Shown: in pieces, positions 1 through 32,000 of the stretch
How positions within the stretch are numbered: position 1 is the first letter of the stretch
Layout of the letters: the number at the start of each line of letters is the position of its first letter
Assembly: GCF_000017845.1 (NCBI RefSeq)
Contig: NC_010547.1
Location: 180,001-212,000 of the forward strand
From: Crocosphaera subtropica ATCC 51142
Lineage (GTDB): Bacteria; Cyanobacteriota; Cyanobacteriia; Cyanobacteriales; Microcystaceae
Reading direction: 5' to 3'
DNA: 32,000 nucleotides
Program-made: the position numbers and the translations under genes
Notes under the pieces: generated by a model
The model's input: only the letters and a program-made list of their open reading frames with translations
What the model was told of the DNA's origin: nothing
Databases searched by the model: none

Positions 1-120
1 ACAATTTTTGTAGAAGGACGCGGTACTTTTCACGTTCGTATGCTAATGAGCAAATTAGCTTGTTCTTTAGAGGATAAGCCCTATTCTTCTTGTAACCGAG
101 AAGACGGAATTCCTTTCTAG
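1..120 (+). CDS. partial ORF, 3' end only (hypothetical)
   Basis: Frame 1 is open from base 1 to TAG at 118-120. A hairpin plus T-run follows at 130-154, as in downstream cassettes. Confidence 0.3.
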   Translation, partial: TIFVEGRGTFHVRMLMSKLACSLEDKPYSSCNREDGIPF

Positions 121-129
121 GAAATTACT

Positions 130-154
130 AGCCCTCGATAGGGCTTTTTTTTTT
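130..154 (+). terminator. rho-independent terminator
   Basis: Stem agccct/agggct with loop cgat, then a 10-nt T-run. Confidence 0.7.
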
Positions 155-179
155 GCTATTGTTGAATGAGAAAATAAAT

Positions 180-187
180 GCTAGCGC
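180..187 (+). promoter_or_regulatory. GCTAGCGC box (cassette promoter/operator candidate)
   Basis: tGCTAGCGCaagattaaacgacc; 35 nt to ATG 223. Confidence 0.55.
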
Positions 188-222
188 AAGATTAAACGAC
201 CTTAAAAGATACCAGTGAAAAT

Positions 223-408
223 ATGTGCGAAAACAGAGTCACCCTCAATATTTCTGAACGAGAGTTAGCCACTATACTGGCCTCTTTAGAATTATTCAGA
301 AAGGAACGAGCAAAGGAAGACTTTAGACCATATTCAGAGCAATTCGAGGAAATTGAGCCTCTGACAGTTGAAGAAGTGGATAAGCTTACTGACTATCTGG
401 AAAATTAG
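223..408 (+). CDS. small acidic protein with RELATILASLELF motif (paralogous to the middle of 490-1329)
   Basis: 61-aa ORF with the box at correct spacing and a terminator at 416-445. The segment ERELATILASLELFRKE...EEIEPLTVEEVDKL matches PRELATILVALRLFQR...EETEPLTASEIDEL in the next gene. Confidence 0.6.
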   Translation: MCENRVTLNISERELATILASLELFRKERAKEDFRPYSEQFEEIEPLTVEEVDKLTDYLEN

Positions 409-415
409 AGAATTG

Positions 416-445
416 GAGCTAGGTGTCATCCCAGCTCTTTTTTTT
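416..445 (+). terminator. rho-independent terminator
   Basis: Stem gagct(a)gg/ccagctc followed by an 8-nt T-run. Confidence 0.6.
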
Positions 446-448
446 CAG

Positions 449-456
449 GCTAGCGC
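449..456 (+). promoter_or_regulatory. GCTAGCGC box
   Basis: gGCTAGCGCcagttaaagcgacc; 33 nt to ATG 490. Confidence 0.55.
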
Positions 457-489
457 CAGTTAAAGCGACCTTTATTCGCTTAAAAACTA

Positions 490-1329
490 ATGAGCAATCA
501 AAATAAAGCATGGGATTTATATCTTAAGGGAAACAAGCTCGCAGAAGAACAGAAGATCGAAGAAGCGATCGCAGTCTATAAAGAATCAATTGATCTCTAT
601 CCCCACCATGAAGAAGTTTATAATAACTTAGGGGTTCTTTACCATGACTTAGGCAAACACGAAGATGCAACCGCGTTTTTTGAGCAAGGAATTGCGATCG
701 CCATGAGAAATACCAAGGCTCCCAGTCCTCAGTTTAATCCCAGAGAATTAGCCACGATATTAGTGGCACTCCGATTGTTCCAGAGAACGCCAAGTGTAAA
801 GAAGCAACTATTAGAATATTTCGAGGAAACCGAACCCTTAACTGCGTCTGAGATAGATGAGTTATGTGAACGACTCAACTGTTCATGCTCAAGCACAGAC
901 CTCGCATCCAAAACACTAAATATTAGTGAAAGGCTGACAGCGATCGGGGAAATCGAAGTTTTAATGGCTGAGAGTTACAGAATAAGGACATTGACTCGAA
1001 TTTGGGCTACTTTTCCTGAAATTACCTCAGTCGAATTTGCCGAGATTGAAGAAGGTACTGAGGTGGCACCAGGAACGATTGCTTTGACCGATATTCAGTT
1101 TATAAGCGAAGATTCTGCTACAGAGATTATCAAACGAAATAATCTTGAATTAGTCTCAGATCAATATCGTATAGAAGGGGATTCACTACAATTCTGGCAA
1201 TATCTCCTTTTATCAACATCGCCGACAGAAAAACTTATCGGTAAGCATGACCGTCCCGACGAGCTACCGAATCTTATCGATGTTATCGAACAAGTTTCCG
1301 ATCTGGGGAAACGCTTAGCAATCGACTAG
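490..1329 (+). CDS. TPR-repeat protein with RELATIL-type domain and C-terminal W-x-(Y/F)PEI family domain
   Basis: 279-aa ORF. N-terminus is TPR-like (AIAVYKESIDLYPHHEEVYNNLGVLYHDLGKHEDA). It then has PRELATILVALRLFQ, then RIWATFPEITSVEF...IQFISEDSA, and the tail DRPDELPNLIDVIEQV. Confidence 0.75.
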   Translation: MSNQNKAWDLYLKGNKLAEEQKIEEAIAVYKESIDLYPHHEEVYNNLGVLYHDLGKHEDATAFFEQGIAIAMRNTKAPSPQFNPRELATILVALRLFQRTPSVKKQLLEYFEETEPLTASEIDELCERLNCSCSSTDLASKTLNISERLTAIGEIEVLMAESYRIRTLTRIWATFPEITSVEFAEIEEGTEVAPGTIALTDIQFISEDSATEIIKRNNLELVSDQYRIEGDSLQFWQYLLLSTSPTEKLIGKHDRPDELPNLIDVIEQVSDLGKRLAID

Positions 1330-1360
1330 CGTCAGTAAACTTAGAAAGATTCATTTAACT

Positions 1361-1384
1361 AAGGGCATTATGCCCTTTTTTTTT
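1361..1384 (+). terminator. rho-independent terminator
   Basis: Stem aagggca/tgccctt followed by a 9-nt T-run. Confidence 0.75.
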
Positions 1385-1457
1385 GATGTAGGATGCACCT
1401 CCGACGAGTTACAGCGATTTTGATCAGTTATTTCGACAAATCAAAGAGGGGGAAAGG

Positions 1458-1465
1458 GCTAGCGC
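1458..1465 (+). promoter_or_regulatory. GCTAGCGC box
   Basis: gGCTAGCGCccacctgaaaggg; 35 nt to ATG 1501. Confidence 0.5.
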
Positions 1466-1500
1466 CCACCTGAAAGGGAAATATCAGAGCAAAAAATCAA

Positions 1501-1701
1501 ATGAAGCAGTTTATCATCTTCTTATTGGCCATAGCCGTAGTAGTGACATCTATGGCTCTGTTCAAAGGCTATTTCATTAAAAATTATGGTGACGAGCCAT
1601 CATTTGAGCAGATTTGCTACGTTGGTCTTTTAACTATAGGTGGACTTAGTTTACCAATGGTGGTAATGACGATTATTACAACGCTGTTATCGGCGTTCTA
1701 A
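1501..1701 (+). CDS. small membrane protein (two predicted TM helices)
   Basis: 66-aa ORF with hydrophobic stretches FIIFLLAIAVVVTSMALF and VGLLTIGGLSLPMVVMTIITTLL. Box upstream and terminator downstream. Confidence 0.6.
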   Translation: MKQFIIFLLAIAVVVTSMALFKGYFIKNYGDEPSFEQICYVGLLTIGGLSLPMVVMTIITTLLSAF

Positions 1702-1716
1702 GAGGGAAAAAGACTA

Positions 1717-1750
1717 GGAGGAGATGAGTAATAGTCATCCTCTTTTTTTT
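1717..1750 (+). terminator. rho-independent terminator
   Basis: Stem gaggag-atga/tcatcctc followed by a 9-nt T-run. Confidence 0.6.
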
Positions 1751-1822
1751 GTAAGCGATTGTCACAAAAGATCACCCAGCGTCGCTTAAAATAATATGGA
1801 ATAAAGCGAGGTCGATTCATTA

Positions 1823-2038
1823 ATGCAAACCACAGGTTATTTTCTAGTCAACGGACAAAAAATAAAGGTGTTAGCCCGTGTACCCTTGAAGCCAAGGAAG
1901 GACGGAGCTTTTTGCCGGTCATTTAAGCTAAGGCACTCAGGCCGAGATGGAGAATGCTTTGAGGATGAGTCCACTTTTTTAGAGTCAGAACCTGCCGTAT
2001 TACAAAGTCTCATGGAAGGGGAAGTTATCAGGCTATGA
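1823..2038 (+). CDS. hypothetical protein
   Basis: 71-aa ORF. No recognisable box or family. Confidence 0.4.
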   Translation: MQTTGYFLVNGQKIKVLARVPLKPRKDGAFCRSFKLRHSGRDGECFEDESTFLESEPAVLQSLMEGEVIRL

Positions 2039-2112
2039 ATAGTAACGAAGTTAAAGAAAACTTTAAAAGTATTTACGAAGAATATTTACACACAATTTGT
2101 ATTTAAGGTAAA

Positions 2113-2433
2113 ATGAAGTTTGAGTGGGATGAAAACAAAGCACAGTCCAACTTAGAGAAACATAAAATTTCCTTTGAGTTAGCAAAAGAACTTTTCAAGG
2201 AACCGACTGTATTGAGCTTCCAAGATAATCGCTTTGAATATGGGGAAATAAGAGAAGTAGCTATAGGAGAGTTATATGGAGTCTGTCTCTATGTTGTGTT
2301 TACCCTCAGAGGAAACATCATCCGAATAATTTCAGCTAGAAAAGCTAGTGTAAAAGAAAGGAAAGCCTATTATGAGTATTTCAAGAGAACAGCAAATCGA
2401 AATTCTGAAGAAAATGAGGGACGAGGAAATTGA
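2113..2433 (+). CDS. brnT: BrnT-family (DUF497) type II toxin
   Basis: FEWDENKAQSNLEKHKISFELAKELF...IIRIISARKASVKERKAY matches the BrnT signature (F-WD..K...N..KH..SF ... RIISAR.A...E...Y). Confidence 0.8.
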   Translation: MKFEWDENKAQSNLEKHKISFELAKELFKEPTVLSFQDNRFEYGEIREVAIGELYGVCLYVVFTLRGNIIRIISARKASVKERKAYYEYFKRTANRNSEENEGRGN

Positions 2434-2644
2434 TTTCTCTGATGCTCCAGAAGCAACAGATGAGCAGTTGGCTCGTCTGGAGGCATTTGTGCCACCTAAG
2501 AAAAAAACAATAACCATTAAATTGGACGAAGATATAATAGATTGGTTCAAGGATGAGCAGCCACAGGGAGGATATCAAACCTTCATCAATGCTGTTCTCA
2601 GAGATTATGTACGGCGCAAAGTCGAAGAAAGACAAATAGAGTAA
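2372..2644 (+). CDS. brnA: BrnA-family (DUF4415-like) antitoxin
   Basis: Lies immediately downstream of and overlapping brnT. Contains IDFSDAPEATDEQLARL and a C-terminal DNA-binding-like segment. The start could instead be ATG 2411. Confidence 0.7.
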   Translation: MSISREQQIEILKKMRDEEIDFSDAPEATDEQLARLEAFVPPKKKTITIKLDEDIIDWFKDEQPQGGYQTFINAVLRDYVRRKVEERQIE

Positions 2645-2698
2645 TACCAAGGTCAAAGTCGGGATCGCACAGAGTCTAGAAGGGCGTTAAAAAATATG

Positions 2699-2706
2699 CC
2701 TAGCGG
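2699..2706 (+). promoter_or_regulatory. degenerate box CCTAGCGG
   Basis: gCCTAGCGGa, the same variant as at 8952; 32 nt to ATG 2739. Confidence 0.35.
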
Positions 2707-2738
2707 ACTATTGAGTGGTTTATAGTAATAGAGAACTT

Positions 2739-3032
2739 ATGAAAATGACCCCAAAACAGCTAGAACTAATCCAACAAAGCCAAAGAGCCGTATCCAACGT
2801 GGAGACAGATCCAGAAGCCCCTCAATCAGAAGAAAAATGTTGGAATATCCCCGTTACTTGGACTTGTTGGGGAATGTACAAAGTCCCAAAATCTCAATGT
2901 TCCACCATCGATGATGCGATCGCCTTTGTCGAAAAAGAACCCTTGCCAGATCAAGGAGAGTACGTGGATGATTCGATGCGAATCGATATGGAGGGATTAT
3001 CAATCCATAACTCATCCGAAGAAGAAATCTAG
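2739..3032 (+). CDS. hypothetical protein
   Basis: ORF-track 2715-3032 trimmed to the first ATG at box-consistent spacing (MKMTPKQLELIQ...). Confidence 0.5.
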   Translation: MKMTPKQLELIQQSQRAVSNVETDPEAPQSEEKCWNIPVTWTCWGMYKVPKSQCSTIDDAIAFVEKEPLPDQGEYVDDSMRIDMEGLSIHNSSEEEI

Positions 3033-3037
3033 GAAAA

Positions 3038-3088
3038 ATCCGCAGCAGTGTCTGTAACTTATAAGCAAAAATAGCTGTTGCTGCGGAT
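3038..3088 (+). repeat. ATCCGCAGCA...TGCTGCGGAT hairpin element, copy 1
   Basis: 10-bp terminal inverted repeats around an AT-rich TTATAAG core. Lies 5 nt after the stop of 2739-3032. Confidence 0.85.
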
Positions 3089-3139
3089 ACCTCTAATTTA
3101 ATAATAACCAGGGTTTCAGACATTTGGTAAGACCACTTT

Positions 3140-3147
3140 GCTAACCC
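3140..3147 (+). promoter_or_regulatory. degenerate box GCTAACCC
   Basis: 6/8 match; 31 nt to ATG 3179. Confidence 0.25.
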
Positions 3148-3178
3148 ATATTGGTAGGAACTAAACCTATCAACAAAG

Positions 3179-3425
3179 ATGCTAATTTACTTCATCGAGT
3201 TAGAGAATAACGGTAAATACCAAGAAGTCCCACTGAACGATTTCATGATGGGGATTTTGAGAGAACGTTATAGCGGTGATCTCGACTCTGGAGTTAGTCT
3301 AAACTCCAGCCCAAAGAGTTCCGTGATAAGCCATTGAAACGTCCCGATGACCCAGAACAAGAGCTGAAGGATTTACTTCGTGATATACGCCGAGCGATCG
3401 ACAAATATAAAAGCTTGTTCTTAGA
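3179..3425 (+). pseudogene. decayed W-x-YPEI family cassette (frameshifted, no stop before terminator)
   Basis: A 52-codon ORF runs 3179-3337 (MLIYFIELENNGKYQEVPLNDF...). The family C-terminal tail KRPDDPEQELKDLLRDIRRAID then continues in another frame from 3334 and runs into the terminator without a stop. Confidence 0.35.
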
Positions 3426-3430
3426 ATATT

Positions 3431-3460
3431 CGCACTGTACTCAGCAGTGCGGGTTTTTTT
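3431..3460 (+). terminator. rho-independent terminator
   Basis: Stem cgcactg/cagtgcg followed by ggttttttt. Overlaps the 3' end of the convergent RNase H gene. Confidence 0.6.
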
Positions 3461-4229
3461 ACAAAGCACTTTTTTTTCTAGTAATATTAGCAGAAATTTC
3501 TGCATCGACCCTTGCCTTTTTCAGAGCTAAGGCAGGTTTTAACCCCCGCAAGTACCAGCGTAAAGATTTGTCGAGTAAATCTTGTTCATCTTCTATCAAA
3601 GCCTGAGAAATTGCGTCGATGACGCTATCTGGTACAGCTTCATGAAGACGAGCGCCACGCAATGAAGAGAACTGATCACGACCCGATTTTAGCTGTATCC
3701 ATTCTTTGAATTTCGCACCATCCCCCTGCTGATTAAGACGGTTTATCCGCTTTTTTAACCCTTCTCTTGCTTTACAGAGTGGGAGATTGTCAGGAATTAT
3801 GGCCTTAGATTGAGGGAGAACCGATTGTATTGCCTCGGTAGCTGCTGCGTCAGCCTTTTTGTTAATTTCCCTAGGAATCCAATCAAAATGAATATGTTCA
3901 AATTGCTTTGCCAGAGAAATAGCTTGGCGGTGTAAGGGCCTCAACCCACTGTTTCGACATCGGTAACTGCCGATAACTTGGCAAATGACTAATTCAGAAT
4001 CTCCCTTTACCTCAAGGCTAGAAATATTCATTTCTAAGGCTTTTTCTAAACCTAGAATAAGACCTCCGTATTCAGCTTGGTTGTTAGTTATATTTTCGCC
4101 TAAATATTTTGAAAAAGACTGTTCATCATTCTCTTGGATAATTACCGCACCACAACCCCCGTGACCAGGGTTTAAGGGAAAGGTTCCCCCATCAAAATAT
4201 AATCTAACACCAGCTTCATCGCTTTTCAT
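3459..4229 (-). CDS. RNase H (type 1) with about 120-aa C-terminal extension of unknown function
   Basis: LYFDGGTFPLNPGHGGCGAVI...TNNQAEYGGLILGLEKA...VKGDSELVICQ...IPREINKKADAAA matches the DEDD RNase HI layout. Confidence 0.8.
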   Translation of the reverse strand: MKSDEAGVRLYFDGGTFPLNPGHGGCGAVIIQENDEQSFSKYLGENITNNQAEYGGLILGLEKALEMNISSLEVKGDSELVICQVIGSYRCRNSGLRPLHRQAISLAKQFEHIHFDWIPREINKKADAAATEAIQSVLPQSKAIIPDNLPLCKAREGLKKRINRLNQQGDGAKFKEWIQLKSGRDQFSSLRGARLHEAVPDSVIDAISQALIEDEQDLLDKSLRWYLRGLKPALALKKARVDAEISANITRKKSAL

Positions 4230-4289
4230 AGTGAATTACAGCGGATAACTACTGGCTTCATTCTAGCAAAAAACATTGTAAGTACCTCT

Positions 4290-4297
4290 GCTAGCGC
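4290..4297 (+). promoter_or_regulatory. GCTAGCGC box
   Basis: tGCTAGCGCaggtaaaagcaacg; 34 nt to ATG 4332, with an aaggag SD in between. Confidence 0.55.
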
Positions 4298-4331
4298 AGG
4301 TAAAAGCAACGTATTTTTTAAGGAGTCACCT

Positions 4332-4943
4332 ATGTCTAGAGAGCGAAAACTTGAGAAAAACACTTTCGGAAACGGGTTGTGGACAGAATACAACTGTTAC
4401 TATTTGTTTCCCTCAACAAAGATGGAACAAGACCCTTATAAAGAGGCAGACTTGTGGTTAACCATCGTTGTAACCGAAGGTAAAGTCGAGGTCAGTGAAC
4501 ATCTACACATCCGGAGAACAGGAGCCTCCACTCGTGAGTCTTATGTTGCGGACTGCCTGACGGTATTGGATGGAAGAAGTGTGAAGGTCATGCCCTACTT
4601 TGAAATAAAAGTGGATACGGCTACTTCCGATGTCTACATCGCTTTCAACAAACAAGCTTTGACTGATGACCTTAAGGGAATCAAGAATAAGAAAAGAAAG
4701 ATATATACGGTATGTGGTAATAAGTGTTTTTGCTTCGATAATAAGCATATTTACGACCAAGACTACAACCTGTTTCGCATTAAGCGATATGGATTCTGGA
4801 TGTCAATTCCCCGAAAAGTGGCGAAGCACCTAGTGCAATTCCATGATTTCAAAGTTTTAGATTGGAAGGGAAAAGAGGATAACCTGATTTATCAGCAGTT
4901 GTTCCATGCGCCGAAACCGAAACTAATAGGAATACTAGACTAA
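4332..4943 (+). CDS. hypothetical protein
   Basis: 203-aa ORF flanked by box, SD and terminator. No family recognised. Confidence 0.6.
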   Translation: MSRERKLEKNTFGNGLWTEYNCYYLFPSTKMEQDPYKEADLWLTIVVTEGKVEVSEHLHIRRTGASTRESYVADCLTVLDGRSVKVMPYFEIKVDTATSDVYIAFNKQALTDDLKGIKNKKRKIYTVCGNKCFCFDNKHIYDQDYNLFRIKRYGFWMSIPRKVAKHLVQFHDFKVLDWKGKEDNLIYQQLFHAPKPKLIGILD

Positions 4944-4955
4944 GAGGAGAGAGAG

Positions 4956-4980
4956 AAAGGCTTTCTATGCCTTTTTTTTT
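4956..4980 (+). terminator. rho-independent terminator
   Basis: Stem aaggc/gcctt followed by a 9-nt T-run. Confidence 0.55.
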
Positions 4981-5035
4981 GATGGAAAATGAGTGCGTTT
5001 TGTGGTGCATGAGAGGGGCTAAGAGTGCAGATTAT

Positions 5036-5043
5036 GCTAGCGC
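5036..5043 (+). promoter_or_regulatory. GCTAGCGC box
   Basis: tGCTAGCGCa; 37 nt to ATG 5081. It lies inside ORF-track 4967-5767, whose first 38 codons cover the terminator and the box. Confidence 0.5.
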
Positions 5044-5080
5044 ATTTATGGCATCTGATAACCATTTATCCAAAATAAAT

Positions 5081-5914
5081 ATGGCATTCCAAAATCTTGA
5101 GTCCGTACTAGACACTCTGAAAACACAAGGCGCATCCACTATCGAAATTACCTACTTCGGAGAAGGAGACGACGGAGCGATCGAGCCACCGAGTCTAAAA
5201 ACCTGCACCGCAGGATATGATTCAGAAGCTATCGAAGCGGCCTTGGACTCTGGGCCAGGAGACACTCTCATTGCATTTGTCGAACATATACTCGGCCCCG
5301 GATGGGAAAATGGAACCGGCCTCAGTGGGACGGTCATCTTCGATTTAACTACTGATACGATAACTCACAGCCAAGAAGAAGAGGTGATTCAATGCAATTA
5401 TAACGAAGATACTTACACCCTGAACGGAGACTTACTTAGGAGCAAAACGGACAACTGGGAAGACCGTATTTTAGCTTCTTCGAGTGAGAATGAATCTATG
5501 AGTCAACACCAAAAAGAATACATCTCACAGATCGAAAGCAAACTACGTGAAACCATTACAGAACGCTTCTTGCTTGATTTCTGGGTCCAATATCCAGAAG
5601 TCGACAATATTACATTGGAAAAGACCTGGGGAAAAACCCCCGAAGGCGGATGGACTACATTTATCGAGCTCAAAGACATTGAGTTTGTATCAATTCAAGC
5701 TATGGAGGAATTAAAGAAAAAGCTTGATGGAACCAGTCAATACGAAGCCGACAGTGTATCTGGATGACAAGAATTACTATTTAAGGATGGGAGGATTCCC
5801 GATGAAGAAATTAGCGAGAATTATCTCGATAAGAAATTGAGCCGTGGTGAAAATCCAGAACAAACGCTCAGAGAAATGATGATGGAAATCGCGAAAGTTA
5901 TCGACGGGGAGTAA
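5081..5914 (+). pseudogene. W-x-YPEI family gene interrupted by an in-frame TGA at 5765-5767 (or readthrough)
   Basis: MAFQNLESV...FWVQYPEVDNITLE...IEFVSIQAMEEL...SG, then TGA. The same frame stays open to TAA at 5912-5914 and encodes QELLFKDGRIPDEE...RGENPEQTLREMMMEIAKVIDGE, homologous to the C-termini of 6002-6433 and 7279-7737. The only terminator lies after 5914. Confidence 0.6.
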
Positions 5915-5934
5915 TTTCTACGAAAAGAAGCAAC

Positions 5935-5960
5935 AGAGGCTATATGCCTCTTTTTTTTTT
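5935..5960 (+). terminator. rho-independent terminator
   Basis: Stem agaggc/gcctct followed by a 10-nt T-run abutting the next box. Confidence 0.75.
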
Positions 5961-5962
5961 CT

Positions 5963-5970
5963 GCTAGCGC
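5963..5970 (+). promoter_or_regulatory. GCTAGCGC box
   Basis: tGCTAGCGCaagaaaatgtgacc; 31 nt to ATG 6002. Confidence 0.55.
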
Positions 5971-6001
5971 AAGAAAATGTGACCACTGACGTTTAAACAC
6001 T

Positions 6002-6433
6002 ATGCTTACAGCAGAAACAACTTCCAAGAAACTCGCTTCCATTGAGAAAGTAGAAGAAATCCTAAAAAGAACTGAAACAAAGCGGTTCCTTTTGGGTATT
6101 TGGATTGAATATCCCGAAATCAAAAGTCTCACCTTCGAGGACACCTACGAATACGATGATAAGGGAAGTTATTATCGATATACCTTCATCAACCAAATCG
6201 AGTTTATCAGTCAAGAAGCCAAGTCCGCATTACACGAGAGGCTAGACCCCGATAGTATCTTTGACGAGGAACCCGAAGACTGGAAAGAGATGCTCTTCGA
6301 GGGCATTCAGCCAAGTGTTGACCCAGAAAGTATGCTAGAAACCTTTGATCGTCCCGAAGATCCTCAGAAGGAACTTGATGATCTAATCGCTGAAATCAGC
6401 CAAGTAATCGCAACCGCAGGAGGGATAGTATGA
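6002..6433 (+). CDS. W-x-YPEI family protein
   Basis: RFLLGIWIEYPEIKSLTFED...IEFISQEAKSAL...WKEMLFEGIQP...DRPEDPQKELDDLIAEISQVI. Confidence 0.7.
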   Translation: MLTAETTSKKLASIEKVEEILKRTETKRFLLGIWIEYPEIKSLTFEDTYEYDDKGSYYRYTFINQIEFISQEAKSALHERLDPDSIFDEEPEDWKEMLFEGIQPSVDPESMLETFDRPEDPQKELDDLIAEISQVIATAGGIV

Positions 6434-7170
6434 AGGGACTCAGTGTAACTGCTATTGGTGCGCGTCCCCTTGATGAATGCCTGAATATCTTTGAAACCCT
6501 CAAAGAATCGCTTGGATTAGACTTCTTAGAATTAGCCGTGGGGAGTCGCTGTGACTTGTCGAAGATTCCCAAAGAAATTCCTTTGGTGATTCACCATCGG
6601 TGTTTATTCGATGGGCTCTACAAATTGCCATTCTCCTTAGCCCAACCTGAAACCTGGGAGGAGTATCGACAGCGATTACGCGATCGCAATGTCAAGATGA
6701 TATCAATTCATCCTCCGATGCGAAAGGAAATCACCTTCGATGACCTTAAACGTAATAGAGACCAATTTGAATCACTTCTAGGTGTTCCAGTGTGCCTTGA
6801 GGTCATGCCAAATGATGCTTACTGGTTATCTGAGGACGATTTCAGAACAACTCCTGATAGAGTTATTGATATTCCCATTCTACTCGATATTTCCCATCTG
6901 AACATCTGGGCTAAAGGACGCAGCGCCTTAGTCCAAGAGTGGACGGAAAGACTATTACCCCAGGCGATCACTGTGCATTTGTCGCACAACAACGGTCGAA
7001 GAGATTCCCACGACTTAATCCCGTCAGATATCTGGTTTAATCAACATATTGAAAAGTGGGAGACCCAAGGGTTGATTCTAACGTATGAATCCTTACCAGA
7101 AAGCTTTGCAAAGTTTGAACGGGATGATAAGCAGCGAATGAAGCAAAAACTAAAACACCGCGTTAGTTAG
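6430..7170 (+). CDS. xylose isomerase-like / AP endonuclease family 2-like TIM-barrel protein
   Basis: ATGA overlap with the upstream stop. Spaced metal-ligand-like residues are LELAV, SIHPP, CLEVMP, LLDISHLNIW and VHLSHNNGRRDSHDLIP. Confidence 0.5.
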   Translation: MKGLSVTAIGARPLDECLNIFETLKESLGLDFLELAVGSRCDLSKIPKEIPLVIHHRCLFDGLYKLPFSLAQPETWEEYRQRLRDRNVKMISIHPPMRKEITFDDLKRNRDQFESLLGVPVCLEVMPNDAYWLSEDDFRTTPDRVIDIPILLDISHLNIWAKGRSALVQEWTERLLPQAITVHLSHNNGRRDSHDLIPSDIWFNQHIEKWETQGLILTYESLPESFAKFERDDKQRMKQKLKHRVS

Positions 7171-7177
7171 AATAACA

Positions 7178-7200
7178 AGGGGCTTTATGCCTCTTTTTTT
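7178..7200 (+). terminator. rho-independent terminator
   Basis: Stem aggggc/gcctct followed by a T-run. A second hairpin ccacgtc/gacgtgg follows at 7201-7229. Confidence 0.65.
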
Positions 7201-7232
7201 CCACGTCCACAGCAAAAAAAAAGACGTGGAAT

Positions 7233-7240
7233 GCTAGCGC
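7233..7240 (+). promoter_or_regulatory. GCTAGCGC box
   Basis: tGCTAGCGCa; 38 nt to ATG 7279. The ORF-track start at 7231 lies inside the box. Confidence 0.5.
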
Positions 7241-7278
7241 ATGGAGAGGGTGGACAACAACTATTAAGAATAACGACT

Positions 7279-7737
7279 ATGAATTCTGTTGATGCTATTT
7301 TTGCGATAAATGACTTACTCAATACAAACAGCTTCGATAAAAAGATTCAGCTATTTTGGGCAGTCTATCCAGAGATTAAAGCGATTATGATAGACGAAGA
7401 CGTAACTATTGAAGAAGGAGATAGCTATAAACTTGAGACCGTATTAGATATAGAATTCACCAGCGATAAAGCCAAGGAAAGGCTTAAAGATCGTATTGGG
7501 TTCAACGATATATTAGTTGATAATCCCAACATCAATGAAAACGAACTCTGGGAGATACTTTTGTTTAGAGAAGAGGGACTTATTCCAGAAACTAGCAAAA
7601 TATTTGAAGGGAATCTCCCTCAAATAGAACGACATCACCTTGGCATCACCTGGGTCAGACCTGAGACAGCAGCAGGTGAAGTCGATGATTTGTTAGAGAA
7701 AGTAAGCCAAGTCTTACAGAAATTCACTAGACAATAA
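7279..7737 (+). CDS. W-x-YPEI family protein
   Basis: MNSVDAIF...IQLFWAVYPEIKAIMIDED...LDIEFTSDKAKERL...LWEILLFREEGLIP...RPETAAGEVDDLLEKVSQVL. Confidence 0.65.
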   Translation: MNSVDAIFAINDLLNTNSFDKKIQLFWAVYPEIKAIMIDEDVTIEEGDSYKLETVLDIEFTSDKAKERLKDRIGFNDILVDNPNINENELWEILLFREEGLIPETSKIFEGNLPQIERHHLGITWVRPETAAGEVDDLLEKVSQVLQKFTRQ

Positions 7738-7747
7738 CAATACTGAT

Positions 7748-7785
7748 AGAAACCACTCCTATAGTCGGTTTCTTTTTTTCTTTTT
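7748..7785 (+). terminator. rho-independent terminator
   Basis: Stem agaaacc/ggtttct followed by a T-rich run abutting the next box. Confidence 0.65.
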
Positions 7786-7793
7786 GCTAGCGC
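7786..7793 (+). promoter_or_regulatory. GCTAGCGC box
   Basis: tGCTAGCGCattttacg; 28 nt to ATG 7822. Confidence 0.5.
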
Positions 7794-7821
7794 ATTTTAC
7801 GTTAAAAATAAGGTAAATAAA

Positions 7822-8301
7822 ATGAAAGCTTCGCATTATCAATTTCTATATTTAGCACCAGCCTATTTAGAACGAATCGGCTACACCAAAAACTTTATGC
7901 CATTTAACGTCAAGCGTCCCCAAGAAGGAAGGATTTACCTAGAATCGCTATTCGATGGGTTTTATTATATTGGATGTAAAGGAATTAATAGGCATAAAGA
8001 TGGTGCATTACTACCTCCTTATGTAAGTTTTTTGGTACTCAGAAATGATGGGTTTATTGCGAAACCCTACCACCGACCTGCTAATAATAGAACGCAGCCA
8101 CCTGGTAGCCTGTTACTGCTAAATATCCATAACTACCACCATGTCATGAAGTTGCCCCAACAAAGCAAAACGTCAACGGGGGATGCTTGGTGGATAAGCC
8201 TAGGGAAAGACTATGATACTAAGCCCAGTAGAGAGAAGATGATAGCTGATTTTGACAATGTCCTTGATAAAATGTCGTTTCTGACTGCTGACGCAGGGTA
8301 G
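7822..8301 (+). CDS. hypothetical protein
   Basis: 159-aa ORF with the box upstream. No family recognised. Confidence 0.6.
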   Translation: MKASHYQFLYLAPAYLERIGYTKNFMPFNVKRPQEGRIYLESLFDGFYYIGCKGINRHKDGALLPPYVSFLVLRNDGFIAKPYHRPANNRTQPPGSLLLLNIHNYHHVMKLPQQSKTSTGDAWWISLGKDYDTKPSREKMIADFDNVLDKMSFLTADAG

Positions 8302-8348
8302 AGCGACGTTAAAATACTTTTGAAAAACCCCTTTTCGTAATCTAGCCA

Positions 8349-8398
8349 ATCCGCAGCACCGGTTATTGTTTATAACAAAAATAGATATTGCTGCGGAT
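8349..8398 (+). repeat. ATCCGCAGCA...TGCTGCGGAT hairpin element, copy 2
   Basis: atccgcagcaCCGGTTATTGTTTATAACAAAAATAGATATtgctgcggat, followed by the conserved tail ATCTCTAAG...GAGACATTTT. Confidence 0.85.
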
Positions 8399-8474
8399 AT
8401 CTCTAAGCTTTATAACATGAAGGATAGAGACATTTTATTGATCGGCTATCTTTGAGTAAAAACCCGATACAATC

Positions 8475-8482
8475 GCTAGCGC
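8475..8482 (+). promoter_or_regulatory. GCTAGCGC box
   Basis: cGCTAGCGCt; 30 nt to ATG 8513. Confidence 0.5.
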
Positions 8483-8512
8483 TGAGTAATATGGATTTTA
8501 TTAGAAAAAGTA

Positions 8513-8878
8513 ATGATTTATACCGCTAGTTATTTCCAACCTGAAAACCACCACGGACAAATTGTCAGCATTTCTCGTAGCGAACCTAAGAAAATTCATT
8601 TCGACGGTAAGCTATGGATGTTTGCCCCTGACAGATCACTTCTAAATGACATTAAATCAGGGAAAATAGACCAAGATGGTTACATCGAGAAATATCGAGA
8701 ACAACTACGCAAAGTATGGCCCAACATAAAAGCTTGGCTTGACCAGCTTGACCCCAATGAAGATGTAACTTTGTGTTGTTGGGAAAAAGCAGGAGATTTC
8801 TGCCATCGAAACTTAGTCATCAAATTTGTTGAGAAATATCGTCCTGATTGTTTAGGGGGAACCGACCTTAAAGCGTAA
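8513..8878 (+). CDS. DUF488-like protein
   Basis: MIYTASYF...VSISRSEP...FAPDRSLLNDIKSGKIDQDGYIEKYREQL...VTLCCWEKAGDFCHRNLV resembles the DUF488 layout (C..E....CHR). Confidence 0.5.
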   Translation: MIYTASYFQPENHHGQIVSISRSEPKKIHFDGKLWMFAPDRSLLNDIKSGKIDQDGYIEKYREQLRKVWPNIKAWLDQLDPNEDVTLCCWEKAGDFCHRNLVIKFVEKYRPDCLGGTDLKA

Positions 8879-8885
8879 AGAAACA

Positions 8886-8916
8886 GCAGCAACCAGAAAA
8901 AAGTTGCTGTTTTTTT
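8886..8916 (+). terminator. rho-independent terminator
   Basis: Stem gcagcaac/gttgctgt followed by a 7-nt T-run. Confidence 0.7.
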
Positions 8917-8951
8917 CTGAGGTCTACAAACCGTAGACGTATGGAGGTTTG

Positions 8952-8959
8952 CCTAGCGG
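8952..8959 (+). promoter_or_regulatory. degenerate box CCTAGCGG
   Basis: gCCTAGCGGc; 35 nt to ATG 8995. Confidence 0.35.
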
Positions 8960-8994
8960 CTCTATCAGAGAACAATGCTTTGAGGACTACACCG

Positions 8995-9204
8995 ATGCTG
9001 ATCAAAGAATATATCGAAAAATACTGCGCTGAGCGTGGACTAAGCGAGCAAACTTCCAACGAAATTATTAAGGATTTGGCTACCGCCGTTAACGGAGAGT
9101 TAGGGGATTTAATGGATAGACCAGTAACTTCTTTGACATTGGGAGATCGAGAAGGACTCAATGCCTTAATAAAGAGACGAATTAGAGAGCATTCGGTGCT
9201 ATAA
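8995..9204 (+). CDS. hypothetical protein
   Basis: ORF-track 8941-9204 trimmed to the in-frame ATG at box-consistent spacing (MLIKEYIEKY...). Confidence 0.45.
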   Translation: MLIKEYIEKYCAERGLSEQTSNEIIKDLATAVNGELGDLMDRPVTSLTLGDREGLNALIKRRIREHSVL

Positions 9205-9266
9205 ACACCGAAAGTAAATGAAGTCTTTAAAATGACTGTAATAGTTACTGGATAAGGGTTTAAGGT

Positions 9267-9316
9267 ATCCGCAGCAACAGCTATTTTTCTTATAAAGAAT
9301 AGATGCTGCTGCGGAT
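9267..9316 (-). repeat. ATCCGCAGCA...TGCTGCGGAT hairpin element, copy 3 (inverted orientation)
   Basis: The core CTATTTTTCTTATAA is the reverse complement of the TTATAAGAAAAATAG core of the other copies. The conserved tail (ACCTTAAAC...CAGTCATTTT) lies on the left flank. Confidence 0.8.
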
Positions 9317-9325
9317 CTAATTTCC

Positions 9326-9333
9326 GCTAGCGC
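9326..9333 (+). promoter_or_regulatory. GCTAGCGC box
   Basis: cGCTAGCGCgggattaagtgacc; 34 nt to ATG 9368. Confidence 0.55.
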
Positions 9334-9367
9334 GGGATTAAGTGACCCAAACTAATCAATAAAAATA

Positions 9368-9562
9368 ATGGCAGTTATTCGTAATCGACCACCAATAAAA
9401 TATTTAGCCGTAGTGGAAGCTGAGGGACAGCAACCAAAAGCCTTAGAATTTTTTACCACGCCAAGTTCTGAGCAGAGTGTACTCAGTGACGTGCAAAGTT
9501 TGCTCAGAGAAGGGATTACGATTAAAAATCTCTCCATCGCTGAAACGGACTTAGAGTTTTAG
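9368..9562 (+). CDS. hypothetical small protein
   Basis: 64-aa ORF flanked by a box and the terminator at 9583-9607. Confidence 0.5.
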   Translation: MAVIRNRPPIKYLAVVEAEGQQPKALEFFTTPSSEQSVLSDVQSLLREGITIKNLSIAETDLEF

Positions 9563-9582
9563 TTGCATCAGAAATTGTTAGT

Positions 9583-9607
9583 AAGAAGCTTAATAGCTTC
9601 TTTTTTT
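9583..9607 (+). terminator. rho-independent terminator
   Basis: Stem aagaagct/agcttctt followed by a T-run abutting the next box. Confidence 0.75.
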
Positions 9608-9615
9608 GCTAGCGC
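9608..9615 (+). promoter_or_regulatory. GCTAGCGC box
   Basis: tGCTAGCGCaacttgc; 42 nt to ATG 9658. Confidence 0.5.
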
Positions 9616-9657
9616 AACTTGCAAAGATAAAACAGAGCTAGAGAAAACCTCACTATT

Positions 9658-10254
9658 ATGTTTAACTGGAAGACCAAACTTCATAACTTAAGGCAAGACC
9701 TTAATCTGCTTTTAGACAAACCACCTATAGACTGTCATTGTTCGAGATGTAGCAATCCTGAAAATACCTTTTTATGCGAAGGATGTGGTCGATACACTTC
9801 ATACTGCAACGGGGGCGACGGGGACGAACTTTGTAATGATTGTTGGTCTGATAGACCACAATCTAATACAGAATGCACGCAAAGAAATGAAGCCAATGAT
9901 GCGGAACCTAAAGGAATTGAACTTGAGTTTATCAACAGAAATCTTGAGATGTCATTTCAGGGAATGGCGACTGAACCTCCTAGTAAGCAATCACTAAAAC
10001 TGGTGTTTATGACAACGCTAATAAAAATGCCTGAGATCGAAAAGTTTGAATCTGTGATAGGAGAAACTCGGACAGATTTAGGGTTGCTTATCACAAAAAT
10101 CACATTCAAGGATGACCAAGCCAGATTTTATTTAGCGAACAAATTAACAGAAAACCCTGAAAAATACGATCTAAATCAATTAGAAAGTTGGCAGGAAATA
10201 ATCGAGGAACATTACCTTAAAGTAATGTCTTGTATAGAAAACAAACAAGAATGA
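9658..10254 (+). CDS. Cys-rich (zinc-finger-like) N-terminus fused to a divergent W-x-YPEI family domain
   Basis: N-terminus CHCSRCSNPENTFLCEGCGRYTSYCNGGDGDELCNDCW. Later LIKMPEIEKFES...ITFKDDQARFYLANKL...SWQEIIEE. Confidence 0.6.
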   Translation: MFNWKTKLHNLRQDLNLLLDKPPIDCHCSRCSNPENTFLCEGCGRYTSYCNGGDGDELCNDCWSDRPQSNTECTQRNEANDAEPKGIELEFINRNLEMSFQGMATEPPSKQSLKLVFMTTLIKMPEIEKFESVIGETRTDLGLLITKITFKDDQARFYLANKLTENPEKYDLNQLESWQEIIEEHYLKVMSCIENKQE

Positions 10255-10261
10255 ACAAAAA

Positions 10262-10290
10262 AAGTAAGGCGCTTTCCTTGCTTTTTTTTG
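10262..10290. terminator. bidirectional terminator between convergent genes
   Basis: The hairpin gtaagg/ccttgc is flanked by an A-run on the left and a T-run on the right. It sits between 9658-10254 (+) and hicB (-). Confidence 0.55.
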
Positions 10291-10311
10291 GTGAACCCCA
10301 TGCGGTATGAA

Positions 10312-10788
10312 TTAGAGCTTTGCCGAGTCACCAGAAGAAATGTCTAGGGAAGTTATTAACTGATAGGATTCAGAAAAAACATTTTGCAAGGCATTGCTAA
10401 TACTCTGGATTTTTGTGGAATAGTCCAAGTCAAGCATTCGTCGAACGATTTTTTCATCGACGTTTAGGCGCTGTGCTAGGTCTACATTAGTCATCCCTTC
10501 GCGCCTCATTGCGATGTAGAGAGAAAGTTTAGCCGCCATTAGCTGTGGAATTACCACGATTTCTTGTGTACTTGACTTTGGAGACGGCTCTGGGATGTCC
10601 CGTCTATCGTCGATGTATCCTCCCAAAGCAGCAATCAGACAATCATAAGCAGTGGCATTAATATCAACACTGGTGTGGGTTGAAGTGAGGGCTTCGGGAA
10701 TATCTGGAAAGGTGATTAAAAATTCACCGTCTTCTTTAGCAATAGTATAAGGAAAAATGAAGTCCACCTGTGTTCTCCTAAAGATCAT
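10312..10788 (-). CDS. hicB: HicB-family antitoxin with C-terminal HTH
   Basis: EDGEFLITFPDIPEALTSTHT...DCLIAALGGYIDDRRDIPEP, then an XRE-like HTH (MTNVDLAQRLNVDEKIVRRML). Overlaps the hicA stop. Confidence 0.8.
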   Translation of the reverse strand: MIFRRTQVDFIFPYTIAKEDGEFLITFPDIPEALTSTHTSVDINATAYDCLIAALGGYIDDRRDIPEPSPKSSTQEIVVIPQLMAAKLSLYIAMRREGMTNVDLAQRLNVDEKIVRRMLDLDYSTKIQSISNALQNVFSESYQLITSLDISSGDSAKL

Positions 10789-10981
10789 CTTTGTTAATTC
10801 CTAGTTGTTGGCACATGGCTCTGAGTAGCCCTTGCCCTAGCTCACCTTTTTTAAGCGTTGTGAACCGCCCATCATAATAAATACGTGAGTGAGATCCTTT
10901 GCCTTGGCGTGTTTCATAAAACTCGACATTATTTTTCTTTGCCAATTTCCTAAGCTTTTTTCTAAATTCTTTGTCATCCAT
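10778..10981 (-). CDS. hicA: HicA-family mRNA interferase toxin
   Basis: Start moved to the ATG preceded by aaggaggaggg. MDDKEFRKKLRKLAKKNNVEFYETRQGKGSHSRIYYDGRFTTL matches the HicA GKGSH signature. Confidence 0.8.
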   Translation of the reverse strand: MDDKEFRKKLRKLAKKNNVEFYETRQGKGSHSRIYYDGRFTTLKKGELGQGLLRAMCQQLGINKDDL

Positions 10982-11138
10982 CCCTCCTCCTTTTACTTTA
11001 ATCATCGGACATTTATGCCCGAAAATCAAGTATTTTGGGTAGGAATCTTTGGACCCAAGCACTGAACCCCAGAGTGTAACTCCACCCCGTATTTTCTTAG
11101 AGTAATCGACCTAGAGTCAAAAAAGAAAGAAATCTGCT

Positions 11139-11146
11139 GCTAGCGC
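11139..11146 (+). promoter_or_regulatory. GCTAGCGC box heading an ORF-less unit
   Basis: aatctgctGCTAGCGCagattcagttgagacc. No ORF lies before the terminator at 11183-11219. Confidence 0.5.
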
Positions 11147-11219
11147 AGATTCAGTTGAGACCAACCCATCTCCATCATGTAAAGGTAATTCTCATATTTG
11201 GGATTACCTTTTTTTTTTT
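11147..11219 (+). ncRNA. candidate small RNA (box to terminator, about 70 nt, non-coding)
   Basis: The only reading frame is ATG-TAA. Ends with hairpin aggtaat/attacct plus an 11-nt T-run. Layout parallels 17276-17346. Confidence 0.3.
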
Positions 11220-11220
11220 A

Positions 11221-11270
11221 ATCCGCAGCAACGTCTATTCTTTATAAGAAATATTGGTGGTGCTGCGGGT
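11221..11270 (+). repeat. hairpin element, copy 4 (right arm TGCTGCGGGT)
   Basis: atccgcagcaACGTCTATTCTTTATAAGAAATATTGGTGGtgctgcgggt, directly after the T-run. Confidence 0.8.
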
Positions 11271-11375
11271 AATACAAACCCCATCAGTATAGGGTTGCAA
11301 GGGGATAGACATCTACAAAACCTCGGAGGGTGGGTATGTCCCACCTTAAGGCAATGCCCTCATCTCTGTTTTACT

Positions 11376-11383
11376 GCTAGCGC
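11376..11383 (+). promoter_or_regulatory. GCTAGCGC box
   Basis: tGCTAGCGCaggacagcatgacg. The leader is unusually long, 139 nt to ATG 11523. Confidence 0.4.
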
Positions 11384-11522
11384 AGGACAGCATGACGTTC
11401 CTACCTAAAGGAGGTAAATCGTGAGACTTTCATTTTTATAAAATATATAAAGTTCTAGTAGTATAAACTATATCGAATATTTTTCGAGGTAGTTATGATG
11501 ATTTTTTGCGAGGAAGAAAACG

Positions 11523-11906
11523 ATGTTTAAAAGATTGGACTGTACACATTGCCTCAACTACAAAATTGTGAGGAGTTTTGAATATATAGAGACTTGTTCT
11601 CACGAACATATAGAGACTTGCTCTTGCAACGAATATGCTTCCTGGTATCCTTCACAATTCAAGCCTTCGAGTAATCCTTCTCTTCTTTACCTAGACTGCA
11701 TAGATTCAATAGAAGCTGCATTAAGGAAAGATTCAGAGCCGAATGTAGATGATGTTACCTGTATAGAAATGCTAAATAACTTAAAAGAAACAAGGTGTTT
11801 ACTAGATACAGATGCAATTGTCAACGAATTACACAACAAAGTTTCATTCGGATATTATTCTGATTACATGAAACATTTTGTCTCTGAATTACGCAGAAAT
11901 GCTTAG
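11523..11906 (+). CDS. hypothetical Cys/His-rich protein
   Basis: 127-aa ORF containing the internal near-duplicate ATATAGAGACTTG(T/C)TCT twice (YIETCSHEHIETCSC). Confidence 0.45.
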   Translation: MFKRLDCTHCLNYKIVRSFEYIETCSHEHIETCSCNEYASWYPSQFKPSSNPSLLYLDCIDSIEAALRKDSEPNVDDVTCIEMLNNLKETRCLLDTDAIVNELHNKVSFGYYSDYMKHFVSELRRNA

Positions 11907-11961
11907 AACAAGTTTCAATACCAGTTGATTTACCCGAAAAGAAATTTTTATCTTCGATGAG

Positions 11962-13581
11962 TTGACGGGGTGACAAGAATTGGGAAAAGCGGATCAAATC
12001 AAGGTTTCAGAATCTGAGTTGACTAAAAAATCAACCTATTTAATAAGTGGTGATGATTATTAAGCAGTTTATGATAACCCAAGTTGATATAATGAAGATG
12101 AAAATGATCACGATTATTTCTATTAGTTTAGAATTTCAAAAATTGGACATAACAAATTAATCAATCAGTCTTGATTCATCACTTCTATTAGTATATAATT
12201 GAAAGAGAAACTAAAAGATTAACTAATGGCAATTAAAGCTTTTAATCCTCGTTTATATTCATTTATTTTATGCCAGTTTAATTTCATCAATTCTTCGGTA
12301 ATAAATGAACAAAAATCCCAGGCTAAAATCCAGCTTTGACCATATAGCCCTACCCAAAAGTCACTATGTCTTCTTACTTGTCTTTTCGGATCAGTTAACC
12401 TAGAAATATACTTTTGATATCCTTGATTTTTGATTGACTTACCTTTTAAAGCTGATGTTGTATAAGCGATCGCTATTAATAAAATAAGGTTAGTTAGCCT
12501 AGTAATACTAGCTTTGCTCCCTTCGAGATTGTAACCTCCACTCTTATAATCTCTAAACATTGCTTCAATTCCTCCTCTCATTTTATAGTATTTAATAACT
12601 TCACTAGCATCGTCTAAATTGGTTATAATAAACCAAGGTTCTTCTTCGGTATGGTTCTTATATTTCCTTTTTTGATAAGCTAATACATTAAATCGACCAA
12701 ATCCTTTCTGCTTCGTGACAAAAATGTTTTTCTCAAAGACTTTTATTCCTGGGATCAGGTTTAAATCTTGAAAGCGTTTTTGATTATTCTTACTCCTTCT
12801 AATATAAACATCTTTCCGTTCTCTGAAAGCGAAATAAATAGGATTTTTAGCCGTTCGGTTTCGTTTCTTTAGCCAATAAGATAATTCTACCCCATGAAAT
12901 TCCCTATCCCCTAAAACGACTAGCTCATAGTGAGAAAATAATCTCAAGACTGGTCGAATTAAAGCTATTTGTTCTTTAACGTTGCTACTGCCTTTTTTCT
13001 CTAATAAGACCCAGTAGATAGGTAGCGATCGCTTTCTCCAAACAACACTAATCATGAACACATTTTTATCTTTCCATTGCGTTCTATCCAAAACTAAAGT
13101 TAATCGACTTCCTGGTTTAAACTCCCGTTCTACTATTAATTTTATCAGAGGAAACCAAAATAAAACAAGGCTTAAGCACGGTTCGACTAGAAATCTTTGA
13201 ATCTTTTTTCTCCGACTTTCGTATAGAATAGGTATAGGAAGATAAGCTGCTAACCTTTCTATTCTCACCTGTTTATGAACTTGTAAGAGCCATACTAATA
13301 TATGTAAAAGTAAAAACTTACTTTTTGATAGTGCGCTCTGTAAATAGTCTTGATAGAAAGGTAAAAAATCCATAGATAATGATAAAAGATTATGACGGAG
13401 AATAAGCCTTTTTATCATTTTGAGGGGTATAATTGCTGTTCGTTTCTAACAATTAGACATTTTCTCGTCTAGATAGACTATTTGTACTGTTTTACTTTGG
13501 GGCTAAATCTATTTTTTTAGGTAATCGCTGATCTCTAAATCCCTCACAGTGAGCCTTCTCAAGCTCTTGTCACCCCGTCAA
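11962..13581 (-). mobile_element. IS4-family insertion sequence, apparently intact, with 9-bp target site duplication
   Basis: Terminal inverted repeats are TTGACGGGGTGACAAGA (11962-11978) and its complement ending at 13581. Direct repeat TTCGATGAG is at 11953-11961 and 13582-13590. A single transposase ORF lies inside. Confidence 0.88.
12219..13418 (-). CDS. IS4-family DDE transposase
   Basis: 399 aa. D in LVLDRTQW, D in VVLGDREFHG, and the Y-x2-R-x3-E-x6-K signature in YKMRGGIEAMFRDYK. Confidence 0.9.
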   Translation of the reverse strand: MIKRLILRHNLLSLSMDFLPFYQDYLQSALSKSKFLLLHILVWLLQVHKQVRIERLAAYLPIPILYESRRKKIQRFLVEPCLSLVLFWFPLIKLIVEREFKPGSRLTLVLDRTQWKDKNVFMISVVWRKRSLPIYWVLLEKKGSSNVKEQIALIRPVLRLFSHYELVVLGDREFHGVELSYWLKKRNRTAKNPIYFAFRERKDVYIRRSKNNQKRFQDLNLIPGIKVFEKNIFVTKQKGFGRFNVLAYQKRKYKNHTEEEPWFIITNLDDASEVIKYYKMRGGIEAMFRDYKSGGYNLEGSKASITRLTNLILLIAIAYTTSALKGKSIKNQGYQKYISRLTDPKRQVRRHSDFWVGLYGQSWILAWDFCSFITEELMKLNWHKINEYKRGLKALIAIS

Positions 13582-13625
13582 TTCGATGAGTCAATGTGCC
13601 GAAATATTCAACACACATATTGACT

Positions 13626-13657
13626 AGGTGACTCCTGGAGTTACCTTTTCTTTTTTT
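13626..13657 (+). terminator. rho-independent terminator (separated from its cassette by the IS)
   Basis: Stem aggtgactc/gagttacct followed by a T-rich run. Confidence 0.6.
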
Positions 13658-13658
13658 A

Positions 13659-13708
13659 GTCCGCAGCAGTAGCTGTTTTCTATAAGAATTATCGACGTTG
13701 CTGCGGAT
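13659..13708 (+). repeat. hairpin element, copy 5 (left arm GTCCGCAGCA)
   Basis: gtccgcagcaGTAGCTGTTTTCTATAAGAATTATCGACGTtgctgcggat. The left half is identical to copy 7. Confidence 0.8.
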
Positions 13709-13841
13709 GCCTCAAAGCCTGATATAGTCAAGGATTAAGTCTTGTCTAACATTACAGTATCTTAGCCGAAGGGGCAGGGAAGATAGGTATCGCTGCAAGT
13801 TCGCTGCCTAATTGCTATCTACAACTGTAGAACCTCTAAAC

Positions 13842-14375
13842 TCAACGAAAAGTTAAAGTATAAGTAGAGAATTGCTCACCTAGATCTTCTTCAAAGAAAT
13901 ATTCAGTGTAATATTCACCGTAAGGTGATGCACTGTTCGGACGCATAGCACAATTACAAATTTCAACAGGAATATCCCCACCCCAATACTTACCTTGATC
14001 ATTCTCAGCATAAAAAAGAATGTAACGGTTTTCAGTGGCGGCTACAGGAACAACAGATCTTGAAGGCACTTCAATCCATCCTTCAGTTGTCCAGCCATAA
14101 TCCCCCAAGTAATGAACAACTACCCAAAGCGGTTCGTTGGTGTTATTTCTAACCCAAACCTCATTAAATTCAGGATAGCGCTCTCGGTAGGTGGATGTTG
14201 AGGATCTACCTAAATTTTCCTCAAGGGTTGCTCTTATTCGCAACATTCTCACAAAAGTGGGAATCACCCTGACCGCGGCTCGATAAGGATTAGCATAAAC
14301 TGGCAGAGCTGAACTAGCCAGAAGGAAAAGCATTCCAAAAAGTGTCACACAACGAGCTATTAATCGAGTTCTCAC
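13842..14375 (-). CDS. secreted protein of unknown function (possibly DUF1036-like)
   Basis: Signal peptide MRTRLIARCVTLFGMLFLLASSALPVYA. The mature part has the WVVVHYLGDYGWTTEGWIEVP pattern. Confidence 0.55.
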   Translation of the reverse strand: MRTRLIARCVTLFGMLFLLASSALPVYANPYRAAVRVIPTFVRMLRIRATLEENLGRSSTSTYRERYPEFNEVWVRNNTNEPLWVVVHYLGDYGWTTEGWIEVPSRSVVPVAATENRYILFYAENDQGKYWGGDIPVEICNCAMRPNSASPYGEYYTEYFFEEDLGEQFSTYTLTFR

Positions 14376-14542
14376 CTTTTTATCCTCTTTCTAGAGGTTT
14401 TCTAGACTCTACCTTTACGATAACGTGAGCGCCCAACGAATTTGGATTCGTTATGTCTGAAAGAAACAGGGCAGAAAATTCTAGCTCAATACAGAAATTC
14501 TGGAGACAAGCCCTAGCTGCCGAGAAGTTAGCATTAGCAACC

Positions 14543-14806
14543 TTAAACATCTTGTATGGCTTTTTCAATTGATTCCCGAATAAACTTTTGATAGCCGATT
14601 CCGCGCTCACCAGAAGCTTTCTTGACTGCCTCGAGTAAGTCTTTTGAGAGCCTTAAGCTGATGGTTGCATCTTTGGGAGCAAACTCAAAAGTAGTCGGTG
14701 TAAAGTTTTTCTGGAAATTCTCTGGAGTGAGATACTCTGTTAAGTCTTCTGCAAGCAACTTTTCGACATCTTGGTCATTGGTCATTTTGGGGAGAGATTT
14801 GCTCAT
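14543..14806 (-). CDS. brnA: BrnA-like antitoxin
   Basis: Overlaps the 3' end of the upstream brnT. C-terminus ISLRLSKDLLEAVKKASGERGIGYQKFIRESIEKA is RHH/BrnA-like. Confidence 0.7.
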   Translation of the reverse strand: MSKSLPKMTNDQDVEKLLAEDLTEYLTPENFQKNFTPTTFEFAPKDATISLRLSKDLLEAVKKASGERGIGYQKFIRESIEKAIQDV

Positions 14807-15074
14807 ATTGTTGTGCCTCCTTCTCGTGCATATAACGAGCTGATATTGGGCGAATAAGATTGTTGCGTAGGGTAAAAGCTACAAACAAGGGTCTCCCAGA
14901 TGGCAATCGACCTACTGCCAAGAATCGGTCTTCGTCTTGGGAGTGTTTGATATCGGGAGCTACATATATCTGTGTCTGAAAGAATCCCTCTATCTCCTCT
15001 AGGGTAACACCGTGCTTCTGGCACTTGGTCTCATTTCCTTCCTCCCAATCAAACCCTTCAACAGCAATGCTCAT
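14775..15074 (-). CDS. brnT: BrnT-family (DUF497) toxin
   Basis: FDWEEGNETKCQKHGVTLEEIEGFF...LFVAFTLRNNLIRPISARYMHEKEAQQYE. Confidence 0.8.
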   Translation of the reverse strand: MSIAVEGFDWEEGNETKCQKHGVTLEEIEGFFQTQIYVAPDIKHSQDEDRFLAVGRLPSGRPLFVAFTLRNNLIRPISARYMHEKEAQQYEQISPQNDQ

Positions 15075-15123
15075 AGTATAATACTATCAAATTGTATATA
15101 CAAACGTCAATACAAAAGAGATT

Positions 15124-15514
15124 TTACTGAATTTTCCACATTATCTCATGACCTGCCCAGAGGGGAACGATTCCAGAGTTATTGAGTGAGATTTCATCAG
15201 GAATACGCTAGGTCGATTTGACCAGGGTTATCTGTTCGGTATTGCGTGGGAGTCGGTAAAAATCTAGCCCATAGAAGCTGGCAAAAGCTTCAAGCTTATC
15301 GAGAGCATCAGCACGCTCAAACGCTTCTACATATAACGCGCTTGGCGTGTAGAGCCGAATAGCATCCTGCACAGCCACAGGAACTTTCTTTATTATTGCG
15401 AGTATGGGGAGCGCTATCAGTACCCAGAAAAAACTTAGGATTACCTGATGTAGTTGCTTGGACAATAGCCTGACGATGCTCTTCCCCTTTCAATGCGGTT
15501 TTTCCATGCTTGAA
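15124..15514 (-). pseudogene. pyrC: 3' fragment of a class II dihydroorotase gene with one frameshift and one in-frame stop
   Basis: Three pieces are colinear with the E. coli-type PyrC C-terminus: [31 protein letters not shown] (frame a), [35 protein letters not shown] (frame b), then TAG at 15208-15210 followed by IPDEISLNNSGIVPLWAGHEIMWKIQ. Confidence 0.75.
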
Positions 15515-15851
15515 GTTTGGCACGAAGGTCTTCCTGACCTGGTTTGGGGGGCATCGAGGCTATCTTGGCAAATCGTTCCCGATTGCGTTCTTCCCAATAT
15601 TGACGAATTTCTGCTGCTGTTTGCAGACATTCTTGGTATTCTGCTTCAACTTCAGTACGATGAGTTTCAATGTAGGCTAAAGCTGAACAAATTTGCTTAT
15701 TGTTGAGACCGAGTTTTTCACGGATTAACTTTGGTGGATACTGAGCTTTCAGGTAATCCATTACATCATAAAGAGTGATGCGTGTACCTGTAATCGTTAG
15801 TCCACGCTCAGTACGAATAATTGAGGATTGCTCATTCAATGCTGAAATCAT
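15441..15851 (-). CDS. DUF433-domain protein (antitoxin-like), 3' end running into the pyrC remnant
   Basis: The ATG is preceded by ggag. [22 protein letters not shown] is the DUF433 signature. The last 25 or so codons overlap pyrC-derived DNA in another frame. Confidence 0.65.
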
Positions 15852-16017
15852 AGCTGTTTCTCCGCCCAACTTAATTTTATATTATCTCAAAATTAGCTAA
15901 ACGCCGAGAAGCCCCTCGCTGTACAAAGTCAGCGTCGGGTAGTTTACTTTTTGTACAGTCTTCTGTGTTTTGTTCTTCCAATGCTAAAATTGGAAAGATG
16001 TCGCAGGAGTCAGAGTA

Positions 16018-17154
16018 ATGGCAGTAACAGGAAGAAAAACACAACGTCGAAGCAGGACAAAGAAATCAGAGGAGCAATTAGAGAAAGAGCAAACTACGAC
16101 CCAAGACGCGATCGATGTAACCGCTCAAAGTGATGTAGCGACATCGCCTGATTCCGCTGATTCCAAGCAAGAAAACGATAAAGAAACGACAAAATCAACA
16201 GATACAGTAGCAAGGGTTGAGACACTTAAACCAGATCAAGTAGATTCTATAGAAGACCGAGAAGAACAAATAGCAAAACGGGCAGAATTAGAGAATATCG
16301 TCATAGAACACTCTCAGAGTTTTACTATCATTGGAAAAGCTTTGCGAGAAATCCAAGAAAAGAAACTTCATCAAATTGAAGATCCTAATAAGAGATGGGA
16401 TGTTTATGTCGACGAAACATTCGGTATTGTAAAATCTAGAGCCTATCAACTTATTGCAGGGACTGTTCTTTATGAAGTTCTCGAAGATAACTTAAAAGGA
16501 GACTATTCACTCCCCAAATCCGATACTCAACTTCGTCCTTTATACTCCCTTGTCAAAGGATGGAGAAAGGCAACAGCGAAAAACGATGTAGAAGAAAAAG
16601 AAAGGATAGAGCAGTTAATTGTTAAGCATTATAAAGACTCAATAGATGTAGCTAATCAAGAAGGAAAAGAACTAACAGAGAGTATTGTTAGAGAGGTGGT
16701 TCGCGCGTCCCAACAAAAAGAAGTTCAAGCCAGAAGCTTTTCAACTGAAGATATAGGGGCGGTGGTCGAGATAACTAAAGTAGAAGGGAATGATAACCTA
16801 CGTGGCCAGAAAGGGAATTACGGAATTATTACAGGCGTAAACAACTTCAGTGTGTCTATTGAAACAGCTATAGGAGAATACGACACCATCCCTCAACAAT
16901 GCGTAAGAAAAATGCCCGCAGATAAAGTATATCAACAAGAAACCAACGAAAAGATTAAGTCTCATATATCGAGACTTAAAACCATATACGATGCTATTCA
17001 GAGCAGTGAAGACAAAGACAAAAGACTCGCTAACTATATTGTGGGAATGACTGCTTCCTATCAAGGAACCAAGAAAACAGAATTAAACCATAAGCTACTC
17101 AAAACTATCGAGGACTATTTTGAGATCAAAGATGATCCGCAGCAACCTCAATAA
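16018..17154 (+). CDS. hypothetical DNA-binding-like protein (possible ParB/KorB-like HTH or replication-related)
   Basis: 378 aa with an acidic, low-complexity N-terminus. FTIIGKALREIQEKKLHQ...WDVYVDETFGIVKSRAYQLIAG resembles the HTH of plasmid partition/regulator proteins. This is a weak call. Confidence 0.5.
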   Translation: MAVTGRKTQRRSRTKKSEEQLEKEQTTTQDAIDVTAQSDVATSPDSADSKQENDKETTKSTDTVARVETLKPDQVDSIEDREEQIAKRAELENIVIEHSQSFTIIGKALREIQEKKLHQIEDPNKRWDVYVDETFGIVKSRAYQLIAGTVLYEVLEDNLKGDYSLPKSDTQLRPLYSLVKGWRKATAKNDVEEKERIEQLIVKHYKDSIDVANQEGKELTESIVREVVRASQQKEVQARSFSTEDIGAVVEITKVEGNDNLRGQKGNYGIITGVNNFSVSIETAIGEYDTIPQQCVRKMPADKVYQQETNEKIKSHISRLKTIYDAIQSSEDKDKRLANYIVGMTASYQGTKKTELNHKLLKTIEDYFEIKDDPQQPQ

Positions 17155-17184
17155 TTTATAACGAAAATAGTCGTTGCTGCGGAT
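17135..17184 (+). repeat. hairpin element, copy 6 (left arm encodes the last codons of 16018-17154)
   Basis: atccgcagcaACCTCAATAATTTATAACGAAAATAGTCGTtgctgcggat. The TAA stop at 17152-17154 lies inside the element. Confidence 0.85.
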
Positions 17185-17242
17185 ATCTCAAAGACTTGCT
17201 GTAAGCCGATTTCAGGCTATTTGTTACTCGTTTATCTCAGAC

Positions 17243-17250
17243 GCTAGCGC
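17243..17250 (+). promoter_or_regulatory. GCTAGCGC box (first of a tandem pair)
   Basis: cGCTAGCGCggaaaagaggattatct precedes the second box at 17268. Confidence 0.4.
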
Positions 17251-17267
17251 GGAAAAGAGGATTATCT

Positions 17268-17275
17268 GCTAGCGC
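17268..17275 (+). promoter_or_regulatory. GCTAGCGC box heading an ORF-less unit
   Basis: tGCTAGCGCaggtatgaactgaaac. Only ATG-AAC-TGA is present before the terminator. Confidence 0.5.
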
Positions 17276-17346
17276 AGGTATGAACTGAAACTTCCCCCCA
17301 CCTCGTTTGTATAAAAGGTAGTCTTGTTGGATTGCCTTTTTTTTTT
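17276..17346 (+). ncRNA. candidate small RNA (about 70 nt)
   Basis: Box, C-rich stretch cttccccccacc, hairpin aaggtagtc/ggattgcctt, then an 11-nt T-run. No ORF. Confidence 0.3.
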
Positions 17347-17348
17347 AG

Positions 17349-17398
17349 ATCCGCAGCAGTAGCTGTTTTCTATAAGAAATATAGGTGTTGCTGCGGGT
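17349..17398 (+). repeat. hairpin element, copy 7
   Basis: atccgcagcaGTAGCTGTTTTCTATAAGAAATATAGGTGTtgctgcgggt, directly after the T-run. Confidence 0.8.
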
Positions 17399-17563
17399 GA
17401 TTCAAAGACTCGTCACTAGGGGGTTACAAGGCGATAGGCGGTGGCTTTACCTCGACCTTCTTTTCGCAGGATATTCTGAGAGATCGAGGTGCTTCTGGTT
17501 CCAAGCCATGTCCGTATTGTAGTCGTATTATAGCCGAAAGGATAGCGCAAAAGAGGGTTAGCT

Positions 17564-17571
17564 GCTAGCGC
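17564..17571 (+). promoter_or_regulatory. GCTAGCGC box heading an ORF-less unit
   Basis: gatagcgcaaaagagggttagctGCTAGCGCagggtttgactgaaagc. The 35 nt upstream repeat the tandem arrangement at 17243-17275. Confidence 0.5.
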
Positions 17572-17660
17572 AGGGTTTGACTGAAAGCCCCAATTGGCTT
17601 TGCAGAACTGCGTTCATAGCTGACCTCGATAGGAACCTCTTTATGAGGTTTCTATTTTTT
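17572..17660 (+). ncRNA. candidate small RNA (about 90 nt)
   Basis: No ORF. Internal hairpin aaagcc-ccaatt-ggcttt, and terminal hairpin aggaacctc/gaggtttct plus T-run. Confidence 0.3.
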
Positions 17661-17744
17661 CTATAAACTCGACACGTAAACTAACCCTAGTTCTAGCTAC
17701 GGTTTTTTAAATAATTAGCTAGAACTAGAGTAGTAACGAGATAG

Positions 17745-17752
17745 GCTAGCGC
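17745..17752 (+). promoter_or_regulatory. GCTAGCGC box
   Basis: gGCTAGCGCcagtatggttgaactgagc; 36 nt to ATG 17789. Confidence 0.55.
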
Positions 17753-17788
17753 CAGTATGGTTGAACTGAGCATAGCGAGGAACCAACC

Positions 17789-18334
17789 ATGCAATCATTA
17801 GAAATTTTACTCGATTTATTAGCCATCATTTTTGTTTTATACGCCACCTACGGGCATAGAAACGGAGATAATTTAGTGTTAGCGGGCGATATCAGTAGCC
17901 TTGAATTGATGACACAGATCGCCTTTGGGTCAGGTCAAACTCAAGAAGAAGAGGACGATTTGCCCCCTTGGGATGTCGATGAATTAATCGATAGTCTCAC
18001 GCAGGTTGAGCCAGAGCCTTCTACGAATACTCTTGATGAAACCACTGAGGGTACACAGAGTCCTGAACTCAAAGTGCCCGAAGAGGGTCTGATTCCCTTC
18101 GATGTCGATGAACCCGATATCCCCAGTCGCAACGAGGTATTCAACGACTACCCTGATTTCGATGTTACTCAGATTACCGCAAAGAAAGCCTGGAAAGCAG
18201 CCAAGGCGCTAGGATTACCTTACAAGAATCCAGACAAAAGCCGCATCAAGGTAACTGTTCTAAGACAAAACATCGAAGCGTATCTTAGAGAAAATCCTAG
18301 TCAATTTTCCGATGTCCTCCCTTTCGTTGGATAA
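17789..18334 (+). CDS. membrane-anchored, highly acidic protein
   Basis: N-terminal hydrophobic helix LEILLDLLAIIFVLYATY, followed by D/E/P-rich repeats (PPWDVDELID, IPFDVDEPDIP). Confidence 0.6.
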   Translation: MQSLEILLDLLAIIFVLYATYGHRNGDNLVLAGDISSLELMTQIAFGSGQTQEEEDDLPPWDVDELIDSLTQVEPEPSTNTLDETTEGTQSPELKVPEEGLIPFDVDEPDIPSRNEVFNDYPDFDVTQITAKKAWKAAKALGLPYKNPDKSRIKVTVLRQNIEAYLRENPSQFSDVLPFVG

Positions 18335-18384
18335 TCAAGGAGGGGGCTGACTCCCCTCTCTGCTCACCTTACCCCATAGTAATT

Positions 18385-18684
18385 ATGAAAACTCAAACCG
18401 AACCACAACAACGAACCTACCAAGCCAATAGCCTGATCATCAACACGGTAGAAACCAACGATAATCAACTGGAAGTTTATCTCTGTTACTTGGACGGGTT
18501 TTCCATTCGCCAAATAAACAATATTAATGGCCTAGGTGCTTTACTCGGATTGGAGGGGGAACCAGAAAACTCCTTTGAGCCGTTCATCGTTCCACAGCAC
18601 CGAATTAGAGATATCATCGACACTTTCTTTGTCTATTCAAAGCAGGTAGTAGAGTTAGTCAACAGAGATTTAGACCAAGATTAA
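18385..18684 (+). CDS. hypothetical protein
   Basis: 99-aa ORF in the same transcription unit as 17789-18334. No terminator lies between them. Confidence 0.55.
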   Translation: MKTQTEPQQRTYQANSLIINTVETNDNQLEVYLCYLDGFSIRQINNINGLGALLGLEGEPENSFEPFIVPQHRIRDIIDTFFVYSKQVVELVNRDLDQD

Positions 18685-18699
18685 GTCAGGAGAAAACTC

Positions 18700-18900
18700 A
18701 TGGAACCAAAACCAAACAGAGAAAAAGCCATACTTTGGCTATCTGACGATGACTTAGAACTTATCGGCATTGACCCTGCCTCTATCTCAGATGAATTATT
18801 CGAAGCGATTGCAGAAGAACTCAAGGAATTTATCAACGAAGGCTTTCAACACGCCCTGATTCAAAGTGTTGAGTCAGCAAAAGTCAACCAGGAATCATGA
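18700..18900 (+). CDS. small highly acidic protein
   Basis: 66 aa, with about 16 D/E versus 5 K/R by my count. An aggag SD lies 8 nt upstream and the terminator follows. Confidence 0.55.
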   Translation: MEPKPNREKAILWLSDDDLELIGIDPASISDELFEAIAEELKEFINEGFQHALIQSVESAKVNQES

Positions 18901-18909
18901 ACTATTGTC

Positions 18910-18932
18910 GAGGCTCCGTGCCTCTTTTTTTT
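18910..18932 (+). terminator. rho-independent terminator
   Basis: Stem gaggc/gcctc followed by an 8-nt T-run. Confidence 0.7.
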
Positions 18933-18960
18933 GTTCTATAGGGAACTTCTTTATGTCTGT

Positions 18961-18968
18961 GCTAGCGC
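18961..18968 (+). promoter_or_regulatory. GCTAGCGC box
   Basis: tGCTAGCGCacggtagcc; 36 nt to ATG 19005. Confidence 0.55.
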
Positions 18969-19004
18969 ACGGTAGCCATGAACATAATCTCGAAAGGAGA
19001 CTTC

Positions 19005-19535
19005 ATGTTATTCGCTGTGTTAACACAAAAGAACTGGGCAAAAGCCAGAATTCGCTCGATTACTAACTATGATACTGTGACTAAAACCCTTCCTAAATAT
19101 TCGTTTGACGATGTGGATATCGCTGTGATCGGAAAAGTGTCGATGAATGAAGATGAGTGGCTTGGTCTTGAGGTAGGACTCGGCACTATATATCGATATT
19201 GTCAAAAAGGGCTACCTGCGGAGGCTTACGACGAAGAGGGGAACATTACCTTACTATACGAGCCACCATCTCGGTCAGCCGATATTGGAGACTTGATTCA
19301 ATTTGAAGATGGTCGAGTGTACCGAGTTGAACACGATGGCTATAAACTACTCCCCCATCAGCCAATTGTCCGATTATCCGAGAGTTTAATCGATAGACGA
19401 TTAGTAGCTAATTTCCGCAGTATACCGAATTGGCATACTCATCGGGTATTTGAACATCAAGTCCTGCAAAGAAGTGATTTAGTGGTTGAAAAATGTGTGG
19501 ACATCGCACAGCACATTTACTACCGAATCCGATAA
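19005..19535 (+). CDS. hypothetical protein
   Basis: ORF-track 18978 start replaced by the in-frame ATG with an aaaggag SD 7 nt upstream and box-consistent spacing. Confidence 0.6.
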   Translation: MLFAVLTQKNWAKARIRSITNYDTVTKTLPKYSFDDVDIAVIGKVSMNEDEWLGLEVGLGTIYRYCQKGLPAEAYDEEGNITLLYEPPSRSADIGDLIQFEDGRVYRVEHDGYKLLPHQPIVRLSESLIDRRLVANFRSIPNWHTHRVFEHQVLQRSDLVVEKCVDIAQHIYYRIR

Positions 19536-19551
19536 GGTATCATCGCCGAAA

Positions 19552-19583
19552 AGAGAGACCGTTTAGGTTTCTCTTTTTCTTTT
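19552..19583 (+). terminator. rho-independent terminator
   Basis: Stem agagagacc/ggtttctct followed by a T-rich run. Confidence 0.65.
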
Positions 19584-19609
19584 GAACCTGTCGTAAATTG
19601 CAAAGCATC

Positions 19610-19634
19610 GTAGGGTGGGCATGGCCCACCCTAC
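19610..19634. repeat. perfect 11-bp-stem hairpin GTAGGGTGGGC-atg-GCCCACCCTAC
   Basis: Perfect palindrome. A related copy, aGGGTGGGtatgtCCCACCtt, lies at 11327-11347. Confidence 0.7.
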
Positions 19635-19743
19635 AGGTAGCACTCACTCAGCGTATTCGACGCCTTTTACCTTGCCATTTTCGGCGCCGACCCTGCCTCC
19701 TTGATGAAGCAAGCAGTGTTTGGAGTGGAAAAGCTGACGACAA

Positions 19744-19856
19744 TGCACGATGTATGCACGGGTAATGCACACAAAAGCACGATAAAAACGCTTCTTCACT
19801 AGCGTGAAAGCACAAAAACGTGCGCTTATAGTGCTGAAACGTGACTATTAAGTGCA
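19744..19856. repeat. phased GCAC/GTGC iteron-like array (period 10-11 bp)
   Basis: (T/A)GCAC at 19744, 19755, 19766 and 19776. AGCAC at 19809, then GTGC/GTGA at 19820, 19831, 19841 and 19852. Confidence 0.65.
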
Positions 19857-19887
19857 TCTTTTGGTTAAGTAAAAATACTCAAAAAGC

Positions 19888-20052
19888 ATGAAAAATATTT
19901 TATGTCTTGTCAGGCTACACGATTGGAAAATAATCCGTGGGAATACGCCAGAGTTAAAAGACGCCTACATTTGCAGAGAGTGCCAAAGATGTGGAAGATT
20001 CGAGGTCAAATCCTACGCATCAAACTTCAAATGGCAAACACTAATGAAATAA
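19888..20052 (+). CDS. small zinc-ribbon-like protein (54 aa, below ORF-track cutoff)
   Basis: MKNILCLVRLHDW...AYICRECQRCGRFEVKSY...LMK. The stop is at 20050-20052, just before the terminator at 20059-20090. This fits the cassette layout better than the overlapping 85-aa ORF 19902-20159. Confidence 0.35.
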   Translation: MKNILCLVRLHDWKIIRGNTPELKDAYICRECQRCGRFEVKSYASNFKWQTLMK

Positions 20053-20058
20053 GCATCA

Positions 20059-20090
20059 ACAGGGATTGTCTATTAAGAATCCTGTTTTTT
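20059..20090 (+). terminator. rho-independent terminator
   Basis: Stem cag(g)gatt/aatcctg followed by a 6-nt T-run abutting the next box. Confidence 0.7.
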
Positions 20091-20098
20091 GCTAGCGC
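20091..20098 (+). promoter_or_regulatory. GCTAGCGC box
   Basis: tGCTAGCGCaagggataaag; 29 nt to ATG 20128. Confidence 0.5.
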
Positions 20099-20127
20099 AA
20101 GGGATAAAGAAGTGTTTAAGAAAAACC

Positions 20128-20292
20128 ATGAAAGTCTACACCGCTTACATAGTCACTGAGGAAGGAGTCAAAGAAGATGATCATTATGTTTACCAGAACA
20201 AGGAAAAAGCTAAAGAGGCAGCCCAAGCCTGGGGTTTACTAGAAAAGGCAAAGCATTGCGGAATAAAAGAAAAGCGTTATATCCCGAATTGA
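20128..20292 (+). CDS. hypothetical small protein (54 aa)
   Basis: ORF-track 20089 start lies inside the terminator and box, so the ORF was trimmed to MKVYTAYIVTEEG... Confidence 0.45.
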   Translation: MKVYTAYIVTEEGVKEDDHYVYQNKEKAKEAAQAWGLLEKAKHCGIKEKRYIPN

Positions 20293-20323
20293 GGGATTTA
20301 TCTTTGAATCCCTTTCTTTTTTT
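20293..20323 (+). terminator. rho-independent terminator overlapping the 3' end of the convergent polymerase gene
   Basis: Stem gggatt/aatccc followed by tttcttttttt. Confidence 0.55.
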
Positions 20324-23300
20324 CAAACTGTTGTTGTACGAAATTTGTTATTCCTTGAATATAAGCCGTTGCTTTTTCCCTGAAAGCTGGAAAGTCTGGA
20401 GAGTCGTAGTCAGGGCGCTTAGCCGTCACTGTGGGTGACTGGGATAAAATCGCGGAGACATCATTCCGACTATTGTTATCGAGAAAGGCCAGTCTAGCAA
20501 CGGCTGTATCTAATTCCTTACCTTGTAGATCACCGTGGTAGTGATTCTTTAATTTCTCAGTATACTCATTGTAACGAGCTTTGAAAAAGTTTCTCAGATT
20601 ATCCATTTCAAGCTCTTTTGTGTATTCGGGGTCAGTTTTGACTTTATTCTGGTCAAGCTGCCAAGGATACCGCAAGGAGTCAGGTTCGACCTTCAGGCTA
20701 CCTGTGTTAGACGGAGGTGTATCAAGGTTGGCATAAACCGTAAAAGATTCTTTGACCCCTTGCACCCCTTTTTGACCAATGAGTTTCCGAAATTGTGTAG
20801 CACTTTGCTTATCCAACTCGCCGATAGGTTTTCCGTCGAGACTAACTCGGAATTGTTGTCGATGTCGTCCGTCTTTGAAGGGGGTAATCTTGAGGTTAGC
20901 CTCTTTGCCGGTAAACACGGTGTCTTTGTACTGATTGTCTCTAACTTTACCGATTTTAAGCTCCGTGCCGTCTTTAAGAGTGGCGATCGCCTTGGCGGGG
21001 GGATCGGGGACGAATTCAGCTTTGAAAATCGTATCAATAGGATATCCAGGGGATTCTTGTTGAAGGGGACCAAGAAACTGACCTTCGACAGCGACTCCCC
21101 GCATCAGCTTAGTCCCATTCTTACTGGGGATTTCCTGCATCACCATTTCACATTCAAGCGTCTGACCCTGAAGGTCTTGTCCTTTGAGTTTGTTGGTATC
21201 GTACTGTAACCCCACTACTTGGAGTTGGTTGAGTTGAAGTTCTTTGAGTTGGGCTAAGGACTCTTCAGGAAATACTCGGAACGCAGCTAGAGCCTTCTTC
21301 GTAGCAAATTCACTCCGAGAGTGAGAGACGTGCCACATTCCTTGTGCAATCTGTTTTTTCTCCGCAGAATCATATTTATCTTGAATCGCTCTGGTGTAAC
21401 TATCAAGCGATCGCCATGCCGCTTCAACTTGACTTTCGGTGATACCAGGGACGATTAAAGGTTCTGTTTTGAAAGGTTTAATCGTCTCGCCAGGCGTAGT
21501 AATGTCGTTGATAGCGACCGCCCCTAACAGCTTCTTTTCACCATCAATATGAGCGTAAGCAACCTCACGGTTAGGAATATCTAAATCGCCGGGTCGAGGG
21601 CTGATACTAACCGTAAGTTCCTGGTCAATGGCAATAGAAGGATCTCTCAAATCAGAGCGTGTAATAGGAATCTGCTGATCTTTCCAAGGCAAACGTAAAT
21701 GAGTCTGAGCCAGTTCAGGATTGTTATTATAGATATTACTCATTTCCATGGCGTGTTTCAAACGGTCATTGAACTCGCCTTGAATTTCTTTGGCAATGTC
21801 GAGGTATTGGTCATCGGGCTTAGGAAAGAGATCACGGAAGGTATGAGTGAGGCGAGGTGTTATACTCAGCGTGCTTTCCATGAATTCAGTATTGACGGCT
21901 CGAAGCATGGTATCAATAGGAGAATAAGTCGTAACCATAGCAGGACGATCTAGAAACACATCTTGATCCTTCCTATCAGGCATAAACCCAACTTTGACGC
22001 AGTTACTCGCTGCTTTAATCACAGCGAATTTATCCATATTGGGTCGAGATGCTGATTTAGGACCATCAACAGCGACTTGAAGTTCGTTACCTAAGTCAGC
22101 AACGGCTCCTAACTGAATTGACCGAATCGTTGCTAATGCTCCATCAATATGACCAGAGTGAAGTTGCTTGACATCAGCTAACTGTGCTACGCGTTTCATT
22201 TGGCTAGAGTAGGTCTTAGGAATATTGGTTCCTTTTTTCTCAGCCTTGGCTAGAACTCCTCGATAATAGTAAGCAGCTTTCTTTACCATTTCTGGTTTTT
22301 CTTCATGAGGACGGGCATAGGTATCGTTGTAAATAGCAACGGACTTCATTATCTGATTAGCAATCAGGCCAATTTGATTGTCGGCACATTGAATAGCGAT
22401 TTTCTCGAAAGAACCTTTATAGGGGACTTTATCGCGCTTAACGATATCAGGGTAACGGTTTTGAGGTAAAAGTTTTTCTTTGATTTCGGCGGCTAGGGCA
22501 GGGTATTTATCAGCCCGTTCATAAGCTAGGCGATCGCCGTCAAAGTCAGCTTGGAGGTGTTTGGCTGCGGTAGTTGGATTGATATGAATTGACCCGTTCA
22601 ACCGCATGAGTTCTGGGATATGCTTGTTTTTCAGTATAATAACACCATTAGAATTGACTAAAGGCGATCGCGTAACAATAACCTCCTTGCCATCAGGGAG
22701 GTTAGGGGCACAGATTTCATCTTCGCCTAGCTTATTACTCGGCTGTGCCAAGGCTGATTTGATACGAACCCCACCAGAAAAACCTAATTCCTTCCATCGA
22801 GATTGAACAAAACCTTTAAGTTGGTCAACGACATAGGGATGTTCTAAGAGTTGACCGTGATTCTCCAGGTCAGTTTTTAGTAGCTTATACAGAGCTTCTT
22901 CGCTAGAAAGACGTGCCGGTTCTTCTTCAAACGCATCGAATAATGGCAAGAATTCTTTTTCTTCCTCAGTGGCTGTGGCTTGAAGCTCTTGCTTATCCTC
23001 GTAATACTTAATGAAGGCGTTTGCTAACGCAGCGGGACTATCGAGAGAATCTCGTAATTCCCGTGCTTTCTTTTTGACAATCGGCAAAATGTCCTGCTCG
23101 ACCCCTTTGGGGTAATTGACCAAGACTTGGACCCCCAACTTTTGTTTACCATATTCGGCTTCTGTCTTAAGTCCGAGTCCAAGGTCTAACTTATAGCTTC
23201 CTGGATCGATGGATTGCTCGCCTTTCCTACCCTTGAACATACTAGAAGCCAAAATAAGGTCATACTCACCGAGATTCAGGTCTTTAACCACATTGGCATC

Positions 23301-23894
23301 GGCTTCGACTTTGATGCCTCTGTCGTTTCGGGTTGACCCCAGGTCATCGAGGCGAATATCAGGGGCTAATGTTCCTTTGGCAATACGAAACGCGTCATTT
23401 CCTTCTTGGGGTCTAATCCCTAGGCGAAACTGAATCGGAGTATTATCTTTGCCTGTCAATTCTTGGGCTAATTCAAAGCTCATTTTGCCATAGCAATCTC
23501 CAACGAGATTTTTAGCAAATTCTTTGTCATGGAGAACCCCACCACTGTTACCAGTCTCATCGTCAATCACTAAAACTCGTGCTTGTTTGATATCTAATCG
23601 TTTATTAACTGGTGTAAAAGGCAAAGACCCATAGGCCGCGCGATCGCTTGGCTTAGGAAACAATTGTTCCCCGACTATCTCATTAGAGTAATAGAGGCGC
23701 TTACCTGAAGAGAATTGAAGAGATCGATCAGGGCGAGGGGCTAAATCATTCTCTTTTACTGTTTCTGGGTCCATGTGACCAATTTGGAACTTAGCCTCTG
23801 GAAAGAGATACTCGGCAATACAGTTGTCGATTTTCTCATCAATATTAAGAGGTTGACCGGTTTTCGTGTCAAAATGAGTTAATTCTATGCCCAT
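20298..23894 (-). CDS. single-subunit two-barrel RNA polymerase homologue (YonO / eukaryotic-type RdRP-like, QDE-1/RDR family)
   Basis: 1198-aa ORF with colinear motifs: GDCYGKMSFELAQEL (aa 132-146), IQFRLG...AKGTL (154-176), VIVTRSPLVNSNGVIILK, HINPTTAAKHLQADFDGDRLAY (DFDGD = aa 450-454, nt 22533-22547) and LQVAVDGPKSA. These correspond to the DPBB catalytic motifs of RNAP beta-prime (NADFDGD) and to the RdRP family motifs DG.G.IS, Q.R..G.KG, V.V.R.P, D.DGD and AVD..K.G. Confidence 0.7.
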   Translation of the reverse strand: MGIELTHFDTKTGQPLNIDEKIDNCIAEYLFPEAKFQIGHMDPETVKENDLAPRPDRSLQFSSGKRLYYSNEIVGEQLFPKPSDRAAYGSLPFTPVNKRLDIKQARVLVIDDETGNSGGVLHDKEFAKNLVGDCYGKMSFELAQELTGKDNTPIQFRLGIRPQEGNDAFRIAKGTLAPDIRLDDLGSTRNDRGIKVEADANVVKDLNLGEYDLILASSMFKGRKGEQSIDPGSYKLDLGLGLKTEAEYGKQKLGVQVLVNYPKGVEQDILPIVKKKARELRDSLDSPAALANAFIKYYEDKQELQATATEEEKEFLPLFDAFEEEPARLSSEEALYKLLKTDLENHGQLLEHPYVVDQLKGFVQSRWKELGFSGGVRIKSALAQPSNKLGEDEICAPNLPDGKEVIVTRSPLVNSNGVIILKNKHIPELMRLNGSIHINPTTAAKHLQADFDGDRLAYERADKYPALAAEIKEKLLPQNRYPDIVKRDKVPYKGSFEKIAIQCADNQIGLIANQIMKSVAIYNDTYARPHEEKPEMVKKAAYYYRGVLAKAEKKGTNIPKTYSSQMKRVAQLADVKQLHSGHIDGALATIRSIQLGAVADLGNELQVAVDGPKSASRPNMDKFAVIKAASNCVKVGFMPDRKDQDVFLDRPAMVTTYSPIDTMLRAVNTEFMESTLSITPRLTHTFRDLFPKPDDQYLDIAKEIQGEFNDRLKHAMEMSNIYNNNPELAQTHLRLPWKDQQIPITRSDLRDPSIAIDQELTVSISPRPGDLDIPNREVAYAHIDGEKKLLGAVAINDITTPGETIKPFKTEPLIVPGITESQVEAAWRSLDSYTRAIQDKYDSAEKKQIAQGMWHVSHSRSEFATKKALAAFRVFPEESLAQLKELQLNQLQVVGLQYDTNKLKGQDLQGQTLECEMVMQEIPSKNGTKLMRGVAVEGQFLGPLQQESPGYPIDTIFKAEFVPDPPAKAIATLKDGTELKIGKVRDNQYKDTVFTGKEANLKITPFKDGRHRQQFRVSLDGKPIGELDKQSATQFRKLIGQKGVQGVKESFTVYANLDTPPSNTGSLKVEPDSLRYPWQLDQNKVKTDPEYTKELEMDNLRNFFKARYNEYTEKLKNHYHGDLQGKELDTAVARLAFLDNNSRNDVSAILSQSPTVTAKRPDYDSPDFPAFREKATAYIQGITNFVQQQFEKKKGIQR

Positions 23895-23942
23895 GATGTA
23901 ATATATAGGAACTAATGTAAGCCTTTGGAGTAATCAAGGAAA

Positions 23943-24203
23943 ATGACTATGTTGATACCGCCTATCGAAATCTCAGCTAATTACGACAAGCAGGGGAATA
24001 TGTATCCTGATAAGCGGGCTAAATTATTAAAGAAAGGTTGGACAGAAGAAGAGATTAGCCAAGCCGAAGATAGAGCCAGGGAAGCTTTAGAAGAAGTAAA
24101 TGAAGCTAGAAGTAAAATCAGAGACCGAGGTATTGCTAGGTCTGGACTTGATATCAGCGAACAACTCAGTGAAGGATATATCGACTTAGAGGACTTGATT
24201 TAA
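23943..24203 (+). CDS. hypothetical protein, divergent from the polymerase gene
   Basis: 86-aa ORF with charged helical content, followed by hairpin agtctac/gtagact at 24204-24222. Confidence 0.5.
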   Translation: MTMLIPPIEISANYDKQGNMYPDKRAKLLKKGWTEEEISQAEDRAREALEEVNEARSKIRDRGIARSGLDISEQLSEGYIDLEDLI

Positions 24204-24230
24204 AGTCTACGGTTCGTAGACTTCTCTTGA

Positions 24231-24280
24231 ATCCGCAGCAAACTCTATAATGTATAAGAAAAATAGACATTGCTGCGGAA
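24231..24280 (+). repeat. hairpin element, copy 8 (right arm TGCTGCGGAA)
   Basis: atccgcagcaAACTCTATAATGTATAAGAAAAATAGACATtgctgcggaa. Confidence 0.8.
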
Positions 24281-24312
24281 AAGTGAAAAGTAGTCCCAGA
24301 GCAAACTTTAGG

Positions 24313-24726
24313 CTATTTTGGGGCTGTCTTTCTCCCGTCAATCCTTAGCCAATAACAGGAGCTAGACTCAGAAGGACATACGACACCGCTAGGAAGAAGG
24401 TTGAGTCCGATGTAAATTCCAGTGGAAAAACTACCAACCACAATAACGGCTGCCCAAGACCAATTATTGATAAAGCTGGCCCAAGTCCGAACTTTTTTCC
24501 AAAATACTTTACTGCGTTCCCGTTCGACTTGAATACGCTTCGCCTCAACTTCGACGTACTGTTGATTTTGCTCTAAGGCAAGTCGGAGTCGTTCTCCGAT
24601 GATTCCGTCGATGAGTTGAGTAAGTTCGTCGGGGTTGTACTCGTTGTTATTTGATACGTCTCCAGGTAGTCGTCCACCAACTCCGAGACGTTGATGTCCT
24701 CCCCCTCCTGTGTCGCTTGGTTCCAA
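24313..24726 (-). CDS. coiled-coil plus TM protein, or frameshifted C-terminus of 24573-25109
   Basis: ELTQLIDGIIGERLRLALEQNQQYVEVEAKRIQVERERSKVFWKK, followed by TM helix WSWAAVIVVGSFSTGIYIGL. The first 50 or so codons overlap the upstream ORF in another frame. Confidence 0.45.
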   Translation of the reverse strand: MEPSDTGGGGHQRLGVGGRLPGDVSNNNEYNPDELTQLIDGIIGERLRLALEQNQQYVEVEAKRIQVERERSKVFWKKVRTWASFINNWSWAAVIVVGSFSTGIYIGLNLLPSGVVCPSESSSCYWLRIDGRKTAPK

Positions 24727-25109
24727 TATTGTTGGAAATTCTCTCTAAGTTGCCCTGATTTGATCATCTGAGCCAGTCGTTTAACGGTCACTTGCGGAAT
24801 CACTTGGCTCATAATTTGAGCTTGGCGTTCTCCTAGCTGCAATCCTGTTTCTACGGCTTGTTGGTCTAACTGAGCCGTAATGCTACTATCTACACTGGCA
24901 GGGTACTTTTGCTTGAAGTAGTTAGCCATGTCTTCGTAGGAACTTGCGGCACCTGAATCAAAGAGCTTTATAGCTTCTTCGATGCGATCGCGTTCTTTCT
25001 GAGTAAAGTTCTTTTTATTGGGAGAGAGACCGATAGCTTTTATGGTTTCTTTGAAGTCAGAATCATCTAATGAGAACTCTTTTTTTAACTGGTCTTTGGT
25101 ATAGCTCAT
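24573..25109 (-). CDS. hypothetical protein in the parM operon
   Basis: 178-aa ORF lying 21 nt downstream of 25131-25553. Confidence 0.55.
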   Translation of the reverse strand: MSYTKDQLKKEFSLDDSDFKETIKAIGLSPNKKNFTQKERDRIEEAIKLFDSGAASSYEDMANYFKQKYPASVDSSITAQLDQQAVETGLQLGERQAQIMSQVIPQVTVKRLAQMIKSGQLRENFQQYWNQATQEGEDINVSELVDDYLETYQITTSTTPTNLLNSSTESSENDSDLP

Positions 25110-25130
25110 AATTAATAAACCTCAGTGAAA

Positions 25131-25553
25131 TTAAAACATTGAATCGAGTAAAGAATCTTCTTCGTCGTAATCACGACAATCTTCATCCAAGTTAAGGTCA
25201 TCTTCAACCTCTTCTGCTGCCGACTCAGTAAAGCTATGTCGGTTAGGGTAGAGAGGAGTTGGAGGAGAAGATACAGTCGGTTGCATCGTTTTAGCTCCGA
25301 ATCGATATCGGAGTAGTTCGATGTGATGTTCGAGGAGATAAACAGAGCGTGTCACGGCATTAGCGACTTCTTCTGAAGAACCTCCTGCCCATTTCACCGC
25401 AAATGGCAGCCAAAACGCTTCTAAAGCATTCATAACGAAATCCTTTTTAGGAACCACTAAGTCTTGCTTTGCTTTGTTGTAGTAGTAAATCAAAGGGGCG
25501 TAGCGACTATCTTCTGTGGGTTGGTGTCGAAATTGGAAATTAAGCCGATTCAC
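25131..25553 (-). CDS. possible ParR-like centromere-binding adaptor
   Basis: Position is immediately after and overlapping the parM-like gene. Short N-terminal beta-strand-like RLNFQF and an acidic C-terminal tail (EEVEDDLNLDEDCRDYDEEDSLLDSMF). No direct family recognition. Confidence 0.35.
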   Translation of the reverse strand: MNRLNFQFRHQPTEDSRYAPLIYYYNKAKQDLVVPKKDFVMNALEAFWLPFAVKWAGGSSEEVANAVTRSVYLLEHHIELLRYRFGAKTMQPTVSSPPTPLYPNRHSFTESAAEEVEDDLNLDEDCRDYDEEDSLLDSMF

Positions 25554-26694
25554 GAGTTACCACCTCCTTAAGCCGTGGTAGGGGCTTCTTCAGTAGTCTA
25601 TAAAACAAGCCATATACATCCGCTAATCGAGAGGCTAAGTAATTCTTCGACACTTCATTACCGAATGTTTGCACCACTCGCTTTTCAAGGGATTGTGACC
25701 AATTAATTTGAGCCCCATAAGACTTTAGTAAGGTAGTGAGATTACGTTTAAAATATTTTGCTGTACCACCACCCAGTAAAATCTCATCGATTTCTAAATG
25801 AGGGGGGATTTGCTGACTAATCCAATTAGTCAACGTCGCCACATATTCTTGCTGAGAGTCTTCGATAGCATCTTTAATCTCTTTTTTTTCTGCTTCTCTG
25901 AGTTCGGCTCTTTGACTACGGGCTAATCGTTCTAAGGTGCGATCGCTAATTGATTTCCCTGTGCAGATGGCAGGGATTAAAACGTCTTCAGATTGCCCTG
26001 ATGTAAACGTTTTTATCTTAGTAATCATTTGGGAAAACCCGAAGTCACTGGTTAGCCCTATGGTCAATTCACCGCGTTCTACCACTAAGATTGAGGCATT
26101 GCGATAGCCGATCATCAGAACAACTAAGTTAGTTTCAGTAACCCGCTTCATCGGCTTACCCTTAGAAGCAACTCGTCCTCTGGCGAATAAACCCCCGCCT
26201 TCAGGAAGAGCATCGAATGCCTGTAGTGTTACATGGTAATGCTGACCTCGATATTCAAAGCTCTGTAAGGCCGATACTAAAACCGATTTGAGTTTATCCT
26301 TATCTTTAAATTCAGACCAAGGGAGTAACACACCTAAGTCTAAACTGAAAGTTGTACCTAATCCCTTGATTTCTGCCACTGCGCCAACCATAGCCAAGGT
26401 CAATGGAATAGCCGAATCAATTTTTAAAGAATTCAAGCAATGAATTGTACTGAATTGGCGCTTAGCCAGGAAGCCTACCGCAAAATAAGTATCATTGAGA
26501 TTGACCCAGGATGAGTCTTGAGGACTGGGATTGCCGACTTTGTATTTCTCATAATTGGCAATAGCAATATTAGGGACTTCTACGACGTGAGGGTCTAAGA
26601 GTAGAAGTTCGGGTTTAATATAACTATTGCTAGTGGTATAAATAGCGCGTCCCAAACTCGATCCGAAGTCTAAGGCCATGGTCAAGTCTGCCAT
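25540..26694 (-). CDS. parM: ParM/Alp-like actin-fold plasmid segregation ATPase
   Basis: Start moved to the ATG preceded by gaaggagaagg. MALDFGSSLGRAIY (phosphate-1), VVLMIGYRNASILVVERG and ILLGGGTAKYF (adenosine motif) fit the actin/ParM fold. Confidence 0.7.
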   Translation of the reverse strand: MADLTMALDFGSSLGRAIYTTSNSYIKPELLLLDPHVVEVPNIAIANYEKYKVGNPSPQDSSWVNLNDTYFAVGFLAKRQFSTIHCLNSLKIDSAIPLTLAMVGAVAEIKGLGTTFSLDLGVLLPWSEFKDKDKLKSVLVSALQSFEYRGQHYHVTLQAFDALPEGGGLFARGRVASKGKPMKRVTETNLVVLMIGYRNASILVVERGELTIGLTSDFGFSQMITKIKTFTSGQSEDVLIPAICTGKSISDRTLERLARSQRAELREAEKKEIKDAIEDSQQEYVATLTNWISQQIPPHLEIDEILLGGGTAKYFKRNLTTLLKSYGAQINWSQSLEKRVVQTFGNEVSKNYLASRLADVYGLFYRLLKKPLPRLKEVVTRESA

Positions 26695-26771
26695 TTTTTC
26701 CTTCTCCTTCAGTTCTCTTTTTTTTACTATACACACCAATTGCTGAAATTAACGATTTTGGACTGGCGGAT

Positions 26772-26862
26772 GTGCACGGCTTTGCACGTTTTACGAACTC
26801 TTACACACTTTACCGTCTCCTAAAACGTGCTTGTAACGTGCATCATTGTGCGGTTTCAGTGC
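26772..26862. promoter_or_regulatory. parC-like centromere/operator: phased GCAC/GTGC repeats upstream of parM
   Basis: GCAC at 26774 and 26784. GTGC at 26827, 26838, 26848 and 26859 (period 10-11 bp). Lies 80-170 nt upstream of the parM start. Confidence 0.5.
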
Positions 26863-26878
26863 TTCATGTCAAGGTCGA

Positions 26879-26911
26879 TTCGGCGGGTAGTCGACGAAGC
26901 AAGCAGTGTTT
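26879..26911 (+). repeat. conserved segment TTCGGCG...GAAGCAAGCAGTGTTT (second copy at 19679-19721); oriT/nic or operator candidate
   Basis: The 16-mer GAAGCAAGCAGTGTTT is identical at 19706-19721 and 26896-26911, with similar flanks. This copy is 48 nt upstream of mobC. Confidence 0.45.
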
Positions 26912-26958
26912 AGTGAGACTAATGAAATATAATCGAAGAAAAAGGATAATCCAAGGTT

Positions 26959-27255
26959 ATGGAACAGCAAGAAATAAGACTCCGAGTACCCAAAGATGAA
27001 TATCAAATAATCAAGAAAGAAGCTAAATCAAGAGGACTATCTGTGAGCGATTTTTTTAGAATACTGATCAGCAAAAAACAATTTCCAAAGAAAAACAGTC
27101 CTAGAGAAGCAAGAGAATTATACCTATACCTCGCTTCAATTCAAGAAACGGTAGAAGACATGGTACAAGGAAGAATTGAACCTAATCTAGAAATGTTACT
27201 AGAGCAGATCAAAGCATTACGCGGTGATTGTATTGGGATGGAGAAAGTAGAGTGA
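26959..27255 (+). CDS. mobC: MobC-family relaxosome accessory protein (RHH)
   Basis: IRLRVPKDEYQIIKKEAKSRGLSVSDFFRILI is the MobC-type RHH pattern. Its stop overlaps the relaxase start (GTGA). Confidence 0.7.
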   Translation: MEQQEIRLRVPKDEYQIIKKEAKSRGLSVSDFFRILISKKQFPKKNSPREARELYLYLASIQETVEDMVQGRIEPNLEMLLEQIKALRGDCIGMEKVE

Positions 27256-28292
27256 TTGGTAAAGTAACTCACGGAAGAGATGCCTACAGCTTGTTAAGGT
27301 ATGTTGCCGACAAAGAAGGCGCGTATCAAGTCGGTGGTAATGTCGCCTTTAACGACCCGGTGAATATTGCAAGGGAATTTAGAAAAGGACAAGCATTACA
27401 CCGAACAATCAATCGATACGTCTGGCATACGTCATTGTCAACGGCTAAACACGAGAACCTTGATGATAAAACGTGGAAAGCCATCGCTAAAGATTACCTG
27501 CGAGAAATGGGCTTTAATAAACATCAGTATGTTGTTTATCGACACACTGACGCAGATCACAATCACATTCACATCGTGGCTAATCGAATCAACATTATTG
27601 ATGGAAGCGCTGTTGACGATGCGTGGTCTAAATATCGTACTGAGGCAGCGATACGTAAGCTAGAATCTGCTTACAATCTTCAAGTGGTAGAACCAAGTCA
27701 TGGAAAAGAACGAAAATCTCCAACCACTGGAGAACAGCGGATGCAAGCAAGAACGCAAACACCTCTGCCACGAGTCATTATTCAAGACGCTTTAGACAAG
27801 ATTCTGTCTACCATTACCTCACCCGAAGACCTAAAAAATAAGCTTAAAACCGAGGGGATTGAAACAAGATTTAGAAAACGCAAAGACAAAACGATTAGTG
27901 GGATATCCTTCAGCTATAACGGGATCGCTTTTGGAGGGGGGAAATTAGGAAAGCGGTATAGTTGGACTCGCATTCAACAGCAACTAAGGGAAAATCAAGC
28001 AGATTCAGCGACTCAAAAGAAACACCAGTTAAATAAGCTATATCAAAGCTTGGCCTCACAAACGACACAAGTAGAGCCTAAATTAAGGGATATTATTATT
28101 GCTGGCAAACTACTGAAAAAAGGATACTCCAGTAGATCCGTCAAAGCAGTTCTGACTCAGAGTCCGATCATCCAAAGCTATAAGCAATCAGAAAACTACC
28201 AAGAAGATAAAGCCTTACGATATATTGATAAGGTGTACAAAAGTGCCCAGCGAAGAATAACAAAGAACAGTGTCCAGGAGGTAGTGAGATGA
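27252..28292 (+). CDS. MobA/VirD2-family conjugative relaxase
   Basis: GTG start gives MIGKVTHGRDAYSLLRYVADKEG (catalytic Tyr region). HTDADHNHIHIVANRI is the histidine-triad motif III of PF03432-type relaxases. Confidence 0.85.
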   Translation: MIGKVTHGRDAYSLLRYVADKEGAYQVGGNVAFNDPVNIAREFRKGQALHRTINRYVWHTSLSTAKHENLDDKTWKAIAKDYLREMGFNKHQYVVYRHTDADHNHIHIVANRINIIDGSAVDDAWSKYRTEAAIRKLESAYNLQVVEPSHGKERKSPTTGEQRMQARTQTPLPRVIIQDALDKILSTITSPEDLKNKLKTEGIETRFRKRKDKTISGISFSYNGIAFGGGKLGKRYSWTRIQQQLRENQADSATQKKHQLNKLYQSLASQTTQVEPKLRDIIIAGKLLKKGYSSRSVKAVLTQSPIIQSYKQSENYQEDKALRYIDKVYKSAQRRITKNSVQEVVR

Positions 28293-28810
28293 GGAATCCA
28301 TTAATGGCATTAATAACTATTTTGATCAGTCCTTTATTCTTTATGGGAATGCCATCAATAGTATTGTTAGTTTGGCTCGATACAGGAATTAAATTCGGTT
28401 TCCGACAAGTAGGTAAAGCTATCGACTATTTGCCACTTCCTGAGCCAGATTATCATAGCGATTTAATTGAGATGGTCGATAGCCCGATAGAGGAGCATCG
28501 AGATCACTTCCAAACCATTGAGCGCTATCTCATTTCACAACATGATGATCCTACAGTGCAAGTGAATGGCTATCTTGCCAAGGCAGCACTTTATCAAAAC
28601 CAACTCGATAATCCGGTGACACTGCCAGAAGAATACAAACAACATAAAGAAAGAATCATAAAAGGAGTATTAGAGGATAAGGGTGAACTGATCGAAAAAG
28701 CGCAAAGCCACTCACTCAATTACACCTGCACAGATAAAGTAAATCGGCTCGATGAAAATAGCTCGATAAACGTCATTGTTGAGACAATGCAAGTATGTCG
28801 TGAGAAATAA
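28289..28810 (+). CDS. membrane protein of unknown function
   Basis: ATGA overlap with the relaxase stop. N-terminal TM helix LMALITILISPLFFMGMPSIVLLVWL. Confidence 0.5.
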   Translation: MRNPLMALITILISPLFFMGMPSIVLLVWLDTGIKFGFRQVGKAIDYLPLPEPDYHSDLIEMVDSPIEEHRDHFQTIERYLISQHDDPTVQVNGYLAKAALYQNQLDNPVTLPEEYKQHKERIIKGVLEDKGELIEKAQSHSLNYTCTDKVNRLDENSSINVIVETMQVCREK

Positions 28811-28978
28811 AGAAAGCTCTGAGAAAACGTACAGAAAAAGATAAAACCGTAGTTCATTGAAAAGCCTAGAAGGCTTGCCCAATCAACCGTAAACCCCTTC
28901 ACAAATCAAGAAAATACTCCCACAATATACACGAACCCCTACACCATAGTTTTCTTCTGGGGTTTATCCTTACCAATC

Positions 28979-29344
28979 ATGGTGAAACTCCAACTTACCC
29001 ATAAACAAGCTAAGGAGGTATTGCGAGTATCCAGTAATCGAACATGGCGATCGCATCTGACGACGATCGGAATAGATTCAACTGTAAGCATACTCGATTG
29101 GAGCCAATTAGAAGCTCTCTACGCATTGCAATTGTACTTAAGTGTCAGAACCGGACAGCACAGTAAGTCCGAATTCGCTCAAATTTATCGAGAGAAGGGT
29201 CTTACTCCTATCAAAGACACTATACGCAGTCACGGGTTCCATTATGACCAAGCTGTACAGTTGTTTATTGAAACATTAAGGCGCTTTAAAAGCGAATTAC
29301 TTGAAACTGAATTGCTTGAAATTTCAAACTCTGAGGAAAAATGA
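28979..29344 (+). CDS. hypothetical protein
   Basis: 121-aa ORF, first gene of the T4SS-like operon. ATGA overlap with the next gene. Confidence 0.5.
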   Translation: MVKLQLTHKQAKEVLRVSSNRTWRSHLTTIGIDSTVSILDWSQLEALYALQLYLSVRTGQHSKSEFAQIYREKGLTPIKDTIRSHGFHYDQAVQLFIETLRRFKSELLETELLEISNSEEK

Positions 29345-29889
29345 TGCAAGCTTTTGATGTAAAGAATGAAAGAGTCCCTCTTAACCACGATAATCAAAGA
29401 AAAAAGCGATTAAGTAAAGAGGACACACAATTCGGATACCTTCTGATTACCATTTTTGGAATCGGAATCCTCGGTGTTCTCCATGCAGATATTTCTTTTT
29501 TTATTTTAGCCCTATTGTTCGGATGTGCATTAGGTTTCTGGGATAGTCTTTACGGAAACTTAAATAATCATCGATTTTTAATGCGATTAGTCGTTGTAGG
29601 AGCCTTGACAGGCTTTTTCTTAGTCAACTTTGGTGGAGCCGCTCATGCACTATGGTTAGACAACATTGAACAGTGGATGACAGGCGCTTTCCCCAATGCC
29701 ACAGCTATCGCAGAATTGATCTTCAATGTCTTACGTGCAGCTGTTGTTATTTACCTGGCCATTGCGGGAGTACAGATATTCCTAGCCATTAAGCGACAAG
29801 AAGGATTCTTTGAAGCGGCTCAATTACCCTTAGCCGCTCTTTTAATTATCTCTGTTGTAGATATTATTGCTGGATTTGTAGTTACCTAA
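29341..29889 (+). CDS. polytopic membrane protein, possibly TrbC/VirB2-like pilin with N-terminal extension
   Basis: Four to five hydrophobic helices. The C-terminal pair AIAELIFNVLRAAVVIYLAIAGVQIFLAI and LPLAALLIISVVDIIAGFVV, together with its position before VirB3/VirB4-like genes, suggests a pilin. Confidence 0.35.
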   Translation: MMQAFDVKNERVPLNHDNQRKKRLSKEDTQFGYLLITIFGIGILGVLHADISFFILALLFGCALGFWDSLYGNLNNHRFLMRLVVVGALTGFFLVNFGGAAHALWLDNIEQWMTGAFPNATAIAELIFNVLRAAVVIYLAIAGVQIFLAIKRQEGFFEAAQLPLAALLIISVVDIIAGFVVT

Positions 29890-29932
29890 AAATCAGTAAG
29901 AACCATTTAATAGCCTCGTACATTCATGTCTT

Positions 29933-30247
29933 ATGAAAGAGGAAGAGCAAATCATTGTCAACCGAATGGTGGGGAAAGTACCGTTGATTGGCTCGTTCAG
30001 CCCTATACAGTTTTTCGCCGCCATTGCAGGTTTTTTATTAGGCTACTTAGCCCACGCAAATACAGGAAATATGATTGTCGGAGTTGGGGCTGCTTTATGG
30101 GTCTTTTTTACCATCGTTTTAGTCCTGGGTAATCACCACTGGCAGTATCTCAATAAATACCGCAAAGCTACCCCATGGTCGAGAGGGCGTAGGCTCTTTA
30201 AAAATCCTTTAGAATCGAGGAAGCCCAAAAATGGGACAAAAAACTAA
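29933..30247 (+). CDS. VirB3/TrbD-like small membrane protein
   Basis: 104 aa with two TM helices (IQFFAAIAGFLLGYL, IVGVGAALWVFFTIVLVLG). Immediately upstream of and overlapping the VirB4-like gene. Confidence 0.4.
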   Translation: MKEEEQIIVNRMVGKVPLIGSFSPIQFFAAIAGFLLGYLAHANTGNMIVGVGAALWVFFTIVLVLGNHHWQYLNKYRKATPWSRGRRLFKNPLESRKPKNGTKN

Positions 30248-32000
30248 GAAGAAAAGGATAGAAATCTACGAAGATATCCAAAATCATCTTGATCTGGTAT
30301 GTTATTGTTCGTTTGAACGAGGAGATATTAGAGCAGGGGCTTACCTCTTACAAGAGAAAGATGATGGTCCTTATGCTGTTACCTTCGGTTGGAAGTTAAG
30401 AGGGATTCACTCTTACACCAATAAAAAAGACCTTTACTACAGTCATGAACGATTGAAGAACGGTCTCAAAGACTTTCCCATGAACGATAGTCTAATGGTT
30501 AGGTCTAGGATCACTCCTGATGATAGTAGTAGACAGTGCTATTTACAAAATCTCTGTGAAACAGCACCTTGCGACGAACTTAGTTTCTTTCTTTTAGGAG
30601 ATCAGAAACAAGTTCGAGAAATAAGTGACAAAGCACTCCGCGTTATCAAGGAAGATCGAATCTTCGTATCCTATTATGCAGAAAGTGAAAGCGAAGCTGC
30701 TGATTGGATGGAGAAGGGGTTACTTTGGGTTCAATCTCATATCATTTCCCATTTCGGAGCCTCTAATAACATCGGTCAAGAAGAACTAGAGCGGGTTTTT
30801 CGGTGTGCTAATGAAACCCGATTTCAATGGCATTCCTATCTCACCGATAAGCTTGGATTACAAGTATTTCCCATGTCTCCCGATGAGATGAAGGAATATG
30901 CTTGGAAATTATTTAACAGTACCTCTGCCCCTAGTCAGTTTCCACAGCTAATAACCTACGACCATGATGGGCTAAGGCTCGAACAATGGAGTGAGACAAG
31001 CCCTTCTACTTTACTGACTGCTGACCAAGTTCCGCAAAATGACAGAGCTTGGATCTATCACCCTAATACACAAACCTATAGTGCTGTTCTGACATTTCTG
31101 GACAAGCCCTACGCTTGGGAAAACGCAGAAACCCAAATGAGATATCTCTTTGATTTACTGGGTAAAACAGGTATTAAGCACATTGAGTTTGTGACTCAAG
31201 TGTGGAGAGGTGATAGCAGACTAGCGCGGATTAATATGGAAAAATTGATCCGTCAAAGTAAAAATCGGGGAAAAGAAGCAGCTACCAAAGGTGAAGTCAA
31301 TGTAGCAGCCGGTCAAGATTTAGAGGAAAGCATTGAAGCGCAAAAATCAATGATTAAAGGAAGCGTGCCTTTCAATACGGCAGTGGCCATCATTGTCCAT
31401 GCTCCTGACCCTGATACGCTCAAAAAACTCTGTCGAGTTGTACAGAACAACTACCAAGCTCCTGCTGTAGTCAGCAGAGAAAAAGAAGTTGTCTGGGAAC
31501 TCTGGCTACAATCCTTGCCTATTACCAGAAGTAAGTTACTGGTTAATGCCTTTTCAAATCGTACTCTTACTTATCGCAATGAAGAAGTTTTGGCTTTTTT
31601 ACCGCTTTTTACCACCTTAAGTTCAGCAAAACAGGGAGTAGAACTCATTGCCCAAGACAGCAAAATCCCTGTATATCTGGATGTGTTTCAGTACGAAGGA
31701 CGCCATGTGGGTTTCTTTGCTAGTTCACGTAGTGGTAAATCCGTTGCAATTGGCTCAGTCCTCACCACCGCCCTCTCTCAAGGAATTCCAGTGGTGGCAA
31801 TTGACTACCCTGGTTCTAGCGGGCGTTCTACGTTTACTGATTACACAAAATACCTTGATGTGATTGGAGACTATTTTGACGTAAGAGAACACTCGTTCAA
31901 CATCTTCGACCGTATCAATCTCAGCAAGATTAAAAAGGAAAGAGAGCGCAAAATACGCTGGCAATTATACACAGGGTTTCTCAAAGAAACCTTAGTGGCC
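30231..32000 (+). CDS. virB4: VirB4/TrbE/TraC-like conjugation ATPase (5' part, runs off window)
   Basis: My own translation: frame 3 is open for 590 codons from ATG 30231 to the window end, and it is absent from the track because it has no stop. Walker A-like GFFASSRSGKSVAIGSVL is at about aa 497-514, followed by VVAIDYPG. Synteny is VirB3-like then VirB4-like. Confidence 0.7.
   Translation, partial: MGQKTKKKRIEIYEDIQNHLDLVCYCSFERGDIRAGAYLLQEKDDGPYAVTFGWKLRGIHSYTNKKDLYYSHERLKNGLKDFPMNDSLMVRSRITPDDSSRQCYLQNLCETAPCDELSFFLLGDQKQVREISDKALRVIKEDRIFVSYYAESESEAADWMEKGLLWVQSHIISHFGASNNIGQEELERVFRCANETRFQWHSYLTDKLGLQVFPMSPDEMKEYAWKLFNSTSAPSQFPQLITYDHDGLRLEQWSETSPSTLLTADQVPQNDRAWIYHPNTQTYSAVLTFLDKPYAWENAETQMRYLFDLLGKTGIKHIEFVTQVWRGDSRLARINMEKLIRQSKNRGKEAATKGEVNVAAGQDLEESIEAQKSMIKGSVPFNTAVAIIVHAPDPDTLKKLCRVVQNNYQAPAVVSREKEVVWELWLQSLPITRSKLLVNAFSNRTLTYRNEEVLAFLPLFTTLSSAKQGVELIAQDSKIPVYLDVFQYEGRHVGFFASSRSGKSVAIGSVLTTALSQGIPVVAIDYPGSSGRSTFTDYTKYLDVIGDYFDVREHSFNIFDRINLSKIKKERERKIRWQLYTGFLKETLVA

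Follow-up and report, generated by a model that had tools for sequence, protein, structure and literature searches.

We propose, with moderate confidence, that the product of cce_4975, alone or with a helper, reads the octamer GCTAGCGC as a compact promoter core for a set of cargo cassettes. The 32,000-nucleotide stretch of DNA that was analysed (the window) represents a conjugative or mobilisable element of plasmid-like type. In Crocosphaera subtropica (Cyanothece) ATCC 51142 it resides in the replicon of 429.7 kb, which is probably the linear chromosome. The backbone genes of the element encode a NikA/MobA relaxase, T4SS-like membrane proteins, an actin-like partition protein and cce_4975, and are devoid of boxes. 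The backbone is presumably transcribed by the host sigma-70 polymerase; sigma-70-like hexamers are present in its divergent promoter region (26845-26950).

An exact scan of both strands finds GCTAGCGC 19 times in the window, always on the + strand, against 0.47 expected for both strands together (100 shuffles; sd 0.73, maximum 3). These counts, along with three degenerate copies (GCCTAGCGG at 2698 and 8951, GCTAACCC at 3140), reproduce those of an earlier note on this DNA, which had expected about 0.5. The box is GC-rich and asymmetric, and the hexamer GCTAGC occurs 19 times in the window, each time within a box. The note's description of the copies as intergenic and in a single orientation holds as well: 19/19 exact boxes fall in non-coding DNA (P about 2.5e-11, with 27.7% of positions 1-20297 non-coding after correction of start codons), and neither the genes nor the minus strand contain any. 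No minus-strand gene of the window is preceded by a box, and 20.3-32 kb is free of them, in line with the claim that none precedes the mob/T4SS operons. The array continues beyond the left edge of the window: contig L098, which is identical to the window across their overlap, carries five further boxes with the usual spacing within 9.5 kb of that edge, and the element total is at least 24. A box at L098 9404 (window -107) heads a unit whose terminator lies at 131-154 (+).

The units, numbered from left to right, are all on the + strand; the gap is counted from box end to ATG. Unit 1 (180-445; box 180-187; gap 35 nt) has a 61-aa ORF (223-408) and a hairpin at 416-437 followed by T8. The box of unit 2 (449-1384; box 449-456; gap 33 nt) starts 11 nt past that hairpin and precedes a TPR protein gene (490-1329; hairpin 1363-1375, T9), while unit 3 (1458-1750; box 1458-1465; gap 35 nt) encodes a 66-aa membrane peptide (1501-1701; hairpin 1718-1742, T8). 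The degenerate boxes belong to unit 4 (2698-3086; box 2698-2706; ORF 2739-3032; gap 32 nt), closed by a 46-nt palindrome (3040-3086), to unit 5 (3140-3459; box 3140-3147; ORF 3179-3337; gap 31 nt; hairpin 3430-3452, T7), which is the least secure of all, and to unit 12 (8951-9314; box 8951-8959; ORF 8995-9204; gap 35 nt; palindrome 9269-9314). Unit 6 (4290-4980; box 4290-4297; ORF 4332-4943; gap 34 nt; hairpin 4945-4972, T8) has an AAGGAG ribosome-binding site, and unit 7 (5036-5960; box 5036-5043; gap 40 nt; hairpin 5936-5950, T10) encodes a DUF6878-like protein (5084-5767). The bicistronic unit 8 (5963-7200; box 5963-5970; ORFs 6002-6433 and 6430-7170; gap 31 nt; hairpin 7178-7194 with T-run) begins at most 3 nt from the upstream T-run. 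It is followed by unit 9 (7233-7785; box 7233-7240; ORF 7279-7737; gap 38 nt; hairpin 7749-7772 with a T-run to 7785), and that T-run lies directly 5' of the box of unit 10 (7786-8396; box 7786-7793; ORF 7822-8301; gap 28 nt; palindrome 8351-8396). Unit 11 (8475-8916; box 8475-8482; gap 30 nt; hairpin 8884-8909, T7) encodes a DUF488 protein (8513-8878); units 13 (9326-9607; box 9326-9333; ORF 9368-9562; gap 34 nt; hairpin 9585-9600, T7) and 14 (9608-10289; box 9608-9615; ORF 9658-10254; gap 42 nt; hairpin 10263-10282, T7) each hold one ORF.

Farther right, unit 16 (11376-11906; box 11376-11383) has a 6-codon GTG ORF (11421-11441) behind AAAGGAGG, then an ORF at 11523-11906 with no clear terminator. 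The tricistronic unit 19 (17745-18932; box 17745-17752; ORFs 17789-18334, 18385-18684 and 18700-18900; gap 36 nt; hairpin 18910-18924, T8) is followed by unit 20 (18961-19583; box 18961-18968; ORF 19005-19535; gap 36 nt; hairpin about 19553-19573 with T-run), which has an AAAGGAG ribosome-binding site, and by unit 21 (20091-20322; box 20091-20098; ORF 20128-20292; gap 29 nt). The hairpin of unit 21 (20293-20312, with T-run) overlaps the stop codon of cce_4975, so the two genes are convergent. Non-coding units are 15 (11139-11268), in which box 11139-11146 is followed by about 60 nt without an ORF, a hairpin (11184-11208, T11; fold z -3.2) and a palindrome (11223-11268); 17 (17243-17396), with tandem boxes (17243-17250 and 17268-17275), a hairpin (17317-17336, T10) and a palindrome (17351-17396); and 18 (17564-17664; box 17564-17571; hairpin 17628-17656 with T-run; fold z -3.8), which shares 83% identity with unit 17 over box and leader.

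The 28-42 nt gap that had been noted for 17 units is found with 14 exact and the three degenerate boxes, about 34 nt being typical. ORF-track starts at 4967 (through the box of unit 7), 7231, 8941, 18978 and 20089, which had been called artefacts, all run across a box; the common spacing is recovered with the in-frame ATGs at 5084, 7279, 8995, 19005 and 20128. A second semi-conserved box (GACC or TGAACTGA), also described in the note, proved weak over 39 non-redundant boxes. The solid signal beyond the 8-mer in this set is limited to a purine at +19 (37/39 boxes; binomial estimate about 6e-9 against 52% purines), which is a candidate start site, and to A-rich positions +20/+21. From -30 to -2 the information content is below 0.2 bits, so nothing upstream appears to be required. 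The reported lack of a sigma70-like -35/-10 pair at fixed spacing was likewise observed, neither such elements nor TAnnnT occurring at a fixed offset from the box. A clear Shine-Dalgarno sequence is present in only 4/14 units, and the box has no conserved pairing partner or structure and no Rfam match.

Terminator-like sites are more frequent than expected in 1-20 kb (44 versus 16.5) and are not enriched in 20-32 kb (13 versus 10.3). Boxes lie 0-11 nt past the preceding T-run, and the four T-runs said to abut the next box do so at 5963, 7786, 9608 and 20091. A hairpin with a T-run does end most units, as had been stated, although some end in a 46-nt palindrome instead. Similarly, one promoter, one gene and one terminator is the usual layout but not a universal one, given the bicistronic, the tricistronic and the three non-coding units. 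The five boxes without an ORF at the usual spacing comprise the three hairpin-terminated non-coding units, one tandem duplicate and one long leader. Hairpin/T-run terminators are a classic host-polymerase signal and, as such, count against a reading in which the element uses its own enzyme. Three more 46-nt palindromes were located: one at 13661-13706, preceded by a hairpin/T-run (13627-13645) and 82-90% identical to 17313-17406, is a leftover unit 3' end beside the IS4 insertion; another (17137-17182) sits where gene 16018-17154, which has no box, ends; the last (24233-24278) lies between convergent backbone genes, outside the box region.

The 1198-aa gene convergent to the array, which the earlier note had left without an identity, lies at 20298-23894 on the minus strand, matches cce_4975 at 100% and has no box of its own. 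Its product has no Pfam, NCBIfam or PDB sequence match. Nevertheless, its AF2 model (pLDDT 86) retrieves RDR2 (E 1.4e-12), QDE-1 (6e-12) and the Thermus phage RNAP structures 8f72/8f5m (about 1e-8) in Foldseek, along with phage RdRP-like and crAss-like proteins in BFVD, and DFDGD (450-454) and FKGRK (220-224; longer motif FKGRKG) are invariant in 41 homologues. By its modelled fold and its catalytic motifs, the protein is a homologue of two-barrel RNA polymerases of the QDE-1/RDR2/YonO kind, in a single polypeptide. It has the LQxDxDGD[KR] signature in common with YonO, a DNA-dependent polymerase that transcribes the SPbeta late genes (PMC5467207), although the profile comparison between the two is not significant. 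Its DNA dependence would follow by analogy, the nearest solved structures being RNA-dependent polymerases. No recognisable DNA-binding fold was found in the C-terminal 469 aa. The family occurs on cyanobacterial plasmids and chromosomes and is absent from phage collections; a few members seem to carry a fused primase-like or RNase H domain. A T7-like phage single-subunit RNAP was ruled out by the two-barrel fold and by this distribution. Of the resemblance to a phage single-subunit RNAP regulon that had been suggested, the layout stands, while the enzyme class does not.

A search of related elements, as the note had advised, finds the array again, in the same orientation, where the polymerase is 97% or 66% identical to cce_4975. 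The box heads non-homologous cassettes in L002 and in L081 (polymerase 66% identical). Orthologous units in L002 and L001 keep the box 8/8 while their flanks are about 50-65% identical; in the L002 orthologue of unit 11, too, the box is kept 8/8 and the flanks have diverged. Near homologues that share at most 48% identity with cce_4975, box density is 0.12 per 10 kb (1.37 Mb) versus 9.4 here, and no analogous upstream motif was found around them. These distant relatives have no comparable promoter array in which the promoter could be seen to co-vary with the polymerase. Among known systems, the closest working analogue is the yeast killer-plasmid UCS promoter, found 20-40 nt 5' of each ATG; its RNAs start at a purine, a median of 11 nt past the UCS, and are monocistronic with stem-loop terminators (PMC6211774). 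A GC-rich motif is also used by P23-45 gp64 (PMC10770324).

Taken together, the box layout, the lack of sigma-70 elements in register with it and the polymerase homology of cce_4975 favour a non-host polymerase regulon over the other explanations. We infer that the box is a promoter, where it starts transcription and that cce_4975 reads it; the last link follows from adjacency, from co-occurrence in four related elements and from exclusion of the alternatives. It is unlikely that the host multisubunit RNAP uses the box through an alternative host sigma or an element-encoded specificity protein, with cce_4975 doing otherwise, e.g. priming or RNA-templated synthesis. The canonical bacterial intrinsic terminators of the units would suit the host enzyme, the evidence tying cce_4975 to the box is indirect, several backbone proteins without a detectable family could bind DNA, and the primase-like and RNase H fusions hint at non-transcriptional roles. 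However, a GC-rich asymmetric box without a partner -10 or -35, sitting 28-42 nt from the ATG with no upstream need, argues against it, as do the rarity of the 8-mer in the 1.37 Mb of other cyanobacterial DNA and the lack of a sigma-70, ECF, HTH regulator or transcription-factor domain in any ORF.

The start-codon distance would also fit a 5'-UTR element, and the few Shine-Dalgarno sequences could call for another translation signal; yet a box acting as RNA in longer transcripts from promoters elsewhere is quite improbable, be it for processing or cleavage, for enhanced translation or as a regulator site. Boxes stand directly 3' of strong terminators, no upstream promoters were found for such transcripts, no conserved structure involves the box, and ORF-less units closed by a hairpin/T-run, in the window (three) and in L002, are headed by it, which means that it is not a translation signal. 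We give very little credence to the box and preceding terminator or palindrome being mainly a recombination or cassette-boundary signal, akin to integron attC or T4 promoter-stem-loop modules. The window and L002 differ in a mosaic fashion in the cassettes they hold, with boxes and palindromes retained at the boundaries, and all cassettes point one way, as in integrons; but 8 bp falls short of what site-specific recombination requires, no integrase or other recombinase occurs except the unrelated IS4 transposase, and the fixed spacing points to expression. Just as doubtful is that the boxes are one-strand priming sites and cce_4975 a primase for complementary or lagging-strand synthesis, e.g. 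after conjugative entry. One-strand boxes about 1 kb apart on average, a family common on conjugative cyanobacterial plasmids, the lack of a recognisable classical Rep or primase gene in the window and QDE-1 crystallised with DNA templates (PDB titles) would agree with this, whereas priming sites need neither a fixed ATG distance nor exclusive intergenic placement with a terminator after each gene.

If cce_4975 does read the box, the promoter would span about 22 bp or less with GCTAGCGC at its core, and transcription would start at the purine about 11 nt past the box. The short-leader transcripts would stop at the unit-end hairpin/T-run or 46-nt palindrome and would be mostly monocistronic, three being small non-coding RNAs. 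Because the four elements share the rest of the backbone too, recognition of the box could instead lie with a different protein of the backbone; unannotated candidates are encoded at 16018-17154, 24573-25109 and 25131-25553. There would be two promoter classes, host-type for the backbone and polymerase gene and at least 24 own-polymerase promoters for cargo cassettes that evolve fast and are shuffled. The shuffling, by homologous exchange between the repeated promoter/terminator modules, could be a side effect of this arrangement. With the box array adjoining cce_4975, the cargo genes are probably read by a polymerase that the element itself supplies.

Scanning both strands of the window for the box, the 8-mer GCTAGCGC that recurs upstream of the small + strand genes, returns 19 exact copies, all on the + strand, against 0.47 expected for both strands together; every GCTAGC hexamer of the window falls inside a box. 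The intergenic placement claimed in the earlier note is borne out, with 19/19 boxes in the non-coding part (P ~2.5e-11, for a non-coding share of 27.7% in 1-20297 after start-codon correction), and the five ORF-track starts it had called artefacts do run through boxes. Its gap of 28-42 nt from the end of the box to the ATG applies to 14 exact boxes, where the ORF that begins at this ATG has at least 54 aa; the other five exact boxes are not at the standard distance from an ORF. The three degenerate copies are real as well, standing 32, 35 and 31 nt upstream of ATGs. The window edge does not mark the end of the array: L098, a contig that matches the window at 100% identity over 11.3 kb, adds five boxes within the 9.5 kb immediately left of it (L098 1712, 2934, 4709, 5113 and 9404), all on the + strand and 29-36 nt before a start codon. 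The genes of L098 1-9511, a segment that stops short of the element's left boundary, comprise a clamp-loader-like AAA+ pair (DNA_pol3_delta2 / delta_C), TerD, a YAcAr/SLOG protein and a 551-aa HATPase-like protein, and the box units there include clamp-loader-like, TerD and SLOG-type genes.

The array had been described as a layout of one promoter, one gene and one terminator. Compact oriented units with terminators are indeed what we find, but strictly one gene per unit is not, given that units 8 and 19 are polycistronic. In a stricter, fold-based scan, almost every unit ends in a compact hairpin followed by at least 6-7 T. Hairpin/T-run sites in 1-20 kb number 44 versus 16.5 expected, a 2.7-fold enrichment, and the backbone, with 13 versus 10.3 expected, is not enriched. 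At 5963, 7786, 9608 and 20091 the T-run abuts the next box, as had been noticed before. Small groups of paralogues exist among the cassette proteins (blastp E 5e-8 to 3e-13), namely ORFs 223-408 and 490-1329, and ORFs 5084-5767, 6002-6433 and 7279-7737; a 'W..YPE[IV]' domain is common to three adjacent units. This suggests that cassettes duplicated and diverged in place.

A second repeat family was observed alongside the boxes. It is a 46-nt near-perfect palindrome, CCGCAGCA-N30-TGCTGCGG, with the centre CTATTTT..TATAAG..AAATAG, present in the window at 3040-3086, 8351-8396, 9269-9314, 11223-11268, 13661-13706, 17137-17182, 17351-17396 and 24233-24278, in L098 at 3607, 3778, 4997 and 6947, and in five and two copies, respectively, in the related box-bearing contigs L002 and L081. 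It occurs in both orientations and also outside the box region, always at a gene's 3' end or immediately after a hairpin/T-run, and it folds strongly (z -3 to -6) without a T-run. It may serve as a terminator, an RNA-stabilising hairpin or a protein-binding site.

To define the signal, 39 non-redundant boxes from the window, L098, L002, L081 and L001 (a further box-bearing relative) were aligned. Upstream conservation is absent, at less than 0.2 bits from -30 to -2, with T at -1 in 21/39. Counted from the first base of the box, position +19, which lies 11 nt after the box, is a purine in 37/39 (binomial estimate ~6e-9) and is followed by A-rich positions +20 and +21; everywhere else outside the box the information content stays below 0.5 bits. 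The second, semi-conserved box that the earlier note had placed downstream thus proved weak. Its statement that no sigma70-like -35/-10 pair stands at a fixed spacing holds, as neither TAnnnT nor a -35-like hexamer recurs at any fixed offset. Only 7 TAnnnT, scattered in position, follow the 19 boxes, and a sigma-70 consensus scan gives 43 matches versus 44.5 expected, none in register with the boxes. Given that the preceding T-run may end as little as 0-11 nt before a box, the whole signal fits into ~22 bp.

Behind five boxes, three in the window (11139, 17268 and 17564) and two in L002, come 45-90 nt free of ORFs and then a strong hairpin/T-run. The resulting units of ~60-90 nt (11139-11220, 17268-17346 and 17564-17664; L002, reverse strand, 3522-3590 and 4175-4250) are candidate small RNAs from the same promoter class; Rfam and tRNA scans of the short non-coding units gave no match. 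Two of the units, 17 and 18, are paralogous, with 83% identity over box plus leader. Since these units have no ORF to translate, the box fits a transcription start signal and not a translation signal. In our view the box is probably a transcription start signal. A literature search for start-site data on ATCC 51142 returned none.

The candidate reader of the box lies at the right end of the array. With 100% identity, the 1198-aa ORF at 20298-23894 (-) matches cce_4975 of Crocosphaera subtropica (Cyanothece) ATCC 51142, carried on a 429,701-bp record that we take to be the linear chromosome of this strain. The protein has no Pfam, NCBIfam or PDB sequence match, and its PHROG matches are 34895 (4e-19, unknown function) and 4291, 'RNA-dependent RNA polymerase' (4.7e-5). 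There are more than 200 cyanobacterial homologues. In PLSDB the family is found on 99 cyanobacterial plasmid records, 43 of them predicted conjugative, and all PLSDB matches listed (40 of 99) are annotated as 'hypothetical protein'. DFDGD 450-454 is invariant in 41 homologues, so that the Mg-binding DxDGD loop of a beta'-type barrel is present. In the N-terminal beta-rich domain of the same 41 sequences, F220-K221-G222 is invariant and R223-K224 at least 90% conserved; F220-K224 would supply the conserved basic residues of a second, beta-type barrel, and we take this motif, by sequence only, to resemble the GDKxxxRHGxKG motif of beta.

Structure prediction agrees with this assignment. The AlphaFold model of cce_4975 has a mean pLDDT of 86, and Foldseek against the PDB matches it to maize RDR2 (E 1.4e-12) and Neurospora QDE-1 (E 6e-12), each with probability 1.00, as well as to the P23-45-type Thermus-phage polymerases 8f72 and 8f5m (E ~1e-8, probability 1.00) and, more weakly, to bacterial beta'. 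Among the viral models of BFVD it matches phage 'RdRP'-like and crAss-like proteins. Judged from the model, then, cce_4975 is an RNA polymerase homologue of the two-barrel (double-psi beta-barrel) superfamily. The C-terminal 469 aa, modelled alone (pLDDT 88), have no fold match in the PDB, so that we cannot point to a domain for DNA binding or specificity. The sequence around the catalytic motif, HLQADFDGDRLA, parallels LLQFDNDGDKAL of YonO, the SPbeta polymerase, with the shared signature LQxDxDGD[KR]. Membership of the YonO family sensu stricto was rejected, as only this short catalytic signature is shared: comparison of the 41-sequence profile with full-length YonO (hhalign) is not significant (probability 0.2%, E 0.29), and tblastn against 50,697 phage records (INPHARED) yields no phage homologue. 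An IMG/VR scan likewise returned no family member.

Some side observations concern the family at large. The homologues P0019, P0060, P0099 and P0070 are annotated as fusions to primase-like (PF12965, PF13154), RNase H (PF00075) or N6-methylase (PF02384) domains; these fusions are either real, hinting at replication-linked roles, or gene-calling read-through. L083 and L085, two Microcystis-type relatives with a polymerase of 48% identity, have the gene of a bAvd / 23S-rRNA-IVP four-helix bundle immediately 5' of the polymerase gene, on the same strand (L083 9365-9910, L085 2317-2778); the window and L081 have a small divergent ORF at that position instead (23943-24203 in the window). In L085, at least 6 tandem 22-bp iterons (GTCTCCCGTAAGTCCGGTAATC) at 11631-11760 stand beside a 442-aa gene, probably as the origin of replication and Rep, respectively, of this Microcystis plasmid; in the window, neither such iterons nor a Rep were recognised.

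We then asked how far box and polymerase travel together. In L002 (Cyanothece sp. BG0011) the polymerase is 97% and the backbone ~90% identical, and only some of the cassettes are common; it has 11 boxes, all in one orientation relative to the polymerase gene, several of which head cassettes that have no homologue in the window. That the same box recurs in related elements, which the earlier note had put forward as a check, is therefore confirmed. L081, a 36.5-kb plasmid-like contig, retains the synteny of relaxase, actin-like partition protein (ALP) and polymerase (66% identical), and has four boxes, none opposite in orientation, three of them 36-85 nt before ATGs. Between orthologous units the box is conserved at 8/8 positions and the flanks are ~50-65% identical. 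Near homologues of no more than 48% identity, the 8-mer occurs at 0.12 per 10 kb (1.37 Mb) versus 9.4 in the window. A search there for strand-biased 8-mers and upstream-enriched 7-mers revealed no analogous motif, only HIP1, iterons and tandem repeats; the upstream-enrichment method does recover the box in the window, L098 and L002. Consequently, co-variation of polymerase and promoter could not be shown. A near-identity DNA search with 1-12 kb against PLSDB and INPHARED gave no match, and of two metagenome scans for close relatives the first gave none and the second short contigs only.

The right third of the window is occupied by a plasmid-type backbone, with an ALP gene at 25540-26739 (-), a NikA-like protein at 26959-27255, a MobA/VirD2 relaxase at 27228-28292 and membrane proteins typical of transfer regions. 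Neither the backbone genes nor the polymerase gene has a box. The divergent gap between the ALP operon and nikA-mobA (26740-26958) contains, on either strand, sigma-70-like hexamers, as well as an inverted repeat, GTCGA...TCGAC, and is likely to be oriT together with the backbone promoter region. The small + strand genes fill the left two thirds and are broken up by box-less insertions, namely BrnT/BrnA, HicA/HicB, an RNase H-like gene, an IS4 transposase, and a second BrnT with a DUF433 protein. The toxin-antitoxin genes among them (BrnT/BrnA, HicA/HicB and the second BrnT) lie scattered between the cassettes without boxes of their own, with the DUF433 protein nearby; the box-less toxin-antitoxin loci are at 2113-2644 (+), 10312-11062 (-), 14775-15074 (-) and 15441-15869 (-). 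The block from 11.9 to 16 kb is entirely minus-strand and box-free. Within it, the IS4-family DDE transposase (12219-13418, -) adjoins a terminator and palindrome module at 13626-13716 that is 82-90% identical to 17313-17406 and looks like the 3' end of a unit displaced or duplicated by the IS4 insertion. The 378-aa gene at 16018-17154 is box-less and highly conserved (96% identical in L002), and its product has no detectable family. Upstream of it, 15870-16017 holds an inverted repeat, GCCCCTCGCTGTACAAAGTCAGCGTCGGGT (~-15 kcal/mol), with TTGTACA..TGTACAG, possibly an operator or an origin-like site.

The reading we lean towards, on balance, is that the box is a start signal and cce_4975 its reader. 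The host polymerase would express the backbone, cce_4975 included; the cce_4975 protein would bind the box; transcription would start at the purine ~11 nt downstream; and the short-leader RNAs so made would stop at the unit's hairpin/T-run or at the 46-nt palindrome. We infer every step past the presence of the box itself. The choice of cce_4975 as reader, which draws on sequence comparison, is the weakest of them: the four box-bearing elements share the whole backbone, and so co-occurrence cannot separate cce_4975 from unannotated backbone proteins. That the host polymerase reads the box with the help of a factor is the main rival, and we consider it unlikely; the shared backbone leaves room for such a factor, and no window ORF has a sigma-factor or classical regulator domain. 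If the box were simply a -35 element, a -10 should follow, and none does; the ATG is also too close.

Other readings take the box away from transcription initiation altogether. An RNA-level element of the 5'-UTR would account for a position close to the ATG and is nonetheless very improbable, the ORF-less units being at odds with a translation signal. Still more improbable is a recombination or cassette-boundary site, which the turnover of cassettes between the window and L002 might bring to mind. Integron cassettes in particular were rejected: integrons use the tyrosine recombinase IntI, attC imperfect palindromes at cassette 3' ends and promoterless cassettes, whereas no window ORF has an integrase domain and the cassettes here carry their own promoter-like box. 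The cores of attC are RYYYAAC/GTTRRRY, and the 46-nt palindrome, though likewise at 3' ends, has none. We attach just as little weight to boxes acting as priming sites, a role that one orientation would suit but that does not call for a terminator after each gene. A polar 8-mer of the Chi or KOPS type does not fit, because those are neither excluded from coding sequence nor tied to start codons; the asymmetric extension and purely intergenic placement speak against an NheI-type restriction or methylation target; and HIP1 is a different sequence, found on both strands throughout.

As to known systems, the earlier note had likened the array to a phage single-subunit RNAP regulon. That reading is partly supported: a regulon of a non-host, single-polypeptide polymerase, with cce_4975 as the candidate enzyme, is still the best explanation, but the T7-like class has to be dropped, the enzyme being two-barrel. 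T7-like regulons resemble the window in a ~20-bp promoter, many copies in one orientation, hairpin/U-run terminators and independence of host sigma, whereas T7-type enzymes have an unrelated right-hand, Pol A-like fold; no window ORF has a Pfam RNA_pol match, and the sole polymerase-like protein is two-barrel. The closest working analogue, by comparison of layout, is the yeast killer-plasmid system, as convergence and not as family membership. In pGKL1/2 the 6-nt UCS (ATNTGA) lies 20-40 nt before ORFs with nothing upstream needed, and mostly monocistronic RNAs start at a purine, a median of 11 nt after the motif, and end at stem-loop intrinsic terminators (PMC6211774). Both are extrachromosomal elements with their own reduced two-barrel polymerase (Orf6/Orf7 in yeast) and a short box before nearly every ORF, and numerically they are much alike; the corresponding values here are 28-42 nt to the ATG, a purine (37/39) 11 nt after the box, and hairpins, with the start site in our case predicted. 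The yeast system is, however, eukaryotic and cytoplasmic, with a poxvirus-related beta-beta' (Rpb2::Rpb1) fusion plus a small subunit, an AT-rich motif and a polymerase presumed to be assisted by a helicase and a capping enzyme, while the window has a bacterial host, a single chain of a RdRP/YonO-like clade and a GC-rich box. Helicase or capping enzyme domains are absent from the window, and the polymerase's best matches are RdRP-type, not poxviral.

Among single-chain enzymes, YonO (SPbeta, B. subtilis) is DNA-dependent and transcribes genes of its element that are not read by the host polymerase (PMC5467207). Like cce_4975 it is a single-polypeptide two-barrel polymerase of a mobile element; it has 839 aa, one long late operon and a single mapped start, its promoter sequence left undetermined, as against 1198 aa, a plasmid-like element and at least 24 putative promoters here. 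P23-45 gp64 (the non-virion RNAP, 8f72 / 8f5m) has been tied to a conserved GC-rich motif upstream of mapped starts, seven of them motif-bearing (PMC10770324); it shares the single-chain two-barrel fold (E ~1e-8), but is a lytic phage enzyme of ~600 aa, with no sequence similarity and no cassette/terminator architecture. QDE-1 and RDR2 match best in structure (E 1e-12 to 1e-11, ~900-1000 aligned columns, DxDGD two-barrel active site), at an identity of 12-13% and TM-scores of only 0.33-0.45, yet they are RNA- or ssDNA-templated silencing enzymes without promoter recognition. The best structural relatives are RNA-dependent, but YonO is a proven DNA-dependent transcriptase (PMC5467207).

The cassettes also recall the leading regions of conjugative plasmids, where long runs of small, co-oriented, fast-evolving genes lie next to oriT or the relaxase together with toxin-antitoxin genes (PMC11541004). 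The window is alike in its nearby relaxase, uniform orientation, rapid cassette turnover and interspersed toxin-antitoxin genes, and nikA-mobA is transcribed away from the side on which the cassettes sit. Frpo/ssi promoters are long hairpins that mimic -35/-10 for the host polymerase, whereas the box is an 8-mer without such structure; they were rejected, as the box has no flanking complementary arm and the 46-nt palindromes are at 3' ends, not upstream of genes. We regard it as a long shot that a self-contained, host-independent system of two-barrel polymerase and 8-bp promoter expresses shuffled establishment/anti-defence cassettes and small RNAs from the leading region on entry, maybe directly from the incoming single strand, given the QDE-1-like fold. 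If true, a polymerase would here take the place of Frpo single-strand promoters, and bacteria would have an equivalent of the yeast killer-plasmid system.

Mobile elements with a polymerase and promoters cognate to it are already known. 'YonO-like' cyanobacterial polymerases have figured in sequence surveys since ~2003-2010, mentioned only in passing and uncharacterised (PMC2919709, PMC5467207, PMC7598289). Our literature searches for cce_4975 and for the GCTAGCGC motif returned nothing relevant, neither a function or promoter of the cce_4975 family nor a YonO promoter consensus; text matches to GCTAGCGC were in unrelated methods papers and are most likely cloning primers. What the window offers is a multi-copy candidate promoter of no more than 22 bp adjoining its candidate enzyme, so that one protein plus a short template would suffice to test directly whether a minimal single-chain relative of cellular RNAP recognises a promoter. 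The pair is also a possible orthogonal, T7-like expression tool native to cyanobacteria. If confirmed, it would mean that bacterial plasmids are able to run their own two-barrel transcription system, that such a system may govern a regulon of many single-gene cassettes and not one late operon, and that the arrangement converges closely on that of the yeast killer plasmids.

Follow-up and report, generated by a model that had tools for sequence, protein, structure and literature searches.

A stretch of Crocosphaera subtropica ATCC 51142 DNA, analysed here over its full 32,000 nucleotides (the window), carries several genes that share a protein block under otherwise dissimilar architectures, and the question raised by the locus is what that block is for. 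A first-pass annotation had assigned the region to a mobile element and suggested, as a speculation, that the family is translocated by a type IV secretion system (T4SS), with its RP(D/E)DP...EL..L C-terminus as the secretion signal. The mobile-element setting is borne out by the presence in the window of a NikA-like protein, a MobA/VirD2 relaxase and a VirB4-like ATPase.

The genes form a genuine paralogous family, far above chance. All-versus-all BLASTP of the 287 ORFs in the window linked B to C (5e-12), C to D (9e-12) and A to C (3e-5), and gave weaker values for A-B (5e-3), D-B (2e-3) and the remnant with C (3e-3). In scores of a family HMM built from homologs, E left out (Table 1), the top unrelated ORF reached 8 bits. 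Family members are under purifying selection (dN/dS 0.11-0.15), and the domain is rare: about 30 cluster representatives match it out of 1.84 billion proteins searched, and all named sources are cyanobacteria.

Table 1. Family members and associated features, numbered from the first nucleotide of the window.
Feature	Position	Strand	Content	Family HMM (bits)
61-aa ORF	223..408	+	stand-alone RELATIL...EPLT..E(I/V)D.L module, also the middle of A
Member A, intact	490..1329	+	TPR head, RELATIL module, family domain	89
Terminator-like site	1361..1377		past A (terminator scan)
Remnant	3313..3417	+	tail block only (KRPDDPEQELKDLLRDIRRAI); rest of the former member lost	21.6 (tail)
Terminator hairpin	3428..3454		downstream of the remnant (terminator scan)
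Member B	5081..5914	+	DUF6878-like head, family domain, in-frame TGA at 5765-5767	90, plus 31 for the post-stop piece
Terminator-like hairpin	5935..5951		after B
Member C, intact	6002..6433	+	family domain only, 143 aa	184
TIM-barrel metalloenzyme-like protein	6430..7170	+	partner gene of C; AlphaFold pLDDT 96.7
Terminator-like hairpin	7177..7195		downstream end of the C-TIM unit
Member D, intact	7279..7737	+	family domain only	108
Member E, probable and divergent	9658..10254	+	Cys-rich head, divergent core	19.9 (E 8e-6 among 287 ORFs)

Five full genes had been proposed, of which A, C and D stand as intact, significant members, while B contains an in-frame stop and E is marginal. In translation, the TGA of B occupies the position of the conserved Trp in the W.E.L(L)F block. 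The orthologue in Crocosphaera chwakensis CCY0110 is uninterrupted (...SVSGWQELLF...), and the TGA recurs in the other contigs that bear B (L003 and L004); dN/dS is 0.13 on either side of it. Probably, from its sequence, E is a divergent family member: it combines a Cys-rich stretch (residues ~25-65), which has no Pfam match, with a core matching PEI..., I-x-F, a helix and W-Q-E-I, and hhalign aligned it over 69 colinear columns (probability 37%, E 3.6e-4). E had no BLAST match in the all-versus-all search of the 287 ORFs, and the RPEDP tail is absent from it. The remnant had been drawn at 3179-3425; its part at 3313-3417 is related to several members (tblastn E 1e-7 to 1e-5), and 3179-3312 has no significant similarity.

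The arrangement of a constant module behind variable, unrelated N-termini was upheld as well. A is composed of TPR repeats (residues 1-75; Pfam TPR_1, 1.4e-11), the RELATIL module (~82-131) and the family domain (~145-279), and has a dN/dS of 0.15 against CCY0110. The head of B scores 27.8 bits against Pfam DUF6878 (cutoff 24.3), E carries the Cys-rich stretch, and C and D have no head. The heads of P0007, P0010, P0024 and P0025 likewise exceed the DUF6878 cutoff, but this likeness is confined to the head, and the constant C-terminal domain lies outside DUF6878 and every other Pfam family. D, which was not found at the CCY0110 locus, has an insertion separating helix 4 from the tail, which is a variant, RPETAAGEVDDLL.

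Structure prediction presents the shared block as an alpha/beta domain of ~135 residues, strongly acidic and so far undescribed, that folds autonomously. The AlphaFold model of C is confident (pLDDT 93.5, pTM 0.84) and consists of two helices, a long beta-hairpin and two more helices; the conserved R-P-x-x-P opens a short third strand, and a long helix forms the C-terminus. Foldseek comparison of this model with PDB and BFVD gave best TM values of 0.2-0.3 and no match at E <= 1e-3, where a known fold was taken to require TM >= 0.5 to a confident model. The first-pass annotation did not recognise the domain, and neither did any library tried: no match was found in Pfam, NCBIfam, PHROGs, PADLOC or PDB sequences, and no Pfam family recurred over 35 members. 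Family-profile searches with C and D returned nothing at E <= 1 except an isolated, chance-level match of D to RLIG1 (E 0.1). Nearly all members carry a net charge of -13 to -22 over ~140 residues (pI ~4.2); the value for C, whose dN/dS is 0.11, is -19. The family alignment contains no conserved Cys.

The strongest functional clue, absent from the first-pass annotation, is the gene that follows C. The stop codon of C overlaps the start of a gene for a TIM-barrel protein, and the two form a unit between terminator-like hairpins. We observed the same arrangement, a family member directly upstream of and overlapping the TIM gene, in 8 distinct lineages (the window; CCY0110 and BG0011; L009, L010-13, L015/16, L018/19 and L022), and P0020 is a fusion-like protein joining the family domain and the TIM barrel. 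The pair is kept while the TIM homologs range over 47-82% identity and the upstream member takes three architectures, namely domain only, DUF6878-fused and C-terminally extended, and the overlap is therefore hard to call incidental. Furthermore, the hairpin tip E-Y-[D/N]-D-x-G-x-Y, which C retains as YEYDDKGSY, occurs in 6/6 distinct TIM-adjacent members versus 1/9 non-adjacent paralogs; this correlation may simply mean that the tip-bearing members are orthologs within one conserved core lineage. A and D are among the paralogs in which the EYDD tip is absent. Read from gene order, the conserved overlap points to a new two-protein module and away from a secretion signal. Association is not universal: at L008, where two members stand in tandem, there is no TIM gene within 12 kb, and on Leptolyngbya chromosomes the genes ahead of the TIM homologs encode an unrelated family of ~290-residue proteins, which indicates that the enzyme is not strictly dependent on the acidic domain.

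By its model, the product of the TIM gene resembles a metal-dependent enzyme of unclassified type, with a fold like those of MbnB and endonuclease IV. Foldseek placed MbnB first (TM 0.57-0.61, E ~1e-6), followed by Thermotoga Nfo (0.52) and sugar epimerases (~0.5). Nine residues of metal-ligand type are invariant across 43 TIM homologs (H55, H94, E124, D153, H156, H186, D192, H194 and E220), and their spacing (D-x-x-H, D-x-H) presumably resembles that of the Nfo ligands. Weak matches to AP_endonuc_2 (PF01261) occur in 25/43 homologs, but the window protein falls under the cutoff (25.4 versus 31.1 bits), is ~40 residues shorter than Nfo and reaches TM values of only 0.39-0.52 with endonuclease IV structures. 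We know of no dedicated acidic partner of Nfo.

Our preferred, though still tentative, reading is that the domain works together with the TIM-barrel enzyme as its protein partner, within the establishment region of a conjugative element. The ancestral, constrained job of the domain would be to serve the downstream, translationally coupled metalloenzyme as a regulatory, inhibitory or targeting subunit; the putative contact site is the hairpin tip E-Y-D/N-D-x-G-x-Y, whose acidic and aromatic residues are conserved. Partnership alone does not explain the other 4/5 of the family genes in the window, which are not beside the enzyme and lack the tip. A, B, D and E would be duplicates that kept the fold, lost the tip and, in part, gained other heads (TPR, DUF6878, Cys-rich), and that were probably co-opted as modular accessories of that region. 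Physical binding, the chemistry of the enzyme and a part in establishing the plasmid or countering defence are what we infer. A broader proposal, which we regard as possible but doubtful, is that the acidic domain and the TIM protein constitute a new two-component system of cyanobacterial conjugative elements acting at establishment in a new host. If true, it would represent either a new protein-modifying multinuclear-metal enzyme with a folded protein substrate, or a new DNA-processing nuclease whose own acidic subunit confers specificity or regulation.

The establishment setting is suggested by the neighbours. Related loci carry genes for SSB (L015, L016, L018 and L019), DUF932 (L008 and L010-13), Abi proteins (AbiE in L015 and L018), DUF488-N3a, RNase H and toxin-antitoxin modules, and the window contains BrnT/A and HicAB. 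Co-occurring SSB, toxin-antitoxin and anti-restriction-type genes were thus found, and PMC11541004 describes the same kind of gene content for plasmid leading regions. The NikA-like and relaxase genes of the window span 26.9-28.3 kb, and the genes of the family cluster, 16-26 kb away, point toward the relaxase. Given this distance, across which an IS element and toxin-antitoxin modules are interposed, the term leading region is drawn here from gene content. From this context it is plausible that the family acts early in the recipient.

The same neighbours invite the idea that the domain acts by itself as a DNA mimic of a conjugative leading region, an anti-restriction or anti-defence protein comparable to ArdA or Ocr, with the TIM gene adjacent through incidental operon packing. 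Such anti-defence functions belong to the leading-region concept (PMC11541004). Like ArdA and Ocr, the proteins are small, encoded on a mobile element and very acidic, with a family-wide net charge of -13 to -22 that agrees with a high density of negative charge, and they occur as several paralogs in a single orientation beside SSB, DUF932 and toxin-antitoxin genes. However, searches of Pfam, PDB and BFVD linked the domain neither by sequence nor by fold to ArdA, Ocr, ArdB or any anti-defence family, ArdA and Ocr are not coupled to an enzyme gene as C is, and the family was not found in PLSDB plasmids. Since the overlap also persists across divergent TIM homologs and all three architectures, we consider a self-sufficient mimic unlikely.

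Alternatively, the domain could be the substrate of the TIM protein rather than its subunit, the enzyme being an MNIO-like (MbnB/TglH/HvfB-type) multinuclear-iron oxidase that modifies a conserved residue post-translationally, for example in the Y-E-Y-D-D hairpin tip. In mbnA-mbnB, the precursor gene precedes the enzyme gene. The order here is similar, since the TIM gene comes immediately behind a gene, or an array of genes, for paralogous proteins in mobile-element and Leptolyngbya loci alike, and the substrate reading further draws on the MbnB chains at the top of the Foldseek list, the full invariant His/Asp/Glu set and the association of the tip with adjacency. Known MNIO targets include Cys, Asn and Phe (PMC12452194), and HvfA is a whole protein modified by one MNIO (PMC11252979). 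Yet the Foldseek scores of endonuclease IV and sugar epimerases come close to those of MbnB, and the MNIO family MbnB_TglH_ChrH (DUF692, PF05114) was detected in 3/43 TIM homologs, none of them significantly (E 0.095 or worse), versus 25/43 for AP_endonuc_2. MNIO systems pair a short precursor bearing a conserved modifiable residue, usually Cys, with a partner gene; in contrast, no MbnC/DUF2063-type gene adjoins the pair at the loci examined, and the upstream protein, without a conserved Cys, is predicted with confidence to be a folded 135-residue unit, often with extra domains, rather than a leader-core peptide. We therefore regard the substrate reading as improbable.

We judge it quite unlikely that the pair is a nuclease (the TIM protein) with its inhibitor (C), of antitoxin-toxin type, in which C plugs an endonuclease-IV-like metal site and the remaining paralogs are orphan inhibitors. 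The small, acidic, overlapping upstream gene, the nine invariant residues with their presumed Nfo-like spacing and the endonuclease IV structures among the top Foldseek matches would fit such a pair, but endonuclease-IV-type enzymes are repair enzymes and not known toxins, no PADLOC or toxin-antitoxin family matched, the TPR and DUF6878 heads would go unexplained, and the presumed plug, the EYDD tip, is missing from the non-adjacent paralogs.

Translocation by a T4SS is very improbable, although the window also holds relaxase and T4SS-like genes and the tail block is conserved near the C-terminus of A, B, C and D: the tail is absent from E, is internal in at least seven homologs (P0017, P0018, P0022, P0036, P0037, P0023 and P0030), which continue for 90-200 residues beyond it, and is predicted to be a well-packed, integral part of the fold (residues 111-130 of C, RPEDP plus helix 121-140, pLDDT 98), and the other loci examined have no relaxase or T4SS gene within +/-10 kb. 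Signals of VirB/D4 type are basic and disordered. The last 30 residues here are net acidic, not a positively charged, disordered extreme C-terminus, and on these grounds the RP(D/E)DP tail is not supported as a secretion signal.

The small ORF upstream of A, missing from the earlier gene list, is paralogous to the module in the middle of A (49% identity to residues 87-131, BLASTP 2.6e-6) and is kept in CCY0110 with a dN/dS of 0.20.

The acidic domain that recurs in the run of small plus-strand genes from 223 to 10254 is tightly coupled to an unclassified family of TIM-barrel proteins. The first-pass annotation had assigned five full genes, here members A to E, and a remnant to the domain family. 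All-versus-all BLASTP among the window's 287 stop-to-stop ORFs ties together four of these genes, A, B, C and D (B–C, E 5e-12; C–D, 9e-12; A–C, 3e-5; D–B, 2e-3; A–B, 5e-3), and also connects the remnant to C (3e-3). The HMM comparison proposed in that annotation was run with a family profile built from homologs outside the window, E being left out, and gave 19.9–184 bits for the members versus 8 bits for the best unrelated window ORF. The family claim holds for A to D by both methods but had to be narrowed elsewhere: the remnant is related through its tail only (tblastn E 1e-7), B carries an in-frame stop, and E, because its hhalign match is weak (probability 37%, E 3.6e-4, 69 colinear columns taking in PEI, the hairpin, I-x-F, a helix and W-Q-E-I), is only a probable, unproven divergent member. 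In comparison with Crocosphaera chwakensis CCY0110, A (dN/dS 0.15), C (0.11) and neighbouring genes are under purifying selection.

Features of the family cluster and its surroundings, with scores against the family profile
Feature	Position (strand)	Profile score (bits)	Remark
Stand-alone 61-aa ORF	223-408		small module
Member A	490-1329	89	TPR head
Small module within A	733-885
BrnT/BrnA	2113-2644		toxin-antitoxin-like pair
Remnant tail	3313-3417	21.6
Terminator hairpin	3428-3454		after remnant
RNase H / RVT_3 protein	3459-4229 (-)		convergent with remnant
Member B	5081-5914	90	31 more for post-stop piece; frame 4967-5914
TGA in B	5765-5767		in frame
Terminator after B	5926-5977
Terminator-like hairpin	5935-5951		left flank of C-TIM pair
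Member C	6002-6433	184	bare domain
TIM gene	6430-7170		246 residues
Terminator after TIM gene	7169-7220
Terminator-like hairpin	7177-7195		right flank of C-TIM pair
Member D	7279-7737	108	bare domain
Member E	9658-10254	19.9	Cys-rich head
HicA/HicB-like	10312-11062		toxin-antitoxin-like pair
IS4-type DDE transposase	12219-13418 (-)		DDE_Tnp_1, precomputed annotation
BrnT/CopG-like	14543-15074		toxin-antitoxin-like pair
1198-residue ORF	20298-23894 (-)		no Pfam or PADLOC match
NikA-like ribbon-helix-helix protein	26959-27255		right end of window
MobA/VirD2 relaxase	27228-28292		E 2e-33
Two small membrane proteins			right end of window
DUF87/HerA-type, VirB4-like ATPase			runs off right end of window
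Palindromic elements (eight)	3038-3096, 8349-8406, 9267-9314, 11221-11268, 13659-13706, 17135-17182, 17349-17396, 24231-24278		intergenic

The stop in B occupies the position of the conserved Trp in W-Q-E-L-L-F. Because the uninterrupted CCY0110 orthologue has TGG at this position and dN/dS between the two genes is 0.13 after the stop, as it is before it, the TGA is taken as a recent TGG-to-TGA nonsense mutation, and recoding was rejected on the same grounds. Both other contigs with B, L003 and L004, carry the same stop. Truncation at this point would remove helix 4, strand 3 and the C-terminal helix from the predicted fold. The base following the TGA is C; UGA-C is a leaky stop context, and some low-level read-through by tRNA-Trp is conceivable.

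The description of a constant module with variable heads was borne out. TPR repeats precede the domain in A (Pfam 1e-11), a DUF6878-like region precedes it in B (27.8 bits against a Pfam cutoff of 24.3), and E has a Cys-rich stretch that matches nothing in Pfam; C and D have no head. The architecture of B recurs in homologs P0007, P0010, P0024 and P0025 and in loci L015, L018 and L022, and a literature search found no paper that mentions DUF6878. Other homologs (P0017, P0018, P0022, P0036, P0037, P0023, P0030) bear C-terminal extensions of 90–200 residues. Homologs P0016 and P0038 begin with the small module of A, which also occurs as a stand-alone ORF at the start of the gene run (2.6e-6). 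The module has the pattern RELATIL..L.LF...EPLT..E(I/V)D.L, it weakly matches the Pfam WHD family (PF22977, E 0.003), and tblastn with the stand-alone ORF gave no match in PLSDB plasmids.

The domain had not been recognised on first reading, and it has no match in Pfam-A, NCBIfam, PHROGs or PADLOC, nor does its profile match any PDB sequence. Because a word-indexed homolog search with C alone returned close orthologs only, an exhaustive profile search was needed; it yielded just 30 proteins at E ≤ 1e-3 among 1.84 billion cluster representatives. Scans of GTDB (one genome per species) found only two loci, in CCY0110 and in Cyanothece sp. BG0011; metagenome contigs contributed two loci and IMG/VR one weak partial match, and PLSDB plasmids matched neither window positions 1-12000 at the DNA level nor C by tblastn. 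The AlphaFold2 model, built from a 35-sequence alignment, is confident (pLDDT 93.5, pTM 0.84) and has no Foldseek neighbour in PDB or BFVD (best TM 0.2–0.3). From the N-terminus it runs through two helices (4-23, 25-36), a long hairpin (40-51/57-68), two more helices (71-81, 91-99) and a short strand (114-116) to a final helix (121-140). These searches indicate that the domain is undescribed in both sequence and predicted fold. An ORF on a viral contig (L020 9683-10264, IMG/VR, 64% GC) contains MTFETQYEYDDEGGYFRSLS and aligns to the hairpin part of the family profile only (22.7 bits); it is possibly a distant relative or a convergent motif.

The TIM gene starts before C has ended, its first bases overlapping the stop codon of C. 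A family member likewise lies directly upstream of, and overlaps, a TIM homolog in CCY0110 and BG0011, in L009 (53% identity), in L010-13 (47% identity) and in L015/16, L018/19 and L022. The adjacency survives changes of architecture, since the upstream member can be the bare domain, a DUF6878 fusion or a C-terminally extended form in different loci. P0020 has the look of a deletion fusion of the pair. The exceptions are L008, where two tandem members have no TIM-type gene within 12 kb, and Leptolyngbya chromosomes, where a 42–44% identical enzyme comes after two or three paralogous members of an unrelated ~290-residue family. The TIM enzyme is thus found behind paralog arrays in two different settings, the mobile-element loci and the Leptolyngbya arrays. 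All six distinct TIM-adjacent members have the hairpin tip E-Y-[D/N]-D-x-G-x-Y, versus one of nine non-adjacent paralogs, and it is missing from A, B, D and E; shared ancestry could lie behind part of this correlation. The terminator behind the TIM gene shares 71% identity over 52 nt with the one behind B, which suggests duplication of gene-plus-terminator cassettes.

The two tandem Leptolyngbya arrays (L014 7615-10014 and L017 5381-8014) encode proteins with a conserved C-terminal LGFVHEYVIDRNCYLRLSN, and the L014 operon adjoins radical-SAM and ATP-grasp genes. Homology of these proteins to the acidic family was rejected (hhalign probability 1%). The C-terminal extensions of P0017 and P0037, which also precede TIM homologs, have in common with them a short motif, G-(D/E)-x-(I/V/L)-Y-A...Y-x-D-(D/E)-(W/Y)-(Y/F)-Y-(I/V) (pairwise E 0.003–0.02); this may be chance, and a relationship is unproven.

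The TIM family comprises 92 clusters, and all named sources are cyanobacteria. AlphaFold models the window protein as a TIM barrel (pLDDT 96.7), for which Foldseek ranks MbnB best (TM 0.57–0.61), followed by Thermotoga endonuclease IV (0.52), sugar 3-epimerases and a DUF692 protein. Nine residues are invariant in 43 TIM sequences (H55, H94, E124, D153, H156, H186, D192, H194, E220), and their D-x-x-H and D-x-H spacing presumably resembles that of the nine ligands of endonuclease IV (Nfo). Pfam AP_endonuc_2 matches 25 of the 43 homologs weakly, the window protein falling below the cutoff. The MbnB_TglH_ChrH profile hits only 3 of the 43, at insignificant E-values. A profile search of PDB sequences gave no match to the family, and PLSDB plasmids only ~26% identity matches, in Nostoc, Aulosira and Ralstonia plasmids. 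Taken together, the fold matches, the weak Pfam matches and the invariant residues argue that the TIM protein belongs to the xylose-isomerase-like/EndoIV/MNIO superfamily as a branch not yet classified, and that its set of metal-ligand-type residues is complete. A paper on the MNIO landscape mentions neither cyanobacteria nor plasmids (PMC12452194).

The family cluster lies 16–26 kb to the left of the relaxase and transfer genes, with an IS element, BrnT/A, HicAB and unknown genes in between. In related loci the family genes neighbour SSB, DUF932, DUF488-N3a, RNase H, a clamp-loader-like pair, a GHKL ATPase, toxin-antitoxin and Abi genes; papers retrieved for DUF488 held nothing informative. 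Such gene content has been described for the establishment and anti-defence leading regions of plasmids (PMC11541004), and from it we infer that the cluster may be a leading region. The two BrnT copies of the window are paralogous (2.9e-9). The RNase H protein has a C-terminal extension of ~120 residues, and an RNase H recurs in L015.

The best-supported reading, which we put forward tentatively, has the domain serving the TIM-barrel metalloenzyme encoded downstream as a subunit or regulator. It would probably touch the enzyme through the acidic, aromatic hairpin tip, and might regulate, inhibit or target the enzyme or be modified by it; the extra paralogs would have arisen by duplication, keeping the fold while losing the tip and acquiring other heads. 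The domain could instead be the substrate of an MNIO-like enzyme, with the structural rank of MbnB speaking for this and the profile result against it, and we consider it unlikely. Nearly all members are strongly acidic (net -13 to -22, pI about 4.2), and we hold an independent DNA-mimic anti-defence protein, which would leave the coupling to the TIM gene aside, to be equally unlikely. A nuclease-inhibitor pair formed by C and the TIM protein, with the likeness to endonuclease IV on its side, we rate lower, as improbable. The earlier proposal that the family are T4SS substrates, with the tail as translocation signal, fares worst and is highly improbable, because the tail is predicted to pack well into the fold as an integral helix, is acidic, lies inside the chain in at least seven homologs and is missing from E.

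If the domain and the TIM barrel form an enzyme-partner or enzyme-substrate system, they would bring to light a new chemistry or a new mode of regulation on the mobile elements of cyanobacteria, about whose conjugation and establishment little is known; if the domain is merely another accessory family without known function, the value is one of annotation only. The finding falls short of an explained mechanism but offers a compact two-gene module that can be tested, and two small genes in one operon with a candidate contact motif give a clean experimental handle.

An Rfam scan found no RNA families in the window. Eight intergenic palindromic elements have the form ATCCGCAGCA-N27-29-TGCTGCGGAT, with an AT-rich spacer and a central TATAAG, and fold as single-stranded DNA at -11 to -17 kcal/mol (z -3.5 to -6.5). 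The loci of CCY0110 and BG0011 also carry the element, the distant loci do not; an operator, a terminator-like element and a single-strand promoter are all conceivable functions.

Follow-up and report, generated by a model that had tools for sequence, protein, structure and literature searches.

A predicted QDE-1-like two-barrel polymerase encoded beside transfer and partition genes of cyanobacterial plasmids and plasmid-like elements: a possible primase-like enzyme

The window analysed here is a stretch of 32,000 nucleotides from Crocosphaera (Cyanothece) subtropica ATCC 51142 (GCF_000017845.1, NC_010547.1:180001-212000), in which the gene of interest, cce_4975, encodes a protein of 1198 amino acids (Table 1). 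The first-pass annotation, made from the sequence alone, had called this reading frame correctly and stated no strand; it lies on the minus strand, and its start codon is right, as the N-terminal sequence MxxxLxHFDTK is conserved among homologues. The gene had also been described as plasmid-borne, but this copy sits on a replicon of 429,701 bp (~430 kb), which we take to be the linear chromosome of ATCC 51142. The neighboring gene numbers cce_5168 and cce_5169 have been assigned to the linear chromosome (PMC4674748), and therefore this copy is not on a plasmid. The predicted DnaA-type origin of that chromosome is located elsewhere, away from cce_4975 (PMC4674748). The surroundings of the gene are plasmid-like and comprise a relaxase, a coupling-protein-like ATPase and ParM.

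Table 1. Features of the cce_4975 locus, with nucleotide positions counted from the first letter of the window
Feature	Residues of cce_4975	Position in window	Strand	Remarks
RNase H-like gene		3459..4229	minus	Pfam RVT_3 8.8e-25, RNase_H 4.9e-7
19 GCTAGCGC boxes		180..20098	all plus	most preceded by a terminator hairpin and 28-42 nt ahead of a start codon; array and polymerase gene convergent
Polymerase gene cce_4975	1-1198	20298..23894	minus	
Motif GDCYGKMSFELA	132-143			
Motif IQFRLG...AKGTL	154-176			
Motif VIVTRSPLVNSNG	405-417			
Motif HINPTTAAKHLQADFDGDRLAY	437-458			
Motif LQVAVDGPKSA	605-615	22050..22082	minus	ends a long helix; A608, D610, G611, K613 invariant
First barrel (beta-like)	~130-260	23115..23507	minus	invariant D133 (GDCYG), R157 (QFRLG), K173 (AKGT)
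Second barrel (beta-prime-like)	~377-460	22515..22766	minus	R409-S410-P411 and metal-binding D450-F-D452-G-D454 (codons 22533-22547)
C-terminal region	732-1198	20301..21701	minus	small beta domains, helical linker, helical tail
Small divergent ORF, 86 aa		23943..24203	plus	directly upstream of the polymerase gene; tblastn matches in 12 loci
Two overlapping conserved ORFs, 137 and 178 aa		24313..25109	minus	between the ParM pair and the polymerase
140-aa ORF		25131..25553	minus	directly after ParM; putative ParR-type adaptor by position
ParM/actin-like partition ATPase		25540..26739	minus	Pfam ALP_N E 0.0018; ParM/StbA annotation in related plasmids
Divergent intergenic region		26740..26958		sigma-70-like promoter towards ParM (26872 to 26845), GCACG/CGTGC repeats
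NikA-like accessory protein and MobA/VirD2-type relaxase		26959..28292	plus	Pfam NikA-like 1.2e-7, Relaxase 2e-33
HerA/DUF87-type ATPase, type IV coupling protein-like		30213..32000, runs past window end	plus	Pfam DUF87 2e-5, weak T4SS-DNA_transf

The relaxase lies 3.3 kb from the polymerase gene, and the intergenic region between ParM and the NikA-like gene is a candidate oriT and/or partition site. Other clades also carry a small opposite-strand gene directly upstream of the polymerase, which in locus L001 is an unrelated 73-aa gene found in 45 loci, and in Nostocales plasmids a DUF6753 gene occupies the place of the 137- and 178-aa frames. The homologue of the DUF87-type ATPase in locus L083 gives a weak TrwB_AAD_bind match. 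The RNase H gene had been presented as nearby, but it stands 16 kb from the polymerase gene. No phage structural genes were recognized around cce_4975, the neighbors being ParM, the relaxase and the coupling-protein-like ATPase, and no Toprim or primase-polymerase family was detected among the scanned ORFs of the window.

All five motifs on which the polymerase assignment had been based are present in cce_4975 in the order originally given. In an alignment of 52 homologues with 32-66% identity, the columns D133, R157, K173, R409, P411, D450, D452 and D454 are invariant, and the motif set is therefore not a product of chance. These are the eight residues that are invariant in all two-barrel polymerases, namely an Asp, an Arg and a Lys in the first barrel and an Arg, a Pro and the DxDxD triad in the second (PMC2919709); they were matched to the QDE-1 residues by motif and order. 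The C-terminal half had been said to resemble nothing recognizable, and this holds: about 470 residues fold confidently (residues 715-1198 modeled alone reach a pLDDT of 89), and a structural comparison of these 484 residues with the PDB finds no relative, the best match having an E-value of 0.08 and a probability of 0.06. A Pfam scan and the structure search of the C-terminus recognized no extra domains, and Pfam gives no match to a Toprim or primase-polymerase domain in cce_4975.

The AlphaFold model of cce_4975 (pLDDT 86.5, pTM 0.75) retrieves QDE-1 as its top Foldseek match in the PDB (7y7t, 2j7n; E 4.5e-12, probability 1.0), followed by RDR2, then by the RNA polymerases gp62 of Thermus phage P74 and gp64 of phage P32 (E 3e-8), and then by β’/Rpb1-type subunits at ~1e-3. 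The top 22 PDB matches are all QDE-1, RDR2 or phage single-chain RNA polymerases (E 4.5e-12 to 5e-7), and in the viral library proteins labeled “RNA dependent RNA polymerase” and crAss-like proteins are matched. At the sequence level, the best match is to phrog_34895 (4e-19), whose function is not known, while phrog_4291 (“RdRP”) matches residues 378-456 at 4.7e-5 and the Pfam RNA_pol_Rpb1_2 profile gives weak matches in seven of 38 family members. The homology to two-barrel polymerases of the QDE-1/RdRP type suggested at first reading is thus borne out by the structure search, the catalytic residues and the PHROG RdRP profiles. The PF05183 and YonO profiles, to which the first-pass annotation had pointed, do not recover it: PF05183 gives no match to cce_4975 at E-values up to 10 and, among the 38 family members, a single one at 0.007, which does not pass the threshold; phrog_8308 scores only 0.086, although YonO itself matches this profile with an E-value of 0, and hhalign of the family profile against YonO returns a probability of 0.1%. 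A PDB profile search likewise did not retrieve QDE-1. Based on the model and the conserved residues, we predict that cce_4975 is a catalytically intact single-chain two-barrel nucleotide polymerase of the QDE-1/RdRP-like branch.

The match to QDE-1 and RDR2 extends over ~900-1050 aligned columns, and they share with cce_4975 a single-chain architecture in which the lysine/arginine barrel precedes the DxDGD barrel, together with the R-S-P “gate” and the DxDGD motif. They differ in that sequence identity is just 11-13%, with TM-scores of 0.33-0.44 and an rmsd of ~10 Å; in the ~10 more residues between QFRLG and AKG in cce_4975, going by the motif spacing of the first-pass annotation; in the C-terminal 470 residues peculiar to cce_4975; and in its bacterial plasmid context without RNAi partners. 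YonO of the Bacillus prophage SPbeta likewise has its two barrels in a single chain and comes from a mobile element of bacteria, but it has 839 residues against 1198, is phage-encoded and transcribes one late operon, whereas cce_4975 is linked to ParM and a relaxase. The RNA polymerases of Thermus phages P74 (gp62) and P32 (gp64), the polymerases of crAss-like phages and the “RdRP” proteins of Lactococcus 1706-like and Arthrobacter phages are structural matches with E-values of 3e-8 to 1e-13 and give weak tblastn and PHROG matches near the DFDGD barrel, but they show no synteny with the cce_4975 locus. They are phage enzymes that transcribe phage genes, as is the case for gp64 and gp66.

The literature places cyanobacterial proteins with YonO as “YonO-like”, and this cyanobacterial group was recorded in 2010, when its role was called an enigma; cce_4975 possesses the bipartite active-site domain and the eight invariant residues by which it was recognized (Ruprich-Robert and Thuriaux 2010). 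Hence, the earlier remark that there was no characterized example stands as regards characterization, but the cyanobacterial family had been described bioinformatically in 2010 and 2017. In the collections searched, it is found in cyanobacteria only. A same-strand ParM gene occurs 1.6-5.2 kb upstream of the polymerase in 43 of the 56 loci with at least 5 kb of upstream sequence, and of the 44 loci that span at least 20 kb, 34 have a relaxase, belonging to one of three types, no more than 10 kb away. The order relaxase, ParM, small genes, polymerase is repeated in Tolypothrix and Nostoc plasmids and in a metagenome-assembled relative at 66% identity. In PLSDB, 99 plasmids carry a homologue, of which 59 are conjugative or mobilizable and 40 are typed as non-mobilizable; there also exist loci without any ParM or relaxase. 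The family thus belongs to the backbone of genes by which cyanobacterial plasmids and integrated plasmid-like elements are maintained and transferred.

Several homologues are multidomain proteins of 1500-3300 residues, with fusions to DUF3854, DUF3991, RNase H and N6-methylase domains, as well as to SLOG/YpsA (three cases), DUF4326 (two), NADAR and RVT_3, and in one instance to an SF1 helicase. DUF3854 and DUF3991 are presumably Toprim-related, and a DUF3854 protein is called “DNA primase” by one source. In pCC7120beta, the polymerase domain forms the start of a 2581-aa protein, whose gene closely follows that of the relaxase with a methyltransferase gene intervening, and a giant RNase H fusion on a conjugative plasmid has an ssb gene ~1.1 kb upstream. 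Linkage to ssb (two loci) or to a stand-alone RNase H (one locus) is rare. Primase and helicase modules are typical of the “polyvalent” proteins that travel with transferred DNA, although the two-barrel polymerase was not among the modules in the survey of these proteins, which are scarce in cyanobacteria (PMC5512222). Some homologues resemble them in heading giant chains with polyvalent-type fusion partners; cce_4975 itself lacks several unrelated domains in one chain.

The constant position of the gene beside plasmid transfer and partition genes suggests a role in making RNA on plasmid DNA. The explanation we favor, with a probability of roughly 0.4, is that cce_4975 acts as an RNA polymerase of primase-like function when plasmids are established or replicated. 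The enzyme would make RNA on the DNA of its own element, beginning chains without a primer on single-stranded DNA, which might be brought in by the relaxase or exposed where a replication origin has been opened; these chains would then serve the host DNA polymerases as primers, and the resulting RNA-DNA hybrid would be trimmed by RNase H, which is encoded separately here but is fused to the polymerase in some relatives. The fold, the conserved active site, the distribution, the neighborhood and the fusions are observed, whereas it is inferred that the template is DNA, that the product serves as a primer and that the protein may pass into recipients. A precedent is offered by QDE-1, the closest structural relative, which starts RNA de novo on single-stranded DNA with the aid of RPA (PMC9508822), and the Toprim-related, RNase H and helicase fusion partners suggest early DNA processing. 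Of the two roles put forward in the first-pass annotation, action on single-stranded or transferred DNA together with RNase H has the better comparative support, from the relaxase linkage and the fusions. The protein would then be a functional counterpart of the primases RP4 TraC, R64 Sog and RSF1010 RepB’, whose genes are likewise positioned beside the relaxase, on a different fold: theirs is of the Toprim or archaeo-eukaryotic primase type and unrelated to cce_4975. The likeness is one of working and not of membership, Toprim-related domains being present solely as extras in some homologues. Against a primase-like role stand the non-mobilizable plasmids, the loci devoid of ParM and relaxase, the rarity of linkage to ssb or stand-alone RNase H, and the location of this copy on a chromosome with its predicted DnaA-type origin elsewhere; in addition, one homologue-bearing plasmid of 51.6 kb has a gene for a VapE-domain protein, possibly a replication protein itself. 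Moreover, where Toprim-related domains are fused, the primase function could reside in the partner rather than in the barrels.

To our knowledge, all single-chain two-barrel enzymes so far characterized from prokaryotes and phages are transcriptases and not primases (YonO, crAss gp66, P23-45 gp64), raising the possibility that cce_4975 is an element-specific transcriptase that recognizes GCTAGCGC as its promoter and transcribes the array of small genes, as do YonO or the N4/crAss-like virion polymerases. The box is real and promoter-like in placement, with a plus-to-minus strand count of 19:0 (~0.2 expected per strand), and the claim that the polymerase gene lacks it is correct, as there is no copy on either strand from 20099 to 32000. 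Gene and box, whose co-occurrence across plasmids had been proposed as a check, are found together in close relatives only: GCTAGCGC recurs, oriented relative to the polymerase gene as it is here, in a 97% relative (11:1) and a 66% relative (4:0), but on a distant plasmid that encodes an 878-aa homologue there is a different box of 13 nt, ACCCTACCGGATT, in four exact copies on one strand, 27-32 nt before starts, and ~20 other loci with 10-kb flanks yielded no comparable upstream motif in a crude search with exact 8- and 10-mers. The box genes also point at the putative oriT, and, provided that the relaxase genes are the last to enter, as in RP4/R64-type systems, the strand that is transferred would serve as their template; if the polymerase enters the recipient, it might transcribe directly from this single strand. 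However, a TAnnnT-like hexamer follows many boxes and would also suit host sigma-70 promoters controlled by a regulator that binds the box, and the box genes terminate in host-type intrinsic terminators. The box is accompanied just as well by further clade-specific genes, for example those at 16018-17154 and 17789-18334, and its co-occurrence was scored at polymerase-carrying loci. On balance, we regard a dedicated transcriptase as the main alternative, though a somewhat unlikely one.

Less probable still is a vegetative replication initiator, a Rep-equivalent that, irrespective of conjugation, would synthesize a primer transcript of the ColE1 or T7 kind at one fixed origin. It would account for the tight linkage to the ParM partition genes, for homologues on non-mobilizable plasmids and at relaxase-free loci, for the iteron-like 39-bp repeats a few kb away in Nostocales plasmids, and for the RNase H fusions, which are reminiscent of ColE1 primer processing, in which RNase H is involved. 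Yet there are no iterons or tandem repeats in this window, the ~11-kb contigs that resemble minimal replicons bear no sign of circularity, and several copies of the polymerase gene can share one chromosome. This proposal overlaps largely with a primase-like role, the sole difference being when the enzyme acts.

The best structural matches, QDE-1 and RDR2, are RNAi enzymes, and the R-S-P and AVDxPK motifs are like those of eukaryotic RdRPs (AVDFPK in the latter). Accordingly, an RNA-templated enzyme that converts transcripts of plasmid or foreign origin to double-stranded RNA, serving copy-number control, incompatibility or defence, might be envisaged, an idea raised in a 2010 review (PMC2919709), but it is the least probable of these alternatives, given that no dicer, argonaute or other RNA-silencing partner is recognized in the neighborhood and PADLOC gives no match, that the fusion partners (Toprim-related, helicase, methylase and RNase H) work on DNA or RNA-DNA hybrids, and that QDE-1 uses DNA templates too.

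Returning to the primase-like polymerase, one may speculate, as an improbable extension, that the QDE-1-like enzyme is the “first enzyme” of cyanobacterial plasmids to act on single-stranded DNA as it arrives: synthesized in the donor and perhaps co-transferred, it would prime synthesis of the complementary strand and also transcribe the box-marked genes of the leading region directly from the transferred strand. If so, this “first enzyme” would be the plasmid counterpart of the N4 virion polymerase and the first primase-like role for the two-barrel fold in bacteria. Among prokaryotic proteins, the family might also be the one that stands closest to the eukaryotic RNAi polymerases.

The polymerase gene cce_4975 is recovered by ORF calling in the window as a frame of 1198 codons, and its product is the same protein as that of cce_4975 in Crocosphaera subtropica (Cyanothece) ATCC 51142. 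It lies where the first-pass annotation had placed it but on the minus strand, and the five motifs quoted there are all found in the order claimed, at aa 132-143, 154-176, 405-417, 437-458 and 605-615. The contig bearing the gene, 429,701 bp long, is judged by this length presumably the strain's linear chromosome. A published study assigns cce_5168/5169 to the linear chromosome, for which it predicts a DnaA-type origin at 373.5 kb (PMC4674748). Hence, this copy is chromosomal and not plasmid-borne, as had been supposed. Despite this location its surroundings are plasmid-like, with partition- and transfer-type genes (table) and, additionally, toxin-antitoxin pairs and a transposase. The HerA-like ATPase has a 930-aa homologue in a related locus (L083), where it comes after the same four small genes behind the relaxase. 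The low-GC patch that holds the transposase (0.34 versus 0.41) has a negative GC skew. No switch of GC skew was found across the window, nor any tandem repeats or iterons.

Coordinates of features in the window around cce_4975
Feature	Coordinates	Strand	Remarks
BrnT toxin gene	2113-2644		ORF behind it
DUF488-N3a gene	8513-8878		30 nt downstream of a GCTAGCGC box
HicB-like antitoxin	10312-10788		
DDE transposase	12219-13418	minus	inside low-GC patch of 11000-14000
BrnT toxin gene	14543-15074		paired with CopG/BrnA antitoxin
Non-coding region	17134-17788		about 630 nt; three GCTAGCGC boxes
cce_4975 polymerase	20298-23894	minus	1198 codons
Two overlapping ORFs	24313-25109	minus	137 and 178 aa, different frames
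ParM/actin-like ATPase	25540-26739	minus	
Divergent intergenic region	26740-26958		between ParM and NikA/relaxase
NikA-like protein and MobA/VirD2 relaxase	26959-28292	plus	
HerA/coupling-protein-like ATPase	30213-32000, continues past window end	plus	HerA/DUF87 match; weak match to type IV coupling protein families

Single-protein searches of Pfam, NCBIfam and PDB sequences gave no meaningful match for cce_4975, and neither did a PDB search with a 52-sequence family profile. In PHROGs it has three matches in all: phrog_34895, of unknown function (aa 73-520, 4e-19); phrog_4291, labeled 'RNA-dependent RNA polymerase' (aa 378-456, 4.7e-5); and phrog_8308, YonO's own family (0.086). The comparison with YonO profiles proposed by the first-pass annotation is thus marginal, and hhalign of the family profile versus YonO is not significant. 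The proposed match to the RdRP profile PF05183 did not materialize for cce_4975: in a Pfam scan of 38 family members it appears in one, below threshold, with seven of the 38 showing sub-threshold matches to Rpb1_2 (the Rpb1 active-site domain). It is structure, and not this profile test, that bears out the two-barrel reading. An AlphaFold model computed with 52 homologues as input (mean pLDDT 86.5, pTM 0.75) retrieves QDE-1 (E 4.5e-12, probability 1.0, about 900-1050 aligned columns) and RDR2 as the top-ranking Foldseek matches in the PDB, followed by the Thermus phage RNA polymerases P74 gp62 and P32 gp64 (about 3e-8) and, lower, by Pol IV NRPD1 (5e-4 to 1e-3) and bacterial beta-prime and yeast Rpb1 (about 1e-3 to 4e-3). 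Matches from the viral library were to 'RNA dependent RNA polymerase' and crAss-like phage proteins. We consider the question of the fold settled by this predicted structure. In the comparisons made, cce_4975 has the hallmarks of the two-barrel superfamily, yet falls outside both PF05183 and the YonO family; its nearest relatives are QDE-1 and RDR2 by structure, but the uncharacterized phage family phrog_34895 by sequence.

Eight residues are listed as invariant across every two-barrel polymerase (Ruprich-Robert and Thuriaux, PMC2919709). Their counterparts in cce_4975, D133, R157, K173, R409, P411, D450, D452 and D454, are all invariant columns in the family alignment; hence, on sequence grounds, we predict that the enzyme is very probably active. 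The C-terminal ~470 residues are confidently modeled (pLDDT 89) as small beta domains and helices, and their best E-value against solved structures is 0.08, in keeping with the earlier remark that this part resembles nothing known.

A word-indexed search detects more than 200 relatives of cce_4975 and an exhaustive search 562 representatives (E <= 0.001). Scanning one genome per species, we kept 80 loci, in which every named organism is cyanobacterial and the rest are 'uncultured bacterium' MAGs. Several of these loci belong to chromosomes of multi-megabase size, which in some cases have more than one copy. PLSDB has a homologue on 99 plasmids (43 conjugative, 16 mobilizable and 40 non-mobilizable); a megablast search against plasmids gave no match. 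The cyanobacterial proteins were recognized in 2010 as one of five YonO-like groups, with a role that 'remains an enigma' (PMC2919709), and were mentioned again in the 2017 YonO paper. The assertion that no characterized example is known therefore holds in that our literature searches for cce_4975 and for a functional study of the family found nothing, but the family itself was already on record. Matches to 'YonO' in clostridial plasmid papers are to the author name Yonogi and not to the protein. Related NCgl1702-like polymerases of mobile elements may be treated by Iyer and Aravind 2012 and Iyer et al. 2003. The two-barrel fold and the existence of the cyanobacterial family are known already; the literature examined, which did not extend to Iyer and Aravind 2012, describes neither the role in the plasmid backbone nor the range of fusions nor the unique C-terminal half.

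Across the family, a same-strand ParM gene is found 1.6-5.2 kb upstream of the polymerase in 43 of the 56 loci with at least 5 kb of upstream sequence, and a relaxase within 10 kb in 34 of the 44 loci of at least 20 kb. The relaxase search used three separate queries (the MobA/VirD2 type of the window, the MobV type and the pCC7120beta type), and the linkage of the polymerase to different relaxase types argues for a functional association beyond common descent. The window, a 66%-identical relative and Nostocales plasmids all have the genes in the sequence relaxase, ParM, small gene(s), small opposite-strand gene and polymerase. The two overlapping ORFs upstream of cce_4975 occupy the place where Nostocales plasmids have DUF6753; both show tblastn matches in the same 12 related loci, and may represent two genuine genes or a single gene with a frameshift. 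The intergenic region between the divergent ParM and NikA/relaxase genes has repeated GCACG/CGTGC words and a sigma-70-like promoter toward ParM, and is a candidate oriT and/or partition site. Three Nostocales plasmid loci (L001 17300-17417, L002 19017-19173 and L024 22071-22227) have iteron-like 39-bp tandem repeats with the palindromic core TTTGGGAACCAATGGTTCCC, the seed word occurring in 3-5 exact copies per locus besides variant copies, and with one further copy each at L001 20099 and L002 21912. These repeats, a candidate replication origin or partition site, lie downstream of the polymerase gene, by a few kb in L001 and L002 and by about 8.5 kb in L024. Near the polymerase, ssb occurs in two loci and a stand-alone RNase H in one, and no more; PADLOC on the polymerase and nine neighbors gave no match. 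Three ~11-kb metagenome contigs (L088/L089/L090) encode a 1196-aa homologue, two toxin-antitoxin pairs (PemK, ParE/ParD) and an nSTAND-pentapeptide protein, with neither ParM nor relaxase, and end at the same places with no circular overlap. We dropped as unproven the idea that they are complete mini-plasmids with the polymerase as sole replication candidate: they have no terminal overlaps, and L089 is contained in L088.

Some longer homologues are fused to DUF3854 and DUF3991, which we take to be Toprim-related; the DUF3854 protein is named 'DNA primase' in one source. Further fusions are to RNase H, an N6-methylase, SLOG/YpsA, DUF4326, NADAR, RVT_3 and an SF1 helicase. On pCC7120beta (L095 9001-16746) the polymerase domain heads a 2581-aa protein, whose gene lies close downstream of that for the relaxase, the two being separated by a small methyltransferase gene. 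On Gloeothece pP742402 (L096 7001-15302) it stands at the head of a protein of some 2800 aa (no fewer than 2767 aa in the stretch examined). This protein includes an RNase H domain, at about aa 2188-2273, and its gene has ssb about 1.1 kb upstream. Neither giant has a Pfam match over most of its length. Primase and helicase modules are typical of 'polyvalent' proteins and of primases accompanying transferred DNA; polyvalent proteins are scarce in cyanobacteria, and a two-barrel polymerase is not among the modules given for them (Iyer et al. 2017, PMC5512222).

The fold, active site, backbone position and fusion partners are what the analysis shows; what the enzyme uses as template, that its product serves as a primer, and that the protein might itself be transferred are our inferences. 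Our preferred reading, to which we give a probability of about 0.4, is that of a primase-like RNA polymerase acting on DNA of the element itself. RNA would be started de novo on a single strand of DNA, be it the one delivered by conjugation or one exposed where an origin has opened; the primer would then be elongated by host polymerases, and the RNA-DNA hybrid processed by RNase H. QDE-1, which initiates de novo on single-stranded DNA and is stimulated by RPA (PMC9508822), provides a precedent within the fold. The polymerase would thus work like the plasmid primases, yet it belongs to neither primase fold. Against such a role, 40% of the plasmids with the gene are typed non-mobilizable, some loci are without both ParM and relaxase, and the fused Toprim-related domains might themselves be the primase.

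The known bacterial and phage relatives, which are transcriptases, likewise speak against priming and in favor of the main rival, a YonO-style transcriptase for the genes behind the GCTAGCGC boxes, which we judge somewhat unlikely. In the window, the plus strand has 19 copies of GCTAGCGC and the minus strand has none, where about 0.2 would be expected on each; every copy falls within 180-20098. Most directly follow a hairpin and T-run, and at about 15 of the 19 sites an ATG lies 28-42 nt downstream, an arrangement which suggests that the box marks transcription-unit starts. G is enriched at positions 10 and 18 counted from the box start, and at many sites GAC(C) follows about 10 nt after the box. 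However, a TAnnnT-like hexamer is often found behind the box and would suit a host promoter. Besides its boxes, the non-coding region has a direct repeat of 42 nt, at 17249 and again at 17545, as well as two large hairpins (GATCCGCAGCAAC...GTTGCTGCGGATC), at 17134 and 17348; these elements may represent box-driven non-coding RNAs. The words CCGCAGCA and TGCTGCGG each occur eight times in the window. The expected co-occurrence of box and polymerase is seen in part: box and polymerase gene are on opposite strands in the 97% (11:1) and 66% (4:0) relatives, but nothing comparable was found in the 10-kb flanks of about 20 other loci, in a crude search with exact 8- and 10-mers; exact-k-mer searches were mostly negative there or caught longer duplicated sequences. 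A 51.6-kb plasmid of Phormidium yuhuli (L094), whose 878-aa homologue is a distant one, has a 13-nt box of its own, ACCCTACCGGATT, with four exact copies on the minus strand only (L094 34736, 36181, 40232 and 41205), 27-32 nt before small-gene starts. These genes belong to a long array running in one direction, with SLOG and DUF1273 genes among its members. The loci compared for boxes all carry the polymerase, and reading of boxes is not a demonstrated property of the family. Both functional proposals of the first-pass annotation are still conjectural, with action on transferred or single-stranded DNA, aided by RNase H, better supported than reading of the boxes. That the enzyme is purely a vegetative replication initiator appears improbable, and that it copies RNA templates more improbable still.

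Two-barrel enzymes of the single-chain kind are regarded as relics of the ancestor from which all cellular RNA polymerases and the RNAi polymerases descend, and very few have, to our knowledge, been characterized. The enigmatic cyanobacterial branch is now placed in the transfer and partition backbone of cyanobacterial plasmids, and gains a structural model of high confidence, together with a list of fusion partners suggestive of work on incoming or replicating DNA. The existence of the protein would itself be no surprise to specialists; with the context data, however, a question left open for fifteen years can be put to direct test. Should the enzyme prove to be a primase or early transcriptase, the plasmid primases known so far would be joined by a third fold unrelated to theirs, and cyanobacterial engineering could gain a compact orthogonal polymerase-promoter pair.
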